Virus record (IMG/VR): IMGVR_UViG_3300026966_000012
Length of the DNA: 64,000 bases
Reading direction: 5' to 3' (one strand)
DNA from: a virus
Lineage: Duplodnaviria; Heunggongvirae; Uroviricota; Caudoviricetes
Below, piece by piece: positions 1 through 64,000 of this stretch. The position numbers were made by a program, and so were the translations under genes. Each line of letters begins with the position of its first letter. Positions within the stretch are counted from its first letter, which is position 1. The notes below the pieces were generated by a model, which saw only the letters and a list, made by a program, of their open reading frames with translations, had not been told where the DNA came from and did no database searches.

Positions 1-422
1 CGGGCTGCTGTAGCCCAGCGCCCTTTCCGCTTTCGCGCGCCGCCCCGCGCCCGCCCTGTCTGGTCCGTCAACTCCGCGAGGTGATAGTAGAGGATCTGAT
101 TAAATGCAGGAATCGTGATGTGAATACAACCCATCTACCCCCACCGCCGTGGGCCCTACTCGGCGACGCCTTCTGACGGCCGTAGCCCCTACCCTCCAGG
201 GTTGGCTCACGGCCCCCCACGCCCCGTGTACCGGGATTCATGCGCCTGTCTACGCCTGTCTCATTTCATACTCTCCGATGATACGACCCCCTCTGTTTCA
301 TCTCCGCGACCCGTCGCGTCAAACCGGCGGTGTATCAGATAGTAGAAACATTTAATATCGTATCACTCCAAGGATAAGATAGGACACCGGTCAAAACCGG
401 TGGCCAACTGGAGTGACCAGAG

Positions 423-881
423 ATGGCAAACGAGACCCAGGCGACTGAGGCACAGCAGACGACCATCGCGGGCGACGTCGACGTCGTCGACCCAACGCAG
501 CACGTCGTGGGCTTCAACGCGAAGACGATGAAGCGCGCGAAGTGGGAGGAGTACGACTTCGTGGTGACGGAGTCCGGCAACGTCGAGGTGCGCAACGCGT
601 CCTACGGGGACGACGCGGACGAGCACACGTACCACGTGGTGACTGACGCCGCGGGCATCCCGAAGTGGTGCCTGCACGCGCTGAGCGACGCGCACGAGGA
701 CGACTGGAAGCCGTGCCCGGCGATGGCCTACCACGCGGCGAAGAAGAACAAGGCGACGGGCCTCGAGACCGACGAGCTCGTGGCGCGGGGCGAGTACAGA
801 GTGTGCAAGCACGCTCTCGCCTACGCGCGCAACGAGGCGATCGTTCAGGCGGTCCGCCGCGTCAAGCAGGGTGACAACTGA
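423..881 (+). CDS. hypothetical protein, first ORF of an early cassette
   Basis: 152-aa ORF with high GC3; preceded by the module hairpin ACCGGTCAAAACCGGT and CTGGAGTGACCAGAG immediately before the ATG. Confidence 0.6.
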   Translation: MANETQATEAQQTTIAGDVDVVDPTQHVVGFNAKTMKRAKWEEYDFVVTESGNVEVRNASYGDDADEHTYHVVTDAAGIPKWCLHALSDAHEDDWKPCPAMAYHAAKKNKATGLETDELVARGEYRVCKHALAYARNEAIVQAVRRVKQGDN

Positions 882-1072
882 TGTCGTGCCCGAATTGCGG
901 CGGGGAGACCGGGCCGAACCCGGTGCGCGACGACCCGCGGACGCCGGCGATGGGCGGGCACGATCCGGGACCGACCGTCGTGTTCTGCTCGGCGGAGTGT
1001 GTCGAAACGTATGACGGCGACCCCGTGCCGGCCACGTGGGGCATCGCTATCAGCAGCCCGGAGGGACAGTGA
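881..1072 (+). CDS. small zinc-ribbon protein
   Basis: 63 aa with CPNCG...CSAEC; ATGA overlap with the upstream gene. Confidence 0.5.
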   Translation: MSCPNCGGETGPNPVRDDPRTPAMGGHDPGPTVVFCSAECVETYDGDPVPATWGIAISSPEGQ

Positions 1073-1299
1073 TGTTCCTGTTGGATGTCTACGCGGACGC
1101 TCACGACGAGTACCCGGTGCGGACGCTCGAGGCGACTGGTGTGGGGACGGCGGTGCTGACGGCGGCCCGGACGGCCGAGTCCCTCGCGGACGAAGCGTGC
1201 CGGCTCCAGGTCGGCGCTGCTGGCGAGGATGAACTGTTCGAGATGTTCCCCGACCCGGGGCATGGGACCGTGGTGGTCCGGGAGGTCGGTCGCCGATGA
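1072..1299 (+). CDS. hypothetical protein
   Basis: Internal ATG of track ORF 1036..1299 (offset confirmed by protein index); GTGATG overlap with the upstream stop. Confidence 0.45.
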   Translation: MFLLDVYADAHDEYPVRTLEATGVGTAVLTAARTAESLADEACRLQVGAAGEDELFEMFPDPGHGTVVVREVGRR

Positions 1300-1490
1300 A
1301 CGACGTCGAGTACGCGCTCTCCTGTGTCGAGATCGTGCACGGCTACCGCGATTACGTTCCGGAGGAGGTGCTGATGGGCGAGCCCGAGGTCGAACGGTTC
1401 GACAGTGCAGTGGCGAAGCTCGAACGCGCGATCGAGATGATCGATCCCGACGACCTCGCAGCCTACCACCAGCAGCGGGAGGCCGAGTGA
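1296..1490 (+). CDS. hypothetical protein
   Basis: 64-aa ORF; ATGA overlap. Confidence 0.45.
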   Translation: MNDVEYALSCVEIVHGYRDYVPEEVLMGEPEVERFDSAVAKLERAIEMIDPDDLAAYHQQREAE

Positions 1491-1669
1491 TGGTGGCCCG
1501 GCCGCGGCGCTGGATGGTGGTGACCGACGCCTGGACTGACGCTGAGTCGCCCGTGTTCCGTCGCATCCGGTCGAAGTTGGAGGCGCACAAGCTGGCACAG
1601 TTAACCGTGCGAGCGTACGACGATGGACGCCCGGTCGATGTCGTGGAGGACCTGAGCGATGAGCGGTAA
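1490..1669 (+). CDS. hypothetical protein
   Basis: Internal ATG (index 87) of track ORF 1229..1669, overlapping the previous stop (TGATG). Confidence 0.4.
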   Translation: MVARPRRWMVVTDAWTDAESPVFRRIRSKLEAHKLAQLTVRAYDDGRPVDVVEDLSDER

Positions 1670-1781
1670 CGTGCGCTGGCGGGGCCAGGAGTTCGGCGAC
1701 GGCCAGTTCATCGTCTGGGAGGGTGACCCGAACACGTCGAAGGCGTACGTGGCCGGGACGCCAGTCCCGAACGAGCCCTGA
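1659..1781 (+). CDS. small hypothetical protein (40 aa)
   Basis: Untracked ORF MSGNVRWRGQEFGDGQFIVWEGDP...; ends exactly at the conserved terminator motif GCTGTTCCGCTTTTGCGCC. Confidence 0.3.
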   Translation: MSGNVRWRGQEFGDGQFIVWEGDPNTSKAYVAGTPVPNEP

Positions 1782-1812
1782 GCTGTTCCGCTTTTGCGCC
1801 GCGCCCCGCCGC
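1781..1812 (+). terminator. conserved cassette terminator motif (T-tract in a GC context)
   Basis: CCGCTTTTGCGCCGCGCCCCGCCG; one of at least 13 copies. Confidence 0.45.
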
Positions 1813-1993
1813 TCGCCGACCCTGTCGTGTTTTCCTGTCGCCCCCTCGCGCGGCGTGGTGCGGCAACCCGGTGCCCTTGCGATGTCTCGGGTTTACCAGC
1901 AGTATCAAGTTATTAACATATCTTTATACTCGCTCCTCTCTTAGGTTAGGATAGGCACTGGGGAAACCCGGTGGCCATCTGGAGTGAAATCGA

Positions 1994-3658
1994 ATGGCAA
2001 GCAGTGACAACGACGTGGAGTACAGCACGGGACAGATCGGCGTCGACGAGGAGCGTATCATCGACGAGCTGATCTTCAGCCAGGCGGAGGGCATCGTCGA
2101 CGGCATCCGCGAGCTGGCGCAAAACGGCGTCGACGCACCCGGCTCGACGAAGGTCGAGATCAACGTGACCCCGGAGCGGACGGTCGTGGTCGACGACGGA
2201 GACGGGATGGACCTGAGCGACGAGTCGGTCCGGGAGTTCCTGACGAACCTGGGCCAGTCGACGAAGATCGACGATGAGGAGACGATTGGCCAGTTCGGCA
2301 TCGGCTTCGGTCAGGCGCTGGCGGTCGGGAAAGTGATAGTGCACAGCCAGGACTCGAAGGTCGAGTTCGACGCGAAGAACTGGTTCCGCGACTACCGGCT
2401 GTACGAGGCCGAGGAGCACTTCGACGGCACGAAAGTGACGATCGAGCACTACGAGGACGAGGTGCCCGAGGCGGGCGCGAGTGAGTGGTCCGACCACCTC
2501 GCCGACATCCGCACCCGGTTCCAGTACATGGAGCTGGTCAAGGGCGTTGAGGTGTGGCTGAACGACGAGCAAGTATCCGGATACGACCCGGCTGAGGACG
2601 ATGAGAACGCCACCGTCTACGACTCGGAACTGGCGTACATGGTCCTGAAGCACGAGAGTTACGACTGGATAACGGTGTACTCGGCGGGCCTGAAAGTCAC
2701 GGACGTCCGCGGCCACGGCATCGGGGGCACCGTGATCACGAAGCGCAACCTCGAGCTGAACACGGCGCGGAACAGCATCCGGTCTGGGTGCGAGGTCTGG
2801 CCCGAGGTCGAGGCCGAGATCGAGGAGGCACGTGTCGAGCTCCTGGACGCCGTCTCTGATTCGAAGCTGACGAACAGTGGTCGCGCGGCCGTGGGCCGCC
2901 TGGCCGCCCAGGGACACGAGGGGTTCGAGGACCGCGAAGTGTTCAAGCTGGCGAACGGTGAGATGACCACCCTCGAGACGATCCAGAGCCGAGACAGCAT
3001 CATGTTCGCTGACCAGACGGACAAGGCCGGGGGCAAGCTGGCTGACCACGGGAAGACCGTCCTGATGCGCAGCGATGGCGCGGTTCAGGCGATTCGGGAA
3101 GCGGTGAACCTCGGTCAGCTGAGCATCCCGGAGACGAAAGACGTCCAGGCGTCGGCGGCCGCGATGGGCATCGCGAACGGCTACGAGATCCTCGAGCCCG
3201 AGGAGTTCCACAGCAAGCCCCTGGCGATGGCCCGCATCCTGCGGGAGAAGATGGAGCAGTACAGCCCCTACGCGCTGGACCGGGAGATCGTGGCCGGAGC
3301 GGATAGCGGGGCCAACGCGTGGACGAAGCCGGACCCGTCGACCCTGAACCCGGTGGAGACGGCGGCGATCGCCGACTCTGAGTTCGAGTCGTTCGTCGCG
3401 ATCACGGACACCGCCTACAGCCAGTTGGCGAGCGAGGTCCTCGTGCTCGAGCTGTGGCGCATCCTGGCTCACGAGTTCGCCCACACGGAGGATTCGACGG
3501 GTGAGCCGTCCCACGGGTCGGGCTTCGCGATGCGCTTCCGCAAGATCCTCGACAAGACCCAGCCGGCGGCCGTCGAGCTCCTGAACGAGATTCGCCAGGA
3601 TGGTGTCACGGCAACGTTCGAGCGATACGACCACGGCGTCCCACACGCCCGCGCCTAA
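1994..3658 (+). CDS. GHKL-family ATPase (HATPase_c) with a C-terminal HExxH motif
   Basis: N-box ELAQNGVDA, G1 VDDGDGM, G2 GQFGIGFGQA; C-terminal ILAHEFAH; hairpin and CTGGAGTGAAATCGA leader before the ATG. Confidence 0.7.
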   Translation: MASSDNDVEYSTGQIGVDEERIIDELIFSQAEGIVDGIRELAQNGVDAPGSTKVEINVTPERTVVVDDGDGMDLSDESVREFLTNLGQSTKIDDEETIGQFGIGFGQALAVGKVIVHSQDSKVEFDAKNWFRDYRLYEAEEHFDGTKVTIEHYEDEVPEAGASEWSDHLADIRTRFQYMELVKGVEVWLNDEQVSGYDPAEDDENATVYDSELAYMVLKHESYDWITVYSAGLKVTDVRGHGIGGTVITKRNLELNTARNSIRSGCEVWPEVEAEIEEARVELLDAVSDSKLTNSGRAAVGRLAAQGHEGFEDREVFKLANGEMTTLETIQSRDSIMFADQTDKAGGKLADHGKTVLMRSDGAVQAIREAVNLGQLSIPETKDVQASAAAMGIANGYEILEPEEFHSKPLAMARILREKMEQYSPYALDREIVAGADSGANAWTKPDPSTLNPVETAAIADSEFESFVAITDTAYSQLASEVLVLELWRILAHEFAHTEDSTGEPSHGSGFAMRFRKILDKTQPAAVELLNEIRQDGVTATFERYDHGVPHARA

Positions 3659-3940
3659 GCGGGCCGTGGCGCGGCAACCCGGCGTCGGACCGGCGTGATG
3701 CTGCGGATCGAATCCGCCCGACGTCCTGGCGGCCTTCGCTACTGTCAAGTGAAGTGACCGCCTACACCCGCCTGGATGGGTCGGAGCCGTTTGTGGTAGG
3801 CTCATAGGCGGTGCGCCCGACCCGTCCCACTCCAGGTGGCCACGGCGTTTGCGATCGGGCTGGCTCCCTCGGGAGCTAAGTGGTCGCGACCGCGGGGTAT
3901 CGCTCCCCGTGTCACCTTTCGTACTGATTGCTCTGATACC

Positions 3941-3977
3941 GTGTACGTACGTACAGACGCGTGTGTACGTACATACA
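3941..3977. repeat. alternating purine/pyrimidine (GTACGTACA) palindromic element
   Basis: gtgtacgtacgtacagacgcgtgtgtacgtacataca; family of 6 copies. Confidence 0.5.
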
Positions 3978-4076
3978 GCCTTTCGGAATCCTGACTTGTC
4001 AGAACCCTTTATTACCGTATCCTGAGAAGGATTACATGGACCTCGAGAAAGCCGAGGCCAGCTGGAGTGACCAGAG

Positions 4077-4388
4077 ATGACAGATACAGCACGACTTGTC
4101 GTGAATGGCTATGTGGAACCGAGCGAGCGAGATACCCGAATTGTGTCGATCCTGGGGAGTCTGGCCGGCGTCCCGGACGGCCACCAGTTCGACTATCGCG
4201 GGATGACGATCGAAAAGCGCGTGACGACCGAGCGAGCGCGGCGCGAACCCGAGATCGCTGTCTACGACCCTGACGGCGAGTACGTCGACCAGTTCCAACC
4301 GCTCCTGTTCTCGTCGTACGAGATCGTGGAGATGCTCGACGAGATGCGAGCCTACTGGGTCGAGGAGAGTCGCGCCACGGCACTGTGA
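4077..4388 (+). CDS. hypothetical protein
   Basis: 103 aa; module leader CCTCGAGAAAGCCGAGG + CCAGCTGGAGTGACCAGAG before the ATG. Confidence 0.55.
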   Translation: MTDTARLVVNGYVEPSERDTRIVSILGSLAGVPDGHQFDYRGMTIEKRVTTERARREPEIAVYDPDGEYVDQFQPLLFSSYEIVEMLDEMRAYWVEESRATAL

Positions 4389-4468
4389 TCGTGGCCGCGA
4401 CAGCGGTCGCAGTCGTGGTCGTCGGCCTGTGGCTGTTCTACGCCCTGGTCGTCTACCTCGAGTTGTGA
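4385..4468 (+). CDS. tiny hydrophobic peptide (27 aa, predicted single TM)
   Basis: GTG start overlapping the upstream stop (GTGA); VIVAATAVAVVVVGLWLFYALVVYLEL. Confidence 0.3.
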   Translation: MIVAATAVAVVVVGLWLFYALVVYLEL

Positions 4469-4486
4469 CCGAAAACTGGTATTTAC
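4469..4486 (+). promoter_or_regulatory. CGAAAACTGGTATWTA promoter motif, copy 1
   Basis: Same motif found upstream of the protease, sheath and TMP genes. Confidence 0.4.
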
Positions 4487-4520
4487 CGCGTGGGGCCTAC
4501 CGTGACATGGAGTACCAGAG

Positions 4521-4841
4521 ATGCCCCGACCGATCGAACGGATGGGTTGTGTTGCCGACCGACTGAGCGACGAGTGGGAGCTCGATGACATCGTGATCGA
4601 GCCGTCGGCGACCGTGACAGCAATCTACCGTCACGTATCCGGGGCGTACGTCATGTGGTCGGCCGACCCGGGACACACGGTACAGTTGTGGGAGGCCGAC
4701 GGATCGGTCGAGACGTGGCTCGATGACGACGAGTTCGCTGACCTGGATTCGGCGACCGAAACTGTCCAGACCTGCGTGGAAGTCATCGAACATGCGACCA
4801 ACCGCGCCCTACCACCAGCAGCGTCGACCCCGCGCCCGTAA
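4521..4841 (+). CDS. hypothetical protein
   Basis: 106-aa ORF, high GC3. Confidence 0.5.
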   Translation: MPRPIERMGCVADRLSDEWELDDIVIEPSATVTAIYRHVSGAYVMWSADPGHTVQLWEADGSVETWLDDDEFADLDSATETVQTCVEVIEHATNRALPPAASTPRP

Positions 4842-5016
4842 CGTTCCGCTTTTCCGCACCGCCTGCGCCAACCTGTCGACTTCCCGATTCAGTCTGACCT
4901 TGCTACGTTGTGTGATTACGGGCAAACACCTCAGATATACATATATTAATATTCACTCCACCCTTAGGTAGAAGTAGGCCAGGAAAACTGGCCCACCCGA
5001 ACGGAGATAGAGAAAG

Positions 5017-5166
5017 ATGCGATACAGAGTCTACGGTACGCACAGTGGCAACGAGTTTCAGGCACCTGTCGACGCAGTCGATGCGAGTGACGCGGTCGAC
5101 GAGTTCCTCGAGTCGGTCGAGGACCCGACCGAGTTCAGCGACGTCGAGGCCGAGGTCTGGGGGTAG
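5017..5166 (+). CDS. small acidic protein (49 aa)
   Basis: Untracked ORF after the module hairpin GGCCAGGAAAACTGGCC + CACCCGAACGGAG. Confidence 0.4.
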   Translation: MRYRVYGTHSGNEFQAPVDAVDASDAVDEFLESVEDPTEFSDVEAEVWG

Positions 5167-5169
5167 CCG

Positions 5170-5340
5170 ATGTCTGGCGAACCCCACACGGGCCCGATCG
5201 ACGCACACGTGTGCGAGCTCGAACCGCTCGATGGCGACGAGTTCGCGACCGTCCACAGCAAGGGCCAGTGCACGATCTGCGGGACCGTGACGACGCCGGC
5301 CCGGGGCGTGAAGAACGCGAAGCGACAGCGGATGTGGTAG
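5170..5340 (+). CDS. small zinc-ribbon-like protein (56 aa)
   Basis: Untracked ORF MSGEPHTGPIDAHVCELEPLDGDEFATVHSKGQCTICG... Confidence 0.35.
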   Translation: MSGEPHTGPIDAHVCELEPLDGDEFATVHSKGQCTICGTVTTPARGVKNAKRQRMW

Positions 5341-5342
5341 CG

Positions 5343-5651
5343 ATGGAGACAGAGAACGTCGCGATCGTCTCGCTGGAGGCGGCTGAAGTTGCCCGACGCG
5401 AGTTGGACATCCTGATTGAACAGACTGGCGGCCCGAACGCCGGGATCGATGAGTCGTGCTCGCCGATGGCCCTCGCGCGCCAACGCATCGAGCGCCTGGA
5501 AGGCGAAGGGATAGACCCGTTCACCGTGGCGACTGTGCTGCAAGTCATGTACGGCGTCGCGGAGGAGCGTGGTGTCGAGATCAGTAGCGCCGACCCGTTG
5601 CAGGACGACGTCTTCCGGGCACGAAGCGAGTTCGAGTCGGATCTCGAGTAG
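5343..5651 (+). CDS. hypothetical protein
   Basis: Internal ATG (METENVAIV) of track ORF 5211..5651, directly after the upstream stop. Confidence 0.45.
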   Translation: METENVAIVSLEAAEVARRELDILIEQTGGPNAGIDESCSPMALARQRIERLEGEGIDPFTVATVLQVMYGVAEERGVEISSADPLQDDVFRARSEFESDLE

Positions 5652-6059
5652 TCTCGACCCTGCTGCGGTTTGCATCGTTCCTGGTGGTAGTGAGCGGTTC
5701 GATTCCGTGACGATGCCTGGCCCCCGAGCCCTCAGACGATACGTTGATAGGTTCGCGGGGCCTATGCTCACGCGGCATCCGTTAGTGATGCCGTTCCGTT
5801 CGGGTGGGATAGCACGCGTCGGGCTGTCTCGGCAAGGGCAACCACGTCAGTCGAGATCAGAGGCTCGTGCAAACCCGTTGCCCGGGGCATTTGTCCCCGG
5901 GCGCCCTTTGGTACCGCCTCGAGCGAGAGCTCTTGTTCTCTGACATCGCGTATCCGCGCCCGAGCGCGCAAACCCGGTGTGATCATGCTACGATCCTGTT
6001 CTATCAGCAATATTATCTGACAAAGATATTATTATATCAGCTCCAGCCTAAGGTAAAGT

Positions 6060-6200
6060 ATGGCACGAAAAAGCCACTCGAGCGGAGATAGCGTGAACAA
6101 GCAGCGGTACCGCGGCAACGAGTCGACCGCCGACTTCGACCTGGGCGACGCACTGAGCCAGATCTCGGAGAGCCGCGAGGAGGACGAGGACGATGAGTGA
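6060..6200 (+). CDS. small acidic protein (46 aa), N-terminus MARKSHSSGD
   Basis: ATG inside the module hairpin TGGCACGAAAAAGCCA + CTCGAGCGGAG; untracked. Confidence 0.45.
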   Translation: MARKSHSSGDSVNKQRYRGNESTADFDLGDALSQISESREEDEDDE

Positions 6201-6402
6201 GCGCATGCACCGGGAGCCGAGCAAGTTCTCGGCTGACGAACTGTCAATCGGCGACGAGATCGTGGTCGCTGGCCTCGTCCACGAGGTCATGTCGGTGGGA
6301 GAGCCCGGGAAGCAGTGCCTCGTGCGGACGGACCGGGGCGCGTTCTCGAAAGACGGCCTGAGTAGCGGGATCGACGACGGCTCCGTGGAGGTGCGCGACT
6401 GA
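6193..6402 (+). CDS. hypothetical protein
   Basis: 69 aa; ATGAGTGA overlap. Confidence 0.45.
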   Translation: MSERMHREPSKFSADELSIGDEIVVAGLVHEVMSVGEPGKQCLVRTDRGAFSKDGLSSGIDDGSVEVRD

Positions 6403-6602
6403 TGCCGATGGCATGGGGCCTCGACGAGTCGTGCCCAGACTGTGGCGAGGACGAACTGATCTGGTGGACGAAAGACGAGACTGAACGTGTCGACGAGGTG
6501 AAGGTGGACTGCACCGCCTGCGGGATGGCGTTCCCGAAGGAGATCGTCGAGAAGACTGACGACACTCCTCGCGAGGAGATTGCACGGGGGATCGTCGCAT
6601 GA
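6402..6602 (+). CDS. zinc-ribbon protein
   Basis: CPDCG...CTACG. Confidence 0.5.
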   Translation: MPMAWGLDESCPDCGEDELIWWTKDETERVDEVKVDCTACGMAFPKEIVEKTDDTPREEIARGIVA

Positions 6603-7225
6603 GCTTCGAGTTCGACGAGGACTACGAGCTCGATGCGATGTTCGAGGGCGCGACCGAGTTCGACCCCGAGTACCAGCGCGAGCGGATGCGCGAACAGCTG
6701 GAGATCGCGGCCTGGGACATCCGTGAGGGACACGTCGAGGACGGCGAGACTTGGACGATCGAGGAGCCCAGCGTGCTGACGCCGGACCCGCTCGACGACA
6801 CCGACTTCGAATGGACGCTGCGCTTCGACGACATCGACGTGCTCGGTGACGAGAGTGTTCCCGGTGTGTTCGAAGTGATGGACCCGGAGGGAGAGTACGC
6901 CGGTCAGTTCGGTGCGTACGAGGATGGCGAGGAGCTGTTGAACGCGCTGGGCCACATCGCCCAGACGTTCCACCGCGACCGGGAGATCGCGAAGTTCCAC
7001 GCCCGCGTCGACGAGATGGAGCCCGGCGACAGTCACCTGCTCCCGAGTGGGAAGATCGAGCTGCGCGATGCCGAGAAGGCCGCGATCTTCGGCCCGGGTT
7101 ACGAGGAGCGGGTCGTGACCAACGCCGACAAAGTGACGCCGAAACTCGTCAAGCGCGTCGAGGGCGACTGGCGGGCTGAGATGCGCGAGAAGTACCGCGG
7201 GACCCCGATGGAGGAGGAGTTCTGA
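6599..7225 (+). CDS. hypothetical acidic protein
   Basis: 208 aa, high GC3. Confidence 0.55.
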   Translation: MSFEFDEDYELDAMFEGATEFDPEYQRERMREQLEIAAWDIREGHVEDGETWTIEEPSVLTPDPLDDTDFEWTLRFDDIDVLGDESVPGVFEVMDPEGEYAGQFGAYEDGEELLNALGHIAQTFHRDREIAKFHARVDEMEPGDSHLLPSGKIELRDAEKAAIFGPGYEERVVTNADKVTPKLVKRVEGDWRAEMREKYRGTPMEEEF

Positions 7226-7399
7226 ATGACCTACGAGATTCCGGCCAACGCAAGTGACAGAGACGAACGTATCGCCGAGCGGATGAACGAGATGCTGTTC
7301 AACGAGTTCGACATCCCGCTCGATGATTTCGAGATCCTGAGTGAAGAAGCAGGCTCGTTCGAGATCACGATCGAACCAGGTGTCGGGACGGTGGACTGA
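7226..7399 (+). CDS. small hypothetical protein (57 aa)
   Basis: Untracked; starts 1 nt after the upstream stop. Confidence 0.35.
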   Translation: MTYEIPANASDRDERIAERMNEMLFNEFDIPLDDFEILSEEAGSFEITIEPGVGTVD

Positions 7400-7539
7400 T
7401 GGGCGTCCCCGTGGGTGAGGCTGATGGTGAGTTCGCTGTGGAGCTGACGTGCGTCGCCTGTGAGGGCACGTTCGAGACCGATGAGACGATGCCCAACGAT
7501 TGCCCCGAGTGTGGGCGGCTGAGCTACACCGCGGCCTGA
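7399..7539 (+). CDS. small zinc-ribbon protein (46 aa)
   Basis: CVACEG...CPECG; followed by terminator motif CCGCTTTTGCGCACCGCCCCGTCG. Confidence 0.4.
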   Translation: MGVPVGEADGEFAVELTCVACEGTFETDETMPNDCPECGRLSYTAA

Positions 7540-7607
7540 CCGCGCTCCGCTTTTGCGCACCGCCCCGTCGAATGAGTTATCAGTTTTGCGGTAGTATCGC
7601 CGAATAG

Positions 7608-8120
7608 ATGAGTGACGATCGCAAGCCGTGGGAGAACCCCGTGACGCTGGCGCGGGCCTACGCCGAGTACGGCTCGGCTGAAGGCGTCGCTGACGCCTGG
7701 GGCTGTTCCGAACGGACGATCCGAACGTGGCTGCACGAGCACGACGAGATCCGCGTCAAGCGACAGGGTCGACGGCCGAGCTGGGAAGACACCGAGCCCC
7801 CGAACCACGTCCTCGAAGACGACGAGGGCTACGAGATCGTCGAGGCGTTCGTTCCCGTCCGCGACGACCGTGGCGAGCTCGTGAAGATCGAACGCAAAGC
7901 CGTCCGCATGCACCGGCTGATGTGTGTCCTCGAGTGGGGGTTCGACGCCGTCTGCGACATGGAAGTGCATCACCAGGATGGAATGAAGTTGCATAACTTG
8001 CCGCGGAACCTGGTGCCGCTCGATCACCTGACGCACGCGAACATGCAGACGCATCGGCGCTGGCGGATGCCCTGGGTCGGTGACTACGAACAGGGCGACC
8101 CCGGCCCAGTGGACGCGTAG
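7608..8120 (+). CDS. HNH endonuclease with an N-terminal HTH
   Basis: HTH segment GCSERTIRTWL; HNH core EVHHQDG...NLVPLDHLTHANM. Confidence 0.65.
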   Translation: MSDDRKPWENPVTLARAYAEYGSAEGVADAWGCSERTIRTWLHEHDEIRVKRQGRRPSWEDTEPPNHVLEDDEGYEIVEAFVPVRDDRGELVKIERKAVRMHRLMCVLEWGFDAVCDMEVHHQDGMKLHNLPRNLVPLDHLTHANMQTHRRWRMPWVGDYEQGDPGPVDA

Positions 8121-8135
8121 TGGGTTACGTCTGGT

Positions 8136-8282
8136 GCGTATCCCACGTGTCGCGCGCGTTTCACGGGTCGCGTATCCCGCGCGCGTTATCCCAGGTGCGT
8201 ATCCCGGGCCCTCGTTCTCGTGTACAGCGTATCCCTTGTGAGAGCACGCGAGAGCCCTCTCCCCCAGTAGAGATACGCACCC
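8136..8282. repeat. iteron-like cluster: 5 direct GCGTATCCC repeats plus 1 inverted copy
   Basis: Copies near 8136, 8170, 8183 (GCGTTATCCC), 8197 and 8227; inverted GGGTGCGTATC near 8272. Confidence 0.55.
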
Positions 8283-8391
8283 TTCGCATATCAATCGAGT
8301 TACGTAAGCAGCTATTGCCGATTCGGCGCCCCAGCGCGGCAACCCGGTGATTGCCAACCCCTAATCTATGACTCATGTTGATAAAGAAACA

Positions 8392-8399
8392 CTTAATAT
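8392..8399 (+). promoter_or_regulatory. TATA box of a cassette promoter
   Basis: acttaatatc lies about 26 nt upstream of the ATG at 8422. Confidence 0.45.
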
Positions 8400-8421
8400 C
8401 CCTCCACTCTTAGGTTAAGAT

Positions 8422-8583
8422 ATGGGACAAAAATCCCAACTCGGGCGGAACGAGGTACAGAGCGTCAAAATTGAAACGCAGGGCTCCCATGCTACGCTCT
8501 CACACATCGAGGGCGTGTGGATCGAGGATGGAGAGCTGGTCATCCGCACCCTCGAGGACTTGCCAATTCACGGAGAAATCTGA
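8422..8583 (+). CDS. small protein (53 aa), N-terminus MGQKSQLGRNE
   Basis: ATG embedded in hairpin TGGGACAAAAATCCCA; untracked frame (track ORF 8471..8809 is a different frame). Confidence 0.4.
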   Translation: MGQKSQLGRNEVQSVKIETQGSHATLSHIEGVWIEDGELVIRTLEDLPIHGEI

Positions 8584-8734
8584 GGCACGTCCTCCCACGG
8601 GACGCGCCCCCATGTCAAGCCTTCGTCCACGCGCAGCGGAGAGTGGCGGCGCCGACGGCTCGCCCTCGCGGGCCCGAGCGCGGCAAACCGGCACCATGCG
8701 ACGCCCGCGGAATCCCCGCAGTATCAGCCGTCTT

Positions 8735-8748
8735 ACATATATTAAATA
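8735..8748 (+). promoter_or_regulatory. TATA box of a cassette promoter
   Basis: acatatattaaata, about 27 nt before the ATG at 8772. Confidence 0.45.
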
Positions 8749-8771
8749 CCCTACCCTGAGTAGGAAGAAGT

Positions 8772-9107
8772 ATGGGACAAAAATCCCACCCCCGACCGGA
8801 GCAGTGTGAAGTGCCAGGGTACTACTGGACCGCCCCCGAAGTCGTCGAGTGCTGGCGCGACCCCGAGGACGTGCTGATCGCGTGGGACGACGGTGTGTAC
8901 GTGCTGTGTGTCGGCGAGCCGGCCGAGCATGCGAGTGAGTCAGGGCGACCGCTGTGGTACGCGCCCGAAGTGCGAGTGCACGACGTGTTCGTCGACGGCG
9001 AGCGATTCGAGCTGATCGAGCGCGACGACGAGCGCCTGCGCAACGTGCGGGAAGTGAGAGTGACGCACGGGACTGCAAGCGCCGTCGCCGAGCTCGAGTC
9101 AGCGTGA
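8772..9107 (+). CDS. hypothetical protein, N-terminus MGQKSHPRPE
   Basis: ATG inside hairpin TGGGACAAAAATCCCA followed by CCCCGACCGGAG. Confidence 0.55.
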   Translation: MGQKSHPRPEQCEVPGYYWTAPEVVECWRDPEDVLIAWDDGVYVLCVGEPAEHASESGRPLWYAPEVRVHDVFVDGERFELIERDDERLRNVREVRVTHGTASAVAELESA

Positions 9108-9187
9108 TCGTCGCCGTCGTCGCGCTGCTGGTGGTGCTGATAGGGCTCGCCGTGTTCTGGGCTGTCGTGCGGGCGATGGCGTCGTAG
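9104..9187 (+). CDS. tiny hydrophobic peptide (27 aa)
   Basis: GTGA overlap; VIVAVVALLVVLIGLAVFWAVVRAMAS. Confidence 0.3.
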   Translation: MIVAVVALLVVLIGLAVFWAVVRAMAS

Positions 9188-9336
9188 GGCCCTGTCGCGT
9201 GCCGCTTTCCCGCCGCGCCCCGTCGACCGCCGTCTGTCGTTTCCCCTCCGTCCACTCCGTCACCTCCGCGCGCCGCGTCACTGAAACCCGGTGTCCATGC
9301 CACGATCCGTACCCGACGACAATATCAGCCGATTAA

Positions 9337-9349
9337 CATATCTATATAC
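9337..9349 (+). promoter_or_regulatory. TATA box of a cassette promoter
   Basis: catatctatatac. Confidence 0.45.
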
Positions 9350-9371
9350 TTGCCCCAGACGAAGGTTAAGT

Positions 9372-9575
9372 ATGGCACGAAAATGCCTCCCGGACGGGTA
9401 CAGCTGGACAGTCGACGGTGAAGACGCGCAGACGACCGAGATCTACGTCGAGAACGCAGAGGGTGAGCTGATCGGCAAAGACCACGTGGCGTCGCAGTTC
9501 GTGCGAACCGACGCCGAGCGCGAGGAAGTTGCGGCGCAGATCGCCGCGGGTGAGCGGGGGCGTCAGTTCCAGTAG
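9372..9575 (+). CDS. hypothetical protein, N-terminus MARKCLPDG
   Basis: ATG inside hairpin TGGCACGAAAATGCC; internal ATG (index 27) of track ORF 9291..9575. Confidence 0.5.
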   Translation: MARKCLPDGYSWTVDGEDAQTTEIYVENAEGELIGKDHVASQFVRTDAEREEVAAQIAAGERGRQFQ

Positions 9576-9689
9576 AGCGGCGCCGACTGTCGGTTTTACG
9601 CCGTGCCCCGTCGACCATGCGACGTTCAGCGGAAGTCGACAATATCAGCTGTCATACATATATTCATATTCGCTCCCGACCAAGATAAG

Positions 9690-9806
9690 ATGGGGAGAAA
9701 AGCCCCACCCGACGGAACCATGAGCTACGCGACCCACGTCCAGATCCGGAAGTTGCAGAGAGCGAGAGACAAGAGCCGCTGGCCGAGCGACGAGGACGAC
9801 GAGTAG
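9690..9806 (+). CDS. small protein (38 aa), N-terminus MGRKAPPDG
   Basis: ATG inside hairpin TGGGGAGAAAAGCCCCA + CCCGACGGAAC. Confidence 0.4.
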   Translation: MGRKAPPDGTMSYATHVQIRKLQRARDKSRWPSDEDDE

Positions 9807-9833
9807 CGGGGCCGCCGCGGCCCCCTCGCCGAC

Positions 9834-9872
9834 GCGTGTGTACGTACATACGCGCCCATATGTACGTACGCC
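9834..9872. repeat. GTACGTACA alternating purine/pyrimidine palindrome
   Basis: gcgtgtgtacgtacatacgcgcccatatgtacgtacgc. Confidence 0.5.
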
Positions 9873-9990
9873 CATCTCGAACCCTCACGTGCCCGAGCGC
9901 GGCAAACCGGCACCCTGCGACGTCCGTCACAAGTCGACACATATCAGCCGCTTTACGTGTCTTTAATACCCTACCAGCCCAAGGTATAGT

Positions 9991-10353
9991 ATGGAAGCCA
10001 AAAACTTCCCACCGCGAACGGTGCAGAGCGCAGAGCCAACCGACGTCGTCGAAGAAGACGGCTACCGAGTCCTGACGTACGAGGACGTCGACGTCGACAT
10101 TCGGATCTCGCGGACGATCAGCCCCGAGACGCCGAAAATCTGGGTCGCCGGCGACCGACTCGACACGCAAGTGGAGACGGTGACCGACGTCGAGTTCCTC
10201 GGCTTCGAGCTCTGGCGATACACCTACCTCGAGGGTAAGCCGACCCATGCCGGTGAGGGTCGACACCGAGGCCGATTCGCCGAGGTCGAGATCGAGGAGA
10301 ATCACTACGGCGAAGACGAAGTCCACGAGTTCAGCCTCAGGGTCAAGCGGTAG
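9991..10353 (+). CDS. hypothetical protein, N-terminus MEAKNFPPRT
   Basis: ATG in hairpin TGGAAGCCAAAAACTTCCCA. Confidence 0.55.
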   Translation: MEAKNFPPRTVQSAEPTDVVEEDGYRVLTYEDVDVDIRISRTISPETPKIWVAGDRLDTQVETVTDVEFLGFELWRYTYLEGKPTHAGEGRHRGRFAEVEIEENHYGEDEVHEFSLRVKR

Positions 10354-10394
10354 ACGGGGCTGACGCCCGGTTTCGCGCGCCGCCCCGCCGCCCG

Positions 10395-10700
10395 ACGACC
10401 CCTGTTTCCACTCCGTCTGGTCCAACGCGGAATAGTAGAGGAAATTATTATTTGCAGAGATCGAGCCCTGAATACAACCCGCCTCAGCGAGGTTCATGGG
10501 CGCTACACGTCGGCGAGTTTTGTGAGGCATGGCTCCTACCCCTTCGAGTTGGCTCACGGCATTCCGAGCGTCGTGTGGACGGTGTCTCCGCGAGGTTCGT
10601 GGGCATCTCAGGAAATGCCCCCTGATGATACGAGAACCCCTGTTTCCCTTCCGCGTGCCGCGTCACGCGAATCCGGCACGCGCCATGCGACGTCGACGTC
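10395..10700. ncRNA. copy B of a conserved roughly 250-300 nt non-coding element (candidate ncRNA or regulatory repeat)
   Basis: Aligns with 1..335 and 14085..14335; core CTCCTACCC..GCTCACGGC, GCRTCTCAGG, CCCCTGTTTCC. Confidence 0.35.
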
Positions 10701-10724
10701 CATCCAGCAGTAACAGCCGTCTTA

Positions 10725-10737
10725 CATATCTATATAC
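10725..10737 (+). promoter_or_regulatory. TATA box of a cassette promoter
   Basis: catatctatatac. Confidence 0.45.
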
Positions 10738-10760
10738 CTGCACCACTCTTAGGATAAGAT

Positions 10761-11138
10761 ATGGGAACCAAAAACCCATCCGAAGCGGAACAGAGCGACG
10801 AGATCCTCCCGGCCCTCGACCACCGCGGACTGACGGGCCACGGCAAGGCCCGACTCGAGGAGAGCGAGCTCGTGACCCCGTACCTCGTGCGGACCCTCCA
10901 GGAGGCGGACCCGGCCATCCTCCGGGCCCTCTCGCAAGTGGCTGACGCCGCCGCCTCGGCCCGGTACGGCCCCATCCAGGCCCAGCTGGCCAAGGACGAA
11001 AGCGCGAGCCGCGAGATCCAGCAGCAGTACTGGAACCAGCTGGACGACGTGAAGGGCCTGTCCCTCCTCTGCACGGAAATCCTGCGCGACGAGCGTGACG
11101 GCGTGCCCAGCGAGGACGACCCGAGACTCGGCTTCTAA
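10761..11138 (+). CDS. hypothetical protein, N-terminus MGTKNPSEAE
   Basis: ATG in hairpin TGGGAACCAAAAACCCA. Confidence 0.55.
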   Translation: MGTKNPSEAEQSDEILPALDHRGLTGHGKARLEESELVTPYLVRTLQEADPAILRALSQVADAAASARYGPIQAQLAKDESASREIQQQYWNQLDDVKGLSLLCTEILRDERDGVPSEDDPRLGF

Positions 11139-11504
11139 CGCCGACCAGCGCACTACCACCAGCAGCGGCTGGCCTGCGCACCGGTTTTCCGCCGTGCCCC
11201 GTCGCCCACGTGACCCTCGTTTCCGCTCCGCCCGCGACTGTCTCGTGCGATCGTCGCGCCCTGCTTGCGTACGTGTCCCCCCACTGTTACGCTCGTCACG
11301 CCTGCGTTCGCGGCCTGTGCTATCCGCGTCCGACCCCTGTTTCATCTCCGCGTGCCAAGGCGCGGCAACCCGGTGGCGTCCCCGTCAGCAAACGGGCCCT
11401 TTCTGCAAGCAATCCGACACTGAAATCTATAAAACGCTGTCTCAAGCCCTCTACACGAGGATTTAGACCAGAACCTTTATATCAAATCAAGTTCAAGAAG
11501 AAGT

Positions 11505-11744
11505 ATGGAATCAAAAATTCCATCCCGGACGGAGAGTGGCGAGAGTGTCGAAATCGCAGTCGGTCACCGAGCGGAGAGCGACGTCATCGCGCGGGCGCTC
11601 AACGAGAAGGCGCGGGAAGCCGAGCTCGAAGCGGAGCGGGCCGGGCCGAAAACGCAGCCCGTGCACGAGCTCGACGCCGCCGTGCTGCGAAGCGCCGCCG
11701 CCGAGTTCGAGCGCGAGTACGCCGAGTGGCGCGAGGAGCGATAG
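11505..11744 (+). CDS. hypothetical protein, N-terminus MESKIPSRTE
   Basis: ATG in hairpin TGGAATCAAAAATTCCA + TCCCGGACGGAG. Confidence 0.5.
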   Translation: MESKIPSRTESGESVEIAVGHRAESDVIARALNEKAREAELEAERAGPKTQPVHELDAAVLRSAAAEFEREYAEWREER

Positions 11745-11746
11745 AG

Positions 11747-11908
11747 ATGCGCCCCGACGTGATCGAGTGGACGGGCGAGGCGCACCTGGTGACGACGGGC
11801 TGTGACGAGTGCGGGCGATCGTTCTCGATCGACGAGGACAGCGTGCGGTGGGCGGACGAGCGCGGACGACCCGTGTTCTGCGACTCGTGCGGGTCGGGAG
11901 GGCTGTGA
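11747..11908 (+). CDS. zinc-ribbon protein (53 aa)
   Basis: CDECG...CDSCG; in frame with track ORF 11210..11908. Confidence 0.45.
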   Translation: MRPDVIEWTGEAHLVTTGCDECGRSFSIDEDSVRWADERGRPVFCDSCGSGGL

Positions 11909-11909
11909 G

Positions 11910-12017
11910 ATGCGGCGGCTGCGGACGGCGCTGCTGGCGGCGAGCGTCGTGACGCGGATCGTCGCGTTCCCGGCGGTGTTGGCTGTCGCGCGGGCCCGAG
12001 CGAGGGTCGTGCGGTGA
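11910..12017 (+). CDS. small hydrophobic peptide (35 aa)
   Basis: MRRLRTALLAASVVTRIVAFPAVLAVA... Confidence 0.3.
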   Translation: MRRLRTALLAASVVTRIVAFPAVLAVARARARVVR

Positions 12018-12229
12018 GTTCCGTGCAGCGGCGGTTGTTCGAGGAGTCGGCGGTCGGGGCGGTCTGGGTCGAAGACAGTGACGGGGGTCGCGCGCTGGTG
12101 ACCGTCGAGCGGCACCCGACGGTGTCGATGGGACGTCTGCTCGAGGCGCTCCGGGGACGTGACGACGTCGAGACGGTGCGCCAGACGACAGCGACGCACG
12201 TCGAGGCGATCGTGCGAGGTGACGCCTGA
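12014..12229 (+). CDS. hypothetical protein
   Basis: GTG start overlapping the upstream stop. Confidence 0.4.
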   Translation: MSSVQRRLFEESAVGAVWVEDSDGGRALVTVERHPTVSMGRLLEALRGRDDVETVRQTTATHVEAIVRGDA

Positions 12230-12309
12230 TGCTGGTGGTACTGCTCGTTGCCCTGCTCGTGGTGCTGTTCGGCGTCTGGCTCGTGCTGGCCGCGGCTACC
12301 GCGTTCTAA
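12229..12309 (+). CDS. tiny hydrophobic peptide (26 aa)
   Basis: MLVVLLVALLVVLFGVWLVLAAATAF; ATGA overlap. Confidence 0.3.
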   Translation: MLVVLLVALLVVLFGVWLVLAAATAF

Positions 12310-12406
12310 CCTCGCGCGACGCGCCGCGGCAACCCGGTGAATCGGTCTAAGGGCTGTTACTACCGCATCACTGATATTTAATACCTCATGCGTCGAAGAT
12401 GAAGAT

Positions 12407-12868
12407 ATGGGACCAAAATCCCACCCAACGGGCGATGAAGCGAGCGATGAAGCGAGCGACGACGTCGTTGTCGTCGATGAGTGTGCGACGTGGGTCGGGC
12501 GACGCGAAGACGTGAGTGAAGACGAAGCCGTCGCCGCGATGAGCGATGTCGAGCGGGCCGTGAAGCGGGTCGCAGACGAGCGATGGGTCGACGTCGTGCG
12601 GGTCGCGATGTGCGACGACGAAGTGCGGGCCGTCGTGAAGATGAAGCAGTGTGAAGGGCCGGGTGCGGGCGCGACGACGTGGGCGAGCGCGTTGTGCGAC
12701 GTCGAGTTGGGCGACGGGCGCGAGCGCGAAGTCGATGTGAGCGTGACGTTGCCGGGCCGTGAAGGGATGTCGGGCGATGTGATGGGCGAAGTCGAAGTCG
12801 ACGGGCGCGAGTGGGAAGTGCGACGTGAAGTGTGGGTCGACGAAGACGGGCGCGAAGTCGGGCCGTAG
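12407..12868 (+). CDS. hypothetical acidic protein, N-terminus MGPKSHPTGD
   Basis: ATG in hairpin TGGGACCAAAATCCCA. Confidence 0.5.
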   Translation: MGPKSHPTGDEASDEASDDVVVVDECATWVGRREDVSEDEAVAAMSDVERAVKRVADERWVDVVRVAMCDDEVRAVVKMKQCEGPGAGATTWASALCDVELGDGREREVDVSVTLPGREGMSGDVMGEVEVDGREWEVRREVWVDEDGREVGP

Positions 12869-12995
12869 CGCGAGCGTGGGCGACGTCGCCGCCGGGCGAT
12901 GTCGTCGCGTGTCGGTTTCGCGCCGCGCCACCGCCCAACCAGCAGTTACAGCCGGAACACGTGCCTATATATCAGTATCATGAGAAGTAAGAAGT

Positions 12996-13334
12996 ATGGA
13001 ACCGAAAAGTTCCCACCGAGCGGAGTACAGTGAGCCGCCCATCGAGCTGGCGAATGCCGTGCGACGCGGCGAGCACTACCTGCTGGGCGACGTTGGAGAG
13101 TTCGTGGTCGACGAGATCGCTGTTGGGTACCCAGTCGAGGAGCGAGACGGCGTGGTCGCCCCGAACCGCGAGGCGTTCGTCACGCGTATCGAGTTTGTGG
13201 CGCCGGGCGAGTGTATCGTGATGGGTCTTGCCGAGCTCGAGGACCGCATCGATCGAACCGATGTGTTGCCCCTGACCGTGCGCGAACGCGATGAGGAGCT
13301 GCACGCGGAGTGGGAGAGCCACGGGCTGCTGTAG
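12996..13334 (+). CDS. hypothetical protein, N-terminus MEPKSSHRAE
   Basis: ATG in hairpin TGGAACCGAAAAGTTCCCA + CCGAGCGGAG. Confidence 0.55.
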   Translation: MEPKSSHRAEYSEPPIELANAVRRGEHYLLGDVGEFVVDEIAVGYPVEERDGVVAPNREAFVTRIEFVAPGECIVMGLAELEDRIDRTDVLPLTVRERDEELHAEWESHGLL

Positions 13335-13344
13335 TCGAGGCGCA

Positions 13345-13378
13345 CCGCTGCGGTCCGCTTTTGCGCCGTGCCCCGCCG
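13345..13378 (+). terminator. conserved cassette terminator motif
   Basis: GGTCCGCTTTTGCGCCGTGCCCCGCCGCTCG. Confidence 0.45.
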
Positions 13379-13438
13379 CTCGTCGCTGCTATTACCGGTA
13401 CGCTGACACTTATACTTGCACGAGTGGTAGGTAGAAGT

Positions 13439-13630
13439 ATGGTCAGAAACGACCACCCGAACGGAGAGCTGAGCGAGTACCAGAAGGCGAACGAGCTGAG
13501 CGACGACGAGTTGCGACAGCGCGTGATCGAGCTGCGGAGCGAGCCCGCGCCGCTGGTGGGAGTGGACAGCGAGTTGGAAGCCGCCGAGGAGGTCGCGCGA
13601 GACCGCGGGCTCGGGCTGGGGATGAGCTGA
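13439..13630 (+). CDS. hypothetical protein (63 aa), N-terminus MVRNDHPNGE
   Basis: ATG in hairpin TGGTCAGAAACGACCA + CCCGAACGGAG; internal ATG (index 43) of track ORF 13310..13630. Confidence 0.45.
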   Translation: MVRNDHPNGELSEYQKANELSDDELRQRVIELRSEPAPLVGVDSELEAAEEVARDRGLGLGMS

Positions 13631-13776
13631 TGCTGGGCCACAGCGGGCCGTTCTGTCCGGACTGCGGTGCAGAGGGACTGAGCGATGAGTGGGTCGAGGG
13701 CGGGCGACGGATGGTGGCGCGACAGTGCCCAGAGCCGAGATGTAGCTCGTACTGGGAGTACGAGGTGGGCTGCTGA
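13630..13776 (+). CDS. zinc-ribbon protein (48 aa)
   Basis: CPDCG...CPEPRC. Confidence 0.4.
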   Translation: MLGHSGPFCPDCGAEGLSDEWVEGGRRMVARQCPEPRCSSYWEYEVGC

Positions 13777-14006
13777 TGCAGCGACGGATCGACGCGACCG
13801 TGGTGATCGGGAGCGACCGAAAGACGGTGTCGGTGTGGGTCGACGAAGACGCGTCCGATGCGACCCGCGAGGCCGCGGTCGAGGAGATTGTCGGCGACGT
13901 CCGGTCGTGGGAGAGTGAGCCGGTCGAGCTCGAGGGATGGGGCGAGACGGGCTGGGTCCAGGGCGATGGCCGGGACGCGATGCCCCGCCGCGAGCCCGGC
14001 TGGTAG
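13776..14006 (+). CDS. hypothetical protein
   Basis: 76 aa; ATGA overlap. Confidence 0.45.
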   Translation: MQRRIDATVVIGSDRKTVSVWVDEDASDATREAAVEEIVGDVRSWESEPVELEGWGETGWVQGDGRDAMPRREPGW

Positions 14007-14084
14007 CCCCGCCTCGCGATTGTGGCCAGTGTCGGTTTTGCGCCGTGCCCCGCCGACCCCTGCTTCCGGTCCAACGACGCTGTC

Positions 14085-14335
14085 CAGCGGATTGAGCCGA
14101 CTGTGCGCCCGCATCTGACTGTCTCCGGAGGGTCCAAGGGCGTCTCACGTCGGCGTGTTTCTGACGCTGTGACTCCTACCCTGTAGGGCCTGCTCACGGC
14201 GTTTTGACGCCTGTGCGGACACTGTCTCCCGGCGTTCTGTGAGCGTCTCAGGCTGTCGCTTGCCGTGATGTCGTACGCATGTCATGACCCCTGTTTCCAC
14301 TCCGCGCCACGTCGCGTCAAACCAGCAGTATCAGC
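14085..14335. ncRNA. copy C of the conserved non-coding element
   Basis: cacgtcggcgtgtttctgacg..ctcctaccctgtagggcctgctcacggc..gcgtctcagg..cccctgtttccactccgcg. Confidence 0.35.
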
Positions 14336-14342
14336 CGCCAAA

Positions 14343-14355
14343 CATATCTATATAC
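14343..14355 (+). promoter_or_regulatory. TATA box of a cassette promoter
   Basis: catatctatatac. Confidence 0.45.
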
Positions 14356-14378
14356 TTGTACCCTGAGAAGCATAAGAT

Positions 14379-14621
14379 ATGGGAAAGAAAAGTCCCACCC
14401 GAGCAGAACTGGCACAGAAACGCCGCGGCATCGTCAGCGCGCTCCCGTTCACGTGCCCGACCGAGCGAGGCGACCAGATCGTGGTGCACGTGCAAGACCG
14501 CAAGCTGGAGAAGTTCGAGCGCGTCGCGAAGCAGCTCGAGCTCGAAATCGTCGACCGCGAAGACGGCGGGAGTTCGCAGCAGGGCCGGCGCCTGCGCATG
14601 ACGCTGGAGACGGCCTCGTGA
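14379..14621 (+). CDS. hypothetical protein, N-terminus MGKKSPTRAE
   Basis: ATG in hairpin TGGGAAAGAAAAGTCCCA. Confidence 0.5.
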   Translation: MGKKSPTRAELAQKRRGIVSALPFTCPTERGDQIVVHVQDRKLEKFERVAKQLELEIVDREDGGSSQQGRRLRMTLETAS

Positions 14622-14761
14622 GCCGCGTCGTCCGGGTCCCGCGTCTCGGCGACCGCCGTAACCCGTGCACCGTCATGCACGAGACGCACACGGGTCGCCT
14701 GAAAGTGCGCGACCGCTACGGCTACGCCCTGCGGGTCGACCCCGAGGAGGTCGTCGAGTAG
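14618..14761 (+). CDS. small hypothetical protein (GTG start)
   Basis: GTGA overlap; same frame as track ORF 14453..14761. Confidence 0.3.
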   Translation: MSRVVRVPRLGDRRNPCTVMHETHTGRLKVRDRYGYALRVDPEEVVE

Positions 14762-14771
14762 CGCAACCGCC

Positions 14772-15293
14772 ATGTATCGCGACTACGAGATTCGATTCGA
14801 GCCGATGGACTGGCCGACGCCCGTGTACGTCAGCGAGGACGAACCCAGCCCCGACGCGGTCGACCCGATCGAGAACTGGAACGTGAAGCCGGTCGGTGGG
14901 CTGTGGACAGCACCGCTGCTCGATGACAGCGACGGCCTCGCGACCGCCTGGACAGAGTGGATGAACGCCGAGCAGTACGTCCCGTATGGCGAGAACGCTC
15001 GCCTGTACGCCCTCGAACCGCGTGACGACGTCGACCTGTTCGTGGTCGACAGCCTCGATGCCGCGAAGGAGCTGTACGCGTTCGGCGACAGCGGACCGGC
15101 CGAGGTGCTCTCGAGCGCGGTCGACTACGAGGCGATCGTCGACGAGTACGACGGCGTCCGCCTGACGCATGAGGGCCAGATCGACACGCGCCTGTCGTGG
15201 GAGGCGAATCTGAACGGCTGGGATTGTGCGTCGACGGTGTGGTTCGACTGGTGCTTCGAGTCGGTCGAAGACCTGGGCCCGCTGGAGTTGTAG
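14772..15293 (+). CDS. hypothetical protein
   Basis: 173 aa, high GC3. Confidence 0.55.
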   Translation: MYRDYEIRFEPMDWPTPVYVSEDEPSPDAVDPIENWNVKPVGGLWTAPLLDDSDGLATAWTEWMNAEQYVPYGENARLYALEPRDDVDLFVVDSLDAAKELYAFGDSGPAEVLSSAVDYEAIVDEYDGVRLTHEGQIDTRLSWEANLNGWDCASTVWFDWCFESVEDLGPLEL

Positions 15294-15295
15294 CC

Positions 15296-15330
15296 GGGCC
15301 CGCTTTTGCGCCGTGCCCCGCCGTCAGCCG
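15296..15330 (+). terminator. conserved cassette terminator motif
   Basis: CCCGCTTTTGCGCCGTGCCCCGCCG. Confidence 0.45.
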
Positions 15331-15421
15331 ACAGCAAACGGGCCTGTTCTGTGGACCGTTCCGTCCTGTTTTCGCGGATTCGGGCGTCTCAGGCCGTCTA
15401 CGCGCGGAATGGTGTGGGAAA

Positions 15422-15430
15422 ACTATATAC
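15422..15430 (+). promoter_or_regulatory. TATA box of a cassette promoter
   Basis: actatatac. Confidence 0.4.
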
Positions 15431-15453
15431 CTGTAAGTGTCCAAGTATAAGAT

Positions 15454-15651
15454 ATGGGACAAAAAATCCCAACCCGACGGAGAGCGACGCCGGCGAACCT
15501 CGAGCAGAGACTCGCCGAGATCGAGCGAGAGCTGCGGGCGATGAGCCGGGGCGACGTCGACGCAGGGACGTGCCGCTGGCTGCTGGAGGAGAAAGCCGAG
15601 CTGCGAGCCGAGCGCAACCGCCTGTTCGCGGCGACGGGGCGGTGGTCGTGA
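15454..15651 (+). CDS. hypothetical coiled-coil protein, N-terminus MGQKIPTRRR
   Basis: ATG in hairpin TGGGACAAAAAATCCCA. Confidence 0.5.
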   Translation: MGQKIPTRRRATPANLEQRLAEIERELRAMSRGDVDAGTCRWLLEEKAELRAERNRLFAATGRWS

Positions 15652-15800
15652 TGAGCGACGACGAGTTCCCGGGACCCGCGCCGATGGGCGCACGACCGCC
15701 GGACGTCGTCGAGCGGGCGAAGGAGATCGCGTACGGCGAGGTGTCGGCGACGTCCGAAGAAGTCGCCTGGGCGCTGGAGGTGATCGCGGATGAGCGATGA
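15651..15800 (+). CDS. small hypothetical protein
   Basis: Internal ATG of track ORF 15306..15800; TGATG overlap. Confidence 0.4.
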   Translation: MSDDEFPGPAPMGARPPDVVERAKEIAYGEVSATSEEVAWALEVIADER

Positions 15801-16029
15801 GTTGCTGGGCGTGATCGAGGTCGAGAGCAGCAAGCCGTACGTGAAAGACGTGTACGACGTGGTCCGCGTCGATGGGCCCGATCTCGAGACGGTCTGCGTC
15901 GAAGCTGGCGAGCGCCACGAGCTGGGCGACCGCGTCCGCTGGCCGAACGAGCTCGTGACGGTGATGTCCCGGGCGACGCTGTACGACCCCGACGGCAACG
16001 AGATCGAGATGGCTGAGCTCGGCCGATAG
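15790..16029 (+). CDS. hypothetical protein
   Basis: 79 aa. Confidence 0.45.
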   Translation: MSDELLGVIEVESSKPYVKDVYDVVRVDGPDLETVCVEAGERHELGDRVRWPNELVTVMSRATLYDPDGNEIEMAELGR

Positions 16030-16082
16030 GGCCCCGGCTCCCGCCTCGGCCTACGCGCGCCAAGGCGCCGCAACCCGGCAAC

Positions 16083-16120
16083 GCGTGTGGGTACGTACCG
16101 ACGTGTGTGTATGTACAGAC
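16083..16120. repeat. GTACGTACA alternating purine/pyrimidine element (degenerate copy)
   Basis: gcgtgtgggtacgtaccgacgtgtgtgtatgtacagacg. Confidence 0.4.
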
Positions 16121-16305
16121 GCCGACCCCGAACCCCGATTCGCCCGACCGGCTGCACTACCACCAGCAGCGACCGGCTCAGCCGACAAAAAACGGGCCCA
16201 CATCACGACGGTTTTCACGCGCGGAATCCAAAACGAACGCCTCAGGGCTCCTACGCGCGGAATGTGACCAGAAACTATATACCTGTCAAAGTACAAGTAT
16301 GTAAT

Positions 16306-16542
16306 ATGGAATCAAAAATTCCATCCCGACGGAGCAGCGAAGCGTGCGAGAACGGTGTCGAGAACGCGATCAGTGAGCGAGAACGTCGCCTCGTGCGGGA
16401 CGTGACGGCCATCGTCAACGAGCTCGAGACGATCTCGCAGCACGACGAGATGCTGAGCGGGCGAATGACGAAGCAGTGGGCCGAGGGGCTGTGCGACGCA
16501 GTCGACGAGTTCGCCGAGTCGGACCCGCACGCGCAGGAGTAG
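16306..16542 (+). CDS. hypothetical protein, N-terminus MESKIPSRRS
   Basis: ATG in hairpin TGGAATCAAAAATTCCA. Confidence 0.5.
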   Translation: MESKIPSRRSSEACENGVENAISERERRLVRDVTAIVNELETISQHDEMLSGRMTKQWAEGLCDAVDEFAESDPHAQE

Positions 16543-16544
16543 GG

Positions 16545-16610
16545 CGGGCGAGCGGGCTTTTTTGTGGGCGCTGATGTCGCGTGCCGATTTTCCGCCGTGC
16601 CCCGCGCCGC
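16545..16610 (+). terminator. T6 tract plus conserved terminator motif closing the cassette array
   Basis: gggcttttttgtggg, then GTGCCGATTTTCCGCCGTGCCCCGCGCCGCG. Confidence 0.5.
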
Positions 16611-17133
16611 GTCGTCCAGCCGAACGGTGGGTGTCGTTCCCGTGGGCGCTCGAGCTGACGCCGTGTCGTACGGTGACGCTCTGACCCGTGCAGTCGGTCG
16701 CGTCGTACGGCGGGCCCCCTGAACGGCGCCCCACTAAAGTCAAATTTTAGATATATCCTCGTTTCGACCTACTTTTCAGGGCACACCGCTGTGAGAGGTG
16801 CGTATCGACAATAATCTATCATAACCCCTCCCGAATAGCTCCCCATAACCCTGTCTTCAACGATGTCGCCCGTCCACGTCCCCATTTGTCGGGCACACCG
16901 ATTTTCAGGCACTCGCCTCTGGTGGTAGTGAGTTTCGGTGACATGAACCATATCGATTGACCTGTATGTACCCATATTTCGAATCATAACGAAAATTATA
17001 TATCCGCTTACTGACTATCTTAGAATGTCCCTCCCGTGGAACGGAGTGACGCATTGCATGAAGCGAACGCACGACCGGCCTGGAGACCCGGTCACGTACC
17101 CGAGTAGCACCGCACTCACTACCACCAGGGACG

Positions 17134-17448
17134 GTGATTCTGGTGAGTGAAGCTGACCAGTTCACGCCTGAGATGGTGGAACGTATCGAGGAGTTGCAAG
17201 ATGATGAGTCGGTCGACTCGCGTAACACGAACCGCCACGAGGATGGTTGGGTTCGATTCTACGTCGAGTGCCCTGACTGTCACGTCCCGATGGCCCGAAC
17301 GACGGTCGAAGCCAAAGACGTCGACGAGACCCACTCGCGATCGACGCACCGATGCATTTGTCCCGAGTGTCACGCAGTCCAGACGAACCTGACTGTCTAC
17401 CGCGAGACCTACAACTTCGACGAGAAGCACCGGAGGAGTGATGAGTAA
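17134..17448 (+). CDS. zinc-finger protein
   Basis: CPDCH...CICPECH. Confidence 0.55.
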   Translation: MILVSEADQFTPEMVERIEELQDDESVDSRNTNRHEDGWVRFYVECPDCHVPMARTTVEAKDVDETHSRSTHRCICPECHAVQTNLTVYRETYNFDEKHRRSDE

Positions 17449-17743
17449 CACGTACTTCGTGAACGACGTCTCTCGACAGCAGGCCGGTGACCTGTGGCAC
17501 GTTGCCGAACAGAGTACCGACCCGTACTCGAACTGGGTTGCCCGAGCGGCCCGGAGTTTGTACGAGGAACTGGACATCGATGATCGTGGGCGGATTCGAC
17601 TCGATGGCAACCAGACGTACCATCGAGCGCGCAAGTTGGTCGAAGCCCATGCCTCCGGAATAGGTTATGTCAACCGTCCTGAATTAGCCCAGTCGTGGGA
17701 AGACATGCTCGACCGCGTCTTGAACGCACAGGTGGTGCCCTGA
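17438..17743 (+). CDS. hypothetical protein
   Basis: 101 aa. Confidence 0.5.
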   Translation: MMSNTYFVNDVSRQQAGDLWHVAEQSTDPYSNWVARAARSLYEELDIDDRGRIRLDGNQTYHRARKLVEAHASGIGYVNRPELAQSWEDMLDRVLNAQVVP

Positions 17744-17991
17744 TGTCGAGTGATCCGCGGATGCTCCAACTGCTCCAGAGTCAGAACGAACTGCTTCGTC
17801 AGCAGAACGCGTTTGTCGCCGATCTCGCGAAGACGCAGAACGACCTGCTGCGATTCCAGTACCTGGAGCGTCTTGGTCGGATGCCAGAGGTCGAGATGGC
17901 CGAGGAGTACGTCCACTCGGACAAGGTCGAGCGACTCCGCATCACTGTAGTCAAAGGCTCTGATGGGGACACCCCAAAACTTCACGATTAA
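17743..17991 (+). CDS. hypothetical coiled-coil protein
   Basis: Internal ATG (index 16) of track ORF 17695..17991; TGATG overlap. Confidence 0.45.
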   Translation: MSSDPRMLQLLQSQNELLRQQNAFVADLAKTQNDLLRFQYLERLGRMPEVEMAEEYVHSDKVERLRITVVKGSDGDTPKLHD

Positions 17992-17993
17992 AG

Positions 17994-18422
17994 ATGACAT
18001 TAGCAAGTGGAGCGGAAGACTTGCCGAAACGACTCGGAGAACTGTTCGACGACCCACGTCTCGGGCTGGTCAGTGTCCGGCATGGGTCGGGGCGCGACGG
18101 CGTCCTCCCGTACAAGTCGGTTTCTCAACTCCCGAACGAGAAGCCGGCCATCGAGATCGCACACGAAGATCCGTATCTCACAGAGACGACGCTCACGTTC
18201 GACGCACTACTGGCTGAGTACGGTTGCACGTACACGACGGTTGGCGAGAACACCTACGTCTACGAGGTGACCAGTCTCGGCGAGGACGCGATGAAGGACA
18301 TGGACGTCGTCCGCGGCCTTGCAGACGCTGGGTTGTCGGCACTGGCCGCTGGTGACATAGACGGTGTGGAGGACGTGCTCAGGGAGATAGAGGACATCGC
18401 TGTTCAGTGGGAGGACCCGTGA
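17994..18422 (+). CDS. hypothetical protein
   Basis: 142 aa. Confidence 0.5.
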   Translation: MTLASGAEDLPKRLGELFDDPRLGLVSVRHGSGRDGVLPYKSVSQLPNEKPAIEIAHEDPYLTETTLTFDALLAEYGCTYTTVGENTYVYEVTSLGEDAMKDMDVVRGLADAGLSALAAGDIDGVEDVLREIEDIAVQWEDP

Positions 18423-18673
18423 CGGGCGACGACGGATACGTACCACCAGGAGCGATGCCCCGAAACGCGAATCGGATGAAAGAGGCTGTCAGACAGTGGA
18501 ACGCTGCGGTCGAAGGGCTCCAGGAGCTCGTCGACGATCTCGATGATCTCGACATCCCCGACCGACACGACATGCGGGAAGCTGAGGAGACCATCATGCA
18601 CGACCTTCCGGACGCGGAGCTGTTCCTGCGCGATGCGTGGGATGACCTAACAACGGTATTCGATGATGAGTGA
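18407..18673 (+). CDS. hypothetical protein (start uncertain: GTG at 18407 or 18419)
   Basis: Track ORF; acidic. Confidence 0.45.
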   Translation: MGGPVTGDDGYVPPGAMPRNANRMKEAVRQWNAAVEGLQELVDDLDDLDIPDRHDMREAEETIMHDLPDAELFLRDAWDDLTTVFDDE

Positions 18674-18869
18674 CGACGAAACAATCACGGTAGAAACGGA
18701 CGGAGAAACGTACGCAGACATCCGCGTCGACGGCGAGGTGGCTGCATCGGTCGATGTTGTCGACAAGGACCAGGTGAAAGCAAAGCTCTACGAGCTGACG
18801 AACGCGGCTGACCGAGACGCGATAGACGTCTGGTTCCTGGACCGGCCGACGGAGGGCGACGATGAGTGA
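18663..18869 (+). CDS. hypothetical acidic protein
   Basis: 68 aa. Confidence 0.45.
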   Translation: MMSDDETITVETDGETYADIRVDGEVAASVDVVDKDQVKAKLYELTNAADRDAIDVWFLDRPTEGDDE

Positions 18870-19305
18870 GCAGGAGGAACCGATCACGTTGGCCGAGCTC
18901 CTGGGAGACGAGGAGGTCGAGTTCGTCGTGTTCAAAGACGGCGACGAGGTGACCACATTCGAGGACTTCGGTGCAGCTGTCGACCGTGTGCTCGAGACTG
19001 TGGGCCTCGATGTTGGCGTGGTCCAGAACGTCGGTGGCCCGCGGCGCCCGGTGTACCTCTCGATGGCGGGTGTCGTTGAGACACTGCTCGCCGACGTGCC
19101 CGACGATGTCCACTTACAGCTGCGAGAAAAGTACAGCGAGTTGATCGACCGACATGGTAAGCTCAAGGACGCTGCTCGTGAGGCCGACGTGACCGACGAC
19201 CCGATGCACGCACCCGGTGAGATCCGGGCCGAGGCGGATGGTGTGCTCTACGGCATCCAGGCTATCGAGGAGGTTCTGAACGACATCGAGGGAAACGATG
19301 AGTGA
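18862..19305 (+). CDS. hypothetical protein
   Basis: 147 aa. Confidence 0.5.
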   Translation: MSEQEEPITLAELLGDEEVEFVVFKDGDEVTTFEDFGAAVDRVLETVGLDVGVVQNVGGPRRPVYLSMAGVVETLLADVPDDVHLQLREKYSELIDRHGKLKDAAREADVTDDPMHAPGEIRAEADGVLYGIQAIEEVLNDIEGNDE

Positions 19306-19720
19306 ACACGTCGCGACGTACGCACTGGAGCTCAAGCGCGACGTTGGGGGGATGACAGTCTGGTATCAGGTCGAGGCCGAGGGCGATGTCGATCTCGACG
19401 AGGACGAGCTACGTGAGATGGGTGTCGACGCTGTCGAGGCGAACCTCCCTGACGCCCCTGTCGGCGACCTGGTCCTCGCGTTTGCCGAGATGACCGAGCT
19501 GGAGACGTCGGCGTACACGTTCGAGTTCTCTGAGACGGTAAACTACCACGCAGATGGCACCGACTGTCAGGGCCTCGCTGCTGGTGGTAGTCTCGACGAG
19601 GATGGTGAGCTACGTCTCACGGTCTACCGGACGGAGATGGACGGCGTAGACGTGAGCAAACCGACGAAGGTGGACCGGGTGGCCATCGACGACGTGAAGG
19701 CGGTAGTGGACGATGAGTAG
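19298..19720 (+). CDS. hypothetical protein
   Basis: 140 aa. Confidence 0.5.
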   Translation: MSEHVATYALELKRDVGGMTVWYQVEAEGDVDLDEDELREMGVDAVEANLPDAPVGDLVLAFAEMTELETSAYTFEFSETVNYHADGTDCQGLAAGGSLDEDGELRLTVYRTEMDGVDVSKPTKVDRVAIDDVKAVVDDE

Positions 19721-20054
19721 CACCGTCCAGGGACAGGTGTCGAAAGCCTCCTCGTCGTTTTCGAGCTGGTGGGAGATCGAGCTCGAGATACCGTTCGAGA
19801 TGGCGATGGATGCGTACTTCGTCTACCGCGAGTCGAGCCACAAGTGCTCTGACCGTATGGCGAACGCCCTGTACTACGGCATGAAGCTCGCTAACCACGA
19901 GCGGTCGGATATGGTCGAGGTCGAAGTCACTTACTACGACCAGGGGTGGCGGACCTGGTTGCTGAAGACCGTCAACATGCGCCCGTACTTTGCGTCCGAC
20001 CCGGAGCAGGTGAAGCATCTGGAGGAGTTGGCCGACCTGTTGGAAAACATCTGA
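19713..20054 (+). CDS. hypothetical protein
   Basis: 113 aa. Confidence 0.5.
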   Translation: MSSTVQGQVSKASSSFSSWWEIELEIPFEMAMDAYFVYRESSHKCSDRMANALYYGMKLANHERSDMVEVEVTYYDQGWRTWLLKTVNMRPYFASDPEQVKHLEELADLLENI

Positions 20055-20245
20055 TGTCAGTCGAGGAGACCGGCGTGTGCCCCCACTGTGAGATCAACCT
20101 CAAGCAGACGGGGACAGCCTTCGGGAAGTACGACAGCGCACTCCTGTTCACGTACGAGGGTCACCTGGTGTTCGAGTGCCCTGATGTCCCCCCACAGACA
20201 CGAGCGCACCTCAATGAGGGAAAGGGTCATACTTCCCTGAAGTGA
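20054..20245 (+). CDS. small zinc-binding protein
   Basis: CPHC...ECPD; internal ATG of track ORF 19946..20245; TGATG overlap. Confidence 0.4.
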   Translation: MSVEETGVCPHCEINLKQTGTAFGKYDSALLFTYEGHLVFECPDVPPQTRAHLNEGKGHTSLK

Positions 20246-20246
20246 A

Positions 20247-20633
20247 ATGTCAGGTATGAGTTTCGAAAAGTACCAGGGGTCGAGCCGTGGTCGGAAAACG
20301 ATCAGTCACCCATGTGTTAAAATCTGGTCGTCCGGTAAGATCGCCTTCAACGACGTGGCTGTCGAGGAGTGGCTGGATAATGCAGAGTACGTCGGGATCT
20401 GGACGCACAGTGAGATTCCACAGGTGGCCATCGCTCCGTCGACGAAGTCAAACTCGGGTCTCCCACACGTCTATGCGCTCCATACGCAGGGGACGTACAA
20501 CGGCAAGCTCCTCCAGGTACGCAAGTTGCTCCGCGATTTCGGATGTTCCCGACCGGACGAATCTCTCGAGCTCGACGCCTGGTACGACGACGATCGGGAG
20601 ATGATGGTTGTCGACCTGGACCCACTGACGTGA
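20247..20633 (+). CDS. hypothetical protein
   Basis: 128 aa. Confidence 0.5.
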   Translation: MSGMSFEKYQGSSRGRKTISHPCVKIWSSGKIAFNDVAVEEWLDNAEYVGIWTHSEIPQVAIAPSTKSNSGLPHVYALHTQGTYNGKLLQVRKLLRDFGCSRPDESLELDAWYDDDREMMVVDLDPLT

Positions 20634-20685
20634 CCCCCACCCCCGGGACACCGATATAGCCTGTCCGAGCGGTGAGCCCTATTGG

Positions 20686-20717
20686 TACGGCGAGTCGGTT
20701 CGATTCCGACCAGGGCC
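20686..20717 (+). other. tRNA 3'-half-like fragment (T-arm GTCGG-TTCGATT-CCGAC plus acceptor 3' strand CAGGGCC); possible att-site remnant
   Basis: Canonical T-loop GGTTCGATTCC; no matching 5' acceptor strand or anticodon arm upstream. Confidence 0.4.
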
Positions 20718-20751
20718 GTGTGCGCCCACACGCTGGCGCCCAAGAAGTAGC

Positions 20752-21180
20752 GTGGAACGGAACCATGACGCAGATAACCCAGGAGGTGGCGCAACGATGG
20801 AGGTAATCGTTACGCCGTACGGCAACGAACCGAAGTTAGTGACGAAGGCGGAAAGTCTGGTGCGCGACGGCTACGCTGCTGATGTGTGGGTACTATGCGA
20901 ACGCATCCTCGCCTCGAATGGGGCTGATATGCTGGTCCAGTTGCGAAACGAGGATGGGGACAACTGGCTCATCGAGGAGAAGGGGCTCGGGACAGCTGTG
21001 CTCCAGCAGGACTGCATCGCGATCGAGGCCGAACACCAGACGGAGAACGCGGTCCTCGTTGGTCGATACGCGACACCTGGCGGTCAGGGGACGGAGTCCG
21101 GGCTCCACCTCCGTGATACGCTCGGAGACATATGGCTTCCGAAAAGCCAGATCACCTCGTTTGAACTGAAGTCTGACTGA
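20752..21180 (+). CDS. hypothetical protein (start may be the ATG at 20797, MEVIV)
   Basis: Track ORF. Confidence 0.45.
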   Translation: MERNHDADNPGGGATMEVIVTPYGNEPKLVTKAESLVRDGYAADVWVLCERILASNGADMLVQLRNEDGDNWLIEEKGLGTAVLQQDCIAIEAEHQTENAVLVGRYATPGGQGTESGLHLRDTLGDIWLPKSQITSFELKSD

Positions 21181-21200
21181 CACCACCCCAACGATAGACC

Positions 21201-21734
21201 ATGCGACAAGATACCACAACGGAAGACGTGAACACACTGGAGCTGACGGTGAACGATGGCCACCCGCTCGACGCGGTCGCTGCGGCGCTTGATGCGCTGG
21301 ACGTGACTGAGGACCGTATCCAGACAGCACAGATCGCAGTCACCTACGAACCCGACCACTCGGTACCACCAGAACCGGCTGTCGAAGATGAGCCAGTGCA
21401 GGACGAGGAAGAAACCGTCGAGCTCGACATCAACGTGGTCGATACCTGCTCCGTTTCGTACGGGAGTCAAGCGCACGCGATCCTCAAACACCTCGAGGAG
21501 ATCACGGACGAGAACGAGTGGGCAACCCCACTTGGGGTCGCAGAGCGACTCGGTGATGAAAGCAAAGCGACGACCGTGAGCGCGCAGATCTCGAAGTACC
21601 ACGATCGTGAGTTGGTAGAGAGAGCGCCACGAGACGACATCCCGCAAACGGCATACAAGTACAAGATCACGCTTCTTGGGCGGGAGGCGTTGCGTCGGTG
21701 CGAGTTCGAGGAGGACCAGAGCATCCCTGCATGA
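21201..21734 (+). CDS. putative winged-helix DNA-binding protein
   Basis: C-terminal region AHAILKHLEEITDENEWATPLGVAERLGDESKATTVSAQISKYHDRELVER resembles ArsR/MarR-type wHTH. Confidence 0.45.
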   Translation: MRQDTTTEDVNTLELTVNDGHPLDAVAAALDALDVTEDRIQTAQIAVTYEPDHSVPPEPAVEDEPVQDEEETVELDINVVDTCSVSYGSQAHAILKHLEEITDENEWATPLGVAERLGDESKATTVSAQISKYHDRELVERAPRDDIPQTAYKYKITLLGREALRRCEFEEDQSIPA

Positions 21735-22012
21735 GTCGAAAACGGGCGGGACTCTCGCCGCGACAACTCGGTGCGTTGACTCGCGGTGGGTTGGTCGAGG
21801 TAGACGATGGGACGCGACGCTCCGTCGAGCTGTACTGTGTACAGGACGATGCAGAGGTGTGGACGAGAATCGCGACGACAGACGATGGGGAGGAGTTGAC
21901 CGTACTTTCGTTCCCCGAGAGTACGTGGGAGGACGTCCTCGATGTCCTCGGTATCGACGATGGACGCGATAAGGTCAAGGTCGGCTCGATGGTGTGGGTG
22001 TGTCGAGACTGA
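21731..22012 (+). CDS. hypothetical protein
   Basis: Internal ATG of track ORF 21698..22012; ATGA overlap. Confidence 0.4.
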   Translation: MSRKRAGLSPRQLGALTRGGLVEVDDGTRRSVELYCVQDDAEVWTRIATTDDGEELTVLSFPESTWEDVLDVLGIDDGRDKVKVGSMVWVCRD

Positions 22013-22696
22013 CGCTGCTGGTGGTAGTGGTGACAGGTCGATATTAAATATTCTTATACTTGCCACTGTATCGGGATGAGTGATCGGCGTAGATCAGGGT
22101 TAAAACTGTCTGATGGGCTTATCTGTGGGACAACCCGAAAGTTATAATGAGTTGGGGAGCAGAGTGTATGATACCGGATATGGATAGCCACATCGGGGTG
22201 GTAGACACGATGTTGATCACCCCAGACCCACACGAGCTGCACACGCACTACGAACTACTGGAGCTTGGGCGCGAGGAGTTCCACGGGACAGTCACTGTCG
22301 TTGGACTGGCATCGTAGCCTGACGAGACGATCTTCGAGATATGACCCCCACACTCGGGACGCGGTTTACTGGTGTCCACCGTGAGTCCGATGTGTTGGTT
22401 CCATTGGTCAAAAACTCGGCCGTATGGCCCGTTAGGGCGGGATTATCGTACTATGTAGGGTCTGTATCTAAATACTTGCACGCCGTAGTGTATGCTACGG
22501 GAAAGTGCCCTGTCCTCTCAACAGTGCAGAGCACAGACCCGTTCAACTGGGTAGCTGCGAGCGACCCCCTTTCGGAACGTGAGCGATCCACCTGGGGAGG
22601 TGTCGCCTCACGTCGCTCTCAGTTTTACGTACTCACGCCCGTGAGACTGGTGTCTCTCATTCCGTTCGATTCGGGACACGGGAATCACCCATCTGG

Positions 22697-23119
22697 GTGA
22701 GGTTTCAAACGATGGAAGAACTACCGCCGACAGCTGAGCCGGCGCACGAACAGGAGTATAATGTGACGATGCCGCGCGAGATGGTCGTCTACTACGACAC
22801 GGTGCTGGACCAGACGATCACGGTCCGTGACGTCGACGACTCGGACGACGGGTTCGTCACGTACCACCCTGACGGTGACCCGGAGGGGATGCAGAGCGAT
22901 CCCATGAATCGCTTCTTGGCGTGGTTGGCCGCTGGCCGCTTCGTCAAGCTGGGCGACCGAATGGAAGCACATGGGCTCGACGCGAGTGACAAGGAGGTAG
23001 CCCGAGTCTTCGCCGAGGCGTACGGATACGACCCGCGCGAGTTCCGACCGATGGAGCTCGCTCGGTTCCTCCTATCCGAGCGGCTCGACGAAACGTTGAT
23101 CATGGAGGAAGATGGATAG
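22697..23119 (+). CDS. hypothetical protein
   Basis: 140 aa. Confidence 0.45.
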   Translation: MRFQTMEELPPTAEPAHEQEYNVTMPREMVVYYDTVLDQTITVRDVDDSDDGFVTYHPDGDPEGMQSDPMNRFLAWLAAGRFVKLGDRMEAHGLDASDKEVARVFAEAYGYDPREFRPMELARFLLSERLDETLIMEEDG

Positions 23120-23294
23120 CGCGCTGCAAGACTTCGACGAAATAGAGGTGTCGGACGACGACTGGCACCACCTGGAGGTCACGATGTGCGGCGCGGAGGT
23201 CGAGGGGATCGTCTTCGACGGCGACATCGTCTTCGCCACGGAGCAGTACATGTCGGGGCGAACCGACCTGGACGACGTCGACGTGGGTCGCTAA
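23112..23294 (+). CDS. hypothetical acidic protein
   Basis: 60 aa. Confidence 0.35.
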   Translation: MDSALQDFDEIEVSDDDWHHLEVTMCGAEVEGIVFDGDIVFATEQYMSGRTDLDDVDVGR

Positions 23295-23382
23295 CTGGGT
23301 ACGACCCATGTATCTTCCCCATTACCGGTCTATTCACTCCTGCTGACTATTCGATATAGATTGTACGGCATCAACCCCGAAA

Positions 23383-23400
23383 CGGGTATTTGTATATAAA
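23383..23400 (+). promoter_or_regulatory. strong TATA box ahead of the packaging module
   Basis: tttgtatataaaatc in an AT-rich intergenic region. Confidence 0.45.
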
Positions 23401-23445
23401 ATCACCGCAACACTTTTCTGATACTAAAGACCAACTATCACATAG

Positions 23446-24120
23446 ATGAGTGGTGGACGCCGCCCGGACATTGACAGGTCCCCGTTCCGGGACGAGATCC
23501 GTATGCTCCTCAAGAGCAAGGGTCGTGCGCATAGCCCGACCTACGAGGAGCTGCAAGAGACGATCGAAGAACGGTACGGAGAGGAACTCACTGTCCGACA
23601 ACTCCGCGACTACATGAACAAGGAGTTGCTCCCCGAGGAGCTCATGCCCGCCAAGGAGGCGCAGGAGGAGTTAGAGCGCCGGAAGGAAACGGTCGATATC
23701 GCCGCCAAGCGACAGGAACTGGTCGAGCTACAAGAGTCGCGACTGGGGAAAGCAGTCGACACGGAGGAGCAGATGGGTGGGATGCTCCTCGACCAGGTGA
23801 ATGAACAGATCGAGCTGAAAGACAAACTGCTCGAATCCCTGTCGAAAGACTACGAACGGCTTGGTGTCCTCCAGTCCACGTCGGACATCGATATCGACGT
23901 CAACCAGATTCAGGCCGACCCGTTCAGTCAGATGCTCGCCGAGTCCCTCCAGATCGAGCTCGAGGAAGATACTGACGACGAGCATGCTGACTACCGCGAC
24001 CCGGAGGACATCCGCAACGAAGCTGAGTCTGACGAGGAGTTCGAGGAAGGTGAGTCCGAGGACGCCTGGATGGACAAAGACCCCGACGAGATCAGCCTCG
24101 ACGACCTCCCCGACGAGTAG
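23446..24120 (+). CDS. putative terminase small subunit (positional call; acidic, HTH-like N-terminus)
   Basis: Sits immediately upstream of the large terminase; N-terminus TYEELQETIEERYGEELTVRQLRDYMNKE. Confidence 0.4.
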   Translation: MSGGRRPDIDRSPFRDEIRMLLKSKGRAHSPTYEELQETIEERYGEELTVRQLRDYMNKELLPEELMPAKEAQEELERRKETVDIAAKRQELVELQESRLGKAVDTEEQMGGMLLDQVNEQIELKDKLLESLSKDYERLGVLQSTSDIDIDVNQIQADPFSQMLAESLQIELEEDTDDEHADYRDPEDIRNEAESDEEFEEGESEDAWMDKDPDEISLDDLPDE

Positions 24121-24134
24121 CCACTACCACCAGA

Positions 24135-24172
24135 AGCGTGTGTACGTACATACGCGCCCATACGTACATACA
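24135..24172. repeat. GTACGTACA alternating purine/pyrimidine palindrome
   Basis: gcgtgtgtacgtacatacgcgcccatacgtacataca; adjacent to dispersed motif CCACTACCACCAGAAGCG. Confidence 0.5.
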
Positions 24173-24192
24173 CCCCCTGAAGCCCTCCCCAA

Positions 24193-25836
24193 ATGCCCAC
24201 AGCGAACCTCCTGAACACGAAGGCCGGCAAGTTCGGCCAGGTCCCCGGCGCCGCCTCTCGCGCTCGCATGTCCGAGCTCGTCGAGGGGAAAGGTGCGATC
24301 GACCTTCGCGACTACCAGTCCCACTTCGAGCAAGCGTTCGACGATCCCGTCGAAGCACAGATCAAGTTCGAGAACTGGTGTTGCCGAGTCAAAGACACGC
24401 TGATCTCGTCGTCGGGTATCGATCTCCGACCATACCAGAAGGAGTTCTCCGATCGCATCATCAAGTCCGTCGTTCGGAATGATGGACAGACGTTCTTCGC
24501 CGAATGGGCTCGTCAGAGTGGAAAAACGGAGACACTGGCCTCGACGGCCTACGCGGTGTCTGTCCTGTTTGCCCCGATCCGCATCGGTATTTTCGGTCCG
24601 AAGCAGCGACAGGCGCAGATCATGTGGGACCGCGTGAAAGAGCGGTACAACCAGGAGGTTCTCGACGGACTTGGGCTCGAGATCGAGAAGTATGGGGGAA
24701 ACACGTTCAAGCTCTCCTCTGGGTCCGTGGTTCAGGCGATCACGGCTGGCTCGGGGAACATTGAGGGGGAGACATTCGACCTGATCCTCATCGACGAGAC
24801 GCAGAAGATCAGCCGCCGGATGCTCCTTGCGGAGATCTGGCCGATGGGGGCGGAGACCAACGCGACGAAGTGTTGTATCGGAACGCCGCACTTCCAGGAC
24901 TGCTGGTTCCGAGAGCAGCTGGAGCGGCTGAAGGGCACGCCGTTCTGTATGATATACGACTGGCGGACGCCGGCGAAATACTCGAAGAACTACCGGAAAT
25001 CGATCGCCCGCCAGCTGGAGCAGATGAGTCCGGAGTCCGAGGAGTTCCGCACACAGTACGAGCTCGAGTGGATTCTGGAGTCGGGGATGTTCATCACGAT
25101 AGAGGACTGGCGCCGGATGAACCCGCCGCCGCTCATGACCCCGGTCGTGACGAAAGAGGAGCTGTACGACAGCGAGATCAACTCGAAGTGGCAAGTGAGA
25201 GCGGGCGTCGACCTCGCGAAAGAACACGACTCGACTGTTCTGACGGTCACTGGCAAATACTTCGGGTCGTGGGAGCCATACTGGGATGGCTTCTCGGAGG
25301 AGACGATCGTACTCCTCGACGTGGTCGAATTGGAGGGCCTCGAGTACCCGGACCAGATAGACATCATTCAGGAGGAACTGGACCGATGGCACGCCGACGT
25401 GCTTGGAGTGGACTCGACTGGTGTCGGCGACCCGGTGACAGATATCCTGAAGCGAGAGCTGAACCAGCACGTCGAGGGCATCAAGTTCACGTCATCGAGC
25501 AAGCACGACCTGTACAAACACGTCGAGCGGAAGGTGAAGGTCGAGGAGGAATGGGACTACTGCAACTTCGTGATCCCAAAGAAGGTCCGCTCCTACCCAC
25601 ACCTGGAGGTGTCGATGCGGAAGATGGAAGAACAGTGGTTGGAGCTGACGAAAGAGTACAAAGGGTCACGCATGAGTGTTGAGGGACCGGATAGCGGGCA
25701 CGACGACTACCCGGACAGTGCAGCCCTCTCCATGTGGGTGCAGGACGCCGACTACAACATCGACGAGAAGCACATGACCTCGCCAACCCCAGTCCTGGGG
25801 ACGATGAACGGCATCGGGGCGAAGATCGGGTACTGA
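24193..25836 (+). CDS. terminase large subunit
   Basis: Walker A ARQSGKTE, Walker B LILIDETQ, C-terminal nuclease region GVDSTGVGD; 547 aa. Confidence 0.9.
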   Translation: MPTANLLNTKAGKFGQVPGAASRARMSELVEGKGAIDLRDYQSHFEQAFDDPVEAQIKFENWCCRVKDTLISSSGIDLRPYQKEFSDRIIKSVVRNDGQTFFAEWARQSGKTETLASTAYAVSVLFAPIRIGIFGPKQRQAQIMWDRVKERYNQEVLDGLGLEIEKYGGNTFKLSSGSVVQAITAGSGNIEGETFDLILIDETQKISRRMLLAEIWPMGAETNATKCCIGTPHFQDCWFREQLERLKGTPFCMIYDWRTPAKYSKNYRKSIARQLEQMSPESEEFRTQYELEWILESGMFITIEDWRRMNPPPLMTPVVTKEELYDSEINSKWQVRAGVDLAKEHDSTVLTVTGKYFGSWEPYWDGFSEETIVLLDVVELEGLEYPDQIDIIQEELDRWHADVLGVDSTGVGDPVTDILKRELNQHVEGIKFTSSSKHDLYKHVERKVKVEEEWDYCNFVIPKKVRSYPHLEVSMRKMEEQWLELTKEYKGSRMSVEGPDSGHDDYPDSAALSMWVQDADYNIDEKHMTSPTPVLGTMNGIGAKIGY

Positions 25837-25916
25837 ACCCCTCTGACAACCTAACATTTTTCTGGTAATACCACATTAGCAATACACTTAAGCGTAGGTA
25901 GTACCAGATTTGTGAT

Positions 25917-26057
25917 ATGGGAAGAACAGTCGAGACGGGCGCCGTGAACGAGCGTCCTGAAGATATTCGGGAAGAAGGACAGTGTCCGTGCTGCGGGACC
26001 GAAGTATCCGCAGAAGACCACGACCACGAGTGCAGCTGCTCGGACGAGAGCGAGTAA
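25917..26057 (+). CDS. small Cys-rich protein (46 aa)
   Basis: CPCCG...ECSCS; untracked. Confidence 0.3.
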   Translation: MGRTVETGAVNERPEDIREEGQCPCCGTEVSAEDHDHECSCSDESE

Positions 26058-26073
26058 CCTGGAGTCGCCCTGA

Positions 26074-27807
26074 ATGAGTGACGCAGAAACACCGACAGAC
26101 GACGCGAACGATCCAGTCGAGATCACCGCCGAGGTCGAGTCGGCTGACGGCACAACGGCAACGGTCACCCGATCGGCATCGCTGGCCGAAGTTGTCTCTG
26201 AGCCCCGCGAGATCCTCGAGAAAGATCAGTTCGAGACTGACTTCGACCTGTATGAACGGCTCATAGAGATCGACCCCGAACTGGCTGGGACGATCCGCGC
26301 ACAGGCACAGCTGGCCTCTGGCTTCGAACTAATCCACCCCACTACAGAAGGAGACAGTGAGGAGCCGACGGACGCAGATGTGACCGCACATAACGACTGC
26401 ATGGAGCTGGTCCAGGCCCTGGACCTCGACCTGTCCCAGCCGTCGATGTTCAAGCACATGATCGGGATGGGTAACGACATCTCGAAGATCATCTATTCGG
26501 ATGGCGTTGGCGTGACTGGTCTCCAGTCGCTCCCCCTCCGGTCGGTGACGATCATCGACGAGGACACACAGCCGGGTGTGCAGAACGCAATTGCTGAAGC
26601 GAAAAAGCAGGCGCAGGACGACGAGGAGATCGAGCTCACGACGTACACCGATAACCTCCCGGACGCAGTCGTACAGGATGCCGACTTCTACGTCCTGAAC
26701 GAGGGCAAGAAGGACATGAAGATGATCGAGTCGTGGAAGATCCTTCACCTCGCTGTCGAGCGCCGTGGCAACTGGTTCACCGACAAGTTCGACCGCAAGA
26801 CCTACGGGGTGTGGGGTGCCCCGCGAATCGAGCCGACAAAGTTCGCCCTCCAGGCCAAGCACAACACGCTCACGAACAAGGTGTCGATGGATGACTCACT
26901 GATCGCCCGTGAGATCTACCACATCGACGTCGCCACGCTATTCGGCCACATCAATAACGACGACAAACGAGAGAAGAAAGCGAAAAAGTACGCCTCCGAC
27001 CTCAAGGAGACACTCGAGGGACTGGGTCCCGACGAGAAGCCGATCCTCCCGGACGAAGTGAGCGTCGACGTTCAGGGACCCGAGGGGAAGGCCAAAGAGC
27101 ACGGTGACTTCCTCGACCTGATGAACGATTCCATCATGCACGCACTGACGTTCAACGTCTCTGGCGTCGGGCGTGACGCTGGTGGACCGTACATTGGGAA
27201 CCGGCCGGCGAAGGATACGTCGCTGAACAACGTCCGGCACCTTCGCGAGACGATGGGTCGACAACTCCGGAAGCTGTTCAAGATCCACCTGCTCCTCAAG
27301 CACCCCGAGTGGCGCGAGGATATGGCCGACCCCGAGGACGTCTCGACATGGAAGCTCCGCGATGACATCACGCTCCCCAAAGTCGAGTGGGCGCAGATGG
27401 AAGACGGAGACCTCGAGCGCATCGTCAACGCGGCGACGAAAGCGTACGGGTCGAAGCTGATCACGCGTAACGAGGCCCGAGAGATGTTCGGCCTCGACCC
27501 GATCCCCGACGACGAGATCGACCGCCTGTTCCAGGACCAGTTCATGAACATGGAGATTCAGGACGAGTTCAACCGACGCCAGCAAGAGCGTCAACAGGAG
27601 GATGCCCCCGAACGGGATCAGGATACTGAGGAAGAAGACGAGGAGGATGCAAGTGTTGCTCAGACCGCCTCCACCTCACTACCACCAGAAGCGCAAGAAA
27701 CAGTCGCGAATGAATCGTTCCGATCGGCGCTGGCCACAGGGTTCGATGACGCTGTGTCGAACATGAACGTCGCGCTGAGTCAGGGGGATGCTGATGACAC
27801 TGAGTGA
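26074..27807 (+). CDS. portal protein
   Basis: 577 aa directly after the terminase; acidic C-terminus; size and position typical of a portal. Confidence 0.75.
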   Translation: MSDAETPTDDANDPVEITAEVESADGTTATVTRSASLAEVVSEPREILEKDQFETDFDLYERLIEIDPELAGTIRAQAQLASGFELIHPTTEGDSEEPTDADVTAHNDCMELVQALDLDLSQPSMFKHMIGMGNDISKIIYSDGVGVTGLQSLPLRSVTIIDEDTQPGVQNAIAEAKKQAQDDEEIELTTYTDNLPDAVVQDADFYVLNEGKKDMKMIESWKILHLAVERRGNWFTDKFDRKTYGVWGAPRIEPTKFALQAKHNTLTNKVSMDDSLIAREIYHIDVATLFGHINNDDKREKKAKKYASDLKETLEGLGPDEKPILPDEVSVDVQGPEGKAKEHGDFLDLMNDSIMHALTFNVSGVGRDAGGPYIGNRPAKDTSLNNVRHLRETMGRQLRKLFKIHLLLKHPEWREDMADPEDVSTWKLRDDITLPKVEWAQMEDGDLERIVNAATKAYGSKLITRNEAREMFGLDPIPDDEIDRLFQDQFMNMEIQDEFNRRQQERQQEDAPERDQDTEEEDEEDASVAQTASTSLPPEAQETVANESFRSALATGFDDAVSNMNVALSQGDADDTE

Positions 27808-28654
27808 CCAACTCATGGAGCACGTAGACACACTCCGTTCGGAGCACGAAGAAGCGACCGAGACACACATGCGCGACGCATACGATGATGGGGCGTACCA
27901 GGAAGCAAAGTGGCTTCGTAACCTGGGCGTCCAGGTCACTACCCCCGACCCTGAGCCGGGGGACGAGCTCGATGAAATCCGAGAGCGAGCTGCGTCTCGC
28001 ACCCGGTGGTACGACGATGCGCTGGAAAATGCCGTATTCTCAAGTCTCGAAGAATCGAAGGGTAGCGTCTATGAGACGCTTGCTCGCGTGTTCGACGATG
28101 GGTTCACGATCACTCCCGGAGAAGCGCCGGTCAAGTGGGTCAGTCCCGATGGTTCGGCGTCGTTTGACGACCGCACGGTCGCCTCGATAACGCTCGATCC
28201 TGAGACCTACTTCGAATGGGTGACGGCGGTGGCTATTGTCGAAGCACGGAGTGCCGGCCGCGTATCCGTTCAGCTCGAACTGGGCGAAGTCATGGGTCAC
28301 GTGTGGGTCGACCCGCTCGACGAACAGACGACCCCCATGGCCGCTCGCCTCCACGGTGAAACGTACGGCCGAGACGGCTTCCCGTTTTACCCACCTGTCG
28401 CATACGGCGGGCGGTCGCGTGTGTGGCCGGTGTTCGAAGCATCGTCGACGCCGGCGGCACGGCTCCCGTCGGTAGATACGCTCGTGGGCCAGCGAGAACG
28501 CTGGTTCATCAACTACTCGCGGATGCAGAACGGGGAGCTCCCGGAAGACGACTGGGCGAGCGAGCCTGTGGTCGAGGGAGAATACAACCTGGCGTTCATC
28601 TACACGCAGTTACTCCCGCGAGACCCTGCACAGTACCTCCCCACCAACGAATAA
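27788..28654 (+). CDS. putative head morphogenesis / minor head protein (Mu F or SPP1 gp7-like)
   Basis: Position immediately after the portal; 288 aa. Confidence 0.4.
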   Translation: MLMTLSDQLMEHVDTLRSEHEEATETHMRDAYDDGAYQEAKWLRNLGVQVTTPDPEPGDELDEIRERAASRTRWYDDALENAVFSSLEESKGSVYETLARVFDDGFTITPGEAPVKWVSPDGSASFDDRTVASITLDPETYFEWVTAVAIVEARSAGRVSVQLELGEVMGHVWVDPLDEQTTPMAARLHGETYGRDGFPFYPPVAYGGRSRVWPVFEASSTPAARLPSVDTLVGQRERWFINYSRMQNGELPEDDWASEPVVEGEYNLAFIYTQLLPRDPAQYLPTNE

Positions 28655-28920
28655 TGTCCCCCAACAAACCACTCGCAGACTGGCAAAAGCTGACGATCAT
28701 GGCCCAGGCCCCGTTCCGGGGCAACCGGACTATCGCAAAGCGCGCGGAATGCTCTGTCTGGGCTGTTAGGAAGTACCGCTCGATGATGAAGGAGAACGGC
28801 CACGCCCTCGACGTCGGAGTGACCGAGGAGTACGATGAAGCCCTCGTCTCAGAGGAAGCGATGGAGATTTTCGACACGATCGTCGACGAAGGGCTGAACC
28901 AGGAGCGCGGGAGGATATGA
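28654..28920 (+). CDS. small HTH-like protein
   Basis: Internal ATG (index 77) of track ORF 28423..28920; TIAKRAECSVWAVRKY. Confidence 0.4.
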   Translation: MSPNKPLADWQKLTIMAQAPFRGNRTIAKRAECSVWAVRKYRSMMKENGHALDVGVTEEYDEALVSEEAMEIFDTIVDEGLNQERGRI

Positions 28921-29147
28921 TGCCCCGGGCGAAGGACGTGGTGAGCGTCCTCCTGGTCGGCGCTGTCACGAGCGTGTGGCTCTACCAGACGCTCGACCCG
29001 GCGCTGGCTGAGGACTTCGCTATTAAAGCCCTCGCACTCACGTTCGCGGCTGCTGGTGGTATCACACTGTTCGGTCGTGGGACGATGAGAGCTGCAAAGA
29101 GGGTGGCTGAATCGACACTCCGCCCGCGAGAAAAGACCGAGGAATGA
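28917..29147 (+). CDS. small membrane protein
   Basis: Two predicted TM segments. Confidence 0.45.
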   Translation: MMPRAKDVVSVLLVGAVTSVWLYQTLDPALAEDFAIKALALTFAAAGGITLFGRGTMRAAKRVAESTLRPREKTEE

Positions 29148-29545
29148 GACTCGTCAAACAGGAGAACTGGAACGATTGTGCGCCAGCATGTTTGGCCATG
29201 GTCACTGGCGTACCGATTACCGAAGTCAAAGGGTTCGTTCACGTCCCGACGACACACGCGGAGATGTATGCGTTTCTGTATCATCGGGTCGACGAAGTGA
29301 ATCTGATCCCGATTCTCGACGAGATGAAATTTCGCGACGTGAGAAGGAGAGATGAGCTGTTCCGCGACAATCGCCCGTTCGATGAGCGGACGGTGATCCT
29401 GACCGTGTCTGCGCCGTATCCAGAAGTCTCCTGGCACGCCCTCGTCATCCACGACGGAGAGGTACTGGACCCGAAGCAGGAGTGGAACGACGTTGACGGA
29501 CTCACAGACGTAAGTTGCGTATGGGGATTCGACATCAAGCCCTGA
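29144..29545 (+). CDS. putative papain-like/C39-type cysteine peptidase
   Basis: QENWNDCAPACLAMV (Gln, Cys) and a later WHALVIHDG His. Confidence 0.4.
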   Translation: MRLVKQENWNDCAPACLAMVTGVPITEVKGFVHVPTTHAEMYAFLYHRVDEVNLIPILDEMKFRDVRRRDELFRDNRPFDERTVILTVSAPYPEVSWHALVIHDGEVLDPKQEWNDVDGLTDVSCVWGFDIKP

Positions 29546-29634
29546 GCCTGTCGACTTCCCAGACAGGTGGGAGATAGAAGGGTCGAATCACCAGACAAGT
29601 AAGCTTTTTATCAATGTAACGTATTTGGTAATAT

Positions 29635-30654
29635 ATGCAAGCTGTTGTAGATGCAACTGGAAACGCACCCAGCCTCGCACCCCTGAACGCGCGCCGCTCT
29701 CGATTCAGCCTCCCAGTCGCTGGAGAGACGATCATCGAGCGCGTCGTAAGCGGGCTCGTCGATATCGGTGTTGAACGGATCGCGATTGTCACGGACGAAG
29801 ACTCCATCCGGACGATCTTCGGCGCTGAGCGCGGTGTCGATCGGCTCGGCATGGAGGACGTCGAACTGTGTTTCATCCCGCACTACTACGGCGACACAGC
29901 GTCGAAGACACGCGGTCTGGCGGAAGACACTGGCTTCCTGTGGGTCCGTGGCGATACACTCTACGACTGGGAGACGATTGCCCAACTCGCCGAGCACGAT
30001 GCGGCACTCGGATACGTCCCTCACCCGCACGAGGCGGCCCACGGGAAGCTCCAGATCAACGGTGACGACCTGCGCGCATCGCCCGGCGAATACACACACT
30101 CTGGGGCACACCTGGCCTACGCGTACAAGTTCCCACCCCGAGCTCACGAGTGGGACTACGGAATCGATCCGATGACAGAGGAACTCGCCACGGAGCCCGG
30201 CACAGAGGAGGTCTCGATTCGCTGGACGCCGATCACGAACCCGAGAGACTATCTGCAAGCGAACCTCGAGCGGGCCGGTGCTGGTGGTAGTGAGATGTCG
30301 GTCGATGGAACACTGGTCGGACCCTGCGTGATCGGAGAGGACGTGACCGTCGGACCGGGTGCTGTGGTCGAATCGTCTGTGCTCCTGGACGGTGCGACTA
30401 TCGGTGCCGGATCGTACGTTGGATACTCAGTGGTCGACGAGGGCGTCACTATCGAACAGAACGTGACGACGAATACGCGAGCAGCCAGTGGGGAAACGGT
30501 CGTCGCAGAGTTCGGCGGCGAACGGGTAGACACTGGGATGACGGAGTTCGGGACAGTCTTCGGCCCAGGGGTGACGGTTCAGGCCGGGGCGACGGTCATG
30601 CGCGGGACCACGATCGACACGGGACTGACTGTTGATCCTGGGGAAGTTCGCTGA
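29635..30654 (+). CDS. sugar-nucleotidyltransferase-like protein with a C-terminal hexapeptide-repeat (left-handed beta-helix) domain
   Basis: N-terminal NTP-transferase-like fold; hexapeptide repeats GPCVIGEDVTVGPGAVVESSVLLDGATIGAGSYVG. Confidence 0.65.
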   Translation: MQAVVDATGNAPSLAPLNARRSRFSLPVAGETIIERVVSGLVDIGVERIAIVTDEDSIRTIFGAERGVDRLGMEDVELCFIPHYYGDTASKTRGLAEDTGFLWVRGDTLYDWETIAQLAEHDAALGYVPHPHEAAHGKLQINGDDLRASPGEYTHSGAHLAYAYKFPPRAHEWDYGIDPMTEELATEPGTEEVSIRWTPITNPRDYLQANLERAGAGGSEMSVDGTLVGPCVIGEDVTVGPGAVVESSVLLDGATIGAGSYVGYSVVDEGVTIEQNVTTNTRAASGETVVAEFGGERVDTGMTEFGTVFGPGVTVQAGATVMRGTTIDTGLTVDPGEVR

Positions 30655-30698
30655 GTGCGTGAAAACCCGTATCAGAGCCTGATAGCGTAGGAGATTCA

Positions 30699-31025
30699 GT
30701 GTACGTCGAAGACCTCTCATCCGGCTACCTGCTGACGAAGCTCAGCGTCGAACTGTGGGACGAGGACTACGGGGCGATGGACTACGCAGACCACGGAATC
30801 CTGTCTGACGTCGTCTACGACGGTGGCCGCCATCCGTTGTTGATCAAAGGACAGCGACATCGGTCGATGTACATCCCCGTCTACCCCGAATCGTCGGTCC
30901 CACGAGATACGGTATTCGTCCCTGGTGAGGGTCGAGCACCGCAGCCGGAACAGGAACGCATACTTGTCGCAAAACGTGCACATGCCCTCAAGCTACTCAG
31001 GCTGATGAGCCACGACCCCCTCTGA
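30699..31025 (+). CDS. hypothetical protein
   Basis: 108 aa. Confidence 0.4.
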   Translation: MYVEDLSSGYLLTKLSVELWDEDYGAMDYADHGILSDVVYDGGRHPLLIKGQRHRSMYIPVYPESSVPRDTVFVPGEGRAPQPEQERILVAKRAHALKLLRLMSHDPL

Positions 31026-31030
31026 ACCCC

Positions 31031-31066
31031 CGCACGTACATATACACACGCACATATGTACGTGCA
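31031..31066. repeat. perfect 34-36 nt alternating purine/pyrimidine palindrome (Z-DNA-prone)
   Basis: cgcacgtacatatacacacgcacatatgtacgtgca; identical copy at 51791. Confidence 0.6.
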
Positions 31067-31562
31067 AAAGGGTAGAGAGTCTGAAAGGGATTAGGTAGGA
31101 AAGTTTTCATTCCGACGTGTGCCGACCCTGTTTCCAGACCGTAACCCCCCACCTCTCGGGCCTGTAAACCACTCTCCACGCAATCCGGCCGAAAAGGCCC
31201 TCTAAACCGCACTCTCAGAGCTTCTATCCTTTGAATATGCCATGTCTGAGCGACATTCTGGGTATCCAGACTGGTTTCCCCTCACCAACCACTCATGTCC
31301 GATACCGCAGGATAACCACCCTGACACTCGTACCACCAGGAACGAAGGCCCGTATTCCTTCAAGATATACAGAGACAAGCAGAGTGGAATCGATAGACTG
31401 CACTGACCTCCACGCATATACGAAAAACGACAGAACAGAAATCTTTAATATCACATCCCACATATTTCTATTCACCCACAGCTACCCAGTGGGACGTGCT
31501 CCCCGAGTGCGTAGAACGGAGATATACATGAAGGAATGGCGACAGAAGTGGAGGAATAGTCT

Positions 31563-32444
31563 ATGAACGAACGTGCGCAGTCAGCGGCTGGGCCGATTGC
31601 GGTCGTGGTCCTGGTCGGTGCCGTTATCCTTGTCGGAGTTGGTCTCGCGTCGATGCAGACAGTCGACGAGGGACACGTCAAAGTGGTCACCTACAAAGGC
31701 AACGCCGAAGGGACGTTCTACCCCGGCAACTGGTATTTCATCAACCCGATCACGCAGGGGACCGTGTCGGTCGACGTTCGGCCACAGGTGATGCAGATGG
31801 TTGCTGCACAGGGAGAAGGCGAGCGTTCCGAGTTCGACGACTCGATCAAAGTAGTGACTAACGACAACATGCGAGTGCCAGTTGACGTTGCGATCACCTA
31901 CCAGGTCGACGACCCGGTCACCTTCTATGAGGAGTGGAAGACTCACGACCAGGCCCGACAGCGGGCGATCCGACCTGGGTCCCGGGCCGCCATCTACACC
32001 GTTGGTGGTGGGATGTCCGGTACCGAGATCACCAACGACGAGGCACGAGAGCGGATGCGCCTCGCTGTTGCTGAAGAACTGGAAGACCGGTTCGACGGGA
32101 CGGGGCTCGCTCTGATCGCTGTCGACATCCGTGGCGTGTACCCACCCGACTCGTTCCTGGATGCGGCCGAGAACGCCCAGGCCGAGCGTCAGGAGATCAT
32201 CGCTGAACAGCACCGACAGGAAGTTGCCAGAGAGCACGCAGAAACGCTCCGTATCGAAGCCGAAGGTGAGCGAGACGCCCGCCTGATCCGCGCCGAAGCG
32301 TACGAGAACGACGCTGTCCTCGAAGCGATGTACATCGACGAGCTCAGCGAGTCCAACGTGATCTACGTACCGGTCGGTAACGATGGCGTGCCACTGTTCA
32401 TGGACGTCAGCGACGACGAGAACAGTACAAGCGGGAGTCCGTAA
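31563..32444 (+). CDS. SPFH/band-7 (prohibitin/stomatin-like) membrane protein
   Basis: N-terminal TM segment; SPFH domain with a coiled-coil EA-rich tail. Confidence 0.85.
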   Translation: MNERAQSAAGPIAVVVLVGAVILVGVGLASMQTVDEGHVKVVTYKGNAEGTFYPGNWYFINPITQGTVSVDVRPQVMQMVAAQGEGERSEFDDSIKVVTNDNMRVPVDVAITYQVDDPVTFYEEWKTHDQARQRAIRPGSRAAIYTVGGGMSGTEITNDEARERMRLAVAEELEDRFDGTGLALIAVDIRGVYPPDSFLDAAENAQAERQEIIAEQHRQEVAREHAETLRIEAEGERDARLIRAEAYENDAVLEAMYIDELSESNVIYVPVGNDGVPLFMDVSDDENSTSGSP

Positions 32445-32447
32445 GTC

Positions 32448-32627
32448 ATGGCTCTCGCGGTCGTGGGCCTCCTGCTCGTGTGGGTGTCTCTGTGCATCGT
32501 TACGTTCGTCGCCTATCGGATGTACATGCGCCACCGCGACCGGAAGCACGAGGAGCGTATCAAACAGCTGGAGACGCAGCAAACGCTGTTCGAGAACGAC
32601 GAGCTGTTCGACGACGAGGACCTGTAA
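32448..32627 (+). CDS. small membrane protein partner of the SPFH protein (59 aa)
   Basis: MALAVVGLLLVWVSLCIVTFVAY, then a charged tail. Confidence 0.4.
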   Translation: MALAVVGLLLVWVSLCIVTFVAYRMYMRHRDRKHEERIKQLETQQTLFENDELFDDEDL

Positions 32628-32628
32628 G

Positions 32629-32724
32629 ATGATCCCGCCCGAATCGTACTGGATGGCGGCGGGAGCGGTACTGGGCGTCGCGGGGACGCTCCTGGGACTG
32701 TACCTCGACGGGTACATCCCGTAG
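32629..32724 (+). CDS. tiny membrane peptide (31 aa)
   Basis: MIPPESYWMAAGAVLGVAGTLLGLYLDGYIP. Confidence 0.3.
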   Translation: MIPPESYWMAAGAVLGVAGTLLGLYLDGYIP

Positions 32725-32731
32725 CGGCGAC

Positions 32732-32776
32732 TGTCGGCCCGGCTGGGTCATTCGGGGTTCGAATCCCCGACCGACA
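32732..32776 (+). other. tRNA-like minihelix (acceptor-like stem TGTCGG/CCGACA plus T-arm CGGGG-TTCGAAT-CCCCG); candidate attP core or tRNA-like element
   Basis: Canonical T-loop GGTTCGAATCC; no D arm or anticodon arm. Confidence 0.4.
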
Positions 32777-32788
32777 CTGGGGTGACCA

Positions 32789-33601
32789 ATGCAAATCAAA
32801 CAAATCGCAGGCACGCCGCACCCCGAGCGACTGGTGAGTCTGTGTGCACGAAACGACTATCGAGCTGATGGCGTCATCGACCACTCATTCGCCGAGATCA
32901 TGGCGGGTGTGAAAGTGGACGACGACGTCGTCGACGATCTCCGTGAGGAGTGGTTTGACGACGACGATGTTGCACGGGACGACCCGTGGGATGCGATGCC
33001 AGCCGAGTTCAGAACAGAAGCAGAACAACGATCGCTCCTCAAGCATACCATGAACGAGGGCCACTGGGGCGTGTTCGAGCACCCACAGGCGACGCTCGCG
33101 CTCGAGGGTATCACCCGGACATCGATGGCGCAGATCACGCGCCACCGACACTTCACGTTCGACATCATGTCCCTCCGATACGTCACACTCGACTTCGACT
33201 CGGTCGAGGAGATGAAGGAGCGATTCGCCGAGCCTGATGAGATCACGGCCGAGGAGGTCGTGAGTCGGAACGGCGTCGAGACCATCGACATGGACCCCGA
33301 CGAGCGCGAGGAGATCTGGTGGGAGACGATCGCCCACACCGCCCACACCTACAACACACTCGTGGACGCTGGCGTCCCTCAGGAAGAAGCGCGCAAAGTC
33401 CTCGGTATGGGAACGAAGGTCAACATCATGATGTCTGGGAACGCCCGGGCCTGGATGCACCTTCTGAACATCAGAGGGAAAGCGAACGTCCAGGGAGAGG
33501 CCCGAAACATCGCTGACGGCGTGATGGGCGAGATGAAGGAGTGGATGCCGTACACGTTCGAGCGGTACGACGACATGCTCCCACTGAGACTGAACCCATG
33601 A
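32789..33601 (+). CDS. thyX: FAD-dependent thymidylate synthase ThyX
   Basis: ThyX signature RHRHFTFDIMSLRY (RHRxxSxxxxSxRY-like). Confidence 0.85.
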   Translation: MQIKQIAGTPHPERLVSLCARNDYRADGVIDHSFAEIMAGVKVDDDVVDDLREEWFDDDDVARDDPWDAMPAEFRTEAEQRSLLKHTMNEGHWGVFEHPQATLALEGITRTSMAQITRHRHFTFDIMSLRYVTLDFDSVEEMKERFAEPDEITAEEVVSRNGVETIDMDPDEREEIWWETIAHTAHTYNTLVDAGVPQEEARKVLGMGTKVNIMMSGNARAWMHLLNIRGKANVQGEARNIADGVMGEMKEWMPYTFERYDDMLPLRLNP

Positions 33602-34044
33602 GTCAGAAGAAGCTTCCACGATACCAACGGCTGACACCACCGAGAGTACACAACGATGATTACGCCACATACAGAGGCGAATCGATCGGATGGGTTGGAC
33701 GAGCGGAGAACCGTCGTGGGAATGTATTCGTCCAGTATCGACCGAAGGGGGTGAAAGAGCTCCGTAAAGAGGACGGTCGTCGAACAGTCTCGTTCACGAC
33801 GGGAATCCTCGACTACGTACGCGAGCAGCTTGGTGCCAAATGGTTGCTCTCGATCATGTACACAGGGCGCGTCCTGGAGTACGACCTTGCGCAGTTCGAT
33901 GATGGATGGGTCGGTGGTAAGCACCCGGAGACGACGGAGGCGATCGTCAACCTGTACTTTGAGGACGCGCTGTACGAGTGGGAGTACGGCCAGATCAAAC
34001 TGACTGAGCCGATAAACGAGCTCGAGAAGGAGTATGAACAGTGA
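33598..34044 (+). CDS. hypothetical protein
   Basis: Internal ATG (index 19) of track ORF 33541..34044; ATGA overlap. Confidence 0.5.
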   Translation: MSQKKLPRYQRLTPPRVHNDDYATYRGESIGWVGRAENRRGNVFVQYRPKGVKELRKEDGRRTVSFTTGILDYVREQLGAKWLLSIMYTGRVLEYDLAQFDDGWVGGKHPETTEAIVNLYFEDALYEWEYGQIKLTEPINELEKEYEQ

Positions 34045-34217
34045 ACCCAACGGAAGCGCGACAGCGCGTGAAGGACGAGTTCGCACTGGCGGCCGACCTG
34101 ATGGCGACTGGTGACGTCGAACCAGAAGTGATGCGAGAAATGGTTGACAACGTGATCGGTCGATACAACGCCTATCTCGGCGACGAGATCGAAAACATCT
34201 ACGAAGACAATGAGTAA
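34041..34217 (+). CDS. small hypothetical protein (58 aa, GTG start)
   Basis: GTGA overlap; untracked. Confidence 0.35.
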   Translation: MNPTEARQRVKDEFALAADLMATGDVEPEVMREMVDNVIGRYNAYLGDEIENIYEDNE

Positions 34218-34668
34218 CGCAAACACTACAGACGCAGACGCAACGATTCAGAGCAGAGACGACATCCCGGACCGCGACGAGCTCGTCGAGCTTCGACGCG
34301 ACCGTGGCCTCACGAACGGTGAGATCGCAGAGAATCACATCACCGAGTTCAGCTCTCGACAGATAGGGATCTTCGCCTCGATGTACGGCATCGAGAAGGG
34401 CTGGAAGGACGCTGAGTACGTGCAGGAACAAATCGATAGAGGGGTGACCCCCGAAGAACTGGCCGAGCAGTGGCCGATCACGGCCGGCACCGTTCGCGGC
34501 TGGATGGCCGAACACGGTATCGAGGAGAACCCGATCCCTGACGCTTACGCCGACGCGGTCGAGGCGCTGGAACACCTCGCCGAGGTCGTCGACGACGACG
34601 ATCTCGCGACCGAGTACGAGGAGTTCGCGAACGAGCTCGTCGACGACGAGGGTAGCCTGTTCAACTAA
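34210..34668 (+). CDS. HTH-containing protein
   Basis: PEELAEQWPITAGTVRGWMAEHGI; paralog of the 34671 ORF. Confidence 0.5.
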   Translation: MSNANTTDADATIQSRDDIPDRDELVELRRDRGLTNGEIAENHITEFSSRQIGIFASMYGIEKGWKDAEYVQEQIDRGVTPEELAEQWPITAGTVRGWMAEHGIEENPIPDAYADAVEALEHLAEVVDDDDLATEYEEFANELVDDEGSLFN

Positions 34669-34670
34669 CC

Positions 34671-35411
34671 ATGGCCTCGGTAAAGGAACTGTTCAGGTGG
34701 CACATGGGCCTCAAAGCAGATATCGCGGAGATGGCGGAGAGTCTGGAGGTTGAGAACCCTGACGAACTGGTGAGACAGCTGCGCGACGACGGATACCCGA
34801 TTAGAGACGACGACCCAGACTACGGAACAATGGCAACCACGCAAGACACAGAAACTGACGGACAGAACGATGAACACCCCCTCGCGACGGAGAAAAACAG
34901 TCTCAAATCTGTTGACAACCTGAACGAGATCTACGCGGACCTGGAGACGAGGGACGATTACCCATACGACGAAGTTCCATCGAAAGAGCTGTTGAAGCGA
35001 CTCCTGCACTACTGGGGGTTGAAAAAGATCCATGCGGCTGGTATCCTGGAGGAGAAGTCGTCAGCAATCAGCACGTACACGGAAGCGTACGGCTTAAAGA
35101 GAGCGTGGAACGATCCTGACGCGATCCAGCGTGCGATCGACAACGGAGATACGGTTCATGAGCTCGCCGAGCGATGGGTTATCAGTGAGTCCACGTTGAG
35201 AAAAGCCATCGACAAGTACGACATCCGCACGATGTCGCTCATGGTCGCCTACTCGGAAATCATCGAAGCAGGAGACGTGATACTCGAGCAGACGGACAAC
35301 CCCGAGTTGGAAGAACAGCTTCGACAGGTGATCACGACTGTGAAAGCGGAGAGAGGGATGGAAAGTAGTGAGATCGGACAAAAGACAGTTGTAGAGGCTG
35401 AGGCCGAATGA
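34671..35411 (+). CDS. HTH-containing protein (paralog)
   Basis: DTVHELAERWVISESTLRKAIDKYDI. Confidence 0.5.
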   Translation: MASVKELFRWHMGLKADIAEMAESLEVENPDELVRQLRDDGYPIRDDDPDYGTMATTQDTETDGQNDEHPLATEKNSLKSVDNLNEIYADLETRDDYPYDEVPSKELLKRLLHYWGLKKIHAAGILEEKSSAISTYTEAYGLKRAWNDPDAIQRAIDNGDTVHELAERWVISESTLRKAIDKYDIRTMSLMVAYSEIIEAGDVILEQTDNPELEEQLRQVITTVKAERGMESSEIGQKTVVEAEAE

Positions 35412-35725
35412 GTACCGAGCGGTATGAGGAGTCTTCGGTCGGTGAGCCGAACATCCTCGAAGAAGCCAACGACACGGTCGGTCAGCGGGCCGAGGAGTAC
35501 GGGCCGCCGACTGAGAACTTCCGGTGCATCGCCGACATGTGGTCTGGATACCTCGGCATCGAGGTGACGCCGTACGACTACGCGATGCTCATGCAGCTCG
35601 CGAAGATCGGGCGCACCAAGACCGGTGGACCTGACCGGGACACGCACGTCGACATCCCGGGATATGCGCTCACGGCCGATCTCGTCAATCAGGACGGGTC
35701 GGAGCCAGGGCCGTACCTCGGCTGA
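35408..35725 (+). CDS. hypothetical protein
   Basis: 105 aa. Confidence 0.5.
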   Translation: MSTERYEESSVGEPNILEEANDTVGQRAEEYGPPTENFRCIADMWSGYLGIEVTPYDYAMLMQLAKIGRTKTGGPDRDTHVDIPGYALTADLVNQDGSEPGPYLG

Positions 35726-35726
35726 T

Positions 35727-35785
35727 GTCCTAACTAATCTCACCCACACGAGCCGTTCGAATCTTAGTTAGGACAGCGAAACGCT
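35727..35785. repeat. 11-bp inverted repeat (GTCCTAACTAA / TTAGTTAGGAC) with a 37-bp spacer
   Basis: Intergenic, immediately after the stop at 35725. Confidence 0.4.
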
Positions 35786-35914
35786 CAGTTCCCAAACTCG
35801 TGTTTCGAGACGACGATGGAGCTACAGTAATGCGTTTGACCGATAGTAAGAAAATAGACCTATCAGTATTAGAAAACTATATACTCGCACACTGACTACT
35901 CTTAGCAAACAAGC

Positions 35915-36877
35915 ATGCCCACCCAGTTAGCAGTTGAAGCGGACAGCAAGAACCACTGGGCGCTCCTGTGCCTCGCGCTCTACCAGGAGGAGCACGCGGC
36001 GGGAGCTACCACACGTGAGTTGTACGAAACGGCCGATGGCGTCTTCGACAACGCACAGCGCCTCTCCGGCGCGTTCCACTCCCTGTACAACAAGCGCCGC
36101 CTCCTCGAGCGTGAAGACGACCTGAGTCATCCGAGGGCGTACCGCTACTATCTGAACGAAAGCGGATGGTCGATGCTCAAGCACATCGGAAGCCCGACGC
36201 GAACGCCCGGCGGTGATCGTGTTCGGAGTATCGACATCCCTGACAAACCACCGGCTGTCAAAGCGCCAAGTGAGTACAAGCAGGTCGAGATCACCGACGA
36301 TGCTGACGAAGCAGGTCAGGACCCTGGCCCGTTCGAGTCCGCCAAGTCACGGCGCCGGTACTTTGCCCAACAGGACGAGAGTGAGTATCTCGACTGGCTG
36401 GAGAACAAGTGGGCGCCGAACCACCGCCTGACTGACGAGCAGTCTGGGATGACGGGGGAGGAGGTCGACGAGATGATCGAGCTGAACCGTCGAGCGGAGG
36501 CGAACGGCGAGGTTCGGTTCGAAGGCCACGATGAGATGATGGAGCAGGTGTTCGGCGATGATGACGACGAGGAGGAGTCGGTGGAGACGATCGATCTCTC
36601 ACCCGACTGGGACTGGCTTGGGACGCAACTCGTCAAGCTCGGATTCGTCGGTCTCGCACGGGATGCGTTCGAGGCGAAGCTCTCGCCGCGCATCGTCTAC
36701 AACGACGTTCTCGACACGATTCAGGAACACGCTGGTGATCCAGATGCCGACCTGGACCTGGAGACCGGCGCAGGTGGTGCGACCATGGTTGAGGCACCGG
36801 CCGACCCGGAGCAGGTGTCCCGGTTCAAGCAGGCACTCGGCATCGACAACACGGACTCCGACACAGCCACCGCCTAA
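35915..36877 (+). CDS. protein with N-terminal winged-helix (MarR/PadR-like) fold
   Basis: N-terminal 90 aa HTH-like; TATA aaaactatatactc upstream. Confidence 0.5.
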   Translation: MPTQLAVEADSKNHWALLCLALYQEEHAAGATTRELYETADGVFDNAQRLSGAFHSLYNKRRLLEREDDLSHPRAYRYYLNESGWSMLKHIGSPTRTPGGDRVRSIDIPDKPPAVKAPSEYKQVEITDDADEAGQDPGPFESAKSRRRYFAQQDESEYLDWLENKWAPNHRLTDEQSGMTGEEVDEMIELNRRAEANGEVRFEGHDEMMEQVFGDDDDEEESVETIDLSPDWDWLGTQLVKLGFVGLARDAFEAKLSPRIVYNDVLDTIQEHAGDPDADLDLETGAGGATMVEAPADPEQVSRFKQALGIDNTDSDTATA

Positions 36878-36986
36878 AAAACACCTACCACCAGCAACGC
36901 CCGTTTGGAGCACGGCGGTTCAACTCCGCCGGCGGGCCTGCGCTCCCCACCAGCGCGTTAGAAAACCGTGGGACGGAGTACAAGAA

Positions 36987-37238
36987 ATGACCGCAGATAC
37001 CCAGTCTACCAGCACCGGGTCTACCGAGAACCGGGAGCTGATGAGAGTGGACGTGCTCGCTGAGGACGGGCACCTCCACGAGTTTCGCAATGTCGTCGAT
37101 GCGCACGAGCGTGGCGACGGCGTCCAAGTAACGTATCTCGACGACGGTGAGGAAATCGTCGAAACCGTGGGCGAGATGGGTGGGCGCATCGTGTGCGCAC
37201 TCATACCGGCCAGGTACGGGGGACAGAGCGATGATTGA
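36987..37238 (+). CDS. hypothetical protein
   Basis: Internal ATG (index 143) of track ORF 36558..37238; GGACGGAG box before the ATG. Confidence 0.45.
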   Translation: MTADTQSTSTGSTENRELMRVDVLAEDGHLHEFRNVVDAHERGDGVQVTYLDDGEEIVETVGEMGGRIVCALIPARYGGQSDD

Positions 37239-37488
37239 CCCGGTCCACCTGGTGGTCCTCGACGGTGAGTGTGACGTGTTCGAGGACGGCTACGGGATTC
37301 AGCCGGCGCACCGCGTCGCCGTGACCGACTATTACGGTGACTTCGAGTTCCCTGGCTCGGAGGTGTATTCAACGGCCATCAAAGCGCACGGCGCCAACGG
37401 GATCGTCTACATCCGAGAGTCTGATATCAACTACATCGTCGACCTGTCTGACGACGAGTTCCGACCCGTCGGCGAGGAGAGTGCGTGA
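37231..37488 (+). CDS. hypothetical protein
   Basis: Internal ATG of track ORF 37147..37488. Confidence 0.45.
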   Translation: MIDPVHLVVLDGECDVFEDGYGIQPAHRVAVTDYYGDFEFPGSEVYSTAIKAHGANGIVYIRESDINYIVDLSDDEFRPVGEESA

Positions 37489-38009
37489 CCATGACTGATG
37501 ACTTTGTCCCTGTCCGCCGCGAGGTCGCCGAGCTTGCCGCCCAGGAGCTGTTCGAACAGGCGGAGTACACAGACGTCCCAGAACAATCGGACCGCCGTGA
37601 GCGGCTGCTGGAGGCCGCAGAATCGATCACAGTATCAGTCAATGGCGACCACGATGGGAAGCTCAGTCACCCGGACAGAGAGACGTGCGTCCGAGAGGAG
37701 GTGTTTCTCGAGGAAGACCCAACTGACGAGTACCTGGACGAGGCCGGGTGGAACGTCGTCTACAACTGTCCGATGTGTGGCCGGCGTTACGAATACTTCT
37801 ACGGGTTCGAGGGCATCTACGACACGGAGACGAAGCGGTACATTACGTCAGAGTCGTTCGACCCCTCGTGGGAGTGGGACGAAGAAGACGGGTACCACGA
37901 TGGACAGTGTTTCTCAATCCCCGCCACCGACGACGCCCGGTACGAACGGGTGTACATCATGGATGGGCTGTACGACCCACTCGATCACGAACAGATCTGG
38001 AGTGCCTGA
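37485..38009 (+). CDS. zinc-finger protein
   Basis: CPMCGRRYEY. Confidence 0.5.
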   Translation: MTMTDDFVPVRREVAELAAQELFEQAEYTDVPEQSDRRERLLEAAESITVSVNGDHDGKLSHPDRETCVREEVFLEEDPTDEYLDEAGWNVVYNCPMCGRRYEYFYGFEGIYDTETKRYITSESFDPSWEWDEEDGYHDGQCFSIPATDDARYERVYIMDGLYDPLDHEQIWSA

Positions 38010-38695
38010 TGGCGGTTACGACACAGGTCCCGACAACACTCGCCGACTGGTACCACCAGCACGACTACGGCGCCGTGCAGGACCGGCTCGCCACTGTCCG
38101 AGACGTCACGCTCGACGGTGAGATCGAGCAGGCGGCCGAGAACATCCGGCGAGCTTACCACTTCGCCGTCCTCTCGATTCGGACGGTCAAAGACATCCAC
38201 GAGCATGCGTTCGACCTATGGATGGACGGCACTGCGCTTGAGGACGCAGTACGCATCGCCGGCGTCAACTTTTACCGGAACAAAGTCGGTTGGATTCGAC
38301 AGACTGAGGAGTCGGTTCACTGGAAGGGGCTTGTTCGGAGTGTTCGAGAACACGTCGCCCGTGACGAGCTCGGCTCACTCATGGACCTGAACGAACGACT
38401 GTCCGGTGTCCACTACGCGAAGTGGGGCTTCACACTCGCACTGTCCGGTGTGTGGGAAGTGATCTGTATCGATAGCAACGTCAAGAATCACTACGGGATC
38501 GACGGGCGACTCGATCTTCGGTCGAACGATGGGATCGACACCTACCGTGAGATGATCGACCGTGTGGTGCGCGACGTGCCCGGCGACGTCCCGCCGTTTG
38601 TCGCGCAGTGGGTGGTGTACGATTACCAGCGCGGTGAACACGCCACGCACGACCCGTACTTCGAATCGGCCTACCCGTTCGCGGAGGGTGTCTGA
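38009..38695 (+). CDS. hypothetical protein
   Basis: Internal ATG (index 87) of track ORF 37748..38695. Confidence 0.5.
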   Translation: MAVTTQVPTTLADWYHQHDYGAVQDRLATVRDVTLDGEIEQAAENIRRAYHFAVLSIRTVKDIHEHAFDLWMDGTALEDAVRIAGVNFYRNKVGWIRQTEESVHWKGLVRSVREHVARDELGSLMDLNERLSGVHYAKWGFTLALSGVWEVICIDSNVKNHYGIDGRLDLRSNDGIDTYREMIDRVVRDVPGDVPPFVAQWVVYDYQRGEHATHDPYFESAYPFAEGV

Positions 38696-39696
38696 TGGAC
38701 ATCGACGAGATCTACGAGCAAGAGATTGACGCTCGCGAAGACATCGTCGAGGCGTGTCCCATCGACATCTACGTCGCGTCGATCAACCCCTACTGGGCAT
38801 ACCCGAACAAGCTGATGTCGTACTACGAGACGCGGCCCGGCGTTCGTGATTCGTGTCGCCAGGTGATCGTCGACTCTGGGAAGACGCGTATCGGTAACAT
38901 GAGCGAGATCATCCAGGCGGCTATCGACATGGATGCTGACCAGGTGATACCGCCGGACCCGACGCCATACACAGACGGGTACGACGAGCTCACGCCCCAC
39001 GGCCACGCCGAGGAACAGGCACAGCACTACTGGGAGTGGTATCGAGAAGACGTCGACGGGACGATTTTGCTCCCGATCCACCCGCCGTATCAGCGGTTTA
39101 TTGAGGAGCTCGGTCGGTGGGACCCTGGGCACATACTCGGGTACGAGGACGACCCGTACTTCGACTACCCGAGTACGCCTGAAGCTGAAGAACGCTACCT
39201 CGCCGGTGTCGAGCACTACTCGCTCACGTACGACCTGATCGGTGCCGCCGATGGCGTTGCGGTCGGGAGCCTCCTGGGCCTCGACGTCTTCGAGCAGATC
39301 ACGGCACTCAAGCAAGTACGAGAGGCGGTCGGGCCGTACAAACACGTCCACGCACTTTCGCCGACCCCTCGGCCCGAGATGCTGCTGTTTCTCCGGCGAA
39401 ACCCTGGGATTATCGACTCACTCGACCTGTCGACGCCCGAGACGGCGCCGGCTGGGAACAAGCTTCCCGACCTGCGGTTCTATCCGCAGATGAAGTACCT
39501 GTTCCCACCAGCCCATGCGAACATCAGCCCCGTCAGAGGTGCAGCGTCGACGATGATCGCGCTCATGCTCAACTTCTGGCTGAGTGAGTGGGTCAAAGAG
39601 GAGGAGTTGATGGAGATGCTCGAGGAGCACTACGACTGGGTCGAGCGTGAGCAGACCGCCCAGACCGGCCTGGAGGCGTTCGGACATGGCGACTAA
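38695..39696 (+). CDS. TGT/DpdA-like protein, degenerate paralog
   Basis: VIVDSGKTRIG (degenerate DSGG box); C-terminal half aligns with the 39686 ORF. Confidence 0.4.
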   Translation: MDIDEIYEQEIDAREDIVEACPIDIYVASINPYWAYPNKLMSYYETRPGVRDSCRQVIVDSGKTRIGNMSEIIQAAIDMDADQVIPPDPTPYTDGYDELTPHGHAEEQAQHYWEWYREDVDGTILLPIHPPYQRFIEELGRWDPGHILGYEDDPYFDYPSTPEAEERYLAGVEHYSLTYDLIGAADGVAVGSLLGLDVFEQITALKQVREAVGPYKHVHALSPTPRPEMLLFLRRNPGIIDSLDLSTPETAPAGNKLPDLRFYPQMKYLFPPAHANISPVRGAASTMIALMLNFWLSEWVKEEELMEMLEEHYDWVEREQTAQTGLEAFGHGD

Positions 39697-40915
39697 CCTC
39701 GTCGACGACGGTCATCGTCCCACGCCGGAACGAGACACGTTCCGTCACGTCTGGGCGAGAGAACGCGGGCCCTGGGTCGTCCTTGAGCGCATCAAAGGGA
39801 CGCGAATGGAGAGCGGTGAGATCGTCGCTGAGTGCGATGACTACCTGGAGGCACTCGCGTTCGCTGTCGATTCCGAGACAGAGGACTGGGTTATCACGGA
39901 GATCGCTGGTCAGTGCTGCAACTGTGGACAGCTGGTTGTCGTCGACGAGCTCGCTGAGGAGCCGACGTGTCCACACTGCAACGACGTCCTCTGGCTGGCC
40001 GCCGAGCAGCGACGGTTGGCCGAGTTTGCCCGCGACCGGCTGGCGTTCGATATGTACTGGGGTGTTGCCTCTGGCGCACAGCGGAAAGCGATCCGTGTCC
40101 TTGCGCACGGATTCGACCATCGCGAGCCAGACAATCTCAACATCATGCTGAACTACGCGACGCAGAATAATCAGCTCCTGACCGAGAAGGGACTGGAGCT
40201 CATGACGAACGTCGAGACCCTGTTTATCGACTCTGGCGGCTACTCGTTCTTCGAGCGAGAGGGTGGATACGACACTTCAGACTGCGAGTACCTGCGATAC
40301 ATCGCCCGCGTGCAACCTGATTACTTCGCACTCAGGGATTACCCGTGTGAGCCTGACATCCTGGATGCACGCGACACGACCGTCCAATACCACCAGCAAC
40401 GGACGACAGAGAAAGCCCAGATCCTGCTCGATATGCTTGATGACTTTGCGATCACGGCCACACCAGTTGCGGTCGTGCAGGGGTGGTCGCCCGATGATTA
40501 TCGGTCACACCTCCGGCAACTCTATCGCGCTGGTGTCCTCGACGAGGTGGAGCACATCGGCATTGGGACCCTCTGTGGTCGCGAAGACGTTGCCCAGATC
40601 GCGACCATCGTCGAGGCCGTCAGAAAGAGTGTTGGACCGGACTTCAAAATACACGGGTTCGGTGTCAAGCGAGAGGCGTTAGAACGCCCGGACGTCGTCG
40701 AGTCACTCGACTCGGCCGACACACTCGCGTACAGCATGAAGCCGATGTACGATTCAATCGCTACTGGTGGTATGGTCGCGAACACGTGGAAACACGAAGC
40801 GCGAGGGTTCCTGGATTACTATGCCACGATCCACGAGTCGCTCAGACGAATCGAGCACGGGGAAGCCGACGAAGATATAGTCGCCCAACAGACGCTTGCA
40901 TCATATGGTGACTGA
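39686..40915 (+). CDS. tRNA-guanine transglycosylase (TGT)/DpdA-like protein with an N-terminal zinc ribbon
   Basis: FIDSGGYSFFE matches the TGT substrate-binding box DSGG[FY]Q; CCNCGQ...CPHC. Confidence 0.5.
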   Translation: MATNLVDDGHRPTPERDTFRHVWARERGPWVVLERIKGTRMESGEIVAECDDYLEALAFAVDSETEDWVITEIAGQCCNCGQLVVVDELAEEPTCPHCNDVLWLAAEQRRLAEFARDRLAFDMYWGVASGAQRKAIRVLAHGFDHREPDNLNIMLNYATQNNQLLTEKGLELMTNVETLFIDSGGYSFFEREGGYDTSDCEYLRYIARVQPDYFALRDYPCEPDILDARDTTVQYHQQRTTEKAQILLDMLDDFAITATPVAVVQGWSPDDYRSHLRQLYRAGVLDEVEHIGIGTLCGREDVAQIATIVEAVRKSVGPDFKIHGFGVKREALERPDVVESLDSADTLAYSMKPMYDSIATGGMVANTWKHEARGFLDYYATIHESLRRIEHGEADEDIVAQQTLASYGD

Positions 40916-41046
40916 AAGAAAGAGTTCTATTGGCACACAGTCTTGCGATTAGAACAGGTAAGAAAACAGAAACATATTTTACCTCCTACTGCATACATAG
41001 ATTACCCACCGGGCACAGGGCCTGGTGGCGTGGAACGGAGTTACTG

Positions 41047-42099
41047 ATGGAAGACGGACCAGATACGCATGACGTCCCCGGGCACGACCGGGCGACAGGC
41101 ATCGACGACCCCGTACCGGACCGCGAGTATGGGGACCAGGACCACCGGCCTGAGGACGAGGTCGATCCCGCCGAAGACGACCGCTACACGATGGAGGACG
41201 AGTACGCGGTGGATGAGGTCGGCGGATATGGTTCCAGCAAACACTACGGCACGTACTGTGCGTTCGACTTCGCACAGGCGGCGGAACAGGCTCAGGATGA
41301 GCACCCCGCTCTCGACCTGGGCCTCGTCCATGTGACTCACCTGGAAACGGGAGAGACGCAGCATGTAGAGCTCGAGCCCACGGGACAGGACCCAGACGGA
41401 ACGGTCGACGTGGCCACGGACACGGTTGAGCTCGAAGGCGAGATCGGAACGCTCGAGCCCGACGTTGACGAGGAGGAGATGGAGAGAGTCAACGACTCAC
41501 TCGAGGACTGGATAACGACACTGGAGCTGAACGCGTTCCTCGAGACCTACGACTACCTGTGGGCCGAGTATCCGGTCGACGATGGGGAGGACGTTGTCTA
41601 CGTCGTTCCGGATGCAGAACGGTCGTTCACGAACAAGGAGGAGCTCGCATACTTCATCCACCAGCTCGAACAGTACCCGAAGCAGGTGAGCGTCAGGGCA
41701 CAGGTGCAGTGTCGCTTTGACCTGATGCTGGCGTCGCCGGATAGCGACCCGGAAACAGCCGCGAATGATCAGGTCGCATCGGCAATCGAATCAGTGGGCG
41801 TCACAGTTGACGGCGTGAACGTGATCGACGTCGAAGATGTCCCCAAGTATCCTGAGAGTGAGCAGGCCGACGTGGAAGACCCGATCCCAGACATCGGCGA
41901 CACTATTCGATTCATCCTCCCCGGAGATGGTGTCGAACGCGATGGTGTTGTCAAAACGGTTCGCGGGTTCGACGGCGATATCGAGATCGAGGTGGAAACC
42001 GCGGACAAGAACAATCAGACGTACGTCTCTCCAGAGCACATCACGAGTGTCCAGCCAGCTGATGATGCTGACACGCCCGATCACGAGGTGTTCAACTGA
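41047..42099 (+). CDS. hypothetical highly acidic protein
   Basis: ATG after a hairpin + CGTGGAACGGAG box; upstream part of the track ORF looks non-coding. Confidence 0.45.
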   Translation: MEDGPDTHDVPGHDRATGIDDPVPDREYGDQDHRPEDEVDPAEDDRYTMEDEYAVDEVGGYGSSKHYGTYCAFDFAQAAEQAQDEHPALDLGLVHVTHLETGETQHVELEPTGQDPDGTVDVATDTVELEGEIGTLEPDVDEEEMERVNDSLEDWITTLELNAFLETYDYLWAEYPVDDGEDVVYVVPDAERSFTNKEELAYFIHQLEQYPKQVSVRAQVQCRFDLMLASPDSDPETAANDQVASAIESVGVTVDGVNVIDVEDVPKYPESEQADVEDPIPDIGDTIRFILPGDGVERDGVVKTVRGFDGDIEIEVETADKNNQTYVSPEHITSVQPADDADTPDHEVFN

Positions 42100-42470
42100 T
42101 GTTCAACCCAGTTTCATGGGTTCGACGGTTGGTGTCGGGGTCTCCAGACCCTGACCCCTCCCCTGTGGAGGCCGACATCGAGCCTCCGGAGACTGTGGCG
42201 CGCGATGTAGCACTCTACCCGGACATCGACGACATGATCGAGTTCGCTGAACGCCGCGGTCGGGTGCTCCGATACGATGATGCAGAGACGGTGGTTGTCA
42301 AGCTCGACGAGACACAGTCGATGACGCCGGTTGCTGTCGAACAGATCGACTGCATCGTTGCTGGTGGTAGTCCGCACCTCCCCGACCATGATGTGTTCGG
42401 GACGGAGACGCCTGACCACCCAGTGTTCGAAGCCGACGAGGACCTTCCGGACCACGAGGTGTTCGCCTGA
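42099..42470 (+). CDS. hypothetical protein
   Basis: 123 aa; PDHEVF repeats. Confidence 0.45.
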   Translation: MFNPVSWVRRLVSGSPDPDPSPVEADIEPPETVARDVALYPDIDDMIEFAERRGRVLRYDDAETVVVKLDETQSMTPVAVEQIDCIVAGGSPHLPDHDVFGTETPDHPVFEADEDLPDHEVFA

Positions 42471-42652
42471 TGGCCGACAGAGGGCCGTGGGCGATCGTAG
42501 AACTGTCTGTCGGGGATCGAGCTGACCAGTTCTACAACGATGAGGGGGAGTTGCTGACGGTATCTCTCCCTGTCTACGGTGTGTTCGACGACGAGGAACT
42601 GGCGGAGGACAATGTCGAGGAGAACCAGACGGTGATCGAGGTGTTCCCGTGA
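42470..42652 (+). CDS. hypothetical protein
   Basis: 60 aa. Confidence 0.4.
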   Translation: MADRGPWAIVELSVGDRADQFYNDEGELLTVSLPVYGVFDDEELAEDNVEENQTVIEVFP

Positions 42653-42966
42653 TCCTCGATGACAGGTTCCTGGAGGGGCTGTACTACGACGCCCAATACG
42701 GCGACATCGTTCGTCTCGACAGGGACGAGAAAGCAGGCGTTGTTATCATCCTCAGTCCGGACAGAGAGGAGCTCGACCGTGTCGACCCAGTCGACTTCGA
42801 CGAGGGAGACATGTACCCAGTCCCGGAACTGGCTGTCGACGACCCAGCGACGTTCATGGCCAACGTCTACGAAGACGCGCTCGAGGTCGACGCACTCGAT
42901 GTTCGAGAGTGGGCCGGGTACATGTACGCCAGCGATCGCACAACACTCGTCGAGGTTGAGCCATGA
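42649..42966 (+). CDS. hypothetical protein
   Basis: 105 aa. Confidence 0.45.
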   Translation: MILDDRFLEGLYYDAQYGDIVRLDRDEKAGVVIILSPDREELDRVDPVDFDEGDMYPVPELAVDDPATFMANVYEDALEVDALDVREWAGYMYASDRTTLVEVEP

Positions 42967-43226
42967 CGGTCGTCGATGTCGTCATCTCGTTCGCAACCTC
43001 GGCGAAAGTCGAGATAGGCGATTACGACAGGGAGACCGCCTTCGGCGATGACTTCCCATGGAAGGAGTTCGACGAGGCACTGGTCGAGTATCTCGACTCA
43101 CTCTCCGAGGACGAGCTTCGTGAGCTCTATCGAGAGCCAGAGGCGATCGCCATGGACGATCCGATCTTCGGCGGCTTCGGTGACGCAGCGGCGGACGTCG
43201 AGATGGAGGTGAACGATGGCGCCTGA
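42963..43226 (+). CDS. hypothetical protein
   Basis: 87 aa. Confidence 0.45.
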   Translation: MTVVDVVISFATSAKVEIGDYDRETAFGDDFPWKEFDEALVEYLDSLSEDELRELYREPEAIAMDDPIFGGFGDAAADVEMEVNDGA

Positions 43227-43365
43227 ACGGTACGCCTCGTACATCGAGTTCGAGGATGATGTCGACCAGGCGTTCAAGGACCTGGTACAGGAGACGCTGG
43301 AGCAGTCAGCGTTTATCGAGACGCACTGGGTCGGTGAGCATCTCGCAGTTGAGGAGGTTGAGTGA
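43216..43365 (+). CDS. small hypothetical protein (49 aa)
   Basis: Untracked. Confidence 0.3.
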   Translation: MAPERYASYIEFEDDVDQAFKDLVQETLEQSAFIETHWVGEHLAVEEVE

Positions 43366-43682
43366 TGTCGGGTGTCGAGTTCAGTGGAGAGACCGCTCGC
43401 ATCGACGACACGGCTGACCACGACGAGACGGTCGATCACGTTCCAGACAACATGGCCGCTCACTTCGCGGGTGCCTATGAAAAGGGCGCGCTCGCGAGGC
43501 GACGCGGCGAAGACCAGTCAGCGAACCCGTACATCGCACGGTACAACCCAGACTCGGCGATGGGGGGTGAGTGGGGTCATGTCTGGTCGAACGCCTGGCG
43601 ACTCGGCTGGGAGAACGAACGCCGTGAACAAGAGGGAGAATCGATCCTGAGCTACCGGAAAGCCTGGAAGATGGGGCGATAA
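43365..43682 (+). CDS. hypothetical protein
   Basis: Track ORF 43362..43682 with the ATG at 43365. Confidence 0.45.
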   Translation: MSGVEFSGETARIDDTADHDETVDHVPDNMAAHFAGAYEKGALARRRGEDQSANPYIARYNPDSAMGGEWGHVWSNAWRLGWENERREQEGESILSYRKAWKMGR

Positions 43683-43882
43683 TGGCGACCGCTGACGAGA
43701 CGACACAGGAGACCCTCTCACCCATACCACCAGCAGCCCGGTGTGTGAACTACGCCGACTGTGGCAACGAGACGCCTGGTGGCGAGGATGCTGGGAACAT
43801 GATGTGCGATGCGTGTCTCGACGCTGCACGTGCTGGTGGGACAGGACACGACCTGGCGACGCCCGACGAAGACGACGCATAG
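43682..43882 (+). CDS. zinc-binding protein
   Basis: CVNYADCG...CDAC. Confidence 0.45.
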   Translation: MATADETTQETLSPIPPAARCVNYADCGNETPGGEDAGNMMCDACLDAARAGGTGHDLATPDEDDA

Positions 43883-43980
43883 TACGTAGACTATCTGAAT
43901 CGAATCGAATTGAAGGAATCAACCATGCCATAACTGAACGGCAAACTGAACCGAAGTGACGTAGCAAGAGACTGAGATAG

Positions 43981-44418
43981 ATGGCACAACACACACGGCC
44001 ATACCCGTACGCAGAATCGCTCAAGAACACCCAGCTGATGGCGTTGTACGACCGAGGACCGTTGTTCTCGGATGAGCTCCCCAACGGAGCCCGTTTTACA
44101 CCGCGCTCTCGCCCGTATGTCGGGTCGGTACAACCGACGTGGGGGAGTGGCAAGTCAGTCTGGTATCTCTGGGGAGACGAACGGCAAGCGATCCGCCGAT
44201 TCGTTAAGACGTACGAGGATGAAGTACGGGACGCTATGGTTAGCAAGAACAGCGCACTCTGTGCTCGACTGGACGACGCTCTCTGGCGGATGCTTTGCGA
44301 GGAGTTCTACTGGGGCGTTGCCACAGACGAGGAACAGAAAGAAATTGGTGCACGACAGCGGCGGGTCCGATCGCAAGCCACACAGAACGAGATCGACGCG
44401 GAGGCACAGGATGTCTGA
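43981..44418 (+). CDS. hypothetical protein
   Basis: 145 aa. Confidence 0.5.
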   Translation: MAQHTRPYPYAESLKNTQLMALYDRGPLFSDELPNGARFTPRSRPYVGSVQPTWGSGKSVWYLWGDERQAIRRFVKTYEDEVRDAMVSKNSALCARLDDALWRMLCEEFYWGVATDEEQKEIGARQRRVRSQATQNEIDAEAQDV

Positions 44419-44854
44419 AGACGACGGCTCTACTGACGCCGATACTGACGTCGACGAAATGGGGCTGGACCCTGACAACGAAATCGTGTACTTCGAGCGA
44501 CGACAGGAGGACGAAAGCGAGTTCCCTGATACGTATCGCGACGCGCAGATACGAGAACTCGCAAACTCTCGGGAGACGCTGGCGATCGAGTTGACGCTTC
44601 GCCAACTTCAGGGGTGGGCGGATACACTCGGAGCGAAACTCTCCGAACAGCGGCGTCGGGTTGGAGAAGATCTCGCGGCCGTCGACGAGGTGTACATCCT
44701 CTACCGGACGAGAGATGGAATCAAAGTCGACGCGAAGGGTGTCGCGTTCACACTCAGAGCGGCGAAAGAGGCACAAATGGAGCTGAGATCTGATCTCGAC
44801 GAACCGTGGTGTGAGGAAATAGAGCTCGAAACACTCCCGTTTTTCACGGGCTAA
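44411..44854 (+). CDS. hypothetical protein
   Basis: Internal ATG (index 113) of track ORF 44072..44854. Confidence 0.45.
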   Translation: MSEDDGSTDADTDVDEMGLDPDNEIVYFERRQEDESEFPDTYRDAQIRELANSRETLAIELTLRQLQGWADTLGAKLSEQRRRVGEDLAAVDEVYILYRTRDGIKVDAKGVAFTLRAAKEAQMELRSDLDEPWCEEIELETLPFFTG

Positions 44855-45012
44855 CTACGCGCCCTCACACGCACTCTAACGGAATCCGATGCCCGGCCCA
44901 TACTGGTCCTTACTATACGGATACAACAGATACAACGCCTATACAGCACCTTCTGAGCGATCATTATGTTTAGATAATAGGGTTTTTATCCCATACCGCC
45001 ATACTAACGGAG

Positions 45013-45669
45013 ATGACACTGGTGGCCGAGTTCAGTGTGACGACGCCGATTCTGGAAGATACTCGCTTGTCGTTCCCACATATATCACTCGAGATGGTGA
45101 GTCTCTATCTCACAGAGGACGGTCAGGTAAAGTTAGTGCTATGGGTTGAAGGAGATGGTGAGGAGGAGTTTTTTATGGAAATGCAGCACGATATGACAGT
45201 GGATGACGTGGAGGTGTTGGCACACCTCGATGATGACTCCCGAATCCTGTGCTCGGTGGTACTGACTGAAGAAGCGTCAAAGATGACGTCATACTCACAG
45301 GTAGTCGAATCGGATGTCGTTTGGATCAGTGTGGTCATGCAGGGAGACAGGGGCCGATGGTTGGTTCGGATACACGACAGAGACCGTCTGAGCCGATTCG
45401 TTCGAGGGATACGAGACGAGAATAATGAATCGATTCAACTGGTGAGTCTGTACGACGATGCCGAGATGAAACGTGGTGAGCGAGGACGGGTAGAGGTTTC
45501 TGTGCCCCAGTTAGATGCGCTGTCTACCGCGTACGAGATGGGGTACTTCGACAATCCACGACGAGCATCACTCGATCAGGTGGGTGATCAGCTGGGGATC
45601 TCGTCTGGAGCTGTGAGTGGACGGATCAGACGGGCTGTGAGAACATTGGTTCGAGAGACCGTAGAGTAG
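45013..45669 (+). CDS. HTH_10 (Bat/bacterio-opsin-activator type) transcriptional regulator
   Basis: C-terminal QLDALSTAYEMGYFDNPRRASLDQVGDQLGISSGAVSGRIRRAVRTLV is the haloarchaeal HTH_10 signature; lower GC3 than neighbours. Confidence 0.65.
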   Translation: MTLVAEFSVTTPILEDTRLSFPHISLEMVSLYLTEDGQVKLVLWVEGDGEEEFFMEMQHDMTVDDVEVLAHLDDDSRILCSVVLTEEASKMTSYSQVVESDVVWISVVMQGDRGRWLVRIHDRDRLSRFVRGIRDENNESIQLVSLYDDAEMKRGERGRVEVSVPQLDALSTAYEMGYFDNPRRASLDQVGDQLGISSGAVSGRIRRAVRTLVRETVE

Positions 45670-45990
45670 ATTGTGGGCGTGAGTAACAGATGGTTATACA
45701 TAAAGTATTGATAGCGACACGGTACGTGTTATAGCCATATGCGGCGATTGATCGGTAGAGAGGAGTCTGGCCAAAACCACCGCCTAAACAGGTAGTATTT
45801 TATTTTTATGTAATGGTTTAATGTCCAACTCTAAATAGCTATTTCAGGCTCTCTAAGAACTGTTTATAGTAATTCTGTCTATTTAAGAAGACTGATACAA
45901 CGTAACACTTATCTCCTAATCGCGACAAGGTACGAGTACCCCTCGGCGAAGGGGGTCGTCCCACGACGGGACGCGGCTACCCACACCTCC
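45670..45990. other. AT-rich non-coding region (lowest GC in the window); candidate origin or regulatory region
   Basis: A/T runs such as tattttatttttatgtaatggtttaatg; no ORFs. Confidence 0.35.
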
Positions 45991-45994
45991 CCAG

Positions 45995-46372
45995 ATGTCG
46001 ACAGCCACACGAAACCAATCGGTAGAGATTGGTACAGAAACGACGACGCTCGTCCGGGTCGCTATAGAAGATGGCGACCATGGATACGTTATCGTCCAGT
46101 TCGAAACGGACTACGAGCCCGCAACGCACTCAGAAGTACAGGAGCGAGTGCGGGCAATGTGGAACAATCTCCCCGTCCGCGAGTATCGGACACTTGCCGG
46201 CCGAGTAGTTACACAGTGGCCCGGTGCTGTCGCTGGTGTCTGTGGTGGAGTTCTTCAACACGATCCGTCCCAAGAGACATGGCATTGCGAACATTGCGAT
46301 GTCCGACTTCCCCCAGGAGTCTGGGCGGCTCATGTTGAAGGCTGCTTTCGCTCACAGTGGAGAGATCAATGA
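45995..46372 (+). CDS. hypothetical protein
   Basis: C-terminal HCEHCD. Confidence 0.5.
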   Translation: MSTATRNQSVEIGTETTTLVRVAIEDGDHGYVIVQFETDYEPATHSEVQERVRAMWNNLPVREYRTLAGRVVTQWPGAVAGVCGGVLQHDPSQETWHCEHCDVRLPPGVWAAHVEGCFRSQWRDQ

Positions 46373-46812
46373 CGACAGAACCAACTGACGTACTGGAAGA
46401 ACAGAAAGCAACATTCGAAGCGAAGAATGAGGACTACTCGGACACGTGGATCGTGTCGGGTATCGCCCTCTCCTCGCTTCACGACGAGCCCGTGGTGCTC
46501 GATTCAGACATCGACCACATCGTGAACGGAAACGTTCACCGTCTCCTCGACAAGGTGCTGCGCGGCTACAGCGCAACGATCATCAACGACGACGTCAACT
46601 TCGAAGCGGCGGTTGACTCGTTCAGAGATGCAGCAACCTACGCGGCGATGCTCGCGTCGGTGCTCGAGGGAGAACCAACGGAACGGCTTCACACGGCGTA
46701 CGATAACGCCCTCGCAGGCGGTATCGACGAAGGCGATCTCGATGTGCTGATCAACGCCCACGAGAGTAGTACACCGACCAGCATCGGCTACAGCCCGGAG
46801 GACCCGCGATGA
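46357..46812 (+). CDS. putative all-alpha NTP pyrophosphohydrolase (MazG-like), weak
   Basis: Adjacent to a clear MazG-like gene; EDYSDTW. Confidence 0.3.
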   Translation: MERSMTTEPTDVLEEQKATFEAKNEDYSDTWIVSGIALSSLHDEPVVLDSDIDHIVNGNVHRLLDKVLRGYSATIINDDVNFEAAVDSFRDAATYAAMLASVLEGEPTERLHTAYDNALAGGIDEGDLDVLINAHESSTPTSIGYSPEDPR

Positions 46813-47150
46813 GCTGGGACACCGAGTTCGACGACCGCTACCAGGAGATGGCCTGGGTCGTCGCAGATGGCTGGGAGATGCGTCCGGAGTACAGTAGCGA
46901 CCGAGACTACGTCGCGCAACTCGAAGCTGTCCGCGAGGAAGTGCTCGAGCTCTCGCACGCGATCCGTGGCGAGGGACGTGACGACCCGTCGATTGTCGGT
47001 GAGGAACTCGCCGACTGTCTGATCACGCTCCACCTGCTGGCTGTGCAGTTAGATGTCAACCCCTGGCCATACTACCACGCCAAGCAAGAGTACAACATGA
47101 ACAAGACGGGCACACGGACGGAGTCGGGCAAAGTCATAGACGACGCGTAA
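46809..47150 (+). CDS. MazG-like nucleotide pyrophosphohydrolase
   Basis: REEVLELSHAI...EELADCLITLHLLAVQL matches the MazG EE..E / EELGDLL pattern. Confidence 0.55.
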   Translation: MSWDTEFDDRYQEMAWVVADGWEMRPEYSSDRDYVAQLEAVREEVLELSHAIRGEGRDDPSIVGEELADCLITLHLLAVQLDVNPWPYYHAKQEYNMNKTGTRTESGKVIDDA

Positions 47151-47245
47151 ACCGCCATACGGCGGCAACGTACACACTTATTATCCCCCAGCGACTACAA
47201 GATAAGCACCCACTCCTGGAGCGGAGTGTATCAGAATAGAGTAAT

Positions 47246-50236
47246 ATGAGCCAACCAGACAGTAGTGTGCGCCTCCCGAAGAAGCAAACAACGGGAGCCA
47301 CGCTCGAAGACCGACTGACAGAGAACGCGTACCAGCGGATTATTCCACAGCGATACCTCAAGAAGGACGAGAACGGTGTGCCAACGGAGGAGCCAGAAGA
47401 CCTGTTCGAACGCGTGGCGAAGAACATCGCCATCGCTGAGGCGATCCACACGGACGAGACGGTGTGGATAGAACCCAGGCACATCAAGCCCGACCACCCG
47501 CGACGCGAGGACCTGATCCGCGAGGTATTCGACGACTACGGCATCGCTGATGCCGAGGGCATGGAGCCGACCACGGAACTGGACGAGGAGAACGCCAAGT
47601 GGGTCTCCTACGATACAATCATCGACGACCTCGACACTACCACCAGAAGCGTCGTCGAGGACACGAAAGAGCGGTTCCAGGATCGTATGGAGCGTCTGGA
47701 TTTCATCCCGAACAGCCCCACCCTCGCCAACGCCGGCGACGAGCTCCAGCAACTCAGCGCATGTTTCGTGATGTCCCCGGAAGACGACATCGCTGACATC
47801 CACGACACGCTTCGTGATGCTGCGCTGACGTTCCAGTCGGGAGGCGGCGTTGGGTATGCGTTCAGCTACCTTCGACCCTACGGTGACCGTGTCGGCTCGA
47901 CTGGTGGTATCGCATCGGGCCCGCTCACGTTCATGCGGACCTACGACCAGATGTGCCGGACGATCGCCCAGGGCGGGATGCGCCGCGGCGCGCAGATGGG
48001 TGTGATGCGAGTCACGCACCCTGACGTGATCTTCTTCATCCACTCGAAGAACAAGGACGTCTCACTCGCGCAGGCCCTCCGTCTGAACGACCCGAAGGAC
48101 TACGTAAACTCGTCGTACGGGGAAGCCCTCGAAGAAGCCCGCGACACACTCGAGCGGTTCACTGACGACGAAGGACGTCTCGAACCACACCTCCGAAACG
48201 CTGTCGAGGCACAGCTCGCCAACTTCAACATCAGCGTGACGGTCACCGACGACTTCATGCTGGCCGTGGAGAACGACGAGCTCCACACGTTCATCAACCC
48301 GCGCACTGGACAGCCCCACATCGCGACCGAGGAGACCAAAGAGATGTACGAGTGGTTCGACCTGGGTCACCACGTCACTGTGGGAGAGCCACTACGTGTC
48401 CCGGCTCGCGAGATCTGGGATGACATCATCGAAGGTGCGCACGAGAACGGCGAACCAGGGGTGCTGTTCATCGACAGTGCGAACGCGGACCACTCGTTCC
48501 CGACGGAATCGACGCCGACATGGCGCGACGACGATCAGTTCGAGATGTCGACGACCAACCCCTGTGGCGAGCAATGGCTCATGGAGAACGAGGCGTGCAA
48601 TCTGGGCCACATAAACCTCTCGACGCTTGTGGCCGAGGATGCACCCGACTGGCGAACGTACCTCGACACATACGGCGCCCCGAGTGGGTACGAACCCGAC
48701 CGGTCTGAGATGGCATACGTCGTTGGTGATTTCCTCGAGAAAGCCATCGACTGGGAGGAGCTCGACGCCCGCGTCGACGACGGCGTTCGGTTCCTCGACA
48801 ACGTCGTCACCATGTCGTCATTCCCCACCCCGGAGATCGAACAGACAGTACGGGATAACAGGAAGATAGGACTCGGGATCATGGGACTGGCCCAGATGTT
48901 CGTGCAGATCGGGACCAAGTACGGGAGCGATGTCTCGAACGAAGTGACCAGACAGGTGATGCGCCACATCAACCAGCGGTCGAAAGACGCATCGCTACGT
49001 CTGGCTGACCAGCGTGGGTCGTTCGAAAACTGGGAGCACTCGAAGTACGCCGACCCGACCGCCCACACAGACTGGTTCGAGCGCCAGACTGGAGAGGCGG
49101 CCGACGTCTGGGAAGATGGCTACCCGATACGGAACCACAACACGACCACAGTGGCGCCGACTGGGACAACTGGAATGATCGGAAACACGAGCGGTGGATG
49201 TGAACCGATCTTCGGTGTTGCACACTTCAAAAACGTCTCTCAGGACATCCAGGGAGACGAGCAGCTCGTTGAGTTCGACGACTATTTCCTCCGTGTCCTG
49301 GAGGCTAACGACGTCGACGTCGAAGCGGCGAAGACAGAGTGTCTCGAGCAGATGCAAGCCAACGAGTTCGAGGGTGTGAAGGGGCTCGAAACGGTCCCGG
49401 ACGAGATCGGCGAGCTATTCGTCACCACGGACATGCTCAGTGGCCTCGAGCACGCGTCTGTCCAGTGTGCCGCCCAGGAGGGCGTGGACAGTGCGATCAG
49501 CAAGACCGTCAACTTCCCCAACAGCGCGACCAAACAGGACGTGCAGGAAGTGTACGCGTACCTGTGGAGCCACGGAGCCAAGGGAGGAACGATCTACCGC
49601 GATGGGTCCCGTTCGAAGCAAGTGATCTCAACCAGAGCTGATCACGGAGACGTGGCCGGCGGAGAGCCCATGTCGCGAGAGGACGCTGAGGCTCGAATCG
49701 ACGAGCTCGCAGAGGAACACGGTATCCCACTGGCCGCCGCTGAGCAACCCGCTACTGGTGGTATCGAGCTGGCTGAGCCGGGCAAGGTTCTGTCTGCTCG
49801 ACGCGAGCGCATCAAGACGGGATACGGGAACATGTACGTCAACATCGGGTTCGACGACGAGGGTCGCCCCATCGAGACGATCTGCAACATCGGGAAGTCG
49901 GGCGGGTTCACCAACTCGATGGTCGAGGCCATCGGCAAACTGTCGTCGCTGGCACTCCAGGCTGGCGTTCCAGCCGAGGAAGTAGTCGAGAAACTCGACG
50001 GCATCTCCTCGCCGGACATCGGGTTCGACGATGGTGAGCAGATAGCCTCACTCCCGGACGGTATCGCCACCGCACTTCGTCGTGCGGTCGAGGCCGAGAG
50101 TGAAGCGACACTCGAGATCAAAGCCCACAACGATCACAACCCGAACGAGGAGTCCTGTCCGGACTGTGGCGGCGACGTCGTTTACGACGGTGGGTGCCCG
50201 AAGTGCGCCCTCGAGTGTGGTTGGTCGAAGTGCTGA
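47246..50236 (+). CDS. nrdJ: class II (adenosylcobalamin-dependent) ribonucleotide reductase
   Basis: 996 aa; active-site TTNPCGEQ; C-terminal zinc ribbon CPDCGG...CPKCALECGWSKC. Confidence 0.85.
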   Translation: MSQPDSSVRLPKKQTTGATLEDRLTENAYQRIIPQRYLKKDENGVPTEEPEDLFERVAKNIAIAEAIHTDETVWIEPRHIKPDHPRREDLIREVFDDYGIADAEGMEPTTELDEENAKWVSYDTIIDDLDTTTRSVVEDTKERFQDRMERLDFIPNSPTLANAGDELQQLSACFVMSPEDDIADIHDTLRDAALTFQSGGGVGYAFSYLRPYGDRVGSTGGIASGPLTFMRTYDQMCRTIAQGGMRRGAQMGVMRVTHPDVIFFIHSKNKDVSLAQALRLNDPKDYVNSSYGEALEEARDTLERFTDDEGRLEPHLRNAVEAQLANFNISVTVTDDFMLAVENDELHTFINPRTGQPHIATEETKEMYEWFDLGHHVTVGEPLRVPAREIWDDIIEGAHENGEPGVLFIDSANADHSFPTESTPTWRDDDQFEMSTTNPCGEQWLMENEACNLGHINLSTLVAEDAPDWRTYLDTYGAPSGYEPDRSEMAYVVGDFLEKAIDWEELDARVDDGVRFLDNVVTMSSFPTPEIEQTVRDNRKIGLGIMGLAQMFVQIGTKYGSDVSNEVTRQVMRHINQRSKDASLRLADQRGSFENWEHSKYADPTAHTDWFERQTGEAADVWEDGYPIRNHNTTTVAPTGTTGMIGNTSGGCEPIFGVAHFKNVSQDIQGDEQLVEFDDYFLRVLEANDVDVEAAKTECLEQMQANEFEGVKGLETVPDEIGELFVTTDMLSGLEHASVQCAAQEGVDSAISKTVNFPNSATKQDVQEVYAYLWSHGAKGGTIYRDGSRSKQVISTRADHGDVAGGEPMSREDAEARIDELAEEHGIPLAAAEQPATGGIELAEPGKVLSARRERIKTGYGNMYVNIGFDDEGRPIETICNIGKSGGFTNSMVEAIGKLSSLALQAGVPAEEVVEKLDGISSPDIGFDDGEQIASLPDGIATALRRAVEAESEATLEIKAHNDHNPNEESCPDCGGDVVYDGGCPKCALECGWSKC

Positions 50237-50355
50237 TCGCGTAGACTCACCGTTTTTCGGATAGCTTGAAACCAAACGAGTGGAAGCCACTCGTGTATGA
50301 AAACACTCTTAATCTGATAGTACCAAGAATGTGATAACGCCTCCCCAGGTGTCAC

Positions 50356-51165
50356 ATGGACAAAGAAACAACGGAAGTGTCGGCCCACACCAACTGGGTC
50401 CACCCGCAGCTGCGAAACGCGGGCTTCGATATCTTCGACGTGGAGGGGTACAGTCTGGACGAGGACGCGGATTCGGTCGAGCTGTTCATCGACCGCCGGA
50501 GAGTCCGCGACGTCCGAGGGTACAACGCTGGCCGAGTCTGGCGCGAACTACAGCAGACAGTCGACGATACAGAACTGGAGGCGAAGGAGCGGCTCGCCAC
50601 GCGCGCAGGCTGTGACTACGTCGTCGCGGTCTATGACGACAAACGCGTCCGAGTGTACCGAGTAGACAGCCAGGGTGTCGAAACGATCACCGAGGAACTG
50701 TCCTTCCCCGAGTTCGGTGTCTGGGTGTTCAGCCACAACTCGACGACCGAGCTCGGTAAGGAGTTCATCCACGACGACGACTTCCCGACGCTGGACGCGG
50801 CCCTGAGACAGAACGGGACGCCGTGGCCGCCGAACCTCGATGGGTTCTGGTACGACGATGATGGGGTGCAGTGTCTCATCGAGTATCAGACCACGAACGT
50901 CACGTCCCCGGCGAATCACTCGAACAACCGCTATTTCTCACAGGACCACGGCCGCTGGAAACACCTCTGGGGGCTGGCACAGGCGCTCGACCTCCCGCTC
51001 GTGATCGTCGTCTGGTCGCCCAACGAGAAGTACCAGAACGAAGTGAAGGTAAAGATCGTCCACGAGGTCAACTTCAGCGGTCGTGACCGCGGCCTGTCTT
51101 ACTCCAGTGTGCAGCTGCTGGAGCCAGCGCAGGTGAGTGACGAGATCCGGATGGTGGCCCAATGA
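50356..51165 (+). CDS. hypothetical protein
   Basis: 269 aa. Confidence 0.5.
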   Translation: MDKETTEVSAHTNWVHPQLRNAGFDIFDVEGYSLDEDADSVELFIDRRRVRDVRGYNAGRVWRELQQTVDDTELEAKERLATRAGCDYVVAVYDDKRVRVYRVDSQGVETITEELSFPEFGVWVFSHNSTTELGKEFIHDDDFPTLDAALRQNGTPWPPNLDGFWYDDDGVQCLIEYQTTNVTSPANHSNNRYFSQDHGRWKHLWGLAQALDLPLVIVVWSPNEKYQNEVKVKIVHEVNFSGRDRGLSYSSVQLLEPAQVSDEIRMVAQ

Positions 51166-51530
51166 CGTTCGAGTACCAGCACGCCCGGGCCGACCGGGTC
51201 GTCGACGGTGACACGATCTGGATGACAGTGGATGTTGGGTTCTACCAGTACGTGAAGATCCCGTTCCGACTCATCGACGTCGATACGCACGAGATCCACT
51301 TCGTTAGCCACGATAGCGAGGAGTACAAGCAGGGAATGGTGGAGAAACAGTTCGTCATCGATTGGCTCACTGAAGCTGAGCTCGGTCGTGGCGACTGGCC
51401 GCTGGAGCTGATCACATACGGCACCGGAAAGTACGGTCGGTGGTTGGCCTACGTCAAGCGCAAGAGTGACGGCGCGATCCTGAACGAGGACCTGCTCGAC
51501 GCGTTCGACGACATTCGGTACGGTGAGTGA
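51162..51530 (+). CDS. SNase-like (thermonuclease) nuclease
   Basis: RVVDGDTIWM and a staphylococcal-nuclease-like layout. Confidence 0.55.
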   Translation: MTFEYQHARADRVVDGDTIWMTVDVGFYQYVKIPFRLIDVDTHEIHFVSHDSEEYKQGMVEKQFVIDWLTEAELGRGDWPLELITYGTGKYGRWLAYVKRKSDGAILNEDLLDAFDDIRYGE

Positions 51531-51789
51531 GATGGGGCGTGAGAGCGTACCGGTCAGTCGTCGCGACCTGCTGATCGCCCTGGGCGCCGGGTCCGTAACA
51601 CTGGCTGGCGACTTCGTCAGAACGAGAACGACAGTCGTTGGGGACGAGTGTGAGCCAGTGACGGTGTGTACACCCACCGGATACGGTGACTGTGGCTACG
51701 GTGAGGGTCCCTTTGGCGGAACCGACCCGAGCGCCGACTTGCTCGGCTACAGTGAGGGTGGGTACGGGACCGGAGGATACGGCGGATAG
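51523..51789 (+). CDS. small Tat-signal secreted Gly-rich protein
   Basis: Twin-arginine SRRDLLIALGAGS; GYG repeats. Confidence 0.5.
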   Translation: MSEMGRESVPVSRRDLLIALGAGSVTLAGDFVRTRTTVVGDECEPVTVCTPTGYGDCGYGEGPFGGTDPSADLLGYSEGGYGTGGYGG

Positions 51790-51790
51790 G

Positions 51791-51826
51791 CGCACGTACA
51801 TATACACACGCACATATGTACGTGCA
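51791..51826. repeat. perfect alternating purine/pyrimidine palindrome (identical to 31031 copy), followed by a T-run
   Basis: cgcacgtacatatacacacgcacatatgtacgtgca + gggtttta. Confidence 0.6.
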
Positions 51827-51831
51827 GGGTT

Positions 51832-52431
51832 TTAGAGCAGGTTGTCGACGACAGTTAGTGTTCGGGTGGTGAGTTCGTCGAGCCCACGATTGTTTTGTAC
51901 GACGGCGTCTGCACGCTGGAAGTAGTCCCTGACCCCCGCATCGTGCTCGCGATCGGTCCGTTCGCGCAAATATCGAGCACTGTCGATGGGGTCCTCGCCC
52001 CCTTTCCCCCTACCCTCACGGGTTGCAAACCACCTAACACGGTCGCCGAAGGTCGCGTCGACCCACACAACGTGTGCCTCAATGTCTAACTCGGCCGCGA
52101 GGTAGTCAACTTCGGCGGGATTCCGGGTCCCTTCCAGGACAACGACATCGGACTCGTCGAGATGCTCGCGGATGGGGCCGGTGCAGGGAACGGCCACTCC
52201 ATACTCACCATGCTCCTCTCTGAGAGCTTCGGCGTAGGCCCACACTTCATCCTCGTCGCTCGACTCCATGGCTTCTCTGAGCGTCTCACCCATGCTCACG
52301 ACTGGAAACCCCTGTTCTCCCAGGAGTTGAGCGGCTGTGCTTTTCCCACTTGCCGGATATCCCGCGAGTGCTATGATAGTCATCATGATATGTAATATAT
52401 CCCGAAACAAGAACATTGCGCTCACTACCAC
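51832..52431 (-). CDS. P-loop nucleotide kinase (adenylate/dNMP kinase-like); only minus-strand gene
   Basis: Walker A AGYPASGKST; start probably at MMTII (52386). Confidence 0.6.
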   Translation of the reverse strand: MVVSAMFLFRDILHIMMTIIALAGYPASGKSTAAQLLGEQGFPVVSMGETLREAMESSDEDEVWAYAEALREEHGEYGVAVPCTGPIREHLDESDVVVLEGTRNPAEVDYLAAELDIEAHVVWVDATFGDRVRWFATREGRGKGGEDPIDSARYLRERTDREHDAGVRDYFQRADAVVQNNRGLDELTTRTLTVVDNLL

Positions 52432-52522
52432 CAGAAGCGTTTGATTGTGCCCCGTCTATCCGGGTGAGGTGACCCGAGTATAACAAATATATTCTCGATT
52501 GTATCTGTTCAAAGAGTAGTTA

Positions 52523-52539
52523 CGAAAACTGGTATATAT
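52523..52539 (+). promoter_or_regulatory. late promoter motif CGAAAACTGGTATATAT
   Basis: TATA about 28 nt before the ATG at 52563. Confidence 0.5.
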
Positions 52540-52562
52540 GTTCGTGCGTGTTTGACAACTTG

Positions 52563-53366
52563 ATGGGTGACCCACAGACCGCCGAAATCCTTCTCGACAC
52601 CCCCGAGGTAGTCGTCGAGACGGCTGCGGACGGAGATACCGTCGAGAGCGTCAAGCTCGTCGGTACCATGTTCGCAGACGGACTCAACGCCAACGCCTGG
52701 GGCCTTACAGAGAAGGGTGCGAAGGCGATCGCGTCCTCGCTTGAGGGCGAAGATCTAACGGCTGGTCATCCTCCCGTCGTAGGGTACGGCTTCACACGAA
52801 GCATCCACGACGGGCCGGGCAAACCCATCGGTTCAGTCACAGACACCGGCGTTCAGTTTTTCCAAGCTGCGATGATGGCCGACGTCGGCGGTGGGTACAC
52901 CGCTGAGTACGAGGCCGAGGTAACGTCCCCGGCGTATGCCGAGGACTTCCAGCAGGGACTGATGATCGGTGGTGACTACGGCGTCTCGATCGGGATCACC
53001 GCTCGGGACGAGGATGCCATCTGTTCAATTGATGGCGAAGTCTTCGCGGAGTGCAAGCACTTCCGTGGAGAGGAAGTCGACGGCAAGATCGCTGGCCCAC
53101 TCTACGATGCTGGGGAAGCTGACCACCTCGCGGTGGTCTATGTCCCTGCATGGGAGGAGGCCGACTCCGAAGTAACTGACGCGAACGCAGCGATGCTCGC
53201 GTCAACTGCGGACGAGTTCTTCGGTCAGCCGTTCGACGCCACCAGCAACCAGCAAGCAGACGCGACCGCCGACACCGGCACCGCAGATTCCACCGAGGAG
53301 ACCTGCACCGATGATCGGTATCGTGTCCAGGTCACACCTGACCCAACGTTCACACTTCAACTATAA
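52563..53366 (+). CDS. putative prohead protease / head maturation protein (positional call)
   Basis: First gene of the head block, upstream of scaffold and capsid; ATG inside the track ORF that starts with GTG at 52548. Confidence 0.35.
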   Translation: MGDPQTAEILLDTPEVVVETAADGDTVESVKLVGTMFADGLNANAWGLTEKGAKAIASSLEGEDLTAGHPPVVGYGFTRSIHDGPGKPIGSVTDTGVQFFQAAMMADVGGGYTAEYEAEVTSPAYAEDFQQGLMIGGDYGVSIGITARDEDAICSIDGEVFAECKHFRGEEVDGKIAGPLYDAGEADHLAVVYVPAWEEADSEVTDANAAMLASTADEFFGQPFDATSNQQADATADTGTADSTEETCTDDRYRVQVTPDPTFTLQL

Positions 53367-53368
53367 CC

Positions 53369-54022
53369 ATGAGCGACGACGACACCCCGAACCAGCACAC
53401 GGTCGCGCTCGCCGACCTCTCCGTTCCCAAGATCCGGTCTGAGAACGAGCAGGTCGCCGAGGAGATCGACCGACTGGAGGGCCGCGTCGAGGAACTTCAG
53501 GCTGTGAAGGCCGAGGCGGAAGCCCGTGCCGACCAGCTCGAGGAGGAAGCAGAGAGCTTCGAAGCAGAGAAGCAGGATGCCCTCGACGACACAGCGGCCG
53601 AGTACGAGGAACAGATCGCAGAGCTCGAGACGGAGCTCGAGGCGAAAGACGAAATCATCGAGGAGATCCGCGAGGCCGAGCGCCAGCAGGCTCTCGACCG
53701 CTTCAGCGAAGCGTTCTCCGCCGCAACCGGTGCGGACGAGGAGGCCGTCGAGGCCAAGCTCGCAGAGTTCGACGACGCGCCCAAGGCGACGGTGGAAGCC
53801 GCCGCAGAGGGCTACGAAGTCGCAGCCGAGCGCGCCGAATCCGCAGCCAACGTCGAGTCCACCGAGGAGAACCTCGGCGGCACCGGAGACGCCCCGGGAG
53901 CAGACGCGACCGAGGACCGGAAGCAGGAGATCGCCCGCGAGATGGGCGTCCTCGACCAGCTCGAAGCAGCTGACGACCTGAAGCCCCAGGGCTTCGAGGT
54001 CAACACAGAGGGGGGAGCGTAG
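53369..54022 (+). CDS. scaffolding protein (acidic coiled-coil)
   Basis: EAEA-rich coiled-coil immediately upstream of the capsid gene. Confidence 0.55.
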   Translation: MSDDDTPNQHTVALADLSVPKIRSENEQVAEEIDRLEGRVEELQAVKAEAEARADQLEEEAESFEAEKQDALDDTAAEYEEQIAELETELEAKDEIIEEIREAERQQALDRFSEAFSAATGADEEAVEAKLAEFDDAPKATVEAAAEGYEVAAERAESAANVESTEENLGGTGDAPGADATEDRKQEIAREMGVLDQLEAADDLKPQGFEVNTEGGA

Positions 54023-54469
54023 ATGAGCCGAGCAGCAGAGGTCGGCGACAACCTGAACTTCACCTCGGACGACGCCGCTGACGGCGGCTTCGACTCCGAG
54101 GGCTACGTCCTCGAACCCGGAGACGACAACGGGCGAACGGTCAAGAAAGCCGGCGCTGGCTCCAACACGAACGCCTTCATGGGCGTCAACCACAAGAGCA
54201 CCTACAACTACGACGAGTCTGTCGTCCAGCAGGGTGTCCCCGTCGGGGTCATCCAGGACGGCGTCGCGATGGTGCTCTGCATGGGCGGAGCCAACTACCA
54301 GCTCGGCGAGCACGTGTACTTCCCCGACACTGGGGAGGATGCGGGCGTCGCCTCCAAGTCGAACAACAGCAACACGGAAGTCGGCAAGGTCGTCGAAGAC
54401 CACGATGACTCCGCAGGCTCGGCGAGCGACCCGGTGCTCGTCAAGGTCCGCGTCGACGGGAGGGTCTAA
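54023..54469 (+). CDS. hypothetical head protein
   Basis: 148 aa. Confidence 0.45.
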   Translation: MSRAAEVGDNLNFTSDDAADGGFDSEGYVLEPGDDNGRTVKKAGAGSNTNAFMGVNHKSTYNYDESVVQQGVPVGVIQDGVAMVLCMGGANYQLGEHVYFPDTGEDAGVASKSNNSNTEVGKVVEDHDDSAGSASDPVLVKVRVDGRV

Positions 54470-54471
54470 AC

Positions 54472-55419
54472 ATGGCAAAGCAGACAATCACTGAGATCGC
54501 CGCAGACGGCGAAGCGACAGAAGACGACGTACTCCGTCGCCAGGTCGTGCGCGAGCTGCTCTACAAGCAGGCCGGGAACCTCTCGGTCGGCACGCAGATC
54601 GTCGACACGACCTCGTTCGACGTGCTCGACGTCAAGTTCGAGTACCCCGGCGAGATGTCGGCGGAGTACCCGGTGGCACAAGACACCACCGTGGACCGAC
54701 AGAAGATCACCTGGAACGAGTTCGACATGTCCCTCCAGCAGGGAGAGGGTCGGTACTTCATCGCCGACTCCGCCAAGCTCCGGGGCATGGGCGACCTCCA
54801 GCAGCGGTTCACCCAGCAGCGCCAGGGAGAGGCCCTCGCGCGCCGGAAAGACGAGAACATCCTCTCGGCTCTCCTGAACGGCTCCCCATCCGCCAACGAC
54901 GACACCGCGTCGGCCGGCGACGAGTGGGACCAGCCCGACGTGGACATGGTCAACAAGCTCCACGGCATGTGGACGGACATCCTCACGAACGCGCCGATCA
55001 ACAACGCGAACATCGGCAACTTCAGTGTCGTCCTCCCCATCGAGATCTGGGCGGAGATCAACCAGGTCGAGCTGATCAACAACGTGCAGCAGCAGATCCG
55101 GGACTACCTCGGAACCACGTTCGGGTTCAGCATCTACCCGACCAAGCTCGGGCTCCACGACGACGACAACGTGGACCTCCAGGACGAGGCCATCATGCTC
55201 ATCCCCGGCGACGAGACCGCCATCCACGGCGTGCTCTCGGACAACGCGGCCGCCTCCGCAGGCGTGCCGCTCGTCGAGGAAGAACGCATCGCGGGCCGCG
55301 GCGACGAGTACATCGTCAGCCAGTGGTTCAACACCGCGATCGTCGAGCACGAGGGTGCCGGCGCTGGCGAGAGCCCGCGCATCGCCACCCGGAAGAACGT
55401 CAACAGCAACCGGAGCTAA
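54472..55419 (+). CDS. major capsid protein (putative, HK97-fold size class)
   Basis: 315 aa following the protease and scaffold. Confidence 0.55.
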   Translation: MAKQTITEIAADGEATEDDVLRRQVVRELLYKQAGNLSVGTQIVDTTSFDVLDVKFEYPGEMSAEYPVAQDTTVDRQKITWNEFDMSLQQGEGRYFIADSAKLRGMGDLQQRFTQQRQGEALARRKDENILSALLNGSPSANDDTASAGDEWDQPDVDMVNKLHGMWTDILTNAPINNANIGNFSVVLPIEIWAEINQVELINNVQQQIRDYLGTTFGFSIYPTKLGLHDDDNVDLQDEAIMLIPGDETAIHGVLSDNAAASAGVPLVEEERIAGRGDEYIVSQWFNTAIVEHEGAGAGESPRIATRKNVNSNRS

Positions 55420-55449
55420 ACGCTCCGGTAACGAGTAGGTGAAGACATC

Positions 55450-55824
55450 ATGATCGACATCGGTGAAACGTTCGCCGCCCGGCGATTCGGTACGCTCTCG
55501 TACGTGCTTCACGGGGCCCTCGCAGCCCAGGACTACCTGGGCGACACGGCCGGGGACAGCGGTGTGTCCATGCCGGCCTGCACGCTCAACCACGTGCACT
55601 ACCACCTGGGTTCCGCTGACGACGGAAACACGGACGTCGTGTTCCACAACGAGACGCAAGGCACGAGCGACACCGTGACGCTCAGCACCAACACGGAAGA
55701 CGACGCTGCTCTCGATCTCGACTTCGACGAGGGAGATGAGCTCGCTGTCGAGGTGGGTGCGGTCACCACACCCGGTAGCGACCTGTCCCTCCTGGTCGAG
55801 TACGAGCAGCAGGAGATCGCCTAA
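55450..55824 (+). CDS. hypothetical structural protein
   Basis: 124 aa. Confidence 0.45.
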   Translation: MIDIGETFAARRFGTLSYVLHGALAAQDYLGDTAGDSGVSMPACTLNHVHYHLGSADDGNTDVVFHNETQGTSDTVTLSTNTEDDAALDLDFDEGDELAVEVGAVTTPGSDLSLLVEYEQQEIA

Positions 55825-55854
55825 CTGGGGTTCGTTCCCCCACCCTGACGCCCA

Positions 55855-56361
55855 ATGGTTGACTTTATCGACGATTACGACGCGCTGACAGTGGACGAAA
55901 TAGTCGAGCGGCTCGAAGACAGGCCCGCCGAAGATCTCGTTGCGCTGAAAGCACATGAAGCAGACCACAAAGCCCGGGTGACACTACTCGATGAAATCGA
56001 CACACGACTCGATCGACACGAAGGCGGAGATAGTACAGGCGATCGAGCGGAAGCAGAAGATAGCCCCCGGGACGTCGGTGAGTCCGACGATACAGACGGC
56101 CCTCAAGACAATGAGTCGGTTCAGGGAGCTGGACTCCCAGATGAGTCGGGCACAGCGTCGGACGAAAGAACTGACGACGGTGATGCCGTGGGAGTAAACA
56201 CGCCTGACTCTGGCGACGAAGTGCTGGTCAGGTACATGGGCCACGGCCGCGGGTACGCCGCTGGCCACTGGTTCGATGCCGCCTACGAAGAACGCACCGT
56301 CACATACGACAAGCGAATCGCGGACGCGGTCGATGAGGGGACACTGAGACTCCTCGACTGA
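55855..56361 (+). CDS. hypothetical acidic protein
   Basis: 168 aa. Confidence 0.45.
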   Translation: MVDFIDDYDALTVDEIVERLEDRPAEDLVALKAHEADHKARVTLLDEIDTRLDRHEGGDSTGDRAEAEDSPRDVGESDDTDGPQDNESVQGAGLPDESGTASDERTDDGDAVGVNTPDSGDEVLVRYMGHGRGYAAGHWFDAAYEERTVTYDKRIADAVDEGTLRLLD

Positions 56362-56393
56362 CCGCTCACTACCACCAGCAACGGGATTAACAC

Positions 56394-57032
56394 ATGGAAG
56401 ACTGTCCAATCGATAACTACGACCAGATGACCGTCAGCGAGGTTGGGTCAGCTGTCGGGCCGTATACCAACGGCCTCGAACAGCTATCTGACTCCGACCT
56501 CGTCGAACGGCTCGAGCTGGTCACGGCGGTACTGGAATACGAACGTGCCCACAAAGACCGGAAGACAGCGAAGTCTTCCATCACTGAAGTTCGAGACGCC
56601 CTCGTCGCCGAGGCGCGCCCACGCGGACTGCTCACCCCGGATGAGGAAGCCGAGACTGAAAGCGACGACGCTGACGACGTGCAGACAGACGAAGAAGACG
56701 ACGCAGACGCTGGCGATGCTGACGATGCTGACGGCGAAGATACTGGGGATGGCGATGATCCTGAGCCTGACGCTGCTGAGGACGAGAGCGAGGAGGGTGC
56801 TGAAGACGTAGCCCCGACATCCGGTCCGATGCAGCAGCGCGACAACGAAACGAGAGAGGCCGCGTTTACTGGCGCTGACCGGCGCTCACGTGTCCTCGTT
56901 CGGAACCACCTGAAGGAAGCACGACGCGTTGCGGGACATGCGTTCGATGGTGGAGAAGTCAAAGAGATCGTCCTCGACGACAAACTCCGAGCGGCGATCC
57001 GACGTAACCAGCTCCAGGTGGTGAAGGGGTAG
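56394..57032 (+). CDS. hypothetical protein with a poly-acidic (D/E/A) tract
   Basis: 212 aa. Confidence 0.45.
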   Translation: MEDCPIDNYDQMTVSEVGSAVGPYTNGLEQLSDSDLVERLELVTAVLEYERAHKDRKTAKSSITEVRDALVAEARPRGLLTPDEEAETESDDADDVQTDEEDDADAGDADDADGEDTGDGDDPEPDAAEDESEEGAEDVAPTSGPMQQRDNETREAAFTGADRRSRVLVRNHLKEARRVAGHAFDGGEVKEIVLDDKLRAAIRRNQLQVVKG

Positions 57033-57425
57033 ATGCCAAACAAAGAAGCGGCCTTCGCCTGTGAAATCCGCGACACACAGGCCCACAACAGCGACGACGA
57101 TCCTGACGGTGACGCGGAGTTTACTGTCGTCACGGACACGCTCCACCCTGGAGACACGTTCCGGCACTACGATGCGATCACCGTCCACGTTGAGAACACG
57201 CACGATCAGGCGTTCGACGTGACGGTCCAGTCCGATCATCACGAGGGCGACTTTACGAACCCCGTCGACGAGACAACGCTCTCTCCTGGGTCGGGCGGCG
57301 CTGCGAACACCACGTTCGTCACACCGCGCGGGAAACTCCGGTTCAGTTTCGCGGCGCCCGCGTCGTCCCCCGGCTCCGGTCAGTACAAGTGCTACGTGTA
57401 CGCGAGTGGCCCGCCGAAGCGGTGA
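57033..57425 (+). CDS. hypothetical structural protein
   Basis: 130 aa. Confidence 0.45.
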   Translation: MPNKEAAFACEIRDTQAHNSDDDPDGDAEFTVVTDTLHPGDTFRHYDAITVHVENTHDQAFDVTVQSDHHEGDFTNPVDETTLSPGSGGAANTTFVTPRGKLRFSFAAPASSPGSGQYKCYVYASGPPKR

Positions 57426-57431
57426 TCTTCG

Positions 57432-57830
57432 ATGGTCGTTGAAGCCCGCGACGTGAGAACGGCGCTGAACGAGATCGACGAAGATGCCATCTCGAACGGG
57501 GTTATCACCCAGAAGATCGGACAAGCGAAGGTGATCGTCACTGACCGTGGTGTCAAAGAGTCTGACGATCAGTACGAGTACGCAGTGATCCAGACGGCCG
57601 CGTTCCTGGCGTTCATGGCCAGCCCACCGATGGAGCAAAAGCGTGCCCTCGATGCCGAGGCGCACTGGAACGTCAAGGACTACATCGAGAACCTCAAGTG
57701 GCAAATGAATCTCGCCCTGGAATCCGCTGGCGGCGCTTCTGGTGGTAGGTCGGCTGCGTTCGTCGACAACACAGATGGTGTCTACGACGACGTTACGAGC
57801 GACACTGACGACACGCAGTTTTCGCGATGA
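57432..57830 (+). CDS. hypothetical structural protein
   Basis: 132 aa. Confidence 0.45.
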   Translation: MVVEARDVRTALNEIDEDAISNGVITQKIGQAKVIVTDRGVKESDDQYEYAVIQTAAFLAFMASPPMEQKRALDAEAHWNVKDYIENLKWQMNLALESAGGASGGRSAAFVDNTDGVYDDVTSDTDDTQFSR

Positions 57831-57919
57831 TCTGTGAGACGGCACTCACGGTTGGCATCTGGGCCATCGTCCTGTGCGTTGTTATCCTGTTCGTTTGGAC
57901 GGTGCTCGCGGACAGATAG
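57827..57919 (+). CDS. tiny membrane peptide (30 aa)
   Basis: ATGA overlap; MICETALTVGIWAIVLCVVILFVWTVLADR. Confidence 0.3.
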   Translation: MICETALTVGIWAIVLCVVILFVWTVLADR

Positions 57920-57960
57920 CACCAAACCTGATATCAAGTGCGTGAGACGTATCGCTATCC

Positions 57961-58395
57961 ATGGCGAGTAAAGTCGTCGACATCAACCGAATCCCGCAGC
58001 TCATTCTGGCGCTCGACGAGGCGCAGGAGGAGTATCTCGAGCATATGGGGAAAGCCATCCTCGAGCAGATCGACATGGGATTCGACAAGGGTGCCGACCC
58101 CCTCGGCCGGCCATGGGAGCCACTCGATCCCGAGACAGTCGCTCGGAAAGGACACGACGATATTCTCATCGAATCCGGCGACCTCCGGGACTCGTTTGTC
58201 TACCACGTCGACAAGGGTGAGAACGCCGTTGCTATCGGGTCGAACAGCCCCCTCATCGAGTTCCACGAGTACGGGACGGAAGACATCCCACAGCGTCCAA
58301 TCCTCCAGCCGGCGTCCATCTGGGCGGAAGAACGGCTTATCGTCCCCATGGGACGAGAAGTGCTTGGAAGCCACATAGACCAGGTGACCTTCTGA
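57961..58395 (+). CDS. putative virion morphogenesis protein (Mu gpG / P2 gpS-like)
   Basis: EDIPQRPILQPA resembles the Phage_tail_S PxRPFL box. Confidence 0.35.
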   Translation: MASKVVDINRIPQLILALDEAQEEYLEHMGKAILEQIDMGFDKGADPLGRPWEPLDPETVARKGHDDILIESGDLRDSFVYHVDKGENAVAIGSNSPLIEFHEYGTEDIPQRPILQPASIWAEERLIVPMGREVLGSHIDQVTF

Positions 58396-58742
58396 TGCCG
58401 GACTTTACGGCAACGGATGCGATCATGAACGATGGTCGGTGGAGAGCTGTCGTACCGGTCACACCACAGGGGACGATCACGAACACGAGCGGCTACGCAA
58501 CCCACACACCTGGCGACCCTGTCGACGTCGAGGCGGTCATCAGACCGGCTGCTGCGACGCGCTACTCGGTAATCGCCGAGGGACTGTCGGACGGAGCTGA
58601 GTACGTCATGTTTGTCCGCCACGGAGCACCTGTCTCGTCGGGCGACCAGCTCGACTACGAGGGTTCGACCTACGAGGTGCGGGGGTTGGAGGCTGACCCA
58701 TATGACGGGCTCAAGATCTTCGAGCTCGTCGAGGAGGTCTAA
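58395..58742 (+). CDS. hypothetical structural protein
   Basis: 115 aa. Confidence 0.45.
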   Translation: MPDFTATDAIMNDGRWRAVVPVTPQGTITNTSGYATHTPGDPVDVEAVIRPAAATRYSVIAEGLSDGAEYVMFVRHGAPVSSGDQLDYEGSTYEVRGLEADPYDGLKIFELVEEV

Positions 58743-59360
58743 ATGCTCAGTCACGCAGAACAGCAGCGAATCTACGACTCCGTGCCGACCTCATACTCGG
58801 TGAGTTGGGACGGGTCAACGTACACGTACAGCAACCTCCCTGTCTGGTGGGCTGACCAAGATCACGACATCGACCTCCCTGAGATCGTCCTGGGCTGGAC
58901 CGTCCAGGGTGTCGAGAAAAGCGGCCAGCAACCGATGAATCAGGTGCTCGACTACGACTACAAGCCGAACCAACAGGGGATGGACATCACCCGTGGGACC
59001 CGGGTGTACGACGAGATGCAGGTCACGTTCGCCGTCGAAGCAGACCAGAACGCTGACGGCGTCCCCGCGCCGGTTCGGTCGAACGCGTTTGGCGAGGTGT
59101 TACTCGACCACTTCCGGTACGCGTTCTCCCAGAACAGTGAGGGCTCGAATGGGGAACGAGCAGTGGTGGCCCGCGTGGTCGAGGAGCCATCTATCGTCCC
59201 GGCCGAGATCGACGGCGATCGTGGGCTGCGAGCACGGTTCCCCGTCAGATTCCACTACACGGACACGCACGTCGACGACGAGCCCACAGTCGAGCGGGTC
59301 GAGGGCGACGTGGACCTGGACGACGACCCCAACACCGTCGATTCGTTCTCGTACGACTAA
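58743..59360 (+). CDS. hypothetical structural protein
   Basis: 205 aa. Confidence 0.45.
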   Translation: MLSHAEQQRIYDSVPTSYSVSWDGSTYTYSNLPVWWADQDHDIDLPEIVLGWTVQGVEKSGQQPMNQVLDYDYKPNQQGMDITRGTRVYDEMQVTFAVEADQNADGVPAPVRSNAFGEVLLDHFRYAFSQNSEGSNGERAVVARVVEEPSIVPAEIDGDRGLRARFPVRFHYTDTHVDDEPTVERVEGDVDLDDDPNTVDSFSYD

Positions 59361-59512
59361 TAGACGCCCGCCGACCCACTTATCGGGCCACAACCCCCAC
59401 CTCTCGGGCCTGCAAACCCTCCTCCGGGAGCGTACGAATGGCCATGTATTCTCACTCTCTACTTTTGAGAGGTCTTCGAAGAATACGTGGACGTTGGCGA
59501 CCCAGAACATTA

Positions 59513-59530
59513 GCGAAAACTGGTATATAC
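59513..59530 (+). promoter_or_regulatory. late promoter motif GCGAAAACTGGTATATAC
   Basis: TATA about 31-37 nt before the ATG at 59561. Confidence 0.5.
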
Positions 59531-59560
59531 GCCAGATTGTGTCTGTTCTGATGAAACGAT

Positions 59561-60916
59561 ATGCCAACCAGTGTAGTCGACCTGAGCCTGTCGTCGAGCA
59601 CTGGTGCCACGGTCCAAGAGACGTACAACGACATCTGCGTCATCGGCCATGCCACCAGCGCACCCACGGCTGGGTTCAACACCGTGAAGTCCTACACGTC
59701 CGCCTCGGACGTGGAATCGGACTTCGGGGCCAACTCTGACGTTCACACCGCCTCACAAGCCCTCGCGGAGATGGGCGTCGAGAGTTGGTCGGTCATCGTA
59801 GCAGAAGAAAAGACAGTCACTGACGAAGTGGTCGGAAGCTCCGACTCGTCCGCAGTCACGAACGGGACAGTCGCGAACACACCGATGCACGACGACGACT
59901 CGGTCATCGACGTCACCGTCGACGGCGGGAGTTCGCTGACGAAGAACTTCACGACGGACGACCCGAGCTCGAAGTCGCCGGCCGCTGGTGAGTGCTACAT
60001 CAACACCGACACCGGAGAAGTAGAGTCCGGTGACGCATCGTCCGGGTCGGGCAACGGGATCGAGGTGGACTACCACTACCTCGACTGGTCCCCGGTCAAG
60101 ACGGAGATCGAGCCTCAGGGCTTCGACCTGGTGTTCCTCGCAGACACGTACTTCGACGTTCCCGGGTACGGGAACCTCGACGAGGTCGTGACCTGGGCCA
60201 GCTCGAACGACGCCGGTGTCGTCGGTGCCTCGGTGAACGGCGACAACGAGTCGACCGAGCAGGACGCGATGGACATTGCCCACGAAGTCGGCGGTGCCGT
60301 CTCCTCGGGTTACTACATGCAGGTGGCCCACAAGTCGACCGACGACGTCGCGGCCTACATCGTCGGCCAACTCGGCGTGAACGAAGCCTGGTTCGACCCA
60401 TTCTGGGACGGCGACGGCTACCCGTTCGCGACGAACTACTACAGCCGCGCCAACGTCGGCGACCCCGCCTCGGCGGGAACGTTCGAGGGTGGCGATGCCA
60501 GTAACCAGGAAGGCGCGACCAACGTCGTGATCAGTGTCGACGGGACGAAAGTCCTCTCGAACTCGCTGACCACAGCCGGCTCGTCGTCGAACTACCAGTT
60601 CTTCGACGTCGCCCGGACAGAATCGTTCGTCGCCAGCGAGATCGAAAACGCACTCACGTCGCTGCGTCTGTCGAGTGACCAGATCCCGTACACGTCCCAG
60701 GGTCGCTCGGCCATCATCGGCGCGATCCAGGGCCAGCTCCAGGAGTACGTCTCCGGACAGGGAGCCCCGCTCTCGGAACTGGACATCACGGCACCCACGA
60801 TCGACCAGATCTCGGACTCTGACAAGGCGAACCGCGTGTTCCCCAACATCAGCGTCACCGGCACGCTGGCCGGGAACGTGCACGAGTTCGGCGTCGATCT
60901 GAACGTGAAGGTCTAA
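59561..60916 (+). CDS. putative tail sheath protein
   Basis: 451 aa directly upstream of a roughly 130-aa tube-like protein. Confidence 0.45.
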   Translation: MPTSVVDLSLSSSTGATVQETYNDICVIGHATSAPTAGFNTVKSYTSASDVESDFGANSDVHTASQALAEMGVESWSVIVAEEKTVTDEVVGSSDSSAVTNGTVANTPMHDDDSVIDVTVDGGSSLTKNFTTDDPSSKSPAAGECYINTDTGEVESGDASSGSGNGIEVDYHYLDWSPVKTEIEPQGFDLVFLADTYFDVPGYGNLDEVVTWASSNDAGVVGASVNGDNESTEQDAMDIAHEVGGAVSSGYYMQVAHKSTDDVAAYIVGQLGVNEAWFDPFWDGDGYPFATNYYSRANVGDPASAGTFEGGDASNQEGATNVVISVDGTKVLSNSLTTAGSSSNYQFFDVARTESFVASEIENALTSLRLSSDQIPYTSQGRSAIIGAIQGQLQEYVSGQGAPLSELDITAPTIDQISDSDKANRVFPNISVTGTLAGNVHEFGVDLNVKV

Positions 60917-60931
60917 AGGAGGTGAGATAAG

Positions 60932-61321
60932 ATGCCAAAATCAGAGTACGACGCCCGCGAAGTCTCGATCATGGTCGATGGGGTCGCAATCGCCGACCTC
61001 GACTCGTTCGGATACGACCAGAGTAAAGCCCACGAGCTCGAACGCACCCTCGACGAGGGAAGCGTTTGGGTGAAGGGAACCGGGGAGTTCACCGGGACAG
61101 TGGTCATGAAGGCCACGTCCGACAACATCCCGGACGTCGAAGACCTGTTCCAGAACGACGAGATCTTCGACATCACGATCCAGTACGCAAGCACGGAGCC
61201 ACGCGATCAGAGCGTGTTCACCCGAGTCATGCTCCAGGACTGGGGCCCATCGGACTACGAGCTCGATGGACTCCCGACGTTCGAAGGGTCCTGGGAAGCC
61301 GACGAGGTCGCCCACAGCTAA
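60932..61321 (+). CDS. putative tail tube protein
   Basis: 129 aa after the sheath. Confidence 0.4.
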   Translation: MPKSEYDAREVSIMVDGVAIADLDSFGYDQSKAHELERTLDEGSVWVKGTGEFTGTVVMKATSDNIPDVEDLFQNDEIFDITIQYASTEPRDQSVFTRVMLQDWGPSDYELDGLPTFEGSWEADEVAHS

Positions 61322-61367
61322 CCTCGACGGCAAAACTGTTATAGCGACGGAATCAGTAATCTGATAT

Positions 61368-61976
61368 ATGTCGGGTAACGACAAGTCTGACCCAGAAGTC
61401 ACTGAGCGTCGCGACGTTACTGACCTCTCGACAAACGATGAGGTAGAAGAAGCTGTCGACGACATGCTCGGTATCCCGGAAGAAGAACGGCCGGAACGCA
61501 ATCTGTCCGTCCCAGAGGGCGAAGAAGACCTGGAAGCAGAAGCCGACGAACCAGAGCTTCGCCCCGAGGTCGAAGCGCACATGGAAGCCGCGCGTGAGCA
61601 ACAAGAGGCCCAGGAAAGTGAGTCCTCGACAGAGGTGACCGTCAGCTCGCTCGATGAGCCAGACGAGTGGGAAAGCTTCGACTTCGAAGACCAGGAGTGG
61701 ACGCTCGACGACGCCAAAGAGCCCGAGATCCGCGAGATCCGCGGGATGGTGTTCAAACTCGCCGAGCCAGAAGACGACGACGAGATCCTCAACCAGCTGG
61801 AAGTCGCGAGCGACGGCGACCGCTGGGACCAGATGTTCGCTCTGGTCAGCCTCGTGGTGGAGGGCCCGGAGGTCACAGAGGAGCGGTGGGACAACATGAG
61901 CTTCGCCTCCAAGCTCGCACTCGGGTCGGCCGCAGCTGACTACCTGGGGCTGGACGAGGGTTTTCTCGACGAATAA
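61368..61976 (+). CDS. acidic protein, possible tail assembly chaperone
   Basis: Position between the tube and TMP; very acidic. Confidence 0.35.
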   Translation: MSGNDKSDPEVTERRDVTDLSTNDEVEEAVDDMLGIPEEERPERNLSVPEGEEDLEAEADEPELRPEVEAHMEAAREQQEAQESESSTEVTVSSLDEPDEWESFDFEDQEWTLDDAKEPEIREIRGMVFKLAEPEDDDEILNQLEVASDGDRWDQMFALVSLVVEGPEVTEERWDNMSFASKLALGSAAADYLGLDEGFLDE

Positions 61977-62352
61977 GGGGCTGGGCACAGTCCCCTGCTG
62001 GCCAGATCACGGTCAGCATCGCCCTGAGATTCAACAAAGAGATCGAAGAAGTCGATGCATGGCCCTGGCGCCGCCGATTCGCTTACGCCCTGGCGATCGG
62101 CGCAGTCGAAAACCAGGAGAACGCACAGTCCGAGCTCCCGAATGTAAATACAAGCCAACTCCCCGCTGGCGCGAACGTGAATACGCACATGCCCTCCGGC
62201 AAAGAAGTCCACCCATCCGTCGCGAAGCACGACCACGTATTCCACGTCGAGAACGGCAACTGACCGCTCACTACCACCAGGAGCGTCTGTGGCATACACT
62301 TATTACCGCATACTGTCAATATCTATATATGGAACTAACTGAAAGAAGCACC

Positions 62353-62778
62353 ATGGGACTGACTGAAGAAACCGCGGCTGACTGGATCGGGCGATCGAAA
62401 GAGGAGATGCCCGATGACCTTACCAGTATGTTCGACGCGTTTGACTCACCGTGCCCAGAGTGTAACGAGAACATGGTCGCGTTCGCGCCAGAAGGTATCG
62501 ATAGCGAGTGTGTCTGCTTTGGCTGTGGGGCTGAGCTCCGCTCACACGACGTCGACAATATGTTCGAGGTGGCCAAAGAGAAAGTCGACAACCACATCGA
62601 GACTCGGGGAGAAAGAAAGGAAGCGATGTCGAAGGGTGAGTACAAGCGCGAGGGTAACAAGAACCTCGCGAAGATGCTCGGGATCATCGGTATACTGTTC
62701 TGTCTCACGATCATCGGCATCCCGATAGGTGCTGTCCTGATATACCTCGCCGCTCGCATCGCTCCTGACGAGGAGTGA
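62353..62778 (+). CDS. zinc-ribbon membrane protein
   Basis: CPECN...CFGCG and a C-terminal TM; TATA atctatatat about 25 nt upstream. Confidence 0.45.
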   Translation: MGLTEETAADWIGRSKEEMPDDLTSMFDAFDSPCPECNENMVAFAPEGIDSECVCFGCGAELRSHDVDNMFEVAKEKVDNHIETRGERKEAMSKGEYKREGNKNLAKMLGIIGILFCLTIIGIPIGAVLIYLAARIAPDEE

Positions 62779-62795
62779 CCTGATCTATTTCTGAC

Positions 62796-62814
62796 CCGAA
62801 AACTGGTATATAGG
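62796..62814 (+). promoter_or_regulatory. late promoter motif CCCGAAAACTGGTATATAG
   Basis: Fourth copy, upstream of the TMP. Confidence 0.45.
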
Positions 62815-62921
62815 CCAAATCGTCTTCGTTACAGTAGCAGGCGGTAGTCGTACCGCCGGCGCCGGCCATGAGAGTATCCGCGTCAGTCCCCCAAGAGCGT
62901 CTGTTCGAGGTGGTCGAATAG

Positions 62922-64000
62922 ATGGTTTTCCAGCAGATAAGACATCTTTTTATAACTCTCGACGCCACTGACAAGGCTACCAGAAAGCTCAAGCAGGTAG
63001 ACCGGACTGCGGATAACCTCACGAGGACACAGCGTGAGGCGGCTGAAGCGACACGGAAGTATCGACAGCGGCTCGTGGCGGCTGGGTTCGGTGCAGCGAT
63101 TCTCACCGGCGCACTCGCCCGCATGGTCCAGATGACCGCCGAGGTCGACCGCACGTTCGCCCGCATTGAGGGGACGAGTGGGGCGACGGCCGAGGAGATG
63201 GCACGTATCCGTGAGGAAGCAGAGCGGATCGGTGCGGAGATGCCTGTCCTCATGTCTGACGCTGCTCAATCGTTCGAACAGCTCAGCTATGCCGGCTTTA
63301 GTGTCGAAGAACAGATAGCGGCCGCGAGTGCTGTGACCGAGCTCGCCATCGCGGGTAACATGGAAATGGCCCAGTCGGCTCGTATCGCCTCGTCGGCCGT
63401 GAGAGCCTTCAGCCTCGAAGCCACCGAGGTGGAACAGATCACAGAGTCGATGGCGGCGACGTTTACGAACAGCGCCTTCGAGATGGCCGAGATGGCGCAG
63501 TCGCTCGAGTACGCAATGTCCACAGCGTCGCAGGCGAACCAGTCGTTTACTGAAGTCGTCGCGGCCCTGGGTGTTCTCGCCGACATCGGCCTCCGTGGGA
63601 CGAAAGCAGGGACGGCCCTGGAACGCATGTTCACCCGGCTCGCCAAGCAGAACGGCGAGACAGCGGACGCGATGCAGACGCTCGGGCTCACGATGGACGA
63701 CCTCGTCGACTCACAGGGCGATTTCCTCGACCTGAGTGCGATCGTCCAGATCATCAGCCAGAACATCGAGGAACTCGGCGTGGGTGGTGCCGAGACGCTT
63801 CGTATCCTCCAGGAGCTATTCGGCGCTCGTGGTGGTAGGGCTGCGGCGGCGCTCGTGAACAACACGGACAAGTTCCTCACGAAGATCGGCGACAACGCCC
63901 GTGCAGAGATCCACGCCACGATGGCCACGCTGAACGAACTGAATGAGGAAGAACTCGCCCAAACGAACGAGGTGCTGAACATGATGGTCGAGAACTTCGA
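62922..64000 (+). CDS. tail tape measure protein (3'-truncated at the window end)
   Basis: Untracked because no stop in the window; N-terminal TP901-like TMP domain ...MAQSARIASSAVRAFSLEATE...; Ala-rich and helical. Confidence 0.75.
   Translation, partial: MVFQQIRHLFITLDATDKATRKLKQVDRTADNLTRTQREAAEATRKYRQRLVAAGFGAAILTGALARMVQMTAEVDRTFARIEGTSGATAEEMARIREEAERIGAEMPVLMSDAAQSFEQLSYAGFSVEEQIAAASAVTELAIAGNMEMAQSARIASSAVRAFSLEATEVEQITESMAATFTNSAFEMAEMAQSLEYAMSTASQANQSFTEVVAALGVLADIGLRGTKAGTALERMFTRLAKQNGETADAMQTLGLTMDDLVDSQGDFLDLSAIVQIISQNIEELGVGGAETLRILQELFGARGGRAAAALVNNTDKFLTKIGDNARAEIHATMATLNELNEEELAQTNEVLNMMVENF

What the first reader, a model, noticed from the sequence alone, without database searches (positions are those of the whole stretch)
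1..16610. Tandem array of about 25 mini transcription units built from one conserved promoter/leader/terminator module
Nearly every intergenic region in the first 16.6 kb is the same composite repeat. The order is: T-tract motif CCGCTTTTGCGCCGYGCCCCGCCG, then GCGCGGCAACCCGGYR (often followed by CCATGCGACG), then CAGTATCAGCCG, then a TATA box (ACATATCTATATAC), then about 25 nt to a stem-loop and the box CCCGAMCGGAG. Each unit then has 1-3 small ORFs, often ending with a zinc-ribbon ORF or a tiny TM peptide. This is a highly modular array of co-regulated cassettes. It resembles the promoter-early stem-loop (PeSL) modules of T4-like hyperplastic regions and intergenic-repeat early regions of haloviruses. 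It could mediate both coordinated early expression and cassette shuffling by recombination. I counted at least 19 promoter copies and 13 terminator copies by eye.
Basis: seen in the sequence. Interest (0 to 1): 0.85.

Follow-up and report, generated by a model that had tools for sequence, protein, structure and literature searches.

The report
Halovirus promoter-hairpin gene cassette array
The first 16.6 kb of this haloarchaeal virus-like genome holds about 20 short gene cassettes, each headed by a copy of one promoter module whose predicted transcript starts with a small conserved hairpin enclosing the start codon; related genomes differ by whole cassettes, so it is a new example of the viral gene-shuffling regions known from phage T4 and halovirus HGTV-1.

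Summary
The repeat is real and far beyond chance. A profile built from five copies and iterated finds 16 strong and 1 weak copy in 64 kb. All are on the + strand and all lie at 347-16332. With two more copies found by eye there are 19 promoter modules, 13 T-tract motifs and about 13 GC-hairpin motifs, framing 20 transcription units with 44 small ORFs, nearly all without known relatives.

The main correction concerns the "leader". A TATA hexamer starts 28-30 nt before an ATG that lies inside the stem-loop. In 14 of 14 such units this ATG is in frame with the best-scoring ORF, so most mRNAs are predicted to be leaderless. The stem covaries: 93.5% of cells are paired across 40 distinct copies from three genomes, with 22 double changes (0 of 500 shuffles reach this). 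The box after the stem is read in different frames. Selection therefore acts on nucleic-acid pairing, not on a peptide.

Two relatives carry the same modules with different cassette sets, and similarity breaks at module edges. They are an uncultured 155-kb contig and a 149-kb circular "plasmid" of Halobaculum halophilum. In two cases the module is fused in frame onto a gene. HGTV-1 has the same layout, including start-codon hairpins.

Verdict: a new member of a known kind. Early timing and the hairpin's function are untested.

The parts
1..16610 (+). Array of 20 same-strand transcription units (44 ORFs). It continues about 4.4 kb upstream of the window on the identical contig L118.
332..425 (+). 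Module 1, leadered. TATA about 351. Hairpin CACCGG/CCGGTG at 381-405 with no ATG. GGAGTGA, then ATG at 423.
1900..1996 (+). Module 2, leadered. Hairpin at 1952-1977. GGAGTGA, then ATG at 1994.
3990..4079 (+). Module 3. The hairpin ATG at 4036 opens a 14-codon upstream ORF. Its TGA stop overlaps the main ATG at 4077.
   Evidence: (D19)
4470..4523 (+). Module 4, degenerate. TATA-like element and GGAGTACCAGAG before ATG 4521. No hairpin.
4934..5019 (+). Module 5, leadered. Hairpin GGCCAG/CTGGCC. Box CCCGAACGGAG. ATG at 5017.
6008..6090 (+). Module 6. Start codon ATG 6060 lies inside the hairpin.
8378..8450 (+). Module 7. Start codon ATG 8422 lies inside the hairpin.
8719..8801 (+). Module 8. Start codon ATG 8772 lies inside the hairpin.
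9320..9400 (+). Module 9. Start codon ATG 9372 lies inside the hairpin.
9640..9717 (+). Module 10. Start codon ATG 9690 lies inside the hairpin.
9942..10022 (+). Module 11. Start codon ATG 9991 lies inside the hairpin.
10708..10790 (+). Module 12. Start codon ATG 10761 lies inside the hairpin.
11464..11535 (+). Module 13. Start codon ATG 11505 lies inside a 7-bp hairpin.
12363..12435 (+). Module 14. Start codon ATG 12407 lies inside the hairpin.
12943..13025 (+). Module 15. Start codon ATG 12996 lies inside the hairpin.
13395..13467 (+). Module 16. Start codon ATG 13439 lies inside the hairpin.
14326..14408 (+). Module 17. Start codon ATG 14379 lies inside the hairpin.
15406..15483 (+). Module 18. 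Start codon ATG 15454 lies inside the hairpin. The module is fused in frame to a gene that is an internal operon gene in relative V2.
16264..16334 (+). Module 19. Start codon ATG 16306 lies inside a 7-bp hairpin. Its N-terminal codons replace those of the V2 homologue.
26..49 (+). T-tract motif (putative terminator) after stop codon 11-13.
   Evidence: (D12)
1787..1811 (+). T-tract motif after the stop at 1781.
4845..4863 (+). T-tract motif (weak) after the stop at 4841.
7546..7571 (+). T-tract motif after the stop at 7539.
9200..9226 (+). T-tract motif after the stop at 9187.
9589..9614 (+). T-tract motif after the stop at 9575.
10367..10390 (+). T-tract motif after the stop at 10353.
   Evidence: (D5, D12)
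11180..11204 (+). T-tract motif after the stop at 11138.
12910..12929 (+). T-tract motif (weak) after the stop at 12868.
13355..13378 (+). T-tract motif after the stop at 13334.
14031..14056 (+). T-tract motif after the stop at 14006.
15300..15323 (+). T-tract motif after the stop at 15293.
16582..16605 (+). T-tract motif after the stop at 16542. A T6 run at 16557 precedes it.
300..329 (+). GC hairpin plus CAAACCGG motif.
1844..1873 (+). GC hairpin plus GCAACCCGG motif.
3655..3684 (+). GC hairpin plus GCAACCCGG motif, directly after the stop at 3658.
5950..5979 (+). GC hairpin plus CAAACCCGG motif.
8320..8349 (+). GC hairpin plus GCAACCCGG motif.
8664..8693 (+). GC hairpin plus GCAAACCGG motif, followed by CCATGCGACG.
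9263..9292 (+). GC hairpin plus GAAACCCGG variant.
9883..9912 (+). GC hairpin plus GCAAACCGG motif.
10649..10678 (+). GC hairpin plus GAATCCGG variant.
11346..11375 (+). GC hairpin plus GCAACCCGG motif.
12310..12339 (+). GC hairpin plus GCAACCCGG motif, directly after the stop at 12309.
14298..14327 (+). GC hairpin plus CAAACCAG variant.
16051..16080 (+). GC hairpin plus GCAACCCGG motif, after the stop at 16029.

Best explanation
This is the hyperplastic accessory-gene region of a large haloarchaeal tailed virus or virus-plasmid. Its terminase is 84% identical to that of the 149-kb circular 'plasmid unnamed3' of Halobaculum halophilum Gai3-2. It is only distantly related to HGTV-1.

Layout (shown). 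About 20 short same-strand transcription units are each bounded by a composite intergenic module. After the last stop codon comes an oligo-T motif, a short GC hairpin followed by CAACCCGG, or both. I infer that these are transcript 3'-end or terminator signals. Then comes an archaeal promoter, with a TATA hexamer at -28 to -30 and a conserved proximal element CCCTGAGWAG.

Start of the transcript (inferred from spacing). The predicted transcription start falls on, or a few nt before, an AUG. That AUG lies in the 5' arm of a 4-7 bp hairpin with an A-rich loop, followed by the box CCCGAnCGGAG. Most mRNAs are therefore predicted to be leaderless.

Three forms of the module (shown). In 14 units the hairpin AUG starts the gene. 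In one unit it starts a short upstream ORF whose TGA stop overlaps the main ATG. In three units the hairpin has no AUG, and GGAG(TGA) acts as a Shine-Dalgarno sequence for a start codon about 35-40 nt further on.

What the hairpin is (shown and inferred). The hairpin keeps its distance from the TATA box in all three forms, and its arms covary. I therefore take it to be a 5'-terminal RNA structure of the transcripts. Its most likely roles are to protect the 5' end from 5'-to-3' decay, to act as a handle for a regulatory factor, or both. The weaker stems found where the AUG must be read fit this view. This function is inferred, not shown.

Turnover (shown). The 70-100 bp modules are 70-90% alike and offer homology for recombination. 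Relatives differ by insertion, loss, relocation and replacement of whole cassettes, with breakpoints at module edges. The module can also be fused in frame to a gene, giving it a promoter, a start codon and about 8-11 N-terminal codons.
For: Repeat family and restriction to the array:
- nhmmer finds 16 strong and 1 weak copy, all on the + strand, at 347-16332.
- The covariance model finds copies only in the arrays of V1, V2 and V3.

Promoter geometry:
- A TATA hexamer starts 28-30 nt before the ATG, or its equivalent position, in all 18 units examined.
- Mapped HF2 promoters have the same geometry, with the TATA box beginning at -26 from the start site (PMC8707807).

The hairpin ATG is the start codon:
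- It is in frame with, and is the best-scoring start of, the coding ORF in 14 of 14 units.
- Several units have no other start codon after the box (sequence).

Hairpin:
- The minimum-free-energy fold puts a hairpin in the same register in 18 of 18 copies.
- Across 40 distinct copies from three genomes, 93.5% of cells are paired, with 22 double-change cells. None of 500 shuffles reaches this, and slid registers mostly give 35-52% (one, counted on few cells, reaches 94%).
- Watson-Crick hairpins anchored on the AUG: V1 14 of 14 against an 11.6% background (p = 8e-14). V2 8 of 9. HGTV-1 array 15 of 23 (p = 7e-10). Non-array genes: 2 of 26, 1 of 39 and 8 of 77.
- The signal is not a peptide. The box is read in different frames, and some relatives carry the hairpin ATG out of frame or closed by a stop.
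- Leadered copies have stronger stems (-11 to -16 kcal/mol) than AUG-containing copies (-4.6 to -7.9).

Terminator-like motif:
- 13 copies, all on the + strand, each 6-45 nt after the last stop of a unit.

Cassette turnover:
- V1 and V2 are collinear from window -4441 to 8107 (window coordinate = L118 coordinate - 8007), then mosaic, with similarity starting and ending at module edges.
- Of the 44 V1 ORFs, about 11 are shared with both V2 and V3, about 11 with V2 only, about 4 with V3 only, and about 20 are unique to V1.
- In-frame fusions at 15454 and 16306.
- A zinc-ribbon ORF lies in a different unit in V2.
- Cassette ORFs have no Pfam or PHROG family.

Precedents:
- HGTV-1 has the same layout.
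- PeSL elements are described in PMC2839356 and PMC4122927, and the HGTV-1 motif in PMC3950731.
Against: - There are no transcript data. Promoter activity, start sites, termination and timing are all inferred.
- The T-tracts are short (3-4 T). HF2 and phiH1 make long transcripts, and processing of long primary transcripts into shorter RNAs is documented for phiH1 and proposed for HF2 (PMC8707807), so the units may not be independent.
- Individual AUG hairpins are short and weak on their own (z between -0.2 and -2.7).
- The covariation counts use an alignment fitted to the model.
- G-U against A-C mismatches (2 against 2) do not tell which strand, or whether RNA or DNA, is selected.
- The literal box is not enriched by itself and its role is unknown.
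- Only three related genomes were found, so recombination events are few and no direction can be assigned to them.
Confidence: 0.7

Rival explanations
1. The palindrome at the start site acts in DNA. It would be an operator for a dimeric viral or host regulator that blocks or activates all cassette promoters together. No RNA structure would be involved.
For: The element overlaps the predicted start site, where archaeal repressors often bind. The outer bases TGG...CCA are nearly invariant. The G-U against A-C asymmetry is uninformative. The authors of PMC8707807 proposed that HF2 intergenic repeats bind virus factors.
Against: The inner stem positions change on both sides while keeping complementarity (22 double changes). 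Stem length (4-9 bp) and loop length (4 to about 12 nt) vary. This does not fit a protein that reads fixed half-sites at a fixed spacing. Stems are weaker exactly where the AUG must be translated, which only makes sense for RNA.
Confidence: 0.12
2. The units are not independent transcription units. Long polycistronic transcripts cross the array, and the hairpin with its GGAG box is an RNA-processing site that cuts them into stable monocistronic mRNAs.
For: The T-tracts are only 3-4 T. Several units lack any T-tract. HF2 makes long transcripts and phiH1 is documented to process its long primary transcripts into shorter RNAs (PMC8707807). T4 RegB cleaves GGAG in early mRNAs (my own knowledge).
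Against: Every hairpin is preceded by a TATA hexamer at a fixed -28 to -30. There is also a conserved proximal element, which a pure processing site would not need. The two models are not exclusive.
Confidence: 0.1
3. The conserved start region reflects a shared N-terminal peptide (M-G/E/A-x-K-x-P/H...) selected at the protein level, for example as a targeting or stability tag.
For: Fourteen V1 proteins begin with similar residues (MGQKSHP, MESKIPS, MARKSHS).
Against: Residues 2 and 5-6 covary as dictated by base pairing. The box is read in different frames. Four V1 modules and several V2 and V3 modules keep the hairpin without an in-frame ATG.
Confidence: 0.03
4. The modules are recombination sites of an integron-like or other site-specific cassette system, with hairpins recognised as folded single-stranded DNA like attC. 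Alternatively they are selfish miniature mobile repeats with no regulatory role.
For: Structure is conserved while sequence varies, as in attC. There is cassette-level variation between relatives. The PeSL authors drew the integron analogy (PMC2839356).
Against: No integrase or recombinase was seen in the array or its flanks. The hairpin is at the 5' start of the genes and is translated. All copies have one orientation and a fixed relation to TATA and ATG. Breakpoints fit ordinary homologous exchange.
Confidence: 0.05

Closest known systems
Conserved motif before the small ORFs of one arm of halovirus HGTV-1 (Sencilo et al. 2013, as summarised in PMC3950731): a TATA-like region plus an inverted repeat, likened to PeSLs
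   Same: Both are arrays of small same-strand ORFs without known relatives in a large haloarchaeal myovirus-like genome. Each intergenic region runs T-tract, inverted repeat, TATA, about 25 nt, then an ATG enclosed in a short hairpin. AUG-anchored hairpins are enriched in the HGTV-1 array (15 of 23 against a 10.8% background) and rare in its other genes.
   Different: There is no detectable sequence similarity, and the covariance model gives only weak hits. The HGTV-1 inverted repeat ACTCCTCGTGGCACGAGGAGT is conserved in sequence, whereas the GC hairpin here varies. HGTV-1 has extra TATA-like boxes. The terminases are only about 25% identical. I could not read the original paper, so I do not know whether the start-codon hairpin was described there.
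PeSL (promoter-early stem-loop) cassettes of T4-type phages (PMC2839356, PMC4122927)
   Same: Both are composite terminator-plus-promoter repeats. Both are concentrated in hyperplastic regions and flank ORFs without known relatives. Insertions, deletions and replacements between close relatives map to the repeats.
   Different: PeSLs have a bacterial sigma-70 promoter with an UP element and a G/C stem-loop terminator upstream of it. Here the promoter is an archaeal TATA type, the terminator-like part is a T-tract with or without a GC hairpin, and there is a second, covarying hairpin at the 5' end of the transcript that contains the start codon. PeSL crossovers map from the stem-loop to the region between -10 and the ATG, whereas here the module can also donate N-terminal codons. 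Mini-circles are not tested here.
[quoted passage not shown]
   Same: Both are repeated intergenic sequences in a haloarchaeal myovirus that carry TATA-type promoters. In HF2 this was shown experimentally. In both cases the repeats are conserved in related viruses.
   Different: HF2 has only 9 repeats of 58 or 29 bp. They are spread over 16-77 kb and absent from its first 16 kb. They head long transcripts of up to 35 kb. No start-codon hairpin, no linked terminator motif and no cassette turnover were reported. There is no sequence similarity.

Membership tests
T4-type PeSL cassettes | Strong sigma-70-like early promoter (-35, -10, AT-rich UP region) | tested here: not met
   The promoter is of the archaeal type, with a TATA hexamer at -28 to -30 from the ATG and no -35/-10 pair.
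T4-type PeSL cassettes | Stem-loop terminator joined to the promoter in one intergenic repeat | tested here: met
   A T-tract motif (13 copies), a GC hairpin motif (about 13 copies), or both lie upstream of the promoter in the same intergenic region. Terminator function itself is not tested.
T4-type PeSL cassettes | Concentrated in hyperplastic regions and flanking ORFs without known relatives | tested here: met
   All copies lie in one 16.6-kb stretch (about 21 kb with L118). The cassette ORFs have no Pfam or PHROG match.
T4-type PeSL cassettes | Insertions, deletions and replacements between close relatives have breakpoints at the repeats | tested here: met
   V1/V2/V3 comparison.
T4-type PeSL cassettes | Recombination between neighbouring repeats yields circular cassette DNAs | not testable with these tools
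   This needs inverse PCR on infected cells or virions.
HGTV-1 PeSL-like motif array | Most small ORFs of one genome arm are preceded by a conserved motif with a TATA-like box and an inverted repeat | tested here: met
   19 of 20 units here carry the module. The HGTV-1 layout was read directly from NC_021328.1.
HGTV-1 PeSL-like motif array | Sequence homology of the motif to that of HGTV-1 | tested here: not met
   No BLAST match. Covariance model R1 gives only weak hits in HGTV-1, at best 19 bits.
HGTV-1 PeSL-like motif array | Start codon enclosed in a hairpin at array genes (a feature found here, not part of the published definition as far as I could check) | tested here: met
   V1 14 of 14, V2 8 of 9, HGTV-1 15 of 23. 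Controls are 3-12%.
HF2 intergenic repeats (class I and II) | 58-bp or 29-bp repeat with the alpha, beta and gamma motifs (for example TCTTTAAGTC, CGTCTNNTAGAG) | tested here: not met
   No similarity to any phage record. The motifs differ from those listed in PMC8707807.
HF2 intergenic repeats (class I and II) | Experimentally shown promoter activity with a mapped start site | not testable with these tools
   Only the geometry is comparable: TATA at -26 in HF2 and -28 to -30 from the ATG here.
Integron-type cassette arrays | Adjacent integrase and attC hairpins at the 3' ends of cassettes | tested here: not met
   No integrase was seen in the array or its flanks. The hairpin is at the 5' start of the genes and is translated.
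Any Rfam RNA family | A match at the gathering threshold | tested here: not met
   There were 0 matches in the 64 kb.

The most novel reading that the evidence does not exclude
The covarying hairpin that encloses the 5'-terminal AUG, together with the CGGAG-containing box after it, may be a previously unrecognised virus-specific cis-regulatory RNA element. It is shared by distantly related large haloarchaeal myovirus-like genomes (this lineage and HGTV-1). It would mark the leaderless mRNAs of accessory or early cassettes for selective 5'-end protection, for translational control, or for timed destruction by a viral factor. The module would also be a portable unit of promoter, start codon and first codons that can activate any promoterless ORF by in-frame fusion.
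Probability: 0.3. Interest if true: 0.7.

Novelty: new member of a known kind. Interest (0 to 1): 0.5.

Why it matters
Regulatory cassettes that both drive and reshuffle accessory genes are well documented in T4-type phages. In archaeal viruses they have only been sketched, for HGTV-1. This locus gives a clean three-genome example with visible recombination products. One of these products is a promoter module that donates the start codon and the first codons of a gene.

It also exposes a start-codon hairpin with real covariation on predicted leaderless mRNAs. That bears on how leaderless messages are stabilised or controlled in haloarchaea.

One relative is a 149-kb circular replicon in a cultured strain, Halobaculum halophilum Gai3-2. 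The predictions on start sites, termination, hairpin function and mini-circles can therefore be tested directly.

Tried and rejected
- Megablast and blastn of the array and of one module against 50,697 phage records gave no real match.
- Rfam gave nothing. No tRNA genes were found.
- Exact-pattern scans of IMG/VR for the T-tract motif gave 0 hits. Scans for GCGCGGCAACCCGGYR gave more than 117 single chance hits in GC-rich contigs.
- A hairpin pattern found only the known relative in IMG/VR. In GTDB genomes it found two chance hits, in Porphyromonas and a cyanobacterium.
- The protein-based locus search in GTDB genomes found nothing. The metagenome scan returned the same relative as IMG/VR.
- The Halalkaliarchaeum chromosomal homologue of the HATPase gene has no modules around it.
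- The original HGTV-1 paper could not be read. One literature search was uninformative.
- My first hairpin-enrichment test allowed G-U pairs and had a 53% background, so I redid it with Watson-Crick pairs only.
- G-U against A-C asymmetry, meant to tell RNA from DNA, was inconclusive at 2 against 2.
- A conserved fold for the ~230-nt intergenic inserts is not supported (covariation term -0.12).
- A conserved N-terminal peptide was rejected on frame and covariation grounds. An integron-like system was rejected for lack of an integrase and because the hairpin is in the wrong position.

Full report
**What the window is.**
The 64 kb is GC-rich: 0.61-0.66 in the first 16 kb and 0.53-0.63 after. It encodes a T4-type large terminase, a class II-like ribonucleotide reductase, a DpdA homologue and a tail-sheath-like DUF3383 protein. 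No phage record matches it at the DNA level. The terminase is at best 31% identical to cultured phages and about 25% identical to halovirus HGTV-1.

An identical JGI metagenome contig (L118) extends the window 8 kb upstream. Two relatives were found:
- V2 is an uncultured contig present in both IMG/VR and ENA, 154.8 kb in the latter.
- V3 is the circular 148,857-bp 'plasmid unnamed3' of Halobaculum halophilum Gai3-2. Its terminase is 84% identical to that of the window, and it has the same gene order from the array through the HATPase gene to the terminase, with DNA polymerase and helicase genes upstream of its array.

The locus therefore belongs to a lineage of roughly 150-kb haloarchaeal tailed virus-like replicons.

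**Checking the observation.**
A profile built from five copies and iterated finds 16 copies with E of 1e-8 to 1e-18 and one weak copy. All are on the + strand at 347-16332, and nothing comparable lies in the remaining 47 kb. With two further copies seen by eye this gives 19 promoter modules.

The T-tract motif has 13 copies, all on the + strand, each 6-45 nt after the last stop codon of a unit. The GCGCGGCAACCCGG motif has 9 strict copies against 0.4 expected and about 13 loose ones, each preceded by a short GC hairpin.

A self-trained codon model ORFs in 20 units, so 'about 25' is somewhat high for the window. The array does continue about 4.4 kb upstream in L118.

The literal sub-motifs are each present only in subsets. 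The 14-mer TATA string has 4 near-exact copies in the array. The 11-mer box is not enriched by itself. Three or more upstream promoter contexts share the same hairpin: a CAGTATCAGCCG type, a GATAAAGAAACAC type and a CAGAAACTATATACC type.

**The main correction: the 'leader' is mostly coding.**
In 14 units the 5' arm of the stem-loop contains an ATG, as in AAGTATGGGACAAAAATCCCACCCGACGGAG. In all 14 this ATG is in frame with the coding ORF and is its best-scoring start. Several units have no alternative start codon after the box.

The TATA hexamer starts 28-30 nt before the A of this ATG in every unit. This is the geometry of mapped haloarchaeal virus promoters, where the TATA box begins at -26 from the start site (PMC8707807). 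These mRNAs are therefore predicted to be leaderless, or to have at most about 4 nt of leader.

The remaining hairpin-bearing units differ:
- Three units (347, 1900, 4934) have ATA or GTA in place of the ATG. They use a start codon about 35-40 nt downstream, preceded by GGAG(TGA).
- One unit (3990) has a hairpin ATG that opens a 14-codon upstream ORF. Its TGA stop overlaps the main ATG. V2 shows the same arrangement twice.

**The hairpin is selected as a structure.**
Folding each copy alone puts a hairpin in the same register in 18 of 18 copies. A covariance model built from six copies finds the others in V1, V2 and V3, and only within the arrays.

On 40 distinct copies, 93.5% of cells are paired, 4 of 5 pairs show changes on both sides, and there are 22 double-change cells. 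None of 500 shuffles reaches these values. Most slid registers fall to 35-52%, although one, counted on only 48 cells, reaches 94% with no double changes (one search gives the result for two genomes). This alignment is fitted to the model, so I added an independent test.

The independent test counts Watson-Crick stems of at least 4 bp anchored on the A, U or G of the start codon:

| Gene set | With anchored hairpin | Background or note |
|---|---|---|
| V1 module starts | 14 of 14 | 11.6% of all ATGG sites, p = 8e-14 |
| V2 module starts | 8 of 9 | p = 2e-6 |
| Non-array genes in the window | 2 of 26 | control |

The inner stem positions are codon 2 and codons 5-6, and these residues change with the pairing. 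The box is read in different frames in different copies, for example ACG GAG against CGG AGA. Relatives keep the hairpin where its ATG is out of frame. A conserved peptide is therefore excluded.

The hairpin keeps its distance from the TATA box whether or not it holds the start codon. Leadered copies have much stronger stems (-11 to -16 kcal/mol) than AUG-containing ones (-4.6 to -7.9). Both points fit a structure tied to the 5' end of the RNA and limited by the need to translate the AUG.

G-U against A-C mismatches are too few to separate RNA from DNA. Variable stem and loop lengths argue against a fixed-spacing protein operator.

**Likely function.**
The following are shown:
- the anatomy and its restriction to the array;
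- the covariation of the stem;
- the position of the start codon inside the hairpin.

The following are inferred:
- Each module is an active promoter.
- The T-tract and the GC hairpin act as terminators or attenuators.
- The hairpin protects the 5' end or binds a factor. Stable 5'-terminal stem-loops protect bacterial mRNAs (my own knowledge; PMC3997798, found but not read, reviews the initiation of mRNA decay in bacteria), and archaea have 5'-to-3' exoribonucleases (PMC3792030).
- Expression is early, by analogy with T4 hyperplastic regions.

The GGAG core of the box is a plausible Shine-Dalgarno sequence in the leadered copies. Its retention about 20 nt inside leaderless genes, seen loosely in HGTV-1 too, is unexplained. 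A cleavage or binding site is possible.

**Cassette turnover.**
V1 and V2 are 78-82% identical and collinear from window -4441 to 8107 (window coordinate = L118 coordinate - 8007). The next 8.8 kb of V1 then faces 5.6 kb of V2, with only islands of similarity. These islands begin and end at module edges: 10757-11136, 14321-14612 and 15482-15790.

Of the 44 V1 ORFs, about 11 have homologues in both V2 and V3, about 11 in V2 only, about 4 in V3 only, and about 20 in neither. V3 carries 13 or more modules of its own. A CxxC ORF of unit 5 has its V2 homologue in a different unit.

Two junctions are especially clear:
- The V1 gene at 15454 reads MGQKIPTRRRA|TPANLEQRL. Its V2 homologue is an internal operon gene reading MRRS|TPADLEQRL.
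- The V1 gene at 16306 reads MESKIPSRRSS|EACENGVE. The V2 gene reads MSDETG|EACARGVE.

The module therefore arrives with the start codon and 8-11 codons. It does not show the mechanism, although ordinary homologous exchange between modules that are 70-90% alike is sufficient.

**Comparison with known systems.**
PeSLs of T4-type phages are composite terminator-promoter repeats. They flank ORFs without known relatives in hyperplastic regions and mediate insertions, deletions and mini-circles (PMC2839356, PMC4122927). The present array works like this but is not a member, because the promoter is archaeal and the sequences are unrelated.

HF2 intergenic repeats are proven promoters (PMC8707807). 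They are few, head long transcripts and share no sequence or hairpin with this array.

The closest precedent is HGTV-1. A review reports that most ORFs of one arm are preceded by a TATA-like motif with an inverted repeat, likened to PeSLs (PMC3950731). I read the HGTV-1 genome directly. At 128-143.8 kb each intergenic region runs T-tract, ACTCCTCGTGGCACGAGGAGT, TATATAA, CTTAATAC, about 25 nt, then GTATGG-hairpin at the annotated start.

AUG-anchored hairpins occur at 15 of 23 HGTV-1 array starts (p = 7e-10), against 1 of 39 and 8 of 77 of its other genes. The layout, including the start-codon hairpin, is thus shared by two distant lineages, without detectable sequence homology. I could not read the original paper, so I cannot say whether that hairpin was already noted.

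**Verdict.**
This is a new member of a known kind, with one feature that may be new, the covarying start-codon hairpin on predicted leaderless mRNAs. A cultured host now makes it testable. Interest is moderate.

Noticed in passing
window + strand: 1463, 4809, 11153, 16157, 17119, 24124, 27679, 36885, 47637, 52425, 56369, 62271; - strand: 5690, 16928, 19590, 22027, 30290, 42370, 57748: A dispersed motif of about 17 nt, (T/G)CACTACCACCAG(C/A)AGCG, is spread over the whole 64 kb. Its 10-nt core CTACCACCAG occurs 19 times against 0.1 expected. It lies on both strands, in coding DNA (several frames) and in intergenic DNA. V2 has the variant GATGCCACCAGCAGCG at homologous places (6 copies in 21.6 kb). 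V3 and HGTV-1 have none. Function is unknown; it may be a protein-binding, recombination or modification target.
   Followed up: partly
window 49-300, 10397-10653, 14055-14304 (shorter copy 11212-11350); L119 8130-8420; L130 about 24768-24903: A noncoding element of about 230 nt is inserted in three intergenic modules. It is flanked by a 19-nt direct repeat, GACCCCTGTTTCCACTCCG, that is itself part of the module. The element is conserved in V2 and V3 and contains an AT-rich box (GATTAAATGCAG). No conserved fold is supported. It may be a small RNA gene or a miniature mobile element.
   Followed up: partly
window 3942-3973, 9839-9870, 16085-16120, 24141-24160: Paired TGTACGTAC motifs (GTGTGTACGTACATAC) occur 9 times against 0.36 expected. 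They lie in long intergenic spacers. One lies just upstream of the terminase gene, directly after a CTACCACCAG motif.
   Followed up: partly
window 7608-8120 and 8136-8235: The one unit without the standard module encodes an HTH-HNH endonuclease (PHROG 7545, E = 6e-19). It is conserved in V2 and V3. It is followed by four direct repeats of GCGTATCC(C) spaced about 30 nt apart.
   Followed up: partly
window 4385-4468, 9104-9187, 12229-12309 (also L118 7496-7606): Three similar hydrophobic mini-ORFs of 26-27 aa (MIVAATAVAVVVVGLWLF..., MIVAVVALLVVLIGLAVF..., MLVVLLVALLVVLFGVWLV...) each sit last in a unit. Each overlaps the stop codon of the preceding ORF.
   Followed up: no
window 1994-3658: The largest array gene encodes a 554-aa HATPase_c_3 protein, with a weak match to the PHROG for T4 RIIA. 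It is conserved in V2 (79%) and V3 (66%). A 46%-identical homologue lies in the Halalkaliarchaeum desulfuricum chromosome, next to an integrase, a ThsB-TIR gene and an Eco57I-type gene. This suggests a role in defence or counter-defence.
   Followed up: partly
L130 = NZ_CP058532.1 60000-105000: The circular 149-kb 'plasmid unnamed3' of Halobaculum halophilum Gai3-2 carries a terminase 84% identical to that of the window, a family-B-type DNA polymerase, a helicase and the same cassette array. It is probably a virus-plasmid or an episomal provirus rather than an ordinary plasmid.
   Followed up: partly
window about 16610-17130: There is a sharp drop in GC (0.65 to 0.59) and a 590-nt AT-rich spacer at the right edge of the array. 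The spacer holds a divergent module-like promoter (AAATTATATATCC ... ATGTCCCTCCCGTGGAACGGAGTGA) before the next gene block.
   Followed up: no
window 39647-40915, 47246-50236; L118 1-3494: The virus encodes a DpdA homologue (7-deazaguanine DNA modification), a ribonucleotide reductase with a TSCPD domain and, just upstream of the array on the other strand, an MmeI/Eco57I-type methyltransferase-endonuclease.
   Followed up: no

What the first reader, a model, noticed from the sequence alone, without database searches (positions are those of the whole stretch)
1..335. Family of 250-300 nt conserved non-coding elements (copies at 1..335, 10395..10700, 14085..14335; shorter relatives at about 15335..15420 and 16190..16285)
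Three long copies align over about 200 nt with conserved blocks interrupted by variable spacers. The blocks include CACGTCGGCG.GTTTTCTGACG, CTCCTACCCtNNagggNNNGCTCACGGC (an internal small palindrome, for example CCCTGTAGGG), GCRTCTCAGG, and CCCCTGTTTCCACTCCGCG. Copies A and B also share an upstream AT-rich box (ATAGTAGAGGAnnTnATTAnnTGCAG ... GAATACAACCC) that looks like its own promoter. No ORF with coding-like GC3 spans them; track ORF 149..355 falls inside copy A. This pattern fits a small structured ncRNA gene family or a repeated cis-regulatory or recombination element.
Basis: seen in the sequence. Interest (0 to 1): 0.7.

Follow-up and report, generated by a model that had tools for sequence, protein, structure and literature searches.

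The report
Modular intergenic control repeats of a halovirus
The three 250-300 nt repeats are real, conserved and non-coding, but they look like extended control regions between transcription units of a large haloarchaeal tailed virus (extra promoter plus a strand-specific 60-nt signal), not genes for a folded small RNA.

Summary
Three intergenic regions (14-422, 10354-10760, 14007-14378) share a ~210-nt module at 65-72% identity. The same three copies sit at syntenic positions in a related 155-kb metagenomic virus, and one copy sits in a 149-kb Halobaculum plasmid-prophage.

No reading frame is conserved. There is no Rfam hit and no conserved RNA fold. The proposed small palindrome is not conserved.

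The AT-rich box of copies A and B aligns in register with one class of gene-proximal promoters of the same genome, so it is probably a second, upstream promoter.

The central ~60 nt ("L-core", ..CCATGACCCCTACCCTCnACGGGCTGCAAAC..) belongs to a wider family. It has 19 significant copies, all on the + strand. Nearly all lie in intergenic DNA, and outside the long modules they lie 17-130 nt after a stop codon, including late-gene boundaries at 31131 and 59380.

Best reading: these are long versions of composite intergenic boundary and control regions. They are analogous to HF2 intergenic repeats, the HGTV-1 TATA-plus-inverted-repeat motif and T4 PeSLs, and gene cassettes reassort around them. The molecular function of the L-core is unknown. 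A small unstructured RNA made from the upstream promoter cannot be excluded.

The parts
14..422 (+). Intergenic region holding copy A. Sub-parts: T-run box 27-47; degenerate PTF motif ~49-66; upstream promoter box P_up 84-132 (ATAGTAGAGG..ATTAAAT..GAATACAACCC); L module 121-330; PTF motif 289-305; proximal promoter ATAGTAGAAACATTTAATAT 339-358; 5' hairpin 385-402; SD-like GGAGTGA; ATG at 423.
   Evidence: window 1-13 is the end of the upstream gene
121..330 (+). L module, copy A (L-core at 172-234)
   Evidence: nhmmer hits; orthologue at L004 8197-8408
10354..10760 (+). Intergenic region holding copy B. Sub-parts: T-run box 10367-10390; PTF 10398-10414; P_up 10432-10480; L module 10469-10679; PTF 10636-10652; CAGCAGTAACAGCCG 10705-10719; TATA ~10727-10740; start-codon hairpin 10761-10779.
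10469..10679 (+). L module, copy B (L-core at 10519-10581)
   Evidence: orthologue at L004 17188-17402
14007..14378 (+). Intergenic region holding copy C. It has no upstream promoter box. Sub-parts: T-run box 14032-14055; PTF 14056-14072; L module 14111-14328; PTF 14287-14303; CAGCAGTATCAGCCG 14323-14337; TATA ~14345-14358; start-codon hairpin 14380-14397.
14111..14328 (+). L module, copy C (L-core at 14159-14221)
   Evidence: orthologue at L004 19702-19911
11139..11504 (+). Intergenic region with a decayed fourth copy. Two PTF motifs (11213-11229 and 11333-11349) bracket a degenerate core. The orthologous L004 17974-18031 still scores as an L-core (E = 2e-7).
31131..31191 (+). Stand-alone L-core, 106 nt after the stop of ORF 30699-31025 and upstream of the SPFH gene at 31563
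59380..59436 (+). Stand-alone L-core, 20 nt after the stop of gene 58743-59360 and upstream of the sheath-like gene at 59561
   Evidence: (weak hit)
20620..20680 (+). Weaker L-core that overlaps the last codons and stop of gene 20247-20633. Its orthologue in the relative scores E = 6e-7.
51993..52050 (+). L-core-like sequence inside the minus-strand nucleotide-kinase-like gene 51835-52386. The Halobaculum orthologue scores E = 3.5e-7.
15369..15410 (+). 'Shorter relative' 1: CGCGGATTCGGGCGTCTCAGGCCGTCTACGCGCGGAATGG, ~10 nt upstream of the TATA region. It shares a 19-mer with the 3' part of the Halobaculum L module.
16238..16266 (+). 'Shorter relative' 2: CGCCTCAGGGCTCCTACGCGCGGAATGTG. It shares only this short piece.

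Best explanation
The three elements are the longest versions of a modular, non-coding intergenic control region. These regions separate the short, same-strand transcription units in the gene-cassette-rich part of a ~150-kb haloarchaeal myovirus or plasmid-prophage.

Reading 5' to 3', each long region contains:
1. A conserved T-run box directly after the upstream stop codon (CCGsTTTTsCGCCGyGCCCCGyCG). This is probably the terminator.
2. A PTF motif (CGACCCCTGTTTCC), which is itself the 5' half of the L-core.
3. In copies A and B only, a complete extra promoter unit. It has a purine-rich BRE-like stretch, a TATA-like box, and about 24 nt later the invariant GAATACAAC, followed by a small hairpin with a CUCA loop.
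4. The ~60-nt C-rich, unstructured L-core.
5. A second PTF motif and a GC hairpin followed by CAACCCGG.
6. The gene-proximal TATA promoter and a hairpin at the 5' end of the transcript.

Proposed mechanism (inferred, not shown):
- The L-core is a strand-specific cis signal read at operon boundaries. It would be read either on the nascent + strand RNA or on the DNA, by a viral or host factor. Its role would be termination or insulation, RNA 3'-end processing, or regulator docking.
- In A and B the upstream promoter gives the conserved downstream gene a second, long-leader transcript that must pass through that signal.
- The shared modules also provide homology for recombination that reassorts gene cassettes.

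Shown here: conservation and purifying selection, restriction to intergenic DNA and one strand, absence of a conserved ORF or RNA fold, promoter-class similarity, and cassette mosaicism.
For: Conservation:
- All three copies are kept at syntenic positions in a relative with ~77% nucleotide identity (L004). One copy is in Halobaculum halophilum plasmid unnamed3 (L020 28712-28906, E = 2e-25).
- 48 of 201 ungapped columns are invariant in six copies.
- Orthologous copies are 66-74% identical, whereas fourfold-degenerate sites of three of the four flanking genes compared are only 54-61% identical.

Not a gene product:
- Stop codons occur in every frame in some copies.
- There is no Rfam hit and no consensus fold.

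The L-core family:
- An iterated profile search finds 19 copies with E < 1e-3, all on the + strand. Shuffled and reversed controls give none.
- In the annotated Halobaculum record, 7 of 9 copies are fully intergenic. Stand-alone copies lie 17-128 nt after a stop codon.
- The window copies at 31131 and 59380 lie 106 and 20 nt after stop codons.
- PTF motifs occur 7 times against 0.58 expected, all on the + strand, in pairs that bracket the L modules.

The upstream promoter:
- The P_up box aligns in register with the proximal promoters of units that have a gene at the right distance (ATAGTAGA / ATAATAGA + TATA).

Cassette reassortment:
- Gene content between conserved backbone genes differs, and gene order changes, among the three genomes.
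- The L module sits in front of different genes in different genomes: g10761 in the window and L004, but the g9690 orthologue in Halobaculum.

Precedents:
- HF2 intergenic repeats carry promoters (PMC8707807).
[quoted passage not shown] I saw this motif directly.
Against: - There are no transcript data, so neither promoter activity of P_up nor any termination or processing at the L-core is shown.
- The L-core is not followed by a consistent T-run, so it is not a canonical archaeal intrinsic terminator.
- Hairpins ahead of the T-run box are only weakly better than shuffles (mean z = -0.76).
- Only three independent genomes carry the element, so conservation statistics rest on few lineages.
- One core lies inside a minus-strand gene, which a pure boundary-signal model does not predict.
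- Orthologues are no more alike than paralogues. This could reflect gene conversion rather than selection.
Confidence: 0.55

Rival explanations
1. Small non-coding RNA genes. In copies A and B the upstream promoter drives a short RNA, somewhere between ~50 and 200 nt. The RNA starts at GAATACAAC, begins with the CUCA-loop hairpin and contains the C-rich core. It would act by binding a protein or by base-pairing, for example with the minus-strand kinase-like mRNA that contains a complementary core. It would not act through a conserved fold.
For: - A complete promoter-like unit is conserved in wA, wB, L4A and the Halobaculum copy.
- A small 5' hairpin with partly compensatory stems follows the predicted start. 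In wB this is seen in the fold; the stems of the other copies were read by eye from the sequences.
- The core is ~25-50 nt complementary to a coding segment of gene 51835-52386.
- The family is strictly strand-specific.
Against: - Copies C in both genomes, and all stand-alone cores, lack the promoter box yet are conserved equally well.
- There is no conserved terminator after the module. The T-run after the second block is absent in wA and L4C.
- There is no conserved secondary structure and no Rfam family.
Confidence: 0.2
2. Arrays of DNA binding sites (iterons) for a replication initiator, partition protein or global regulator. On this reading the modules are origins or protein-loading regions.
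For: - The conserved blocks of the module resemble one another (..G(Y)CTCA(S)(S)G..) and recur at fixed offsets of ~14, 35, 84, 116 and 138 nt in all six copies.
- GTCTC is about 12-fold enriched in the modules and occurs there only on the + strand.
- The PTF motif resembles the reverse complement of haloarchaeal ORB elements (GGAAACAG(T)GGGGT; PMC3528665).
- An AT-rich box is adjacent.
Against: - Internal repetition is significant in only 3 of 6 copies (p = 0.005-0.02).
- In most family members the 'site 4' block reads GCAAAC, not CTCAC.
- All PTF motifs are direct repeats on one strand, not inverted pairs around an unwinding element.
- No Orc1/Cdc6 was found among the proteins scanned.
- Cumulative GC skew shows no inflection at these sites.
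- The module is ~65% G+C.
Confidence: 0.07
3. Functionally neutral repeats. On this reading they are leftovers of past duplications and recombination between intergenic regions (empty promoter-terminator cassettes), kept similar by gene conversion.
For: - Paralogues within a genome are as similar as orthologues.
- Three columns are genome-diagnostic, against at most 1 for any other 3:3 split.
- Modules are mosaic between genomes, for example the 19-mer shared between window 15369 and the Halobaculum copy.
- A decayed copy exists at 11139-11504.
Against: - 24% of columns are invariant across six copies from two genomes whose synonymous sites are near saturation.
- The core family is maintained at many boundaries in three genomes and only in one orientation.
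Confidence: 0.1
4. A conserved small protein is encoded in the module.
For: One frame (..NTTRLSE.H.RYTS.SF.RH.SYP..) is open for 50-80 codons in wB, L4A, L4B and the Halobaculum copy (the Halobaculum frame was read by eye from the sequence).
Against: - That frame has a stop after 18 codons in wA.
- It is shifted in both C copies.
- It lacks a start codon in wB, L4B and Halobaculum (CTG or GCG at that position).
- wB versus Halobaculum shows about as many non-synonymous as synonymous changes.
- No frame is open in all copies.
Confidence: 0.02

Closest known systems
Intergenic repeats (IRs, class I and II) of halovirus HF2 and other Haloferacalesvirus (Russ, Pfeiffer & Dyall-Smith 2021, PMC8707807)
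   Same: Both are repeated sequences confined to intergenic regions of a haloarchaeal myovirus. Both are built from conserved blocks separated by variable positions, contain AT-rich TATA-type motifs, keep their position among related viruses, and lie at the 5' ends of transcription units.
   Different: HF2 IRs are 29-58 bp, whereas these modules are ~210 nt within 370-420 nt intergenic regions. There is no sequence similarity: the HF2 beta and gamma motifs are not above chance in the window, and the virus is unrelated at DNA level. Most of the conserved sequence here (the L-core) is G+C-rich and lies far upstream of the gene promoter. It also occurs alone after stop codons.
HGTV-1 conserved motif (TATA-like box plus inverted repeat) preceding ORFs (Sencilo et al. 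2013, as summarised in PMC3950731)
   Same: The genome type is the same: a ~145-150 kb haloarchaeal myovirus or plasmid-prophage with ~30 tRNA genes in the Halobaculum relative. Many small ORFs are each preceded by a TATA box plus a hairpin. The window has at least 14 such TATA-plus-hairpin units, and HGTV-1 has TATA + CTCCTCGTGGCACGAGGAG + a second TATA.
   Different: The sequences are unrelated. Neither the L module nor the L-core has any match in the ~99 kb of HGTV-1 that was scanned. The terminase is only 24.6% identical. The HGTV-1 motif corresponds to the promoter-plus-hairpin parts here, not to the L module itself.
PeSLs (promoter-early stem-loops) of T4-type phages (Arbiol et al. 2010, PMC2839356; Comeau et al. 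2014, PMC4122927)
   Same: Both are composite terminator/promoter repeats between small, poorly conserved ORFs in hyperplastic regions of large myoviruses. In both, gene cassettes flanked by the repeats differ between close relatives.
   Different: PeSLs are bacterial sigma-70 early promoters with an upstream terminator stem-loop, and they are short. Here the promoters are archaeal TATA/BRE type, the hairpin lies downstream of the TATA box, and there is an additional long unstructured module. Recombination at the repeats is inferred here from mosaicism, not demonstrated.

Membership tests
HF2-type intergenic repeats (Haloferacalesvirus IRs) | Repeated sequence found only in intergenic regions, conserved in position among related viruses | tested here: met
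   Full L modules occur only in intergenic regions. Orthologous copies are at syntenic positions in L004.
HF2-type intergenic repeats (Haloferacalesvirus IRs) | Sequence motifs alpha/beta/gamma (e.g. TCTTTAAGTC, CGTCTNNTAGAG) | tested here: not met
   The motifs are not above chance and are not in the intergenic regions of interest. There is no DNA similarity to any phage record.
HF2-type intergenic repeats (Haloferacalesvirus IRs) | Demonstrated promoter activity and a mapped transcription start inside the repeat | not testable with these tools
   Only a sequence argument is available: the P_up box aligns in register with gene-proximal promoters.
PeSL / HGTV-1 PeSL-like regulatory cassettes | Composite promoter plus stem-loop motif repeated in front of many small ORFs | tested here: met
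   17 candidate TATA-plus-hairpin units were found on the + strand of the window, 15 of them in the first 16 kb, and 0 on the - strand with the same search. 11 were found in L004. Stems covary.
PeSL / HGTV-1 PeSL-like regulatory cassettes | Insertions, deletions and replacements of gene cassettes between close relatives have the repeats at their borders | tested here: inconclusive
   Gene content and order differ strongly between backbone genes in three genomes. The L module precedes different genes in different genomes. Exact breakpoints were not mapped.
PeSL / HGTV-1 PeSL-like regulatory cassettes | Sequence homology to the T4 or HGTV-1 motifs | tested here: not met
   There is no L or L-core hit in HGTV-1 loci L023 and L024, and the intergenic sequences are visibly different. 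This is an analogy, not homology.
Structured non-coding RNA family | Match to a described family | tested here: not met
   Rfam 15 gives 0 matches at gathering thresholds for the whole window and 0 at E <= 1 for 1-17500.
Structured non-coding RNA family | Conserved secondary structure supported by compensatory changes | tested here: not met
   The RNAalifold consensus is -5.1 kcal/mol for six modules and there are 0 pairs for 24 cores. The candidate hairpin is 61.5% paired, with 38 of 500 shuffles at least as good. MFE z-scores are +0.75, -2.10 and -1.10.
Archaeal replication origin (ORB elements plus unwinding element next to orc1/cdc6) | [quoted passage not shown] | tested here: not met
   The ORB-like PTF motif occurs 7 times, all in direct orientation on the + strand. 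The only AT-rich stretch is the ~25-nt promoter box.
Archaeal replication origin (ORB elements plus unwinding element next to orc1/cdc6) | Adjacent orc1/cdc6 initiator gene | tested here: not met
   Neighbouring genes have no Orc/Cdc6 or AAA+ initiator domains. Not every ORF of the window was scanned.
Protein-coding gene | Reading frame open and conserved in all copies | tested here: not met
   Six-frame translations of six copies show stops or frame shifts in every frame in at least one copy.

The most novel reading that the evidence does not exclude
The ~60-nt L-core (..TCTTCGrGCCATGACCCCTACCCTCnACGGGCTGCAAAC..CCTTCCrCG) is a new kind of archaeal-virus transcription signal. It would be defined by sequence, independent of hairpins and strand-specific, and it would mark operon boundaries. 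A dedicated viral or host factor would read it on the nascent RNA, as a termination, antitermination or RNA-processing site. In its promoter-equipped versions (copies A and B) it would be released as a small RNA able to pair with the complementary segment of the minus-strand kinase-like mRNA. That would add a layer of temporal control in large haloarchaeal myoviruses that has no described counterpart.
Probability: 0.15. Interest if true: 0.65.

Novelty: new variant of a known kind. Interest (0 to 1): 0.42.

Why it matters
Gene regulation in archaeal tailed viruses is almost unmapped. Only the HF2 intergenic repeats have been tested experimentally.

This locus gives a richer and clearly ordered set of intergenic signals:
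- a T-run box after the stop codon
- the PTF motif
- an optional extra promoter
- the L-core
- the gene-proximal promoter
- a hairpin at the 5' end of the transcript

One of these, the L-core, recurs at early-gene and late-gene boundaries in three genomes and has no known function.

One carrier of the system is a plasmid of a cultured strain, Halobaculum halophilum Gai3-2. The predictions can therefore be tested directly with dRNA-seq, Term-seq and reporter assays.

The system also extends the idea of regulatory cassettes as recombination joints (T4 PeSLs, HGTV-1) to a further archaeal virus lineage.

Tried and rejected
- **Exact-pattern scans of IMG/VR.** Scans for the CCTACCC..GCTCACGGC core and for the T-run box returned only unrelated chance matches.
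- **Collection scans for relatives.** Protein-guided scans of viral and metagenome contigs found one independent relative, which several records represent (L004 = L013 = L014 = L015). The genome-contig scan gave only unrelated bacterial hits. L016 and L017 are the window itself.
- **More distant relatives through the HATPase protein.** The homologues lie in unrelated integrated elements or in lower-G+C contigs, with no profile hit. One of them (L029) shows only a divergent core-like CTATGACTCCCACCACTCG.
- **ORB / replication-origin idea for the PTF motif.** Rejected because all copies are direct repeats on one strand.
- **Iteron idea.** Internal repetition of ..CTCA.. blocks is only weakly supported. 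It is weakened further because one block reads GCAAAC in most family members.
- **Stop codon at a fixed place in CATGACCCC.** This is trivial. The position is T-purine-purine, and three of the four such triplets are stop codons (alignment).
- **Cores as pseudogene debris of the minus-strand kinase-like gene.** tblastn gives no hit at other cores.
- **T-run box as a hairpin terminator.** The upstream folds are only marginally better than shuffles.
- **The sigma-70 / intrinsic-terminator scan.** It is not suited to archaea and gave nothing usable.
- **A coding frame (NTTRLSE..).** Considered and rejected.
- **HGTV-1.** Scanned with no L or L-core match.

Full report
**What the window is.** The window encodes a T4-type large terminase (24193-25836), ribonucleotide reductase, ThyX, DpdA and a sheath-like DUF3383 protein. 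Its G+C content is 55-67%, and almost all genes are on the + strand. It has no close relative among deposited phage genomes. Its terminase is 24.6% identical to that of HGTV-1.

Two relatives were found:
- A metagenomic contig of 88.7 kb (IMG/VR), also held as a 154.8-kb ENA contig. It has ~77% nucleotide identity and is syntenic (L004, L013 and L014).
- The 148,857-bp circular 'plasmid unnamed3' of Halobaculum halophilum Gai3-2. It carries terminase, tape-measure, baseplate, PolB and ParA/ParB genes and about 31 tRNA genes.

The window is therefore part of a ~150-kb haloarchaeal myovirus or plasmid-prophage. Its general type resembles HGTV-1, but it belongs to a different lineage.

**Checking the observation.** The first 17 kb consist of short operons separated by intergenic regions of 100-420 nt. 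Every quoted block is at the stated place. Pairwise identity of the ~210-nt shared module is 65-72%, and blastn of copy B against copy A gives E = 5e-11.

A profile built from the copies finds exactly three full copies in the window: 121-330, 10469-10679 and 14111-14328. It finds three at the corresponding positions of L004. It finds one in the Halobaculum plasmid (L020 28712-28906, E = 2e-25). It finds none in the 8 kb upstream of the window (L025).

Some details need correction:
- Window 1-13 is the end of an upstream gene, so copy A is a normal intergenic region.
- A decayed fourth copy lies in 11139-11504.
- The two 'shorter relatives' share only a short piece and are not detected by the profile. 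One of them has a 19-nt identity with the 3' part of the Halobaculum module.

**Not coding and not a folded RNA.** Six-frame translation of the six copies shows stops or frame shifts in every frame in at least one copy. One frame is open in four copies. It lacks a start codon in three of them, is broken in wA, and is shifted in both C copies.

The evidence against a conserved fold is as follows:
- Rfam has no match at gathering thresholds or at E <= 1.
- The RNAalifold consensus of the six modules is -5.1 kcal/mol.
That is no better than shuffled partners.
- MFE z-scores are +0.75, -2.10 and -1.10.

**The elements are under constraint.** Fourfold-degenerate sites in three of four flanking orthologous genes are only 54-61% identical. 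The orthologous modules are 66-74% identical, and 48 of 201 ungapped columns are invariant in all six copies.

Orthologues are no more similar than paralogues. Three columns separate all window copies from all L004 copies. This fits either saturation outside the constrained positions or some concerted evolution.

**Anatomy.** The intergenic regions are mosaics of a limited set of modules in a fixed order:
- A T-run box lies just after the stop codon (CCGsTTTTsCGCCGyGCCCCGyCG, at least 11 copies).
- The PTF motif ACCCCTGTTTCCnCTCC occurs 7 times against 0.58 expected. All copies are on the + strand, in pairs that bracket the L modules.
- A GC hairpin is followed by GCGGCAACCCGGTG (10 copies against 0.84 expected).
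- CAGCAGTATCAGCCG plus a TATA box follows.
- About 24-28 nt further on there is a 5-7 bp hairpin with an A-rich loop.

The hairpin is found at 15 sites in the first 16 kb of the window and at 11 sites in L004. The same search on the minus strand of the window finds none, and the stems covary. In most units the hairpin contains the ATG. As a result, otherwise unrelated first-gene products all begin M-G/E-x-K-x-P/H.

**The AT-rich box.** The box of copies A and B is also conserved in L4A and in the Halobaculum copy. It is degenerate in L4B and absent in both C copies. It aligns in register with the gene-proximal promoters of several units (ATAGTAGA / ATAATAGA, then a TATA-like box). This places the invariant GAATACAAC where those promoters have their initiator region. 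It is therefore very probably a second, upstream promoter. Because the C copies lack it, it is not integral to the repeat family.

**A wider family.** The central ~60 nt of the module, which I call the L-core, has the consensus GnCGACnnnnTCTTCGrGCCATGACCCCTACCCTCnACGGGCTGCAAACnnCCTTCCrCG.

Weak profile hits in the Halobaculum record led to late-region intergenic sequences with an obviously related core. An iterated profile search of 235 kb (the window, the metagenomic relative and the Halobaculum plasmid) then gave 19 hits with E < 1e-3, all on the + strand. Thirteen of these were the seed sequences. Five locally shuffled databases and a reversed database gave none.

Besides the copies inside L modules, stand-alone cores lie at:
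- window 31131, which is 106 nt after a stop codon and upstream of the SPFH gene;
- window 59380, which is 20 nt after a stop codon and upstream of the sheath-like gene;
- eight places in the Halobaculum record. Six of these are fully intergenic and lie 17-128 nt after a stop codon. One overlaps the 3' end of a gene, and one lies inside a minus-strand gene.

The PTF motif is the 5' half of this core, and the 3' end of the T-run box runs directly into it. Twenty-four cores give no consensus secondary structure at all. The core is therefore a linear, C-rich, orientation-specific sequence signal at operon boundaries.

One core-like copy lies inside the only minus-strand gene of its region, a nucleotide-kinase-like P-loop protein (window 51835-52386). 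The cores are not fragments of that gene. I could not explain this.

**Cassette mosaicism.** Between a backbone of conserved genes, the three genomes differ in which small genes are present and in their order. The L module precedes g10761 in the window and in L004, but precedes the orthologue of g9690 in Halobaculum, which lacks g10761. The modules thus reassort relative to the genes.

**Interpretation.** The best-supported reading is that the three elements are extended versions of composite intergenic boundary and control regions. Each combines a probable terminator, an optional extra promoter, the L-core, the gene promoter and a 5' hairpin. They would act in cis on transcription and serve as homology for cassette shuffling.

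The steps that are shown: conservation and constraint, restriction to intergenic DNA and one strand, no conserved ORF or fold, promoter-class similarity, and mosaicism.

The steps that are inferred: promoter activity of the AT box, the T-run box as a terminator (upstream hairpins are only marginal), and a transcription-coupled role for the L-core.

A small, unstructured RNA made from the upstream promoter in copies A and B remains possible (about 0.2). An iteron or origin reading is weak: the repeats are direct and on one strand, no initiator gene was found, internal repetition is only marginal, and GC skew shows no inflection.

**Comparison with known systems.**
- The HF2 intergenic repeats are promoter-bearing repeats of 29-58 bp (PMC8707807). 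The logic is the same, but there is no sequence relationship, and they are much shorter.
[quoted passage not shown] I saw this motif in the HGTV-1 sequence. It corresponds to the promoter-plus-hairpin parts here. The L and L-core profiles have no match in HGTV-1.
- T4 PeSLs are composite terminator/promoter motifs that mediate modular shuffling (PMC4122927). They are a functional analogy only.

The finding is thus a new variant of a known kind of feature. Its one component with no counterpart that I could find is the L-core.

Noticed in passing
window 385-402, 1956-1973, 4041-4057, 4977-4993, 8423-8438, 8773-8788, 9691-9707, 9993-10009, 12408-12423, 12998-13013, 13440-13455, 14380-14397, 15455-15471 (also 6061-6077, 10762-10779, 11506-11522, 16307-16323 by eye); 11 more in L004: Every early transcription unit has a 5-7 bp hairpin with an A-rich loop about 24-28 nt downstream of its TATA box, followed by (A/C)CCCGAnCGGAG or GCCAnCTGGAGTGA. 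The stems covary (tggga/tccca, caccggt/accggtg, cctcg/cgagg, ggaac/gttcc and others). In most units the ATG lies in the 5' arm, so unrelated first-gene products all begin M-G/E-x-K-x-P/H. In four units the same hairpin sits in a 5' UTR. The same search on the minus strand finds none. This probably corresponds to the HGTV-1 'TATA + inverted repeat' motif in kind, though not in sequence.
   Followed up: partly
window, 27 sites, e.g. 11151-11167, 16155-16171, 22013-22029 (exact), 4807, 24122, 27677, 47635, 52423, 56367, 62269: The 17-mer CACTACCACCAGCAGCG occurs 27 times at <=3 mismatches against 0.10 expected. It is on both strands (15 +, 12 -) and in both coding and intergenic DNA. A related CTCACTCATGCCACCACCAGCG is found in Halobaculum intergenic regions. 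Its function is unknown.
   Followed up: no
window 3938-3980, 9831-9873, 16082-16124, 24133-24175, 31027-31069, 51787-51829: A palindromic element of alternating purines and pyrimidines (..GTGTGTACGTACATACGCGC..ATATGTACGTAC..). By eye several copies lie shortly after a stop codon, but positions relative to genes were not checked for all six (family D9). It is also present in the Halobaculum plasmid. It may be a hairpin terminator or Z-DNA-prone DNA.
   Followed up: no
window 20676-20716 (also GGTTCGATTCC-containing stretches in IGR 5652-6059): Right after the L-core at the end of gene 20247-20633 lies GCCCTATTGGTACGGCGAGTCGGTTCGATTCCGACCAGGGC. This looks like a tRNA-like acceptor/T-arm minihelix with a perfect 5-bp T stem and a TTCGATT loop. 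The orthologous place in the relative has the same feature. ARAGORN finds no tRNA in the window. It could be an RNA-processing 't-element' or an att-like tRNA fragment.
   Followed up: partly
window 51993-52050, within minus-strand gene 51835-52386; L021 24524-24584: An L-core-like sequence on the + strand lies inside a minus-strand nucleotide-kinase-like gene (AAA_18). Its reverse complement there encodes W-F-A-T-R-E-G-R-G. Plus-strand RNAs that carry L-cores would be ~25-50 nt complementary to this mRNA. Other cores are not fragments of this gene.
   Followed up: partly
L020, L021, L022 (NZ_CP058532.1, Halobaculum halophilum Gai3-2 plasmid unnamed3): This 148.9-kb circular 'plasmid' is a complete myovirus-like genome. 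It has terminase, head-tail adaptor, tape measure, baseplate J, PolB, helicase, RNR and ThyX genes, plus ParA/ParB and about 31 tRNA genes. It is syntenic with the window, so it is a plasmid-prophage relative that can be grown in culture.
   Followed up: partly
window 3659-4076 and 5652-6059: Two further long intergenic regions (418 and 408 nt) lie inside blastn alignments to L004 whose overall identity, coding flanks included, is ~78%. They are unrelated to the L module, have no Rfam hit, and their function is unknown.
   Followed up: no
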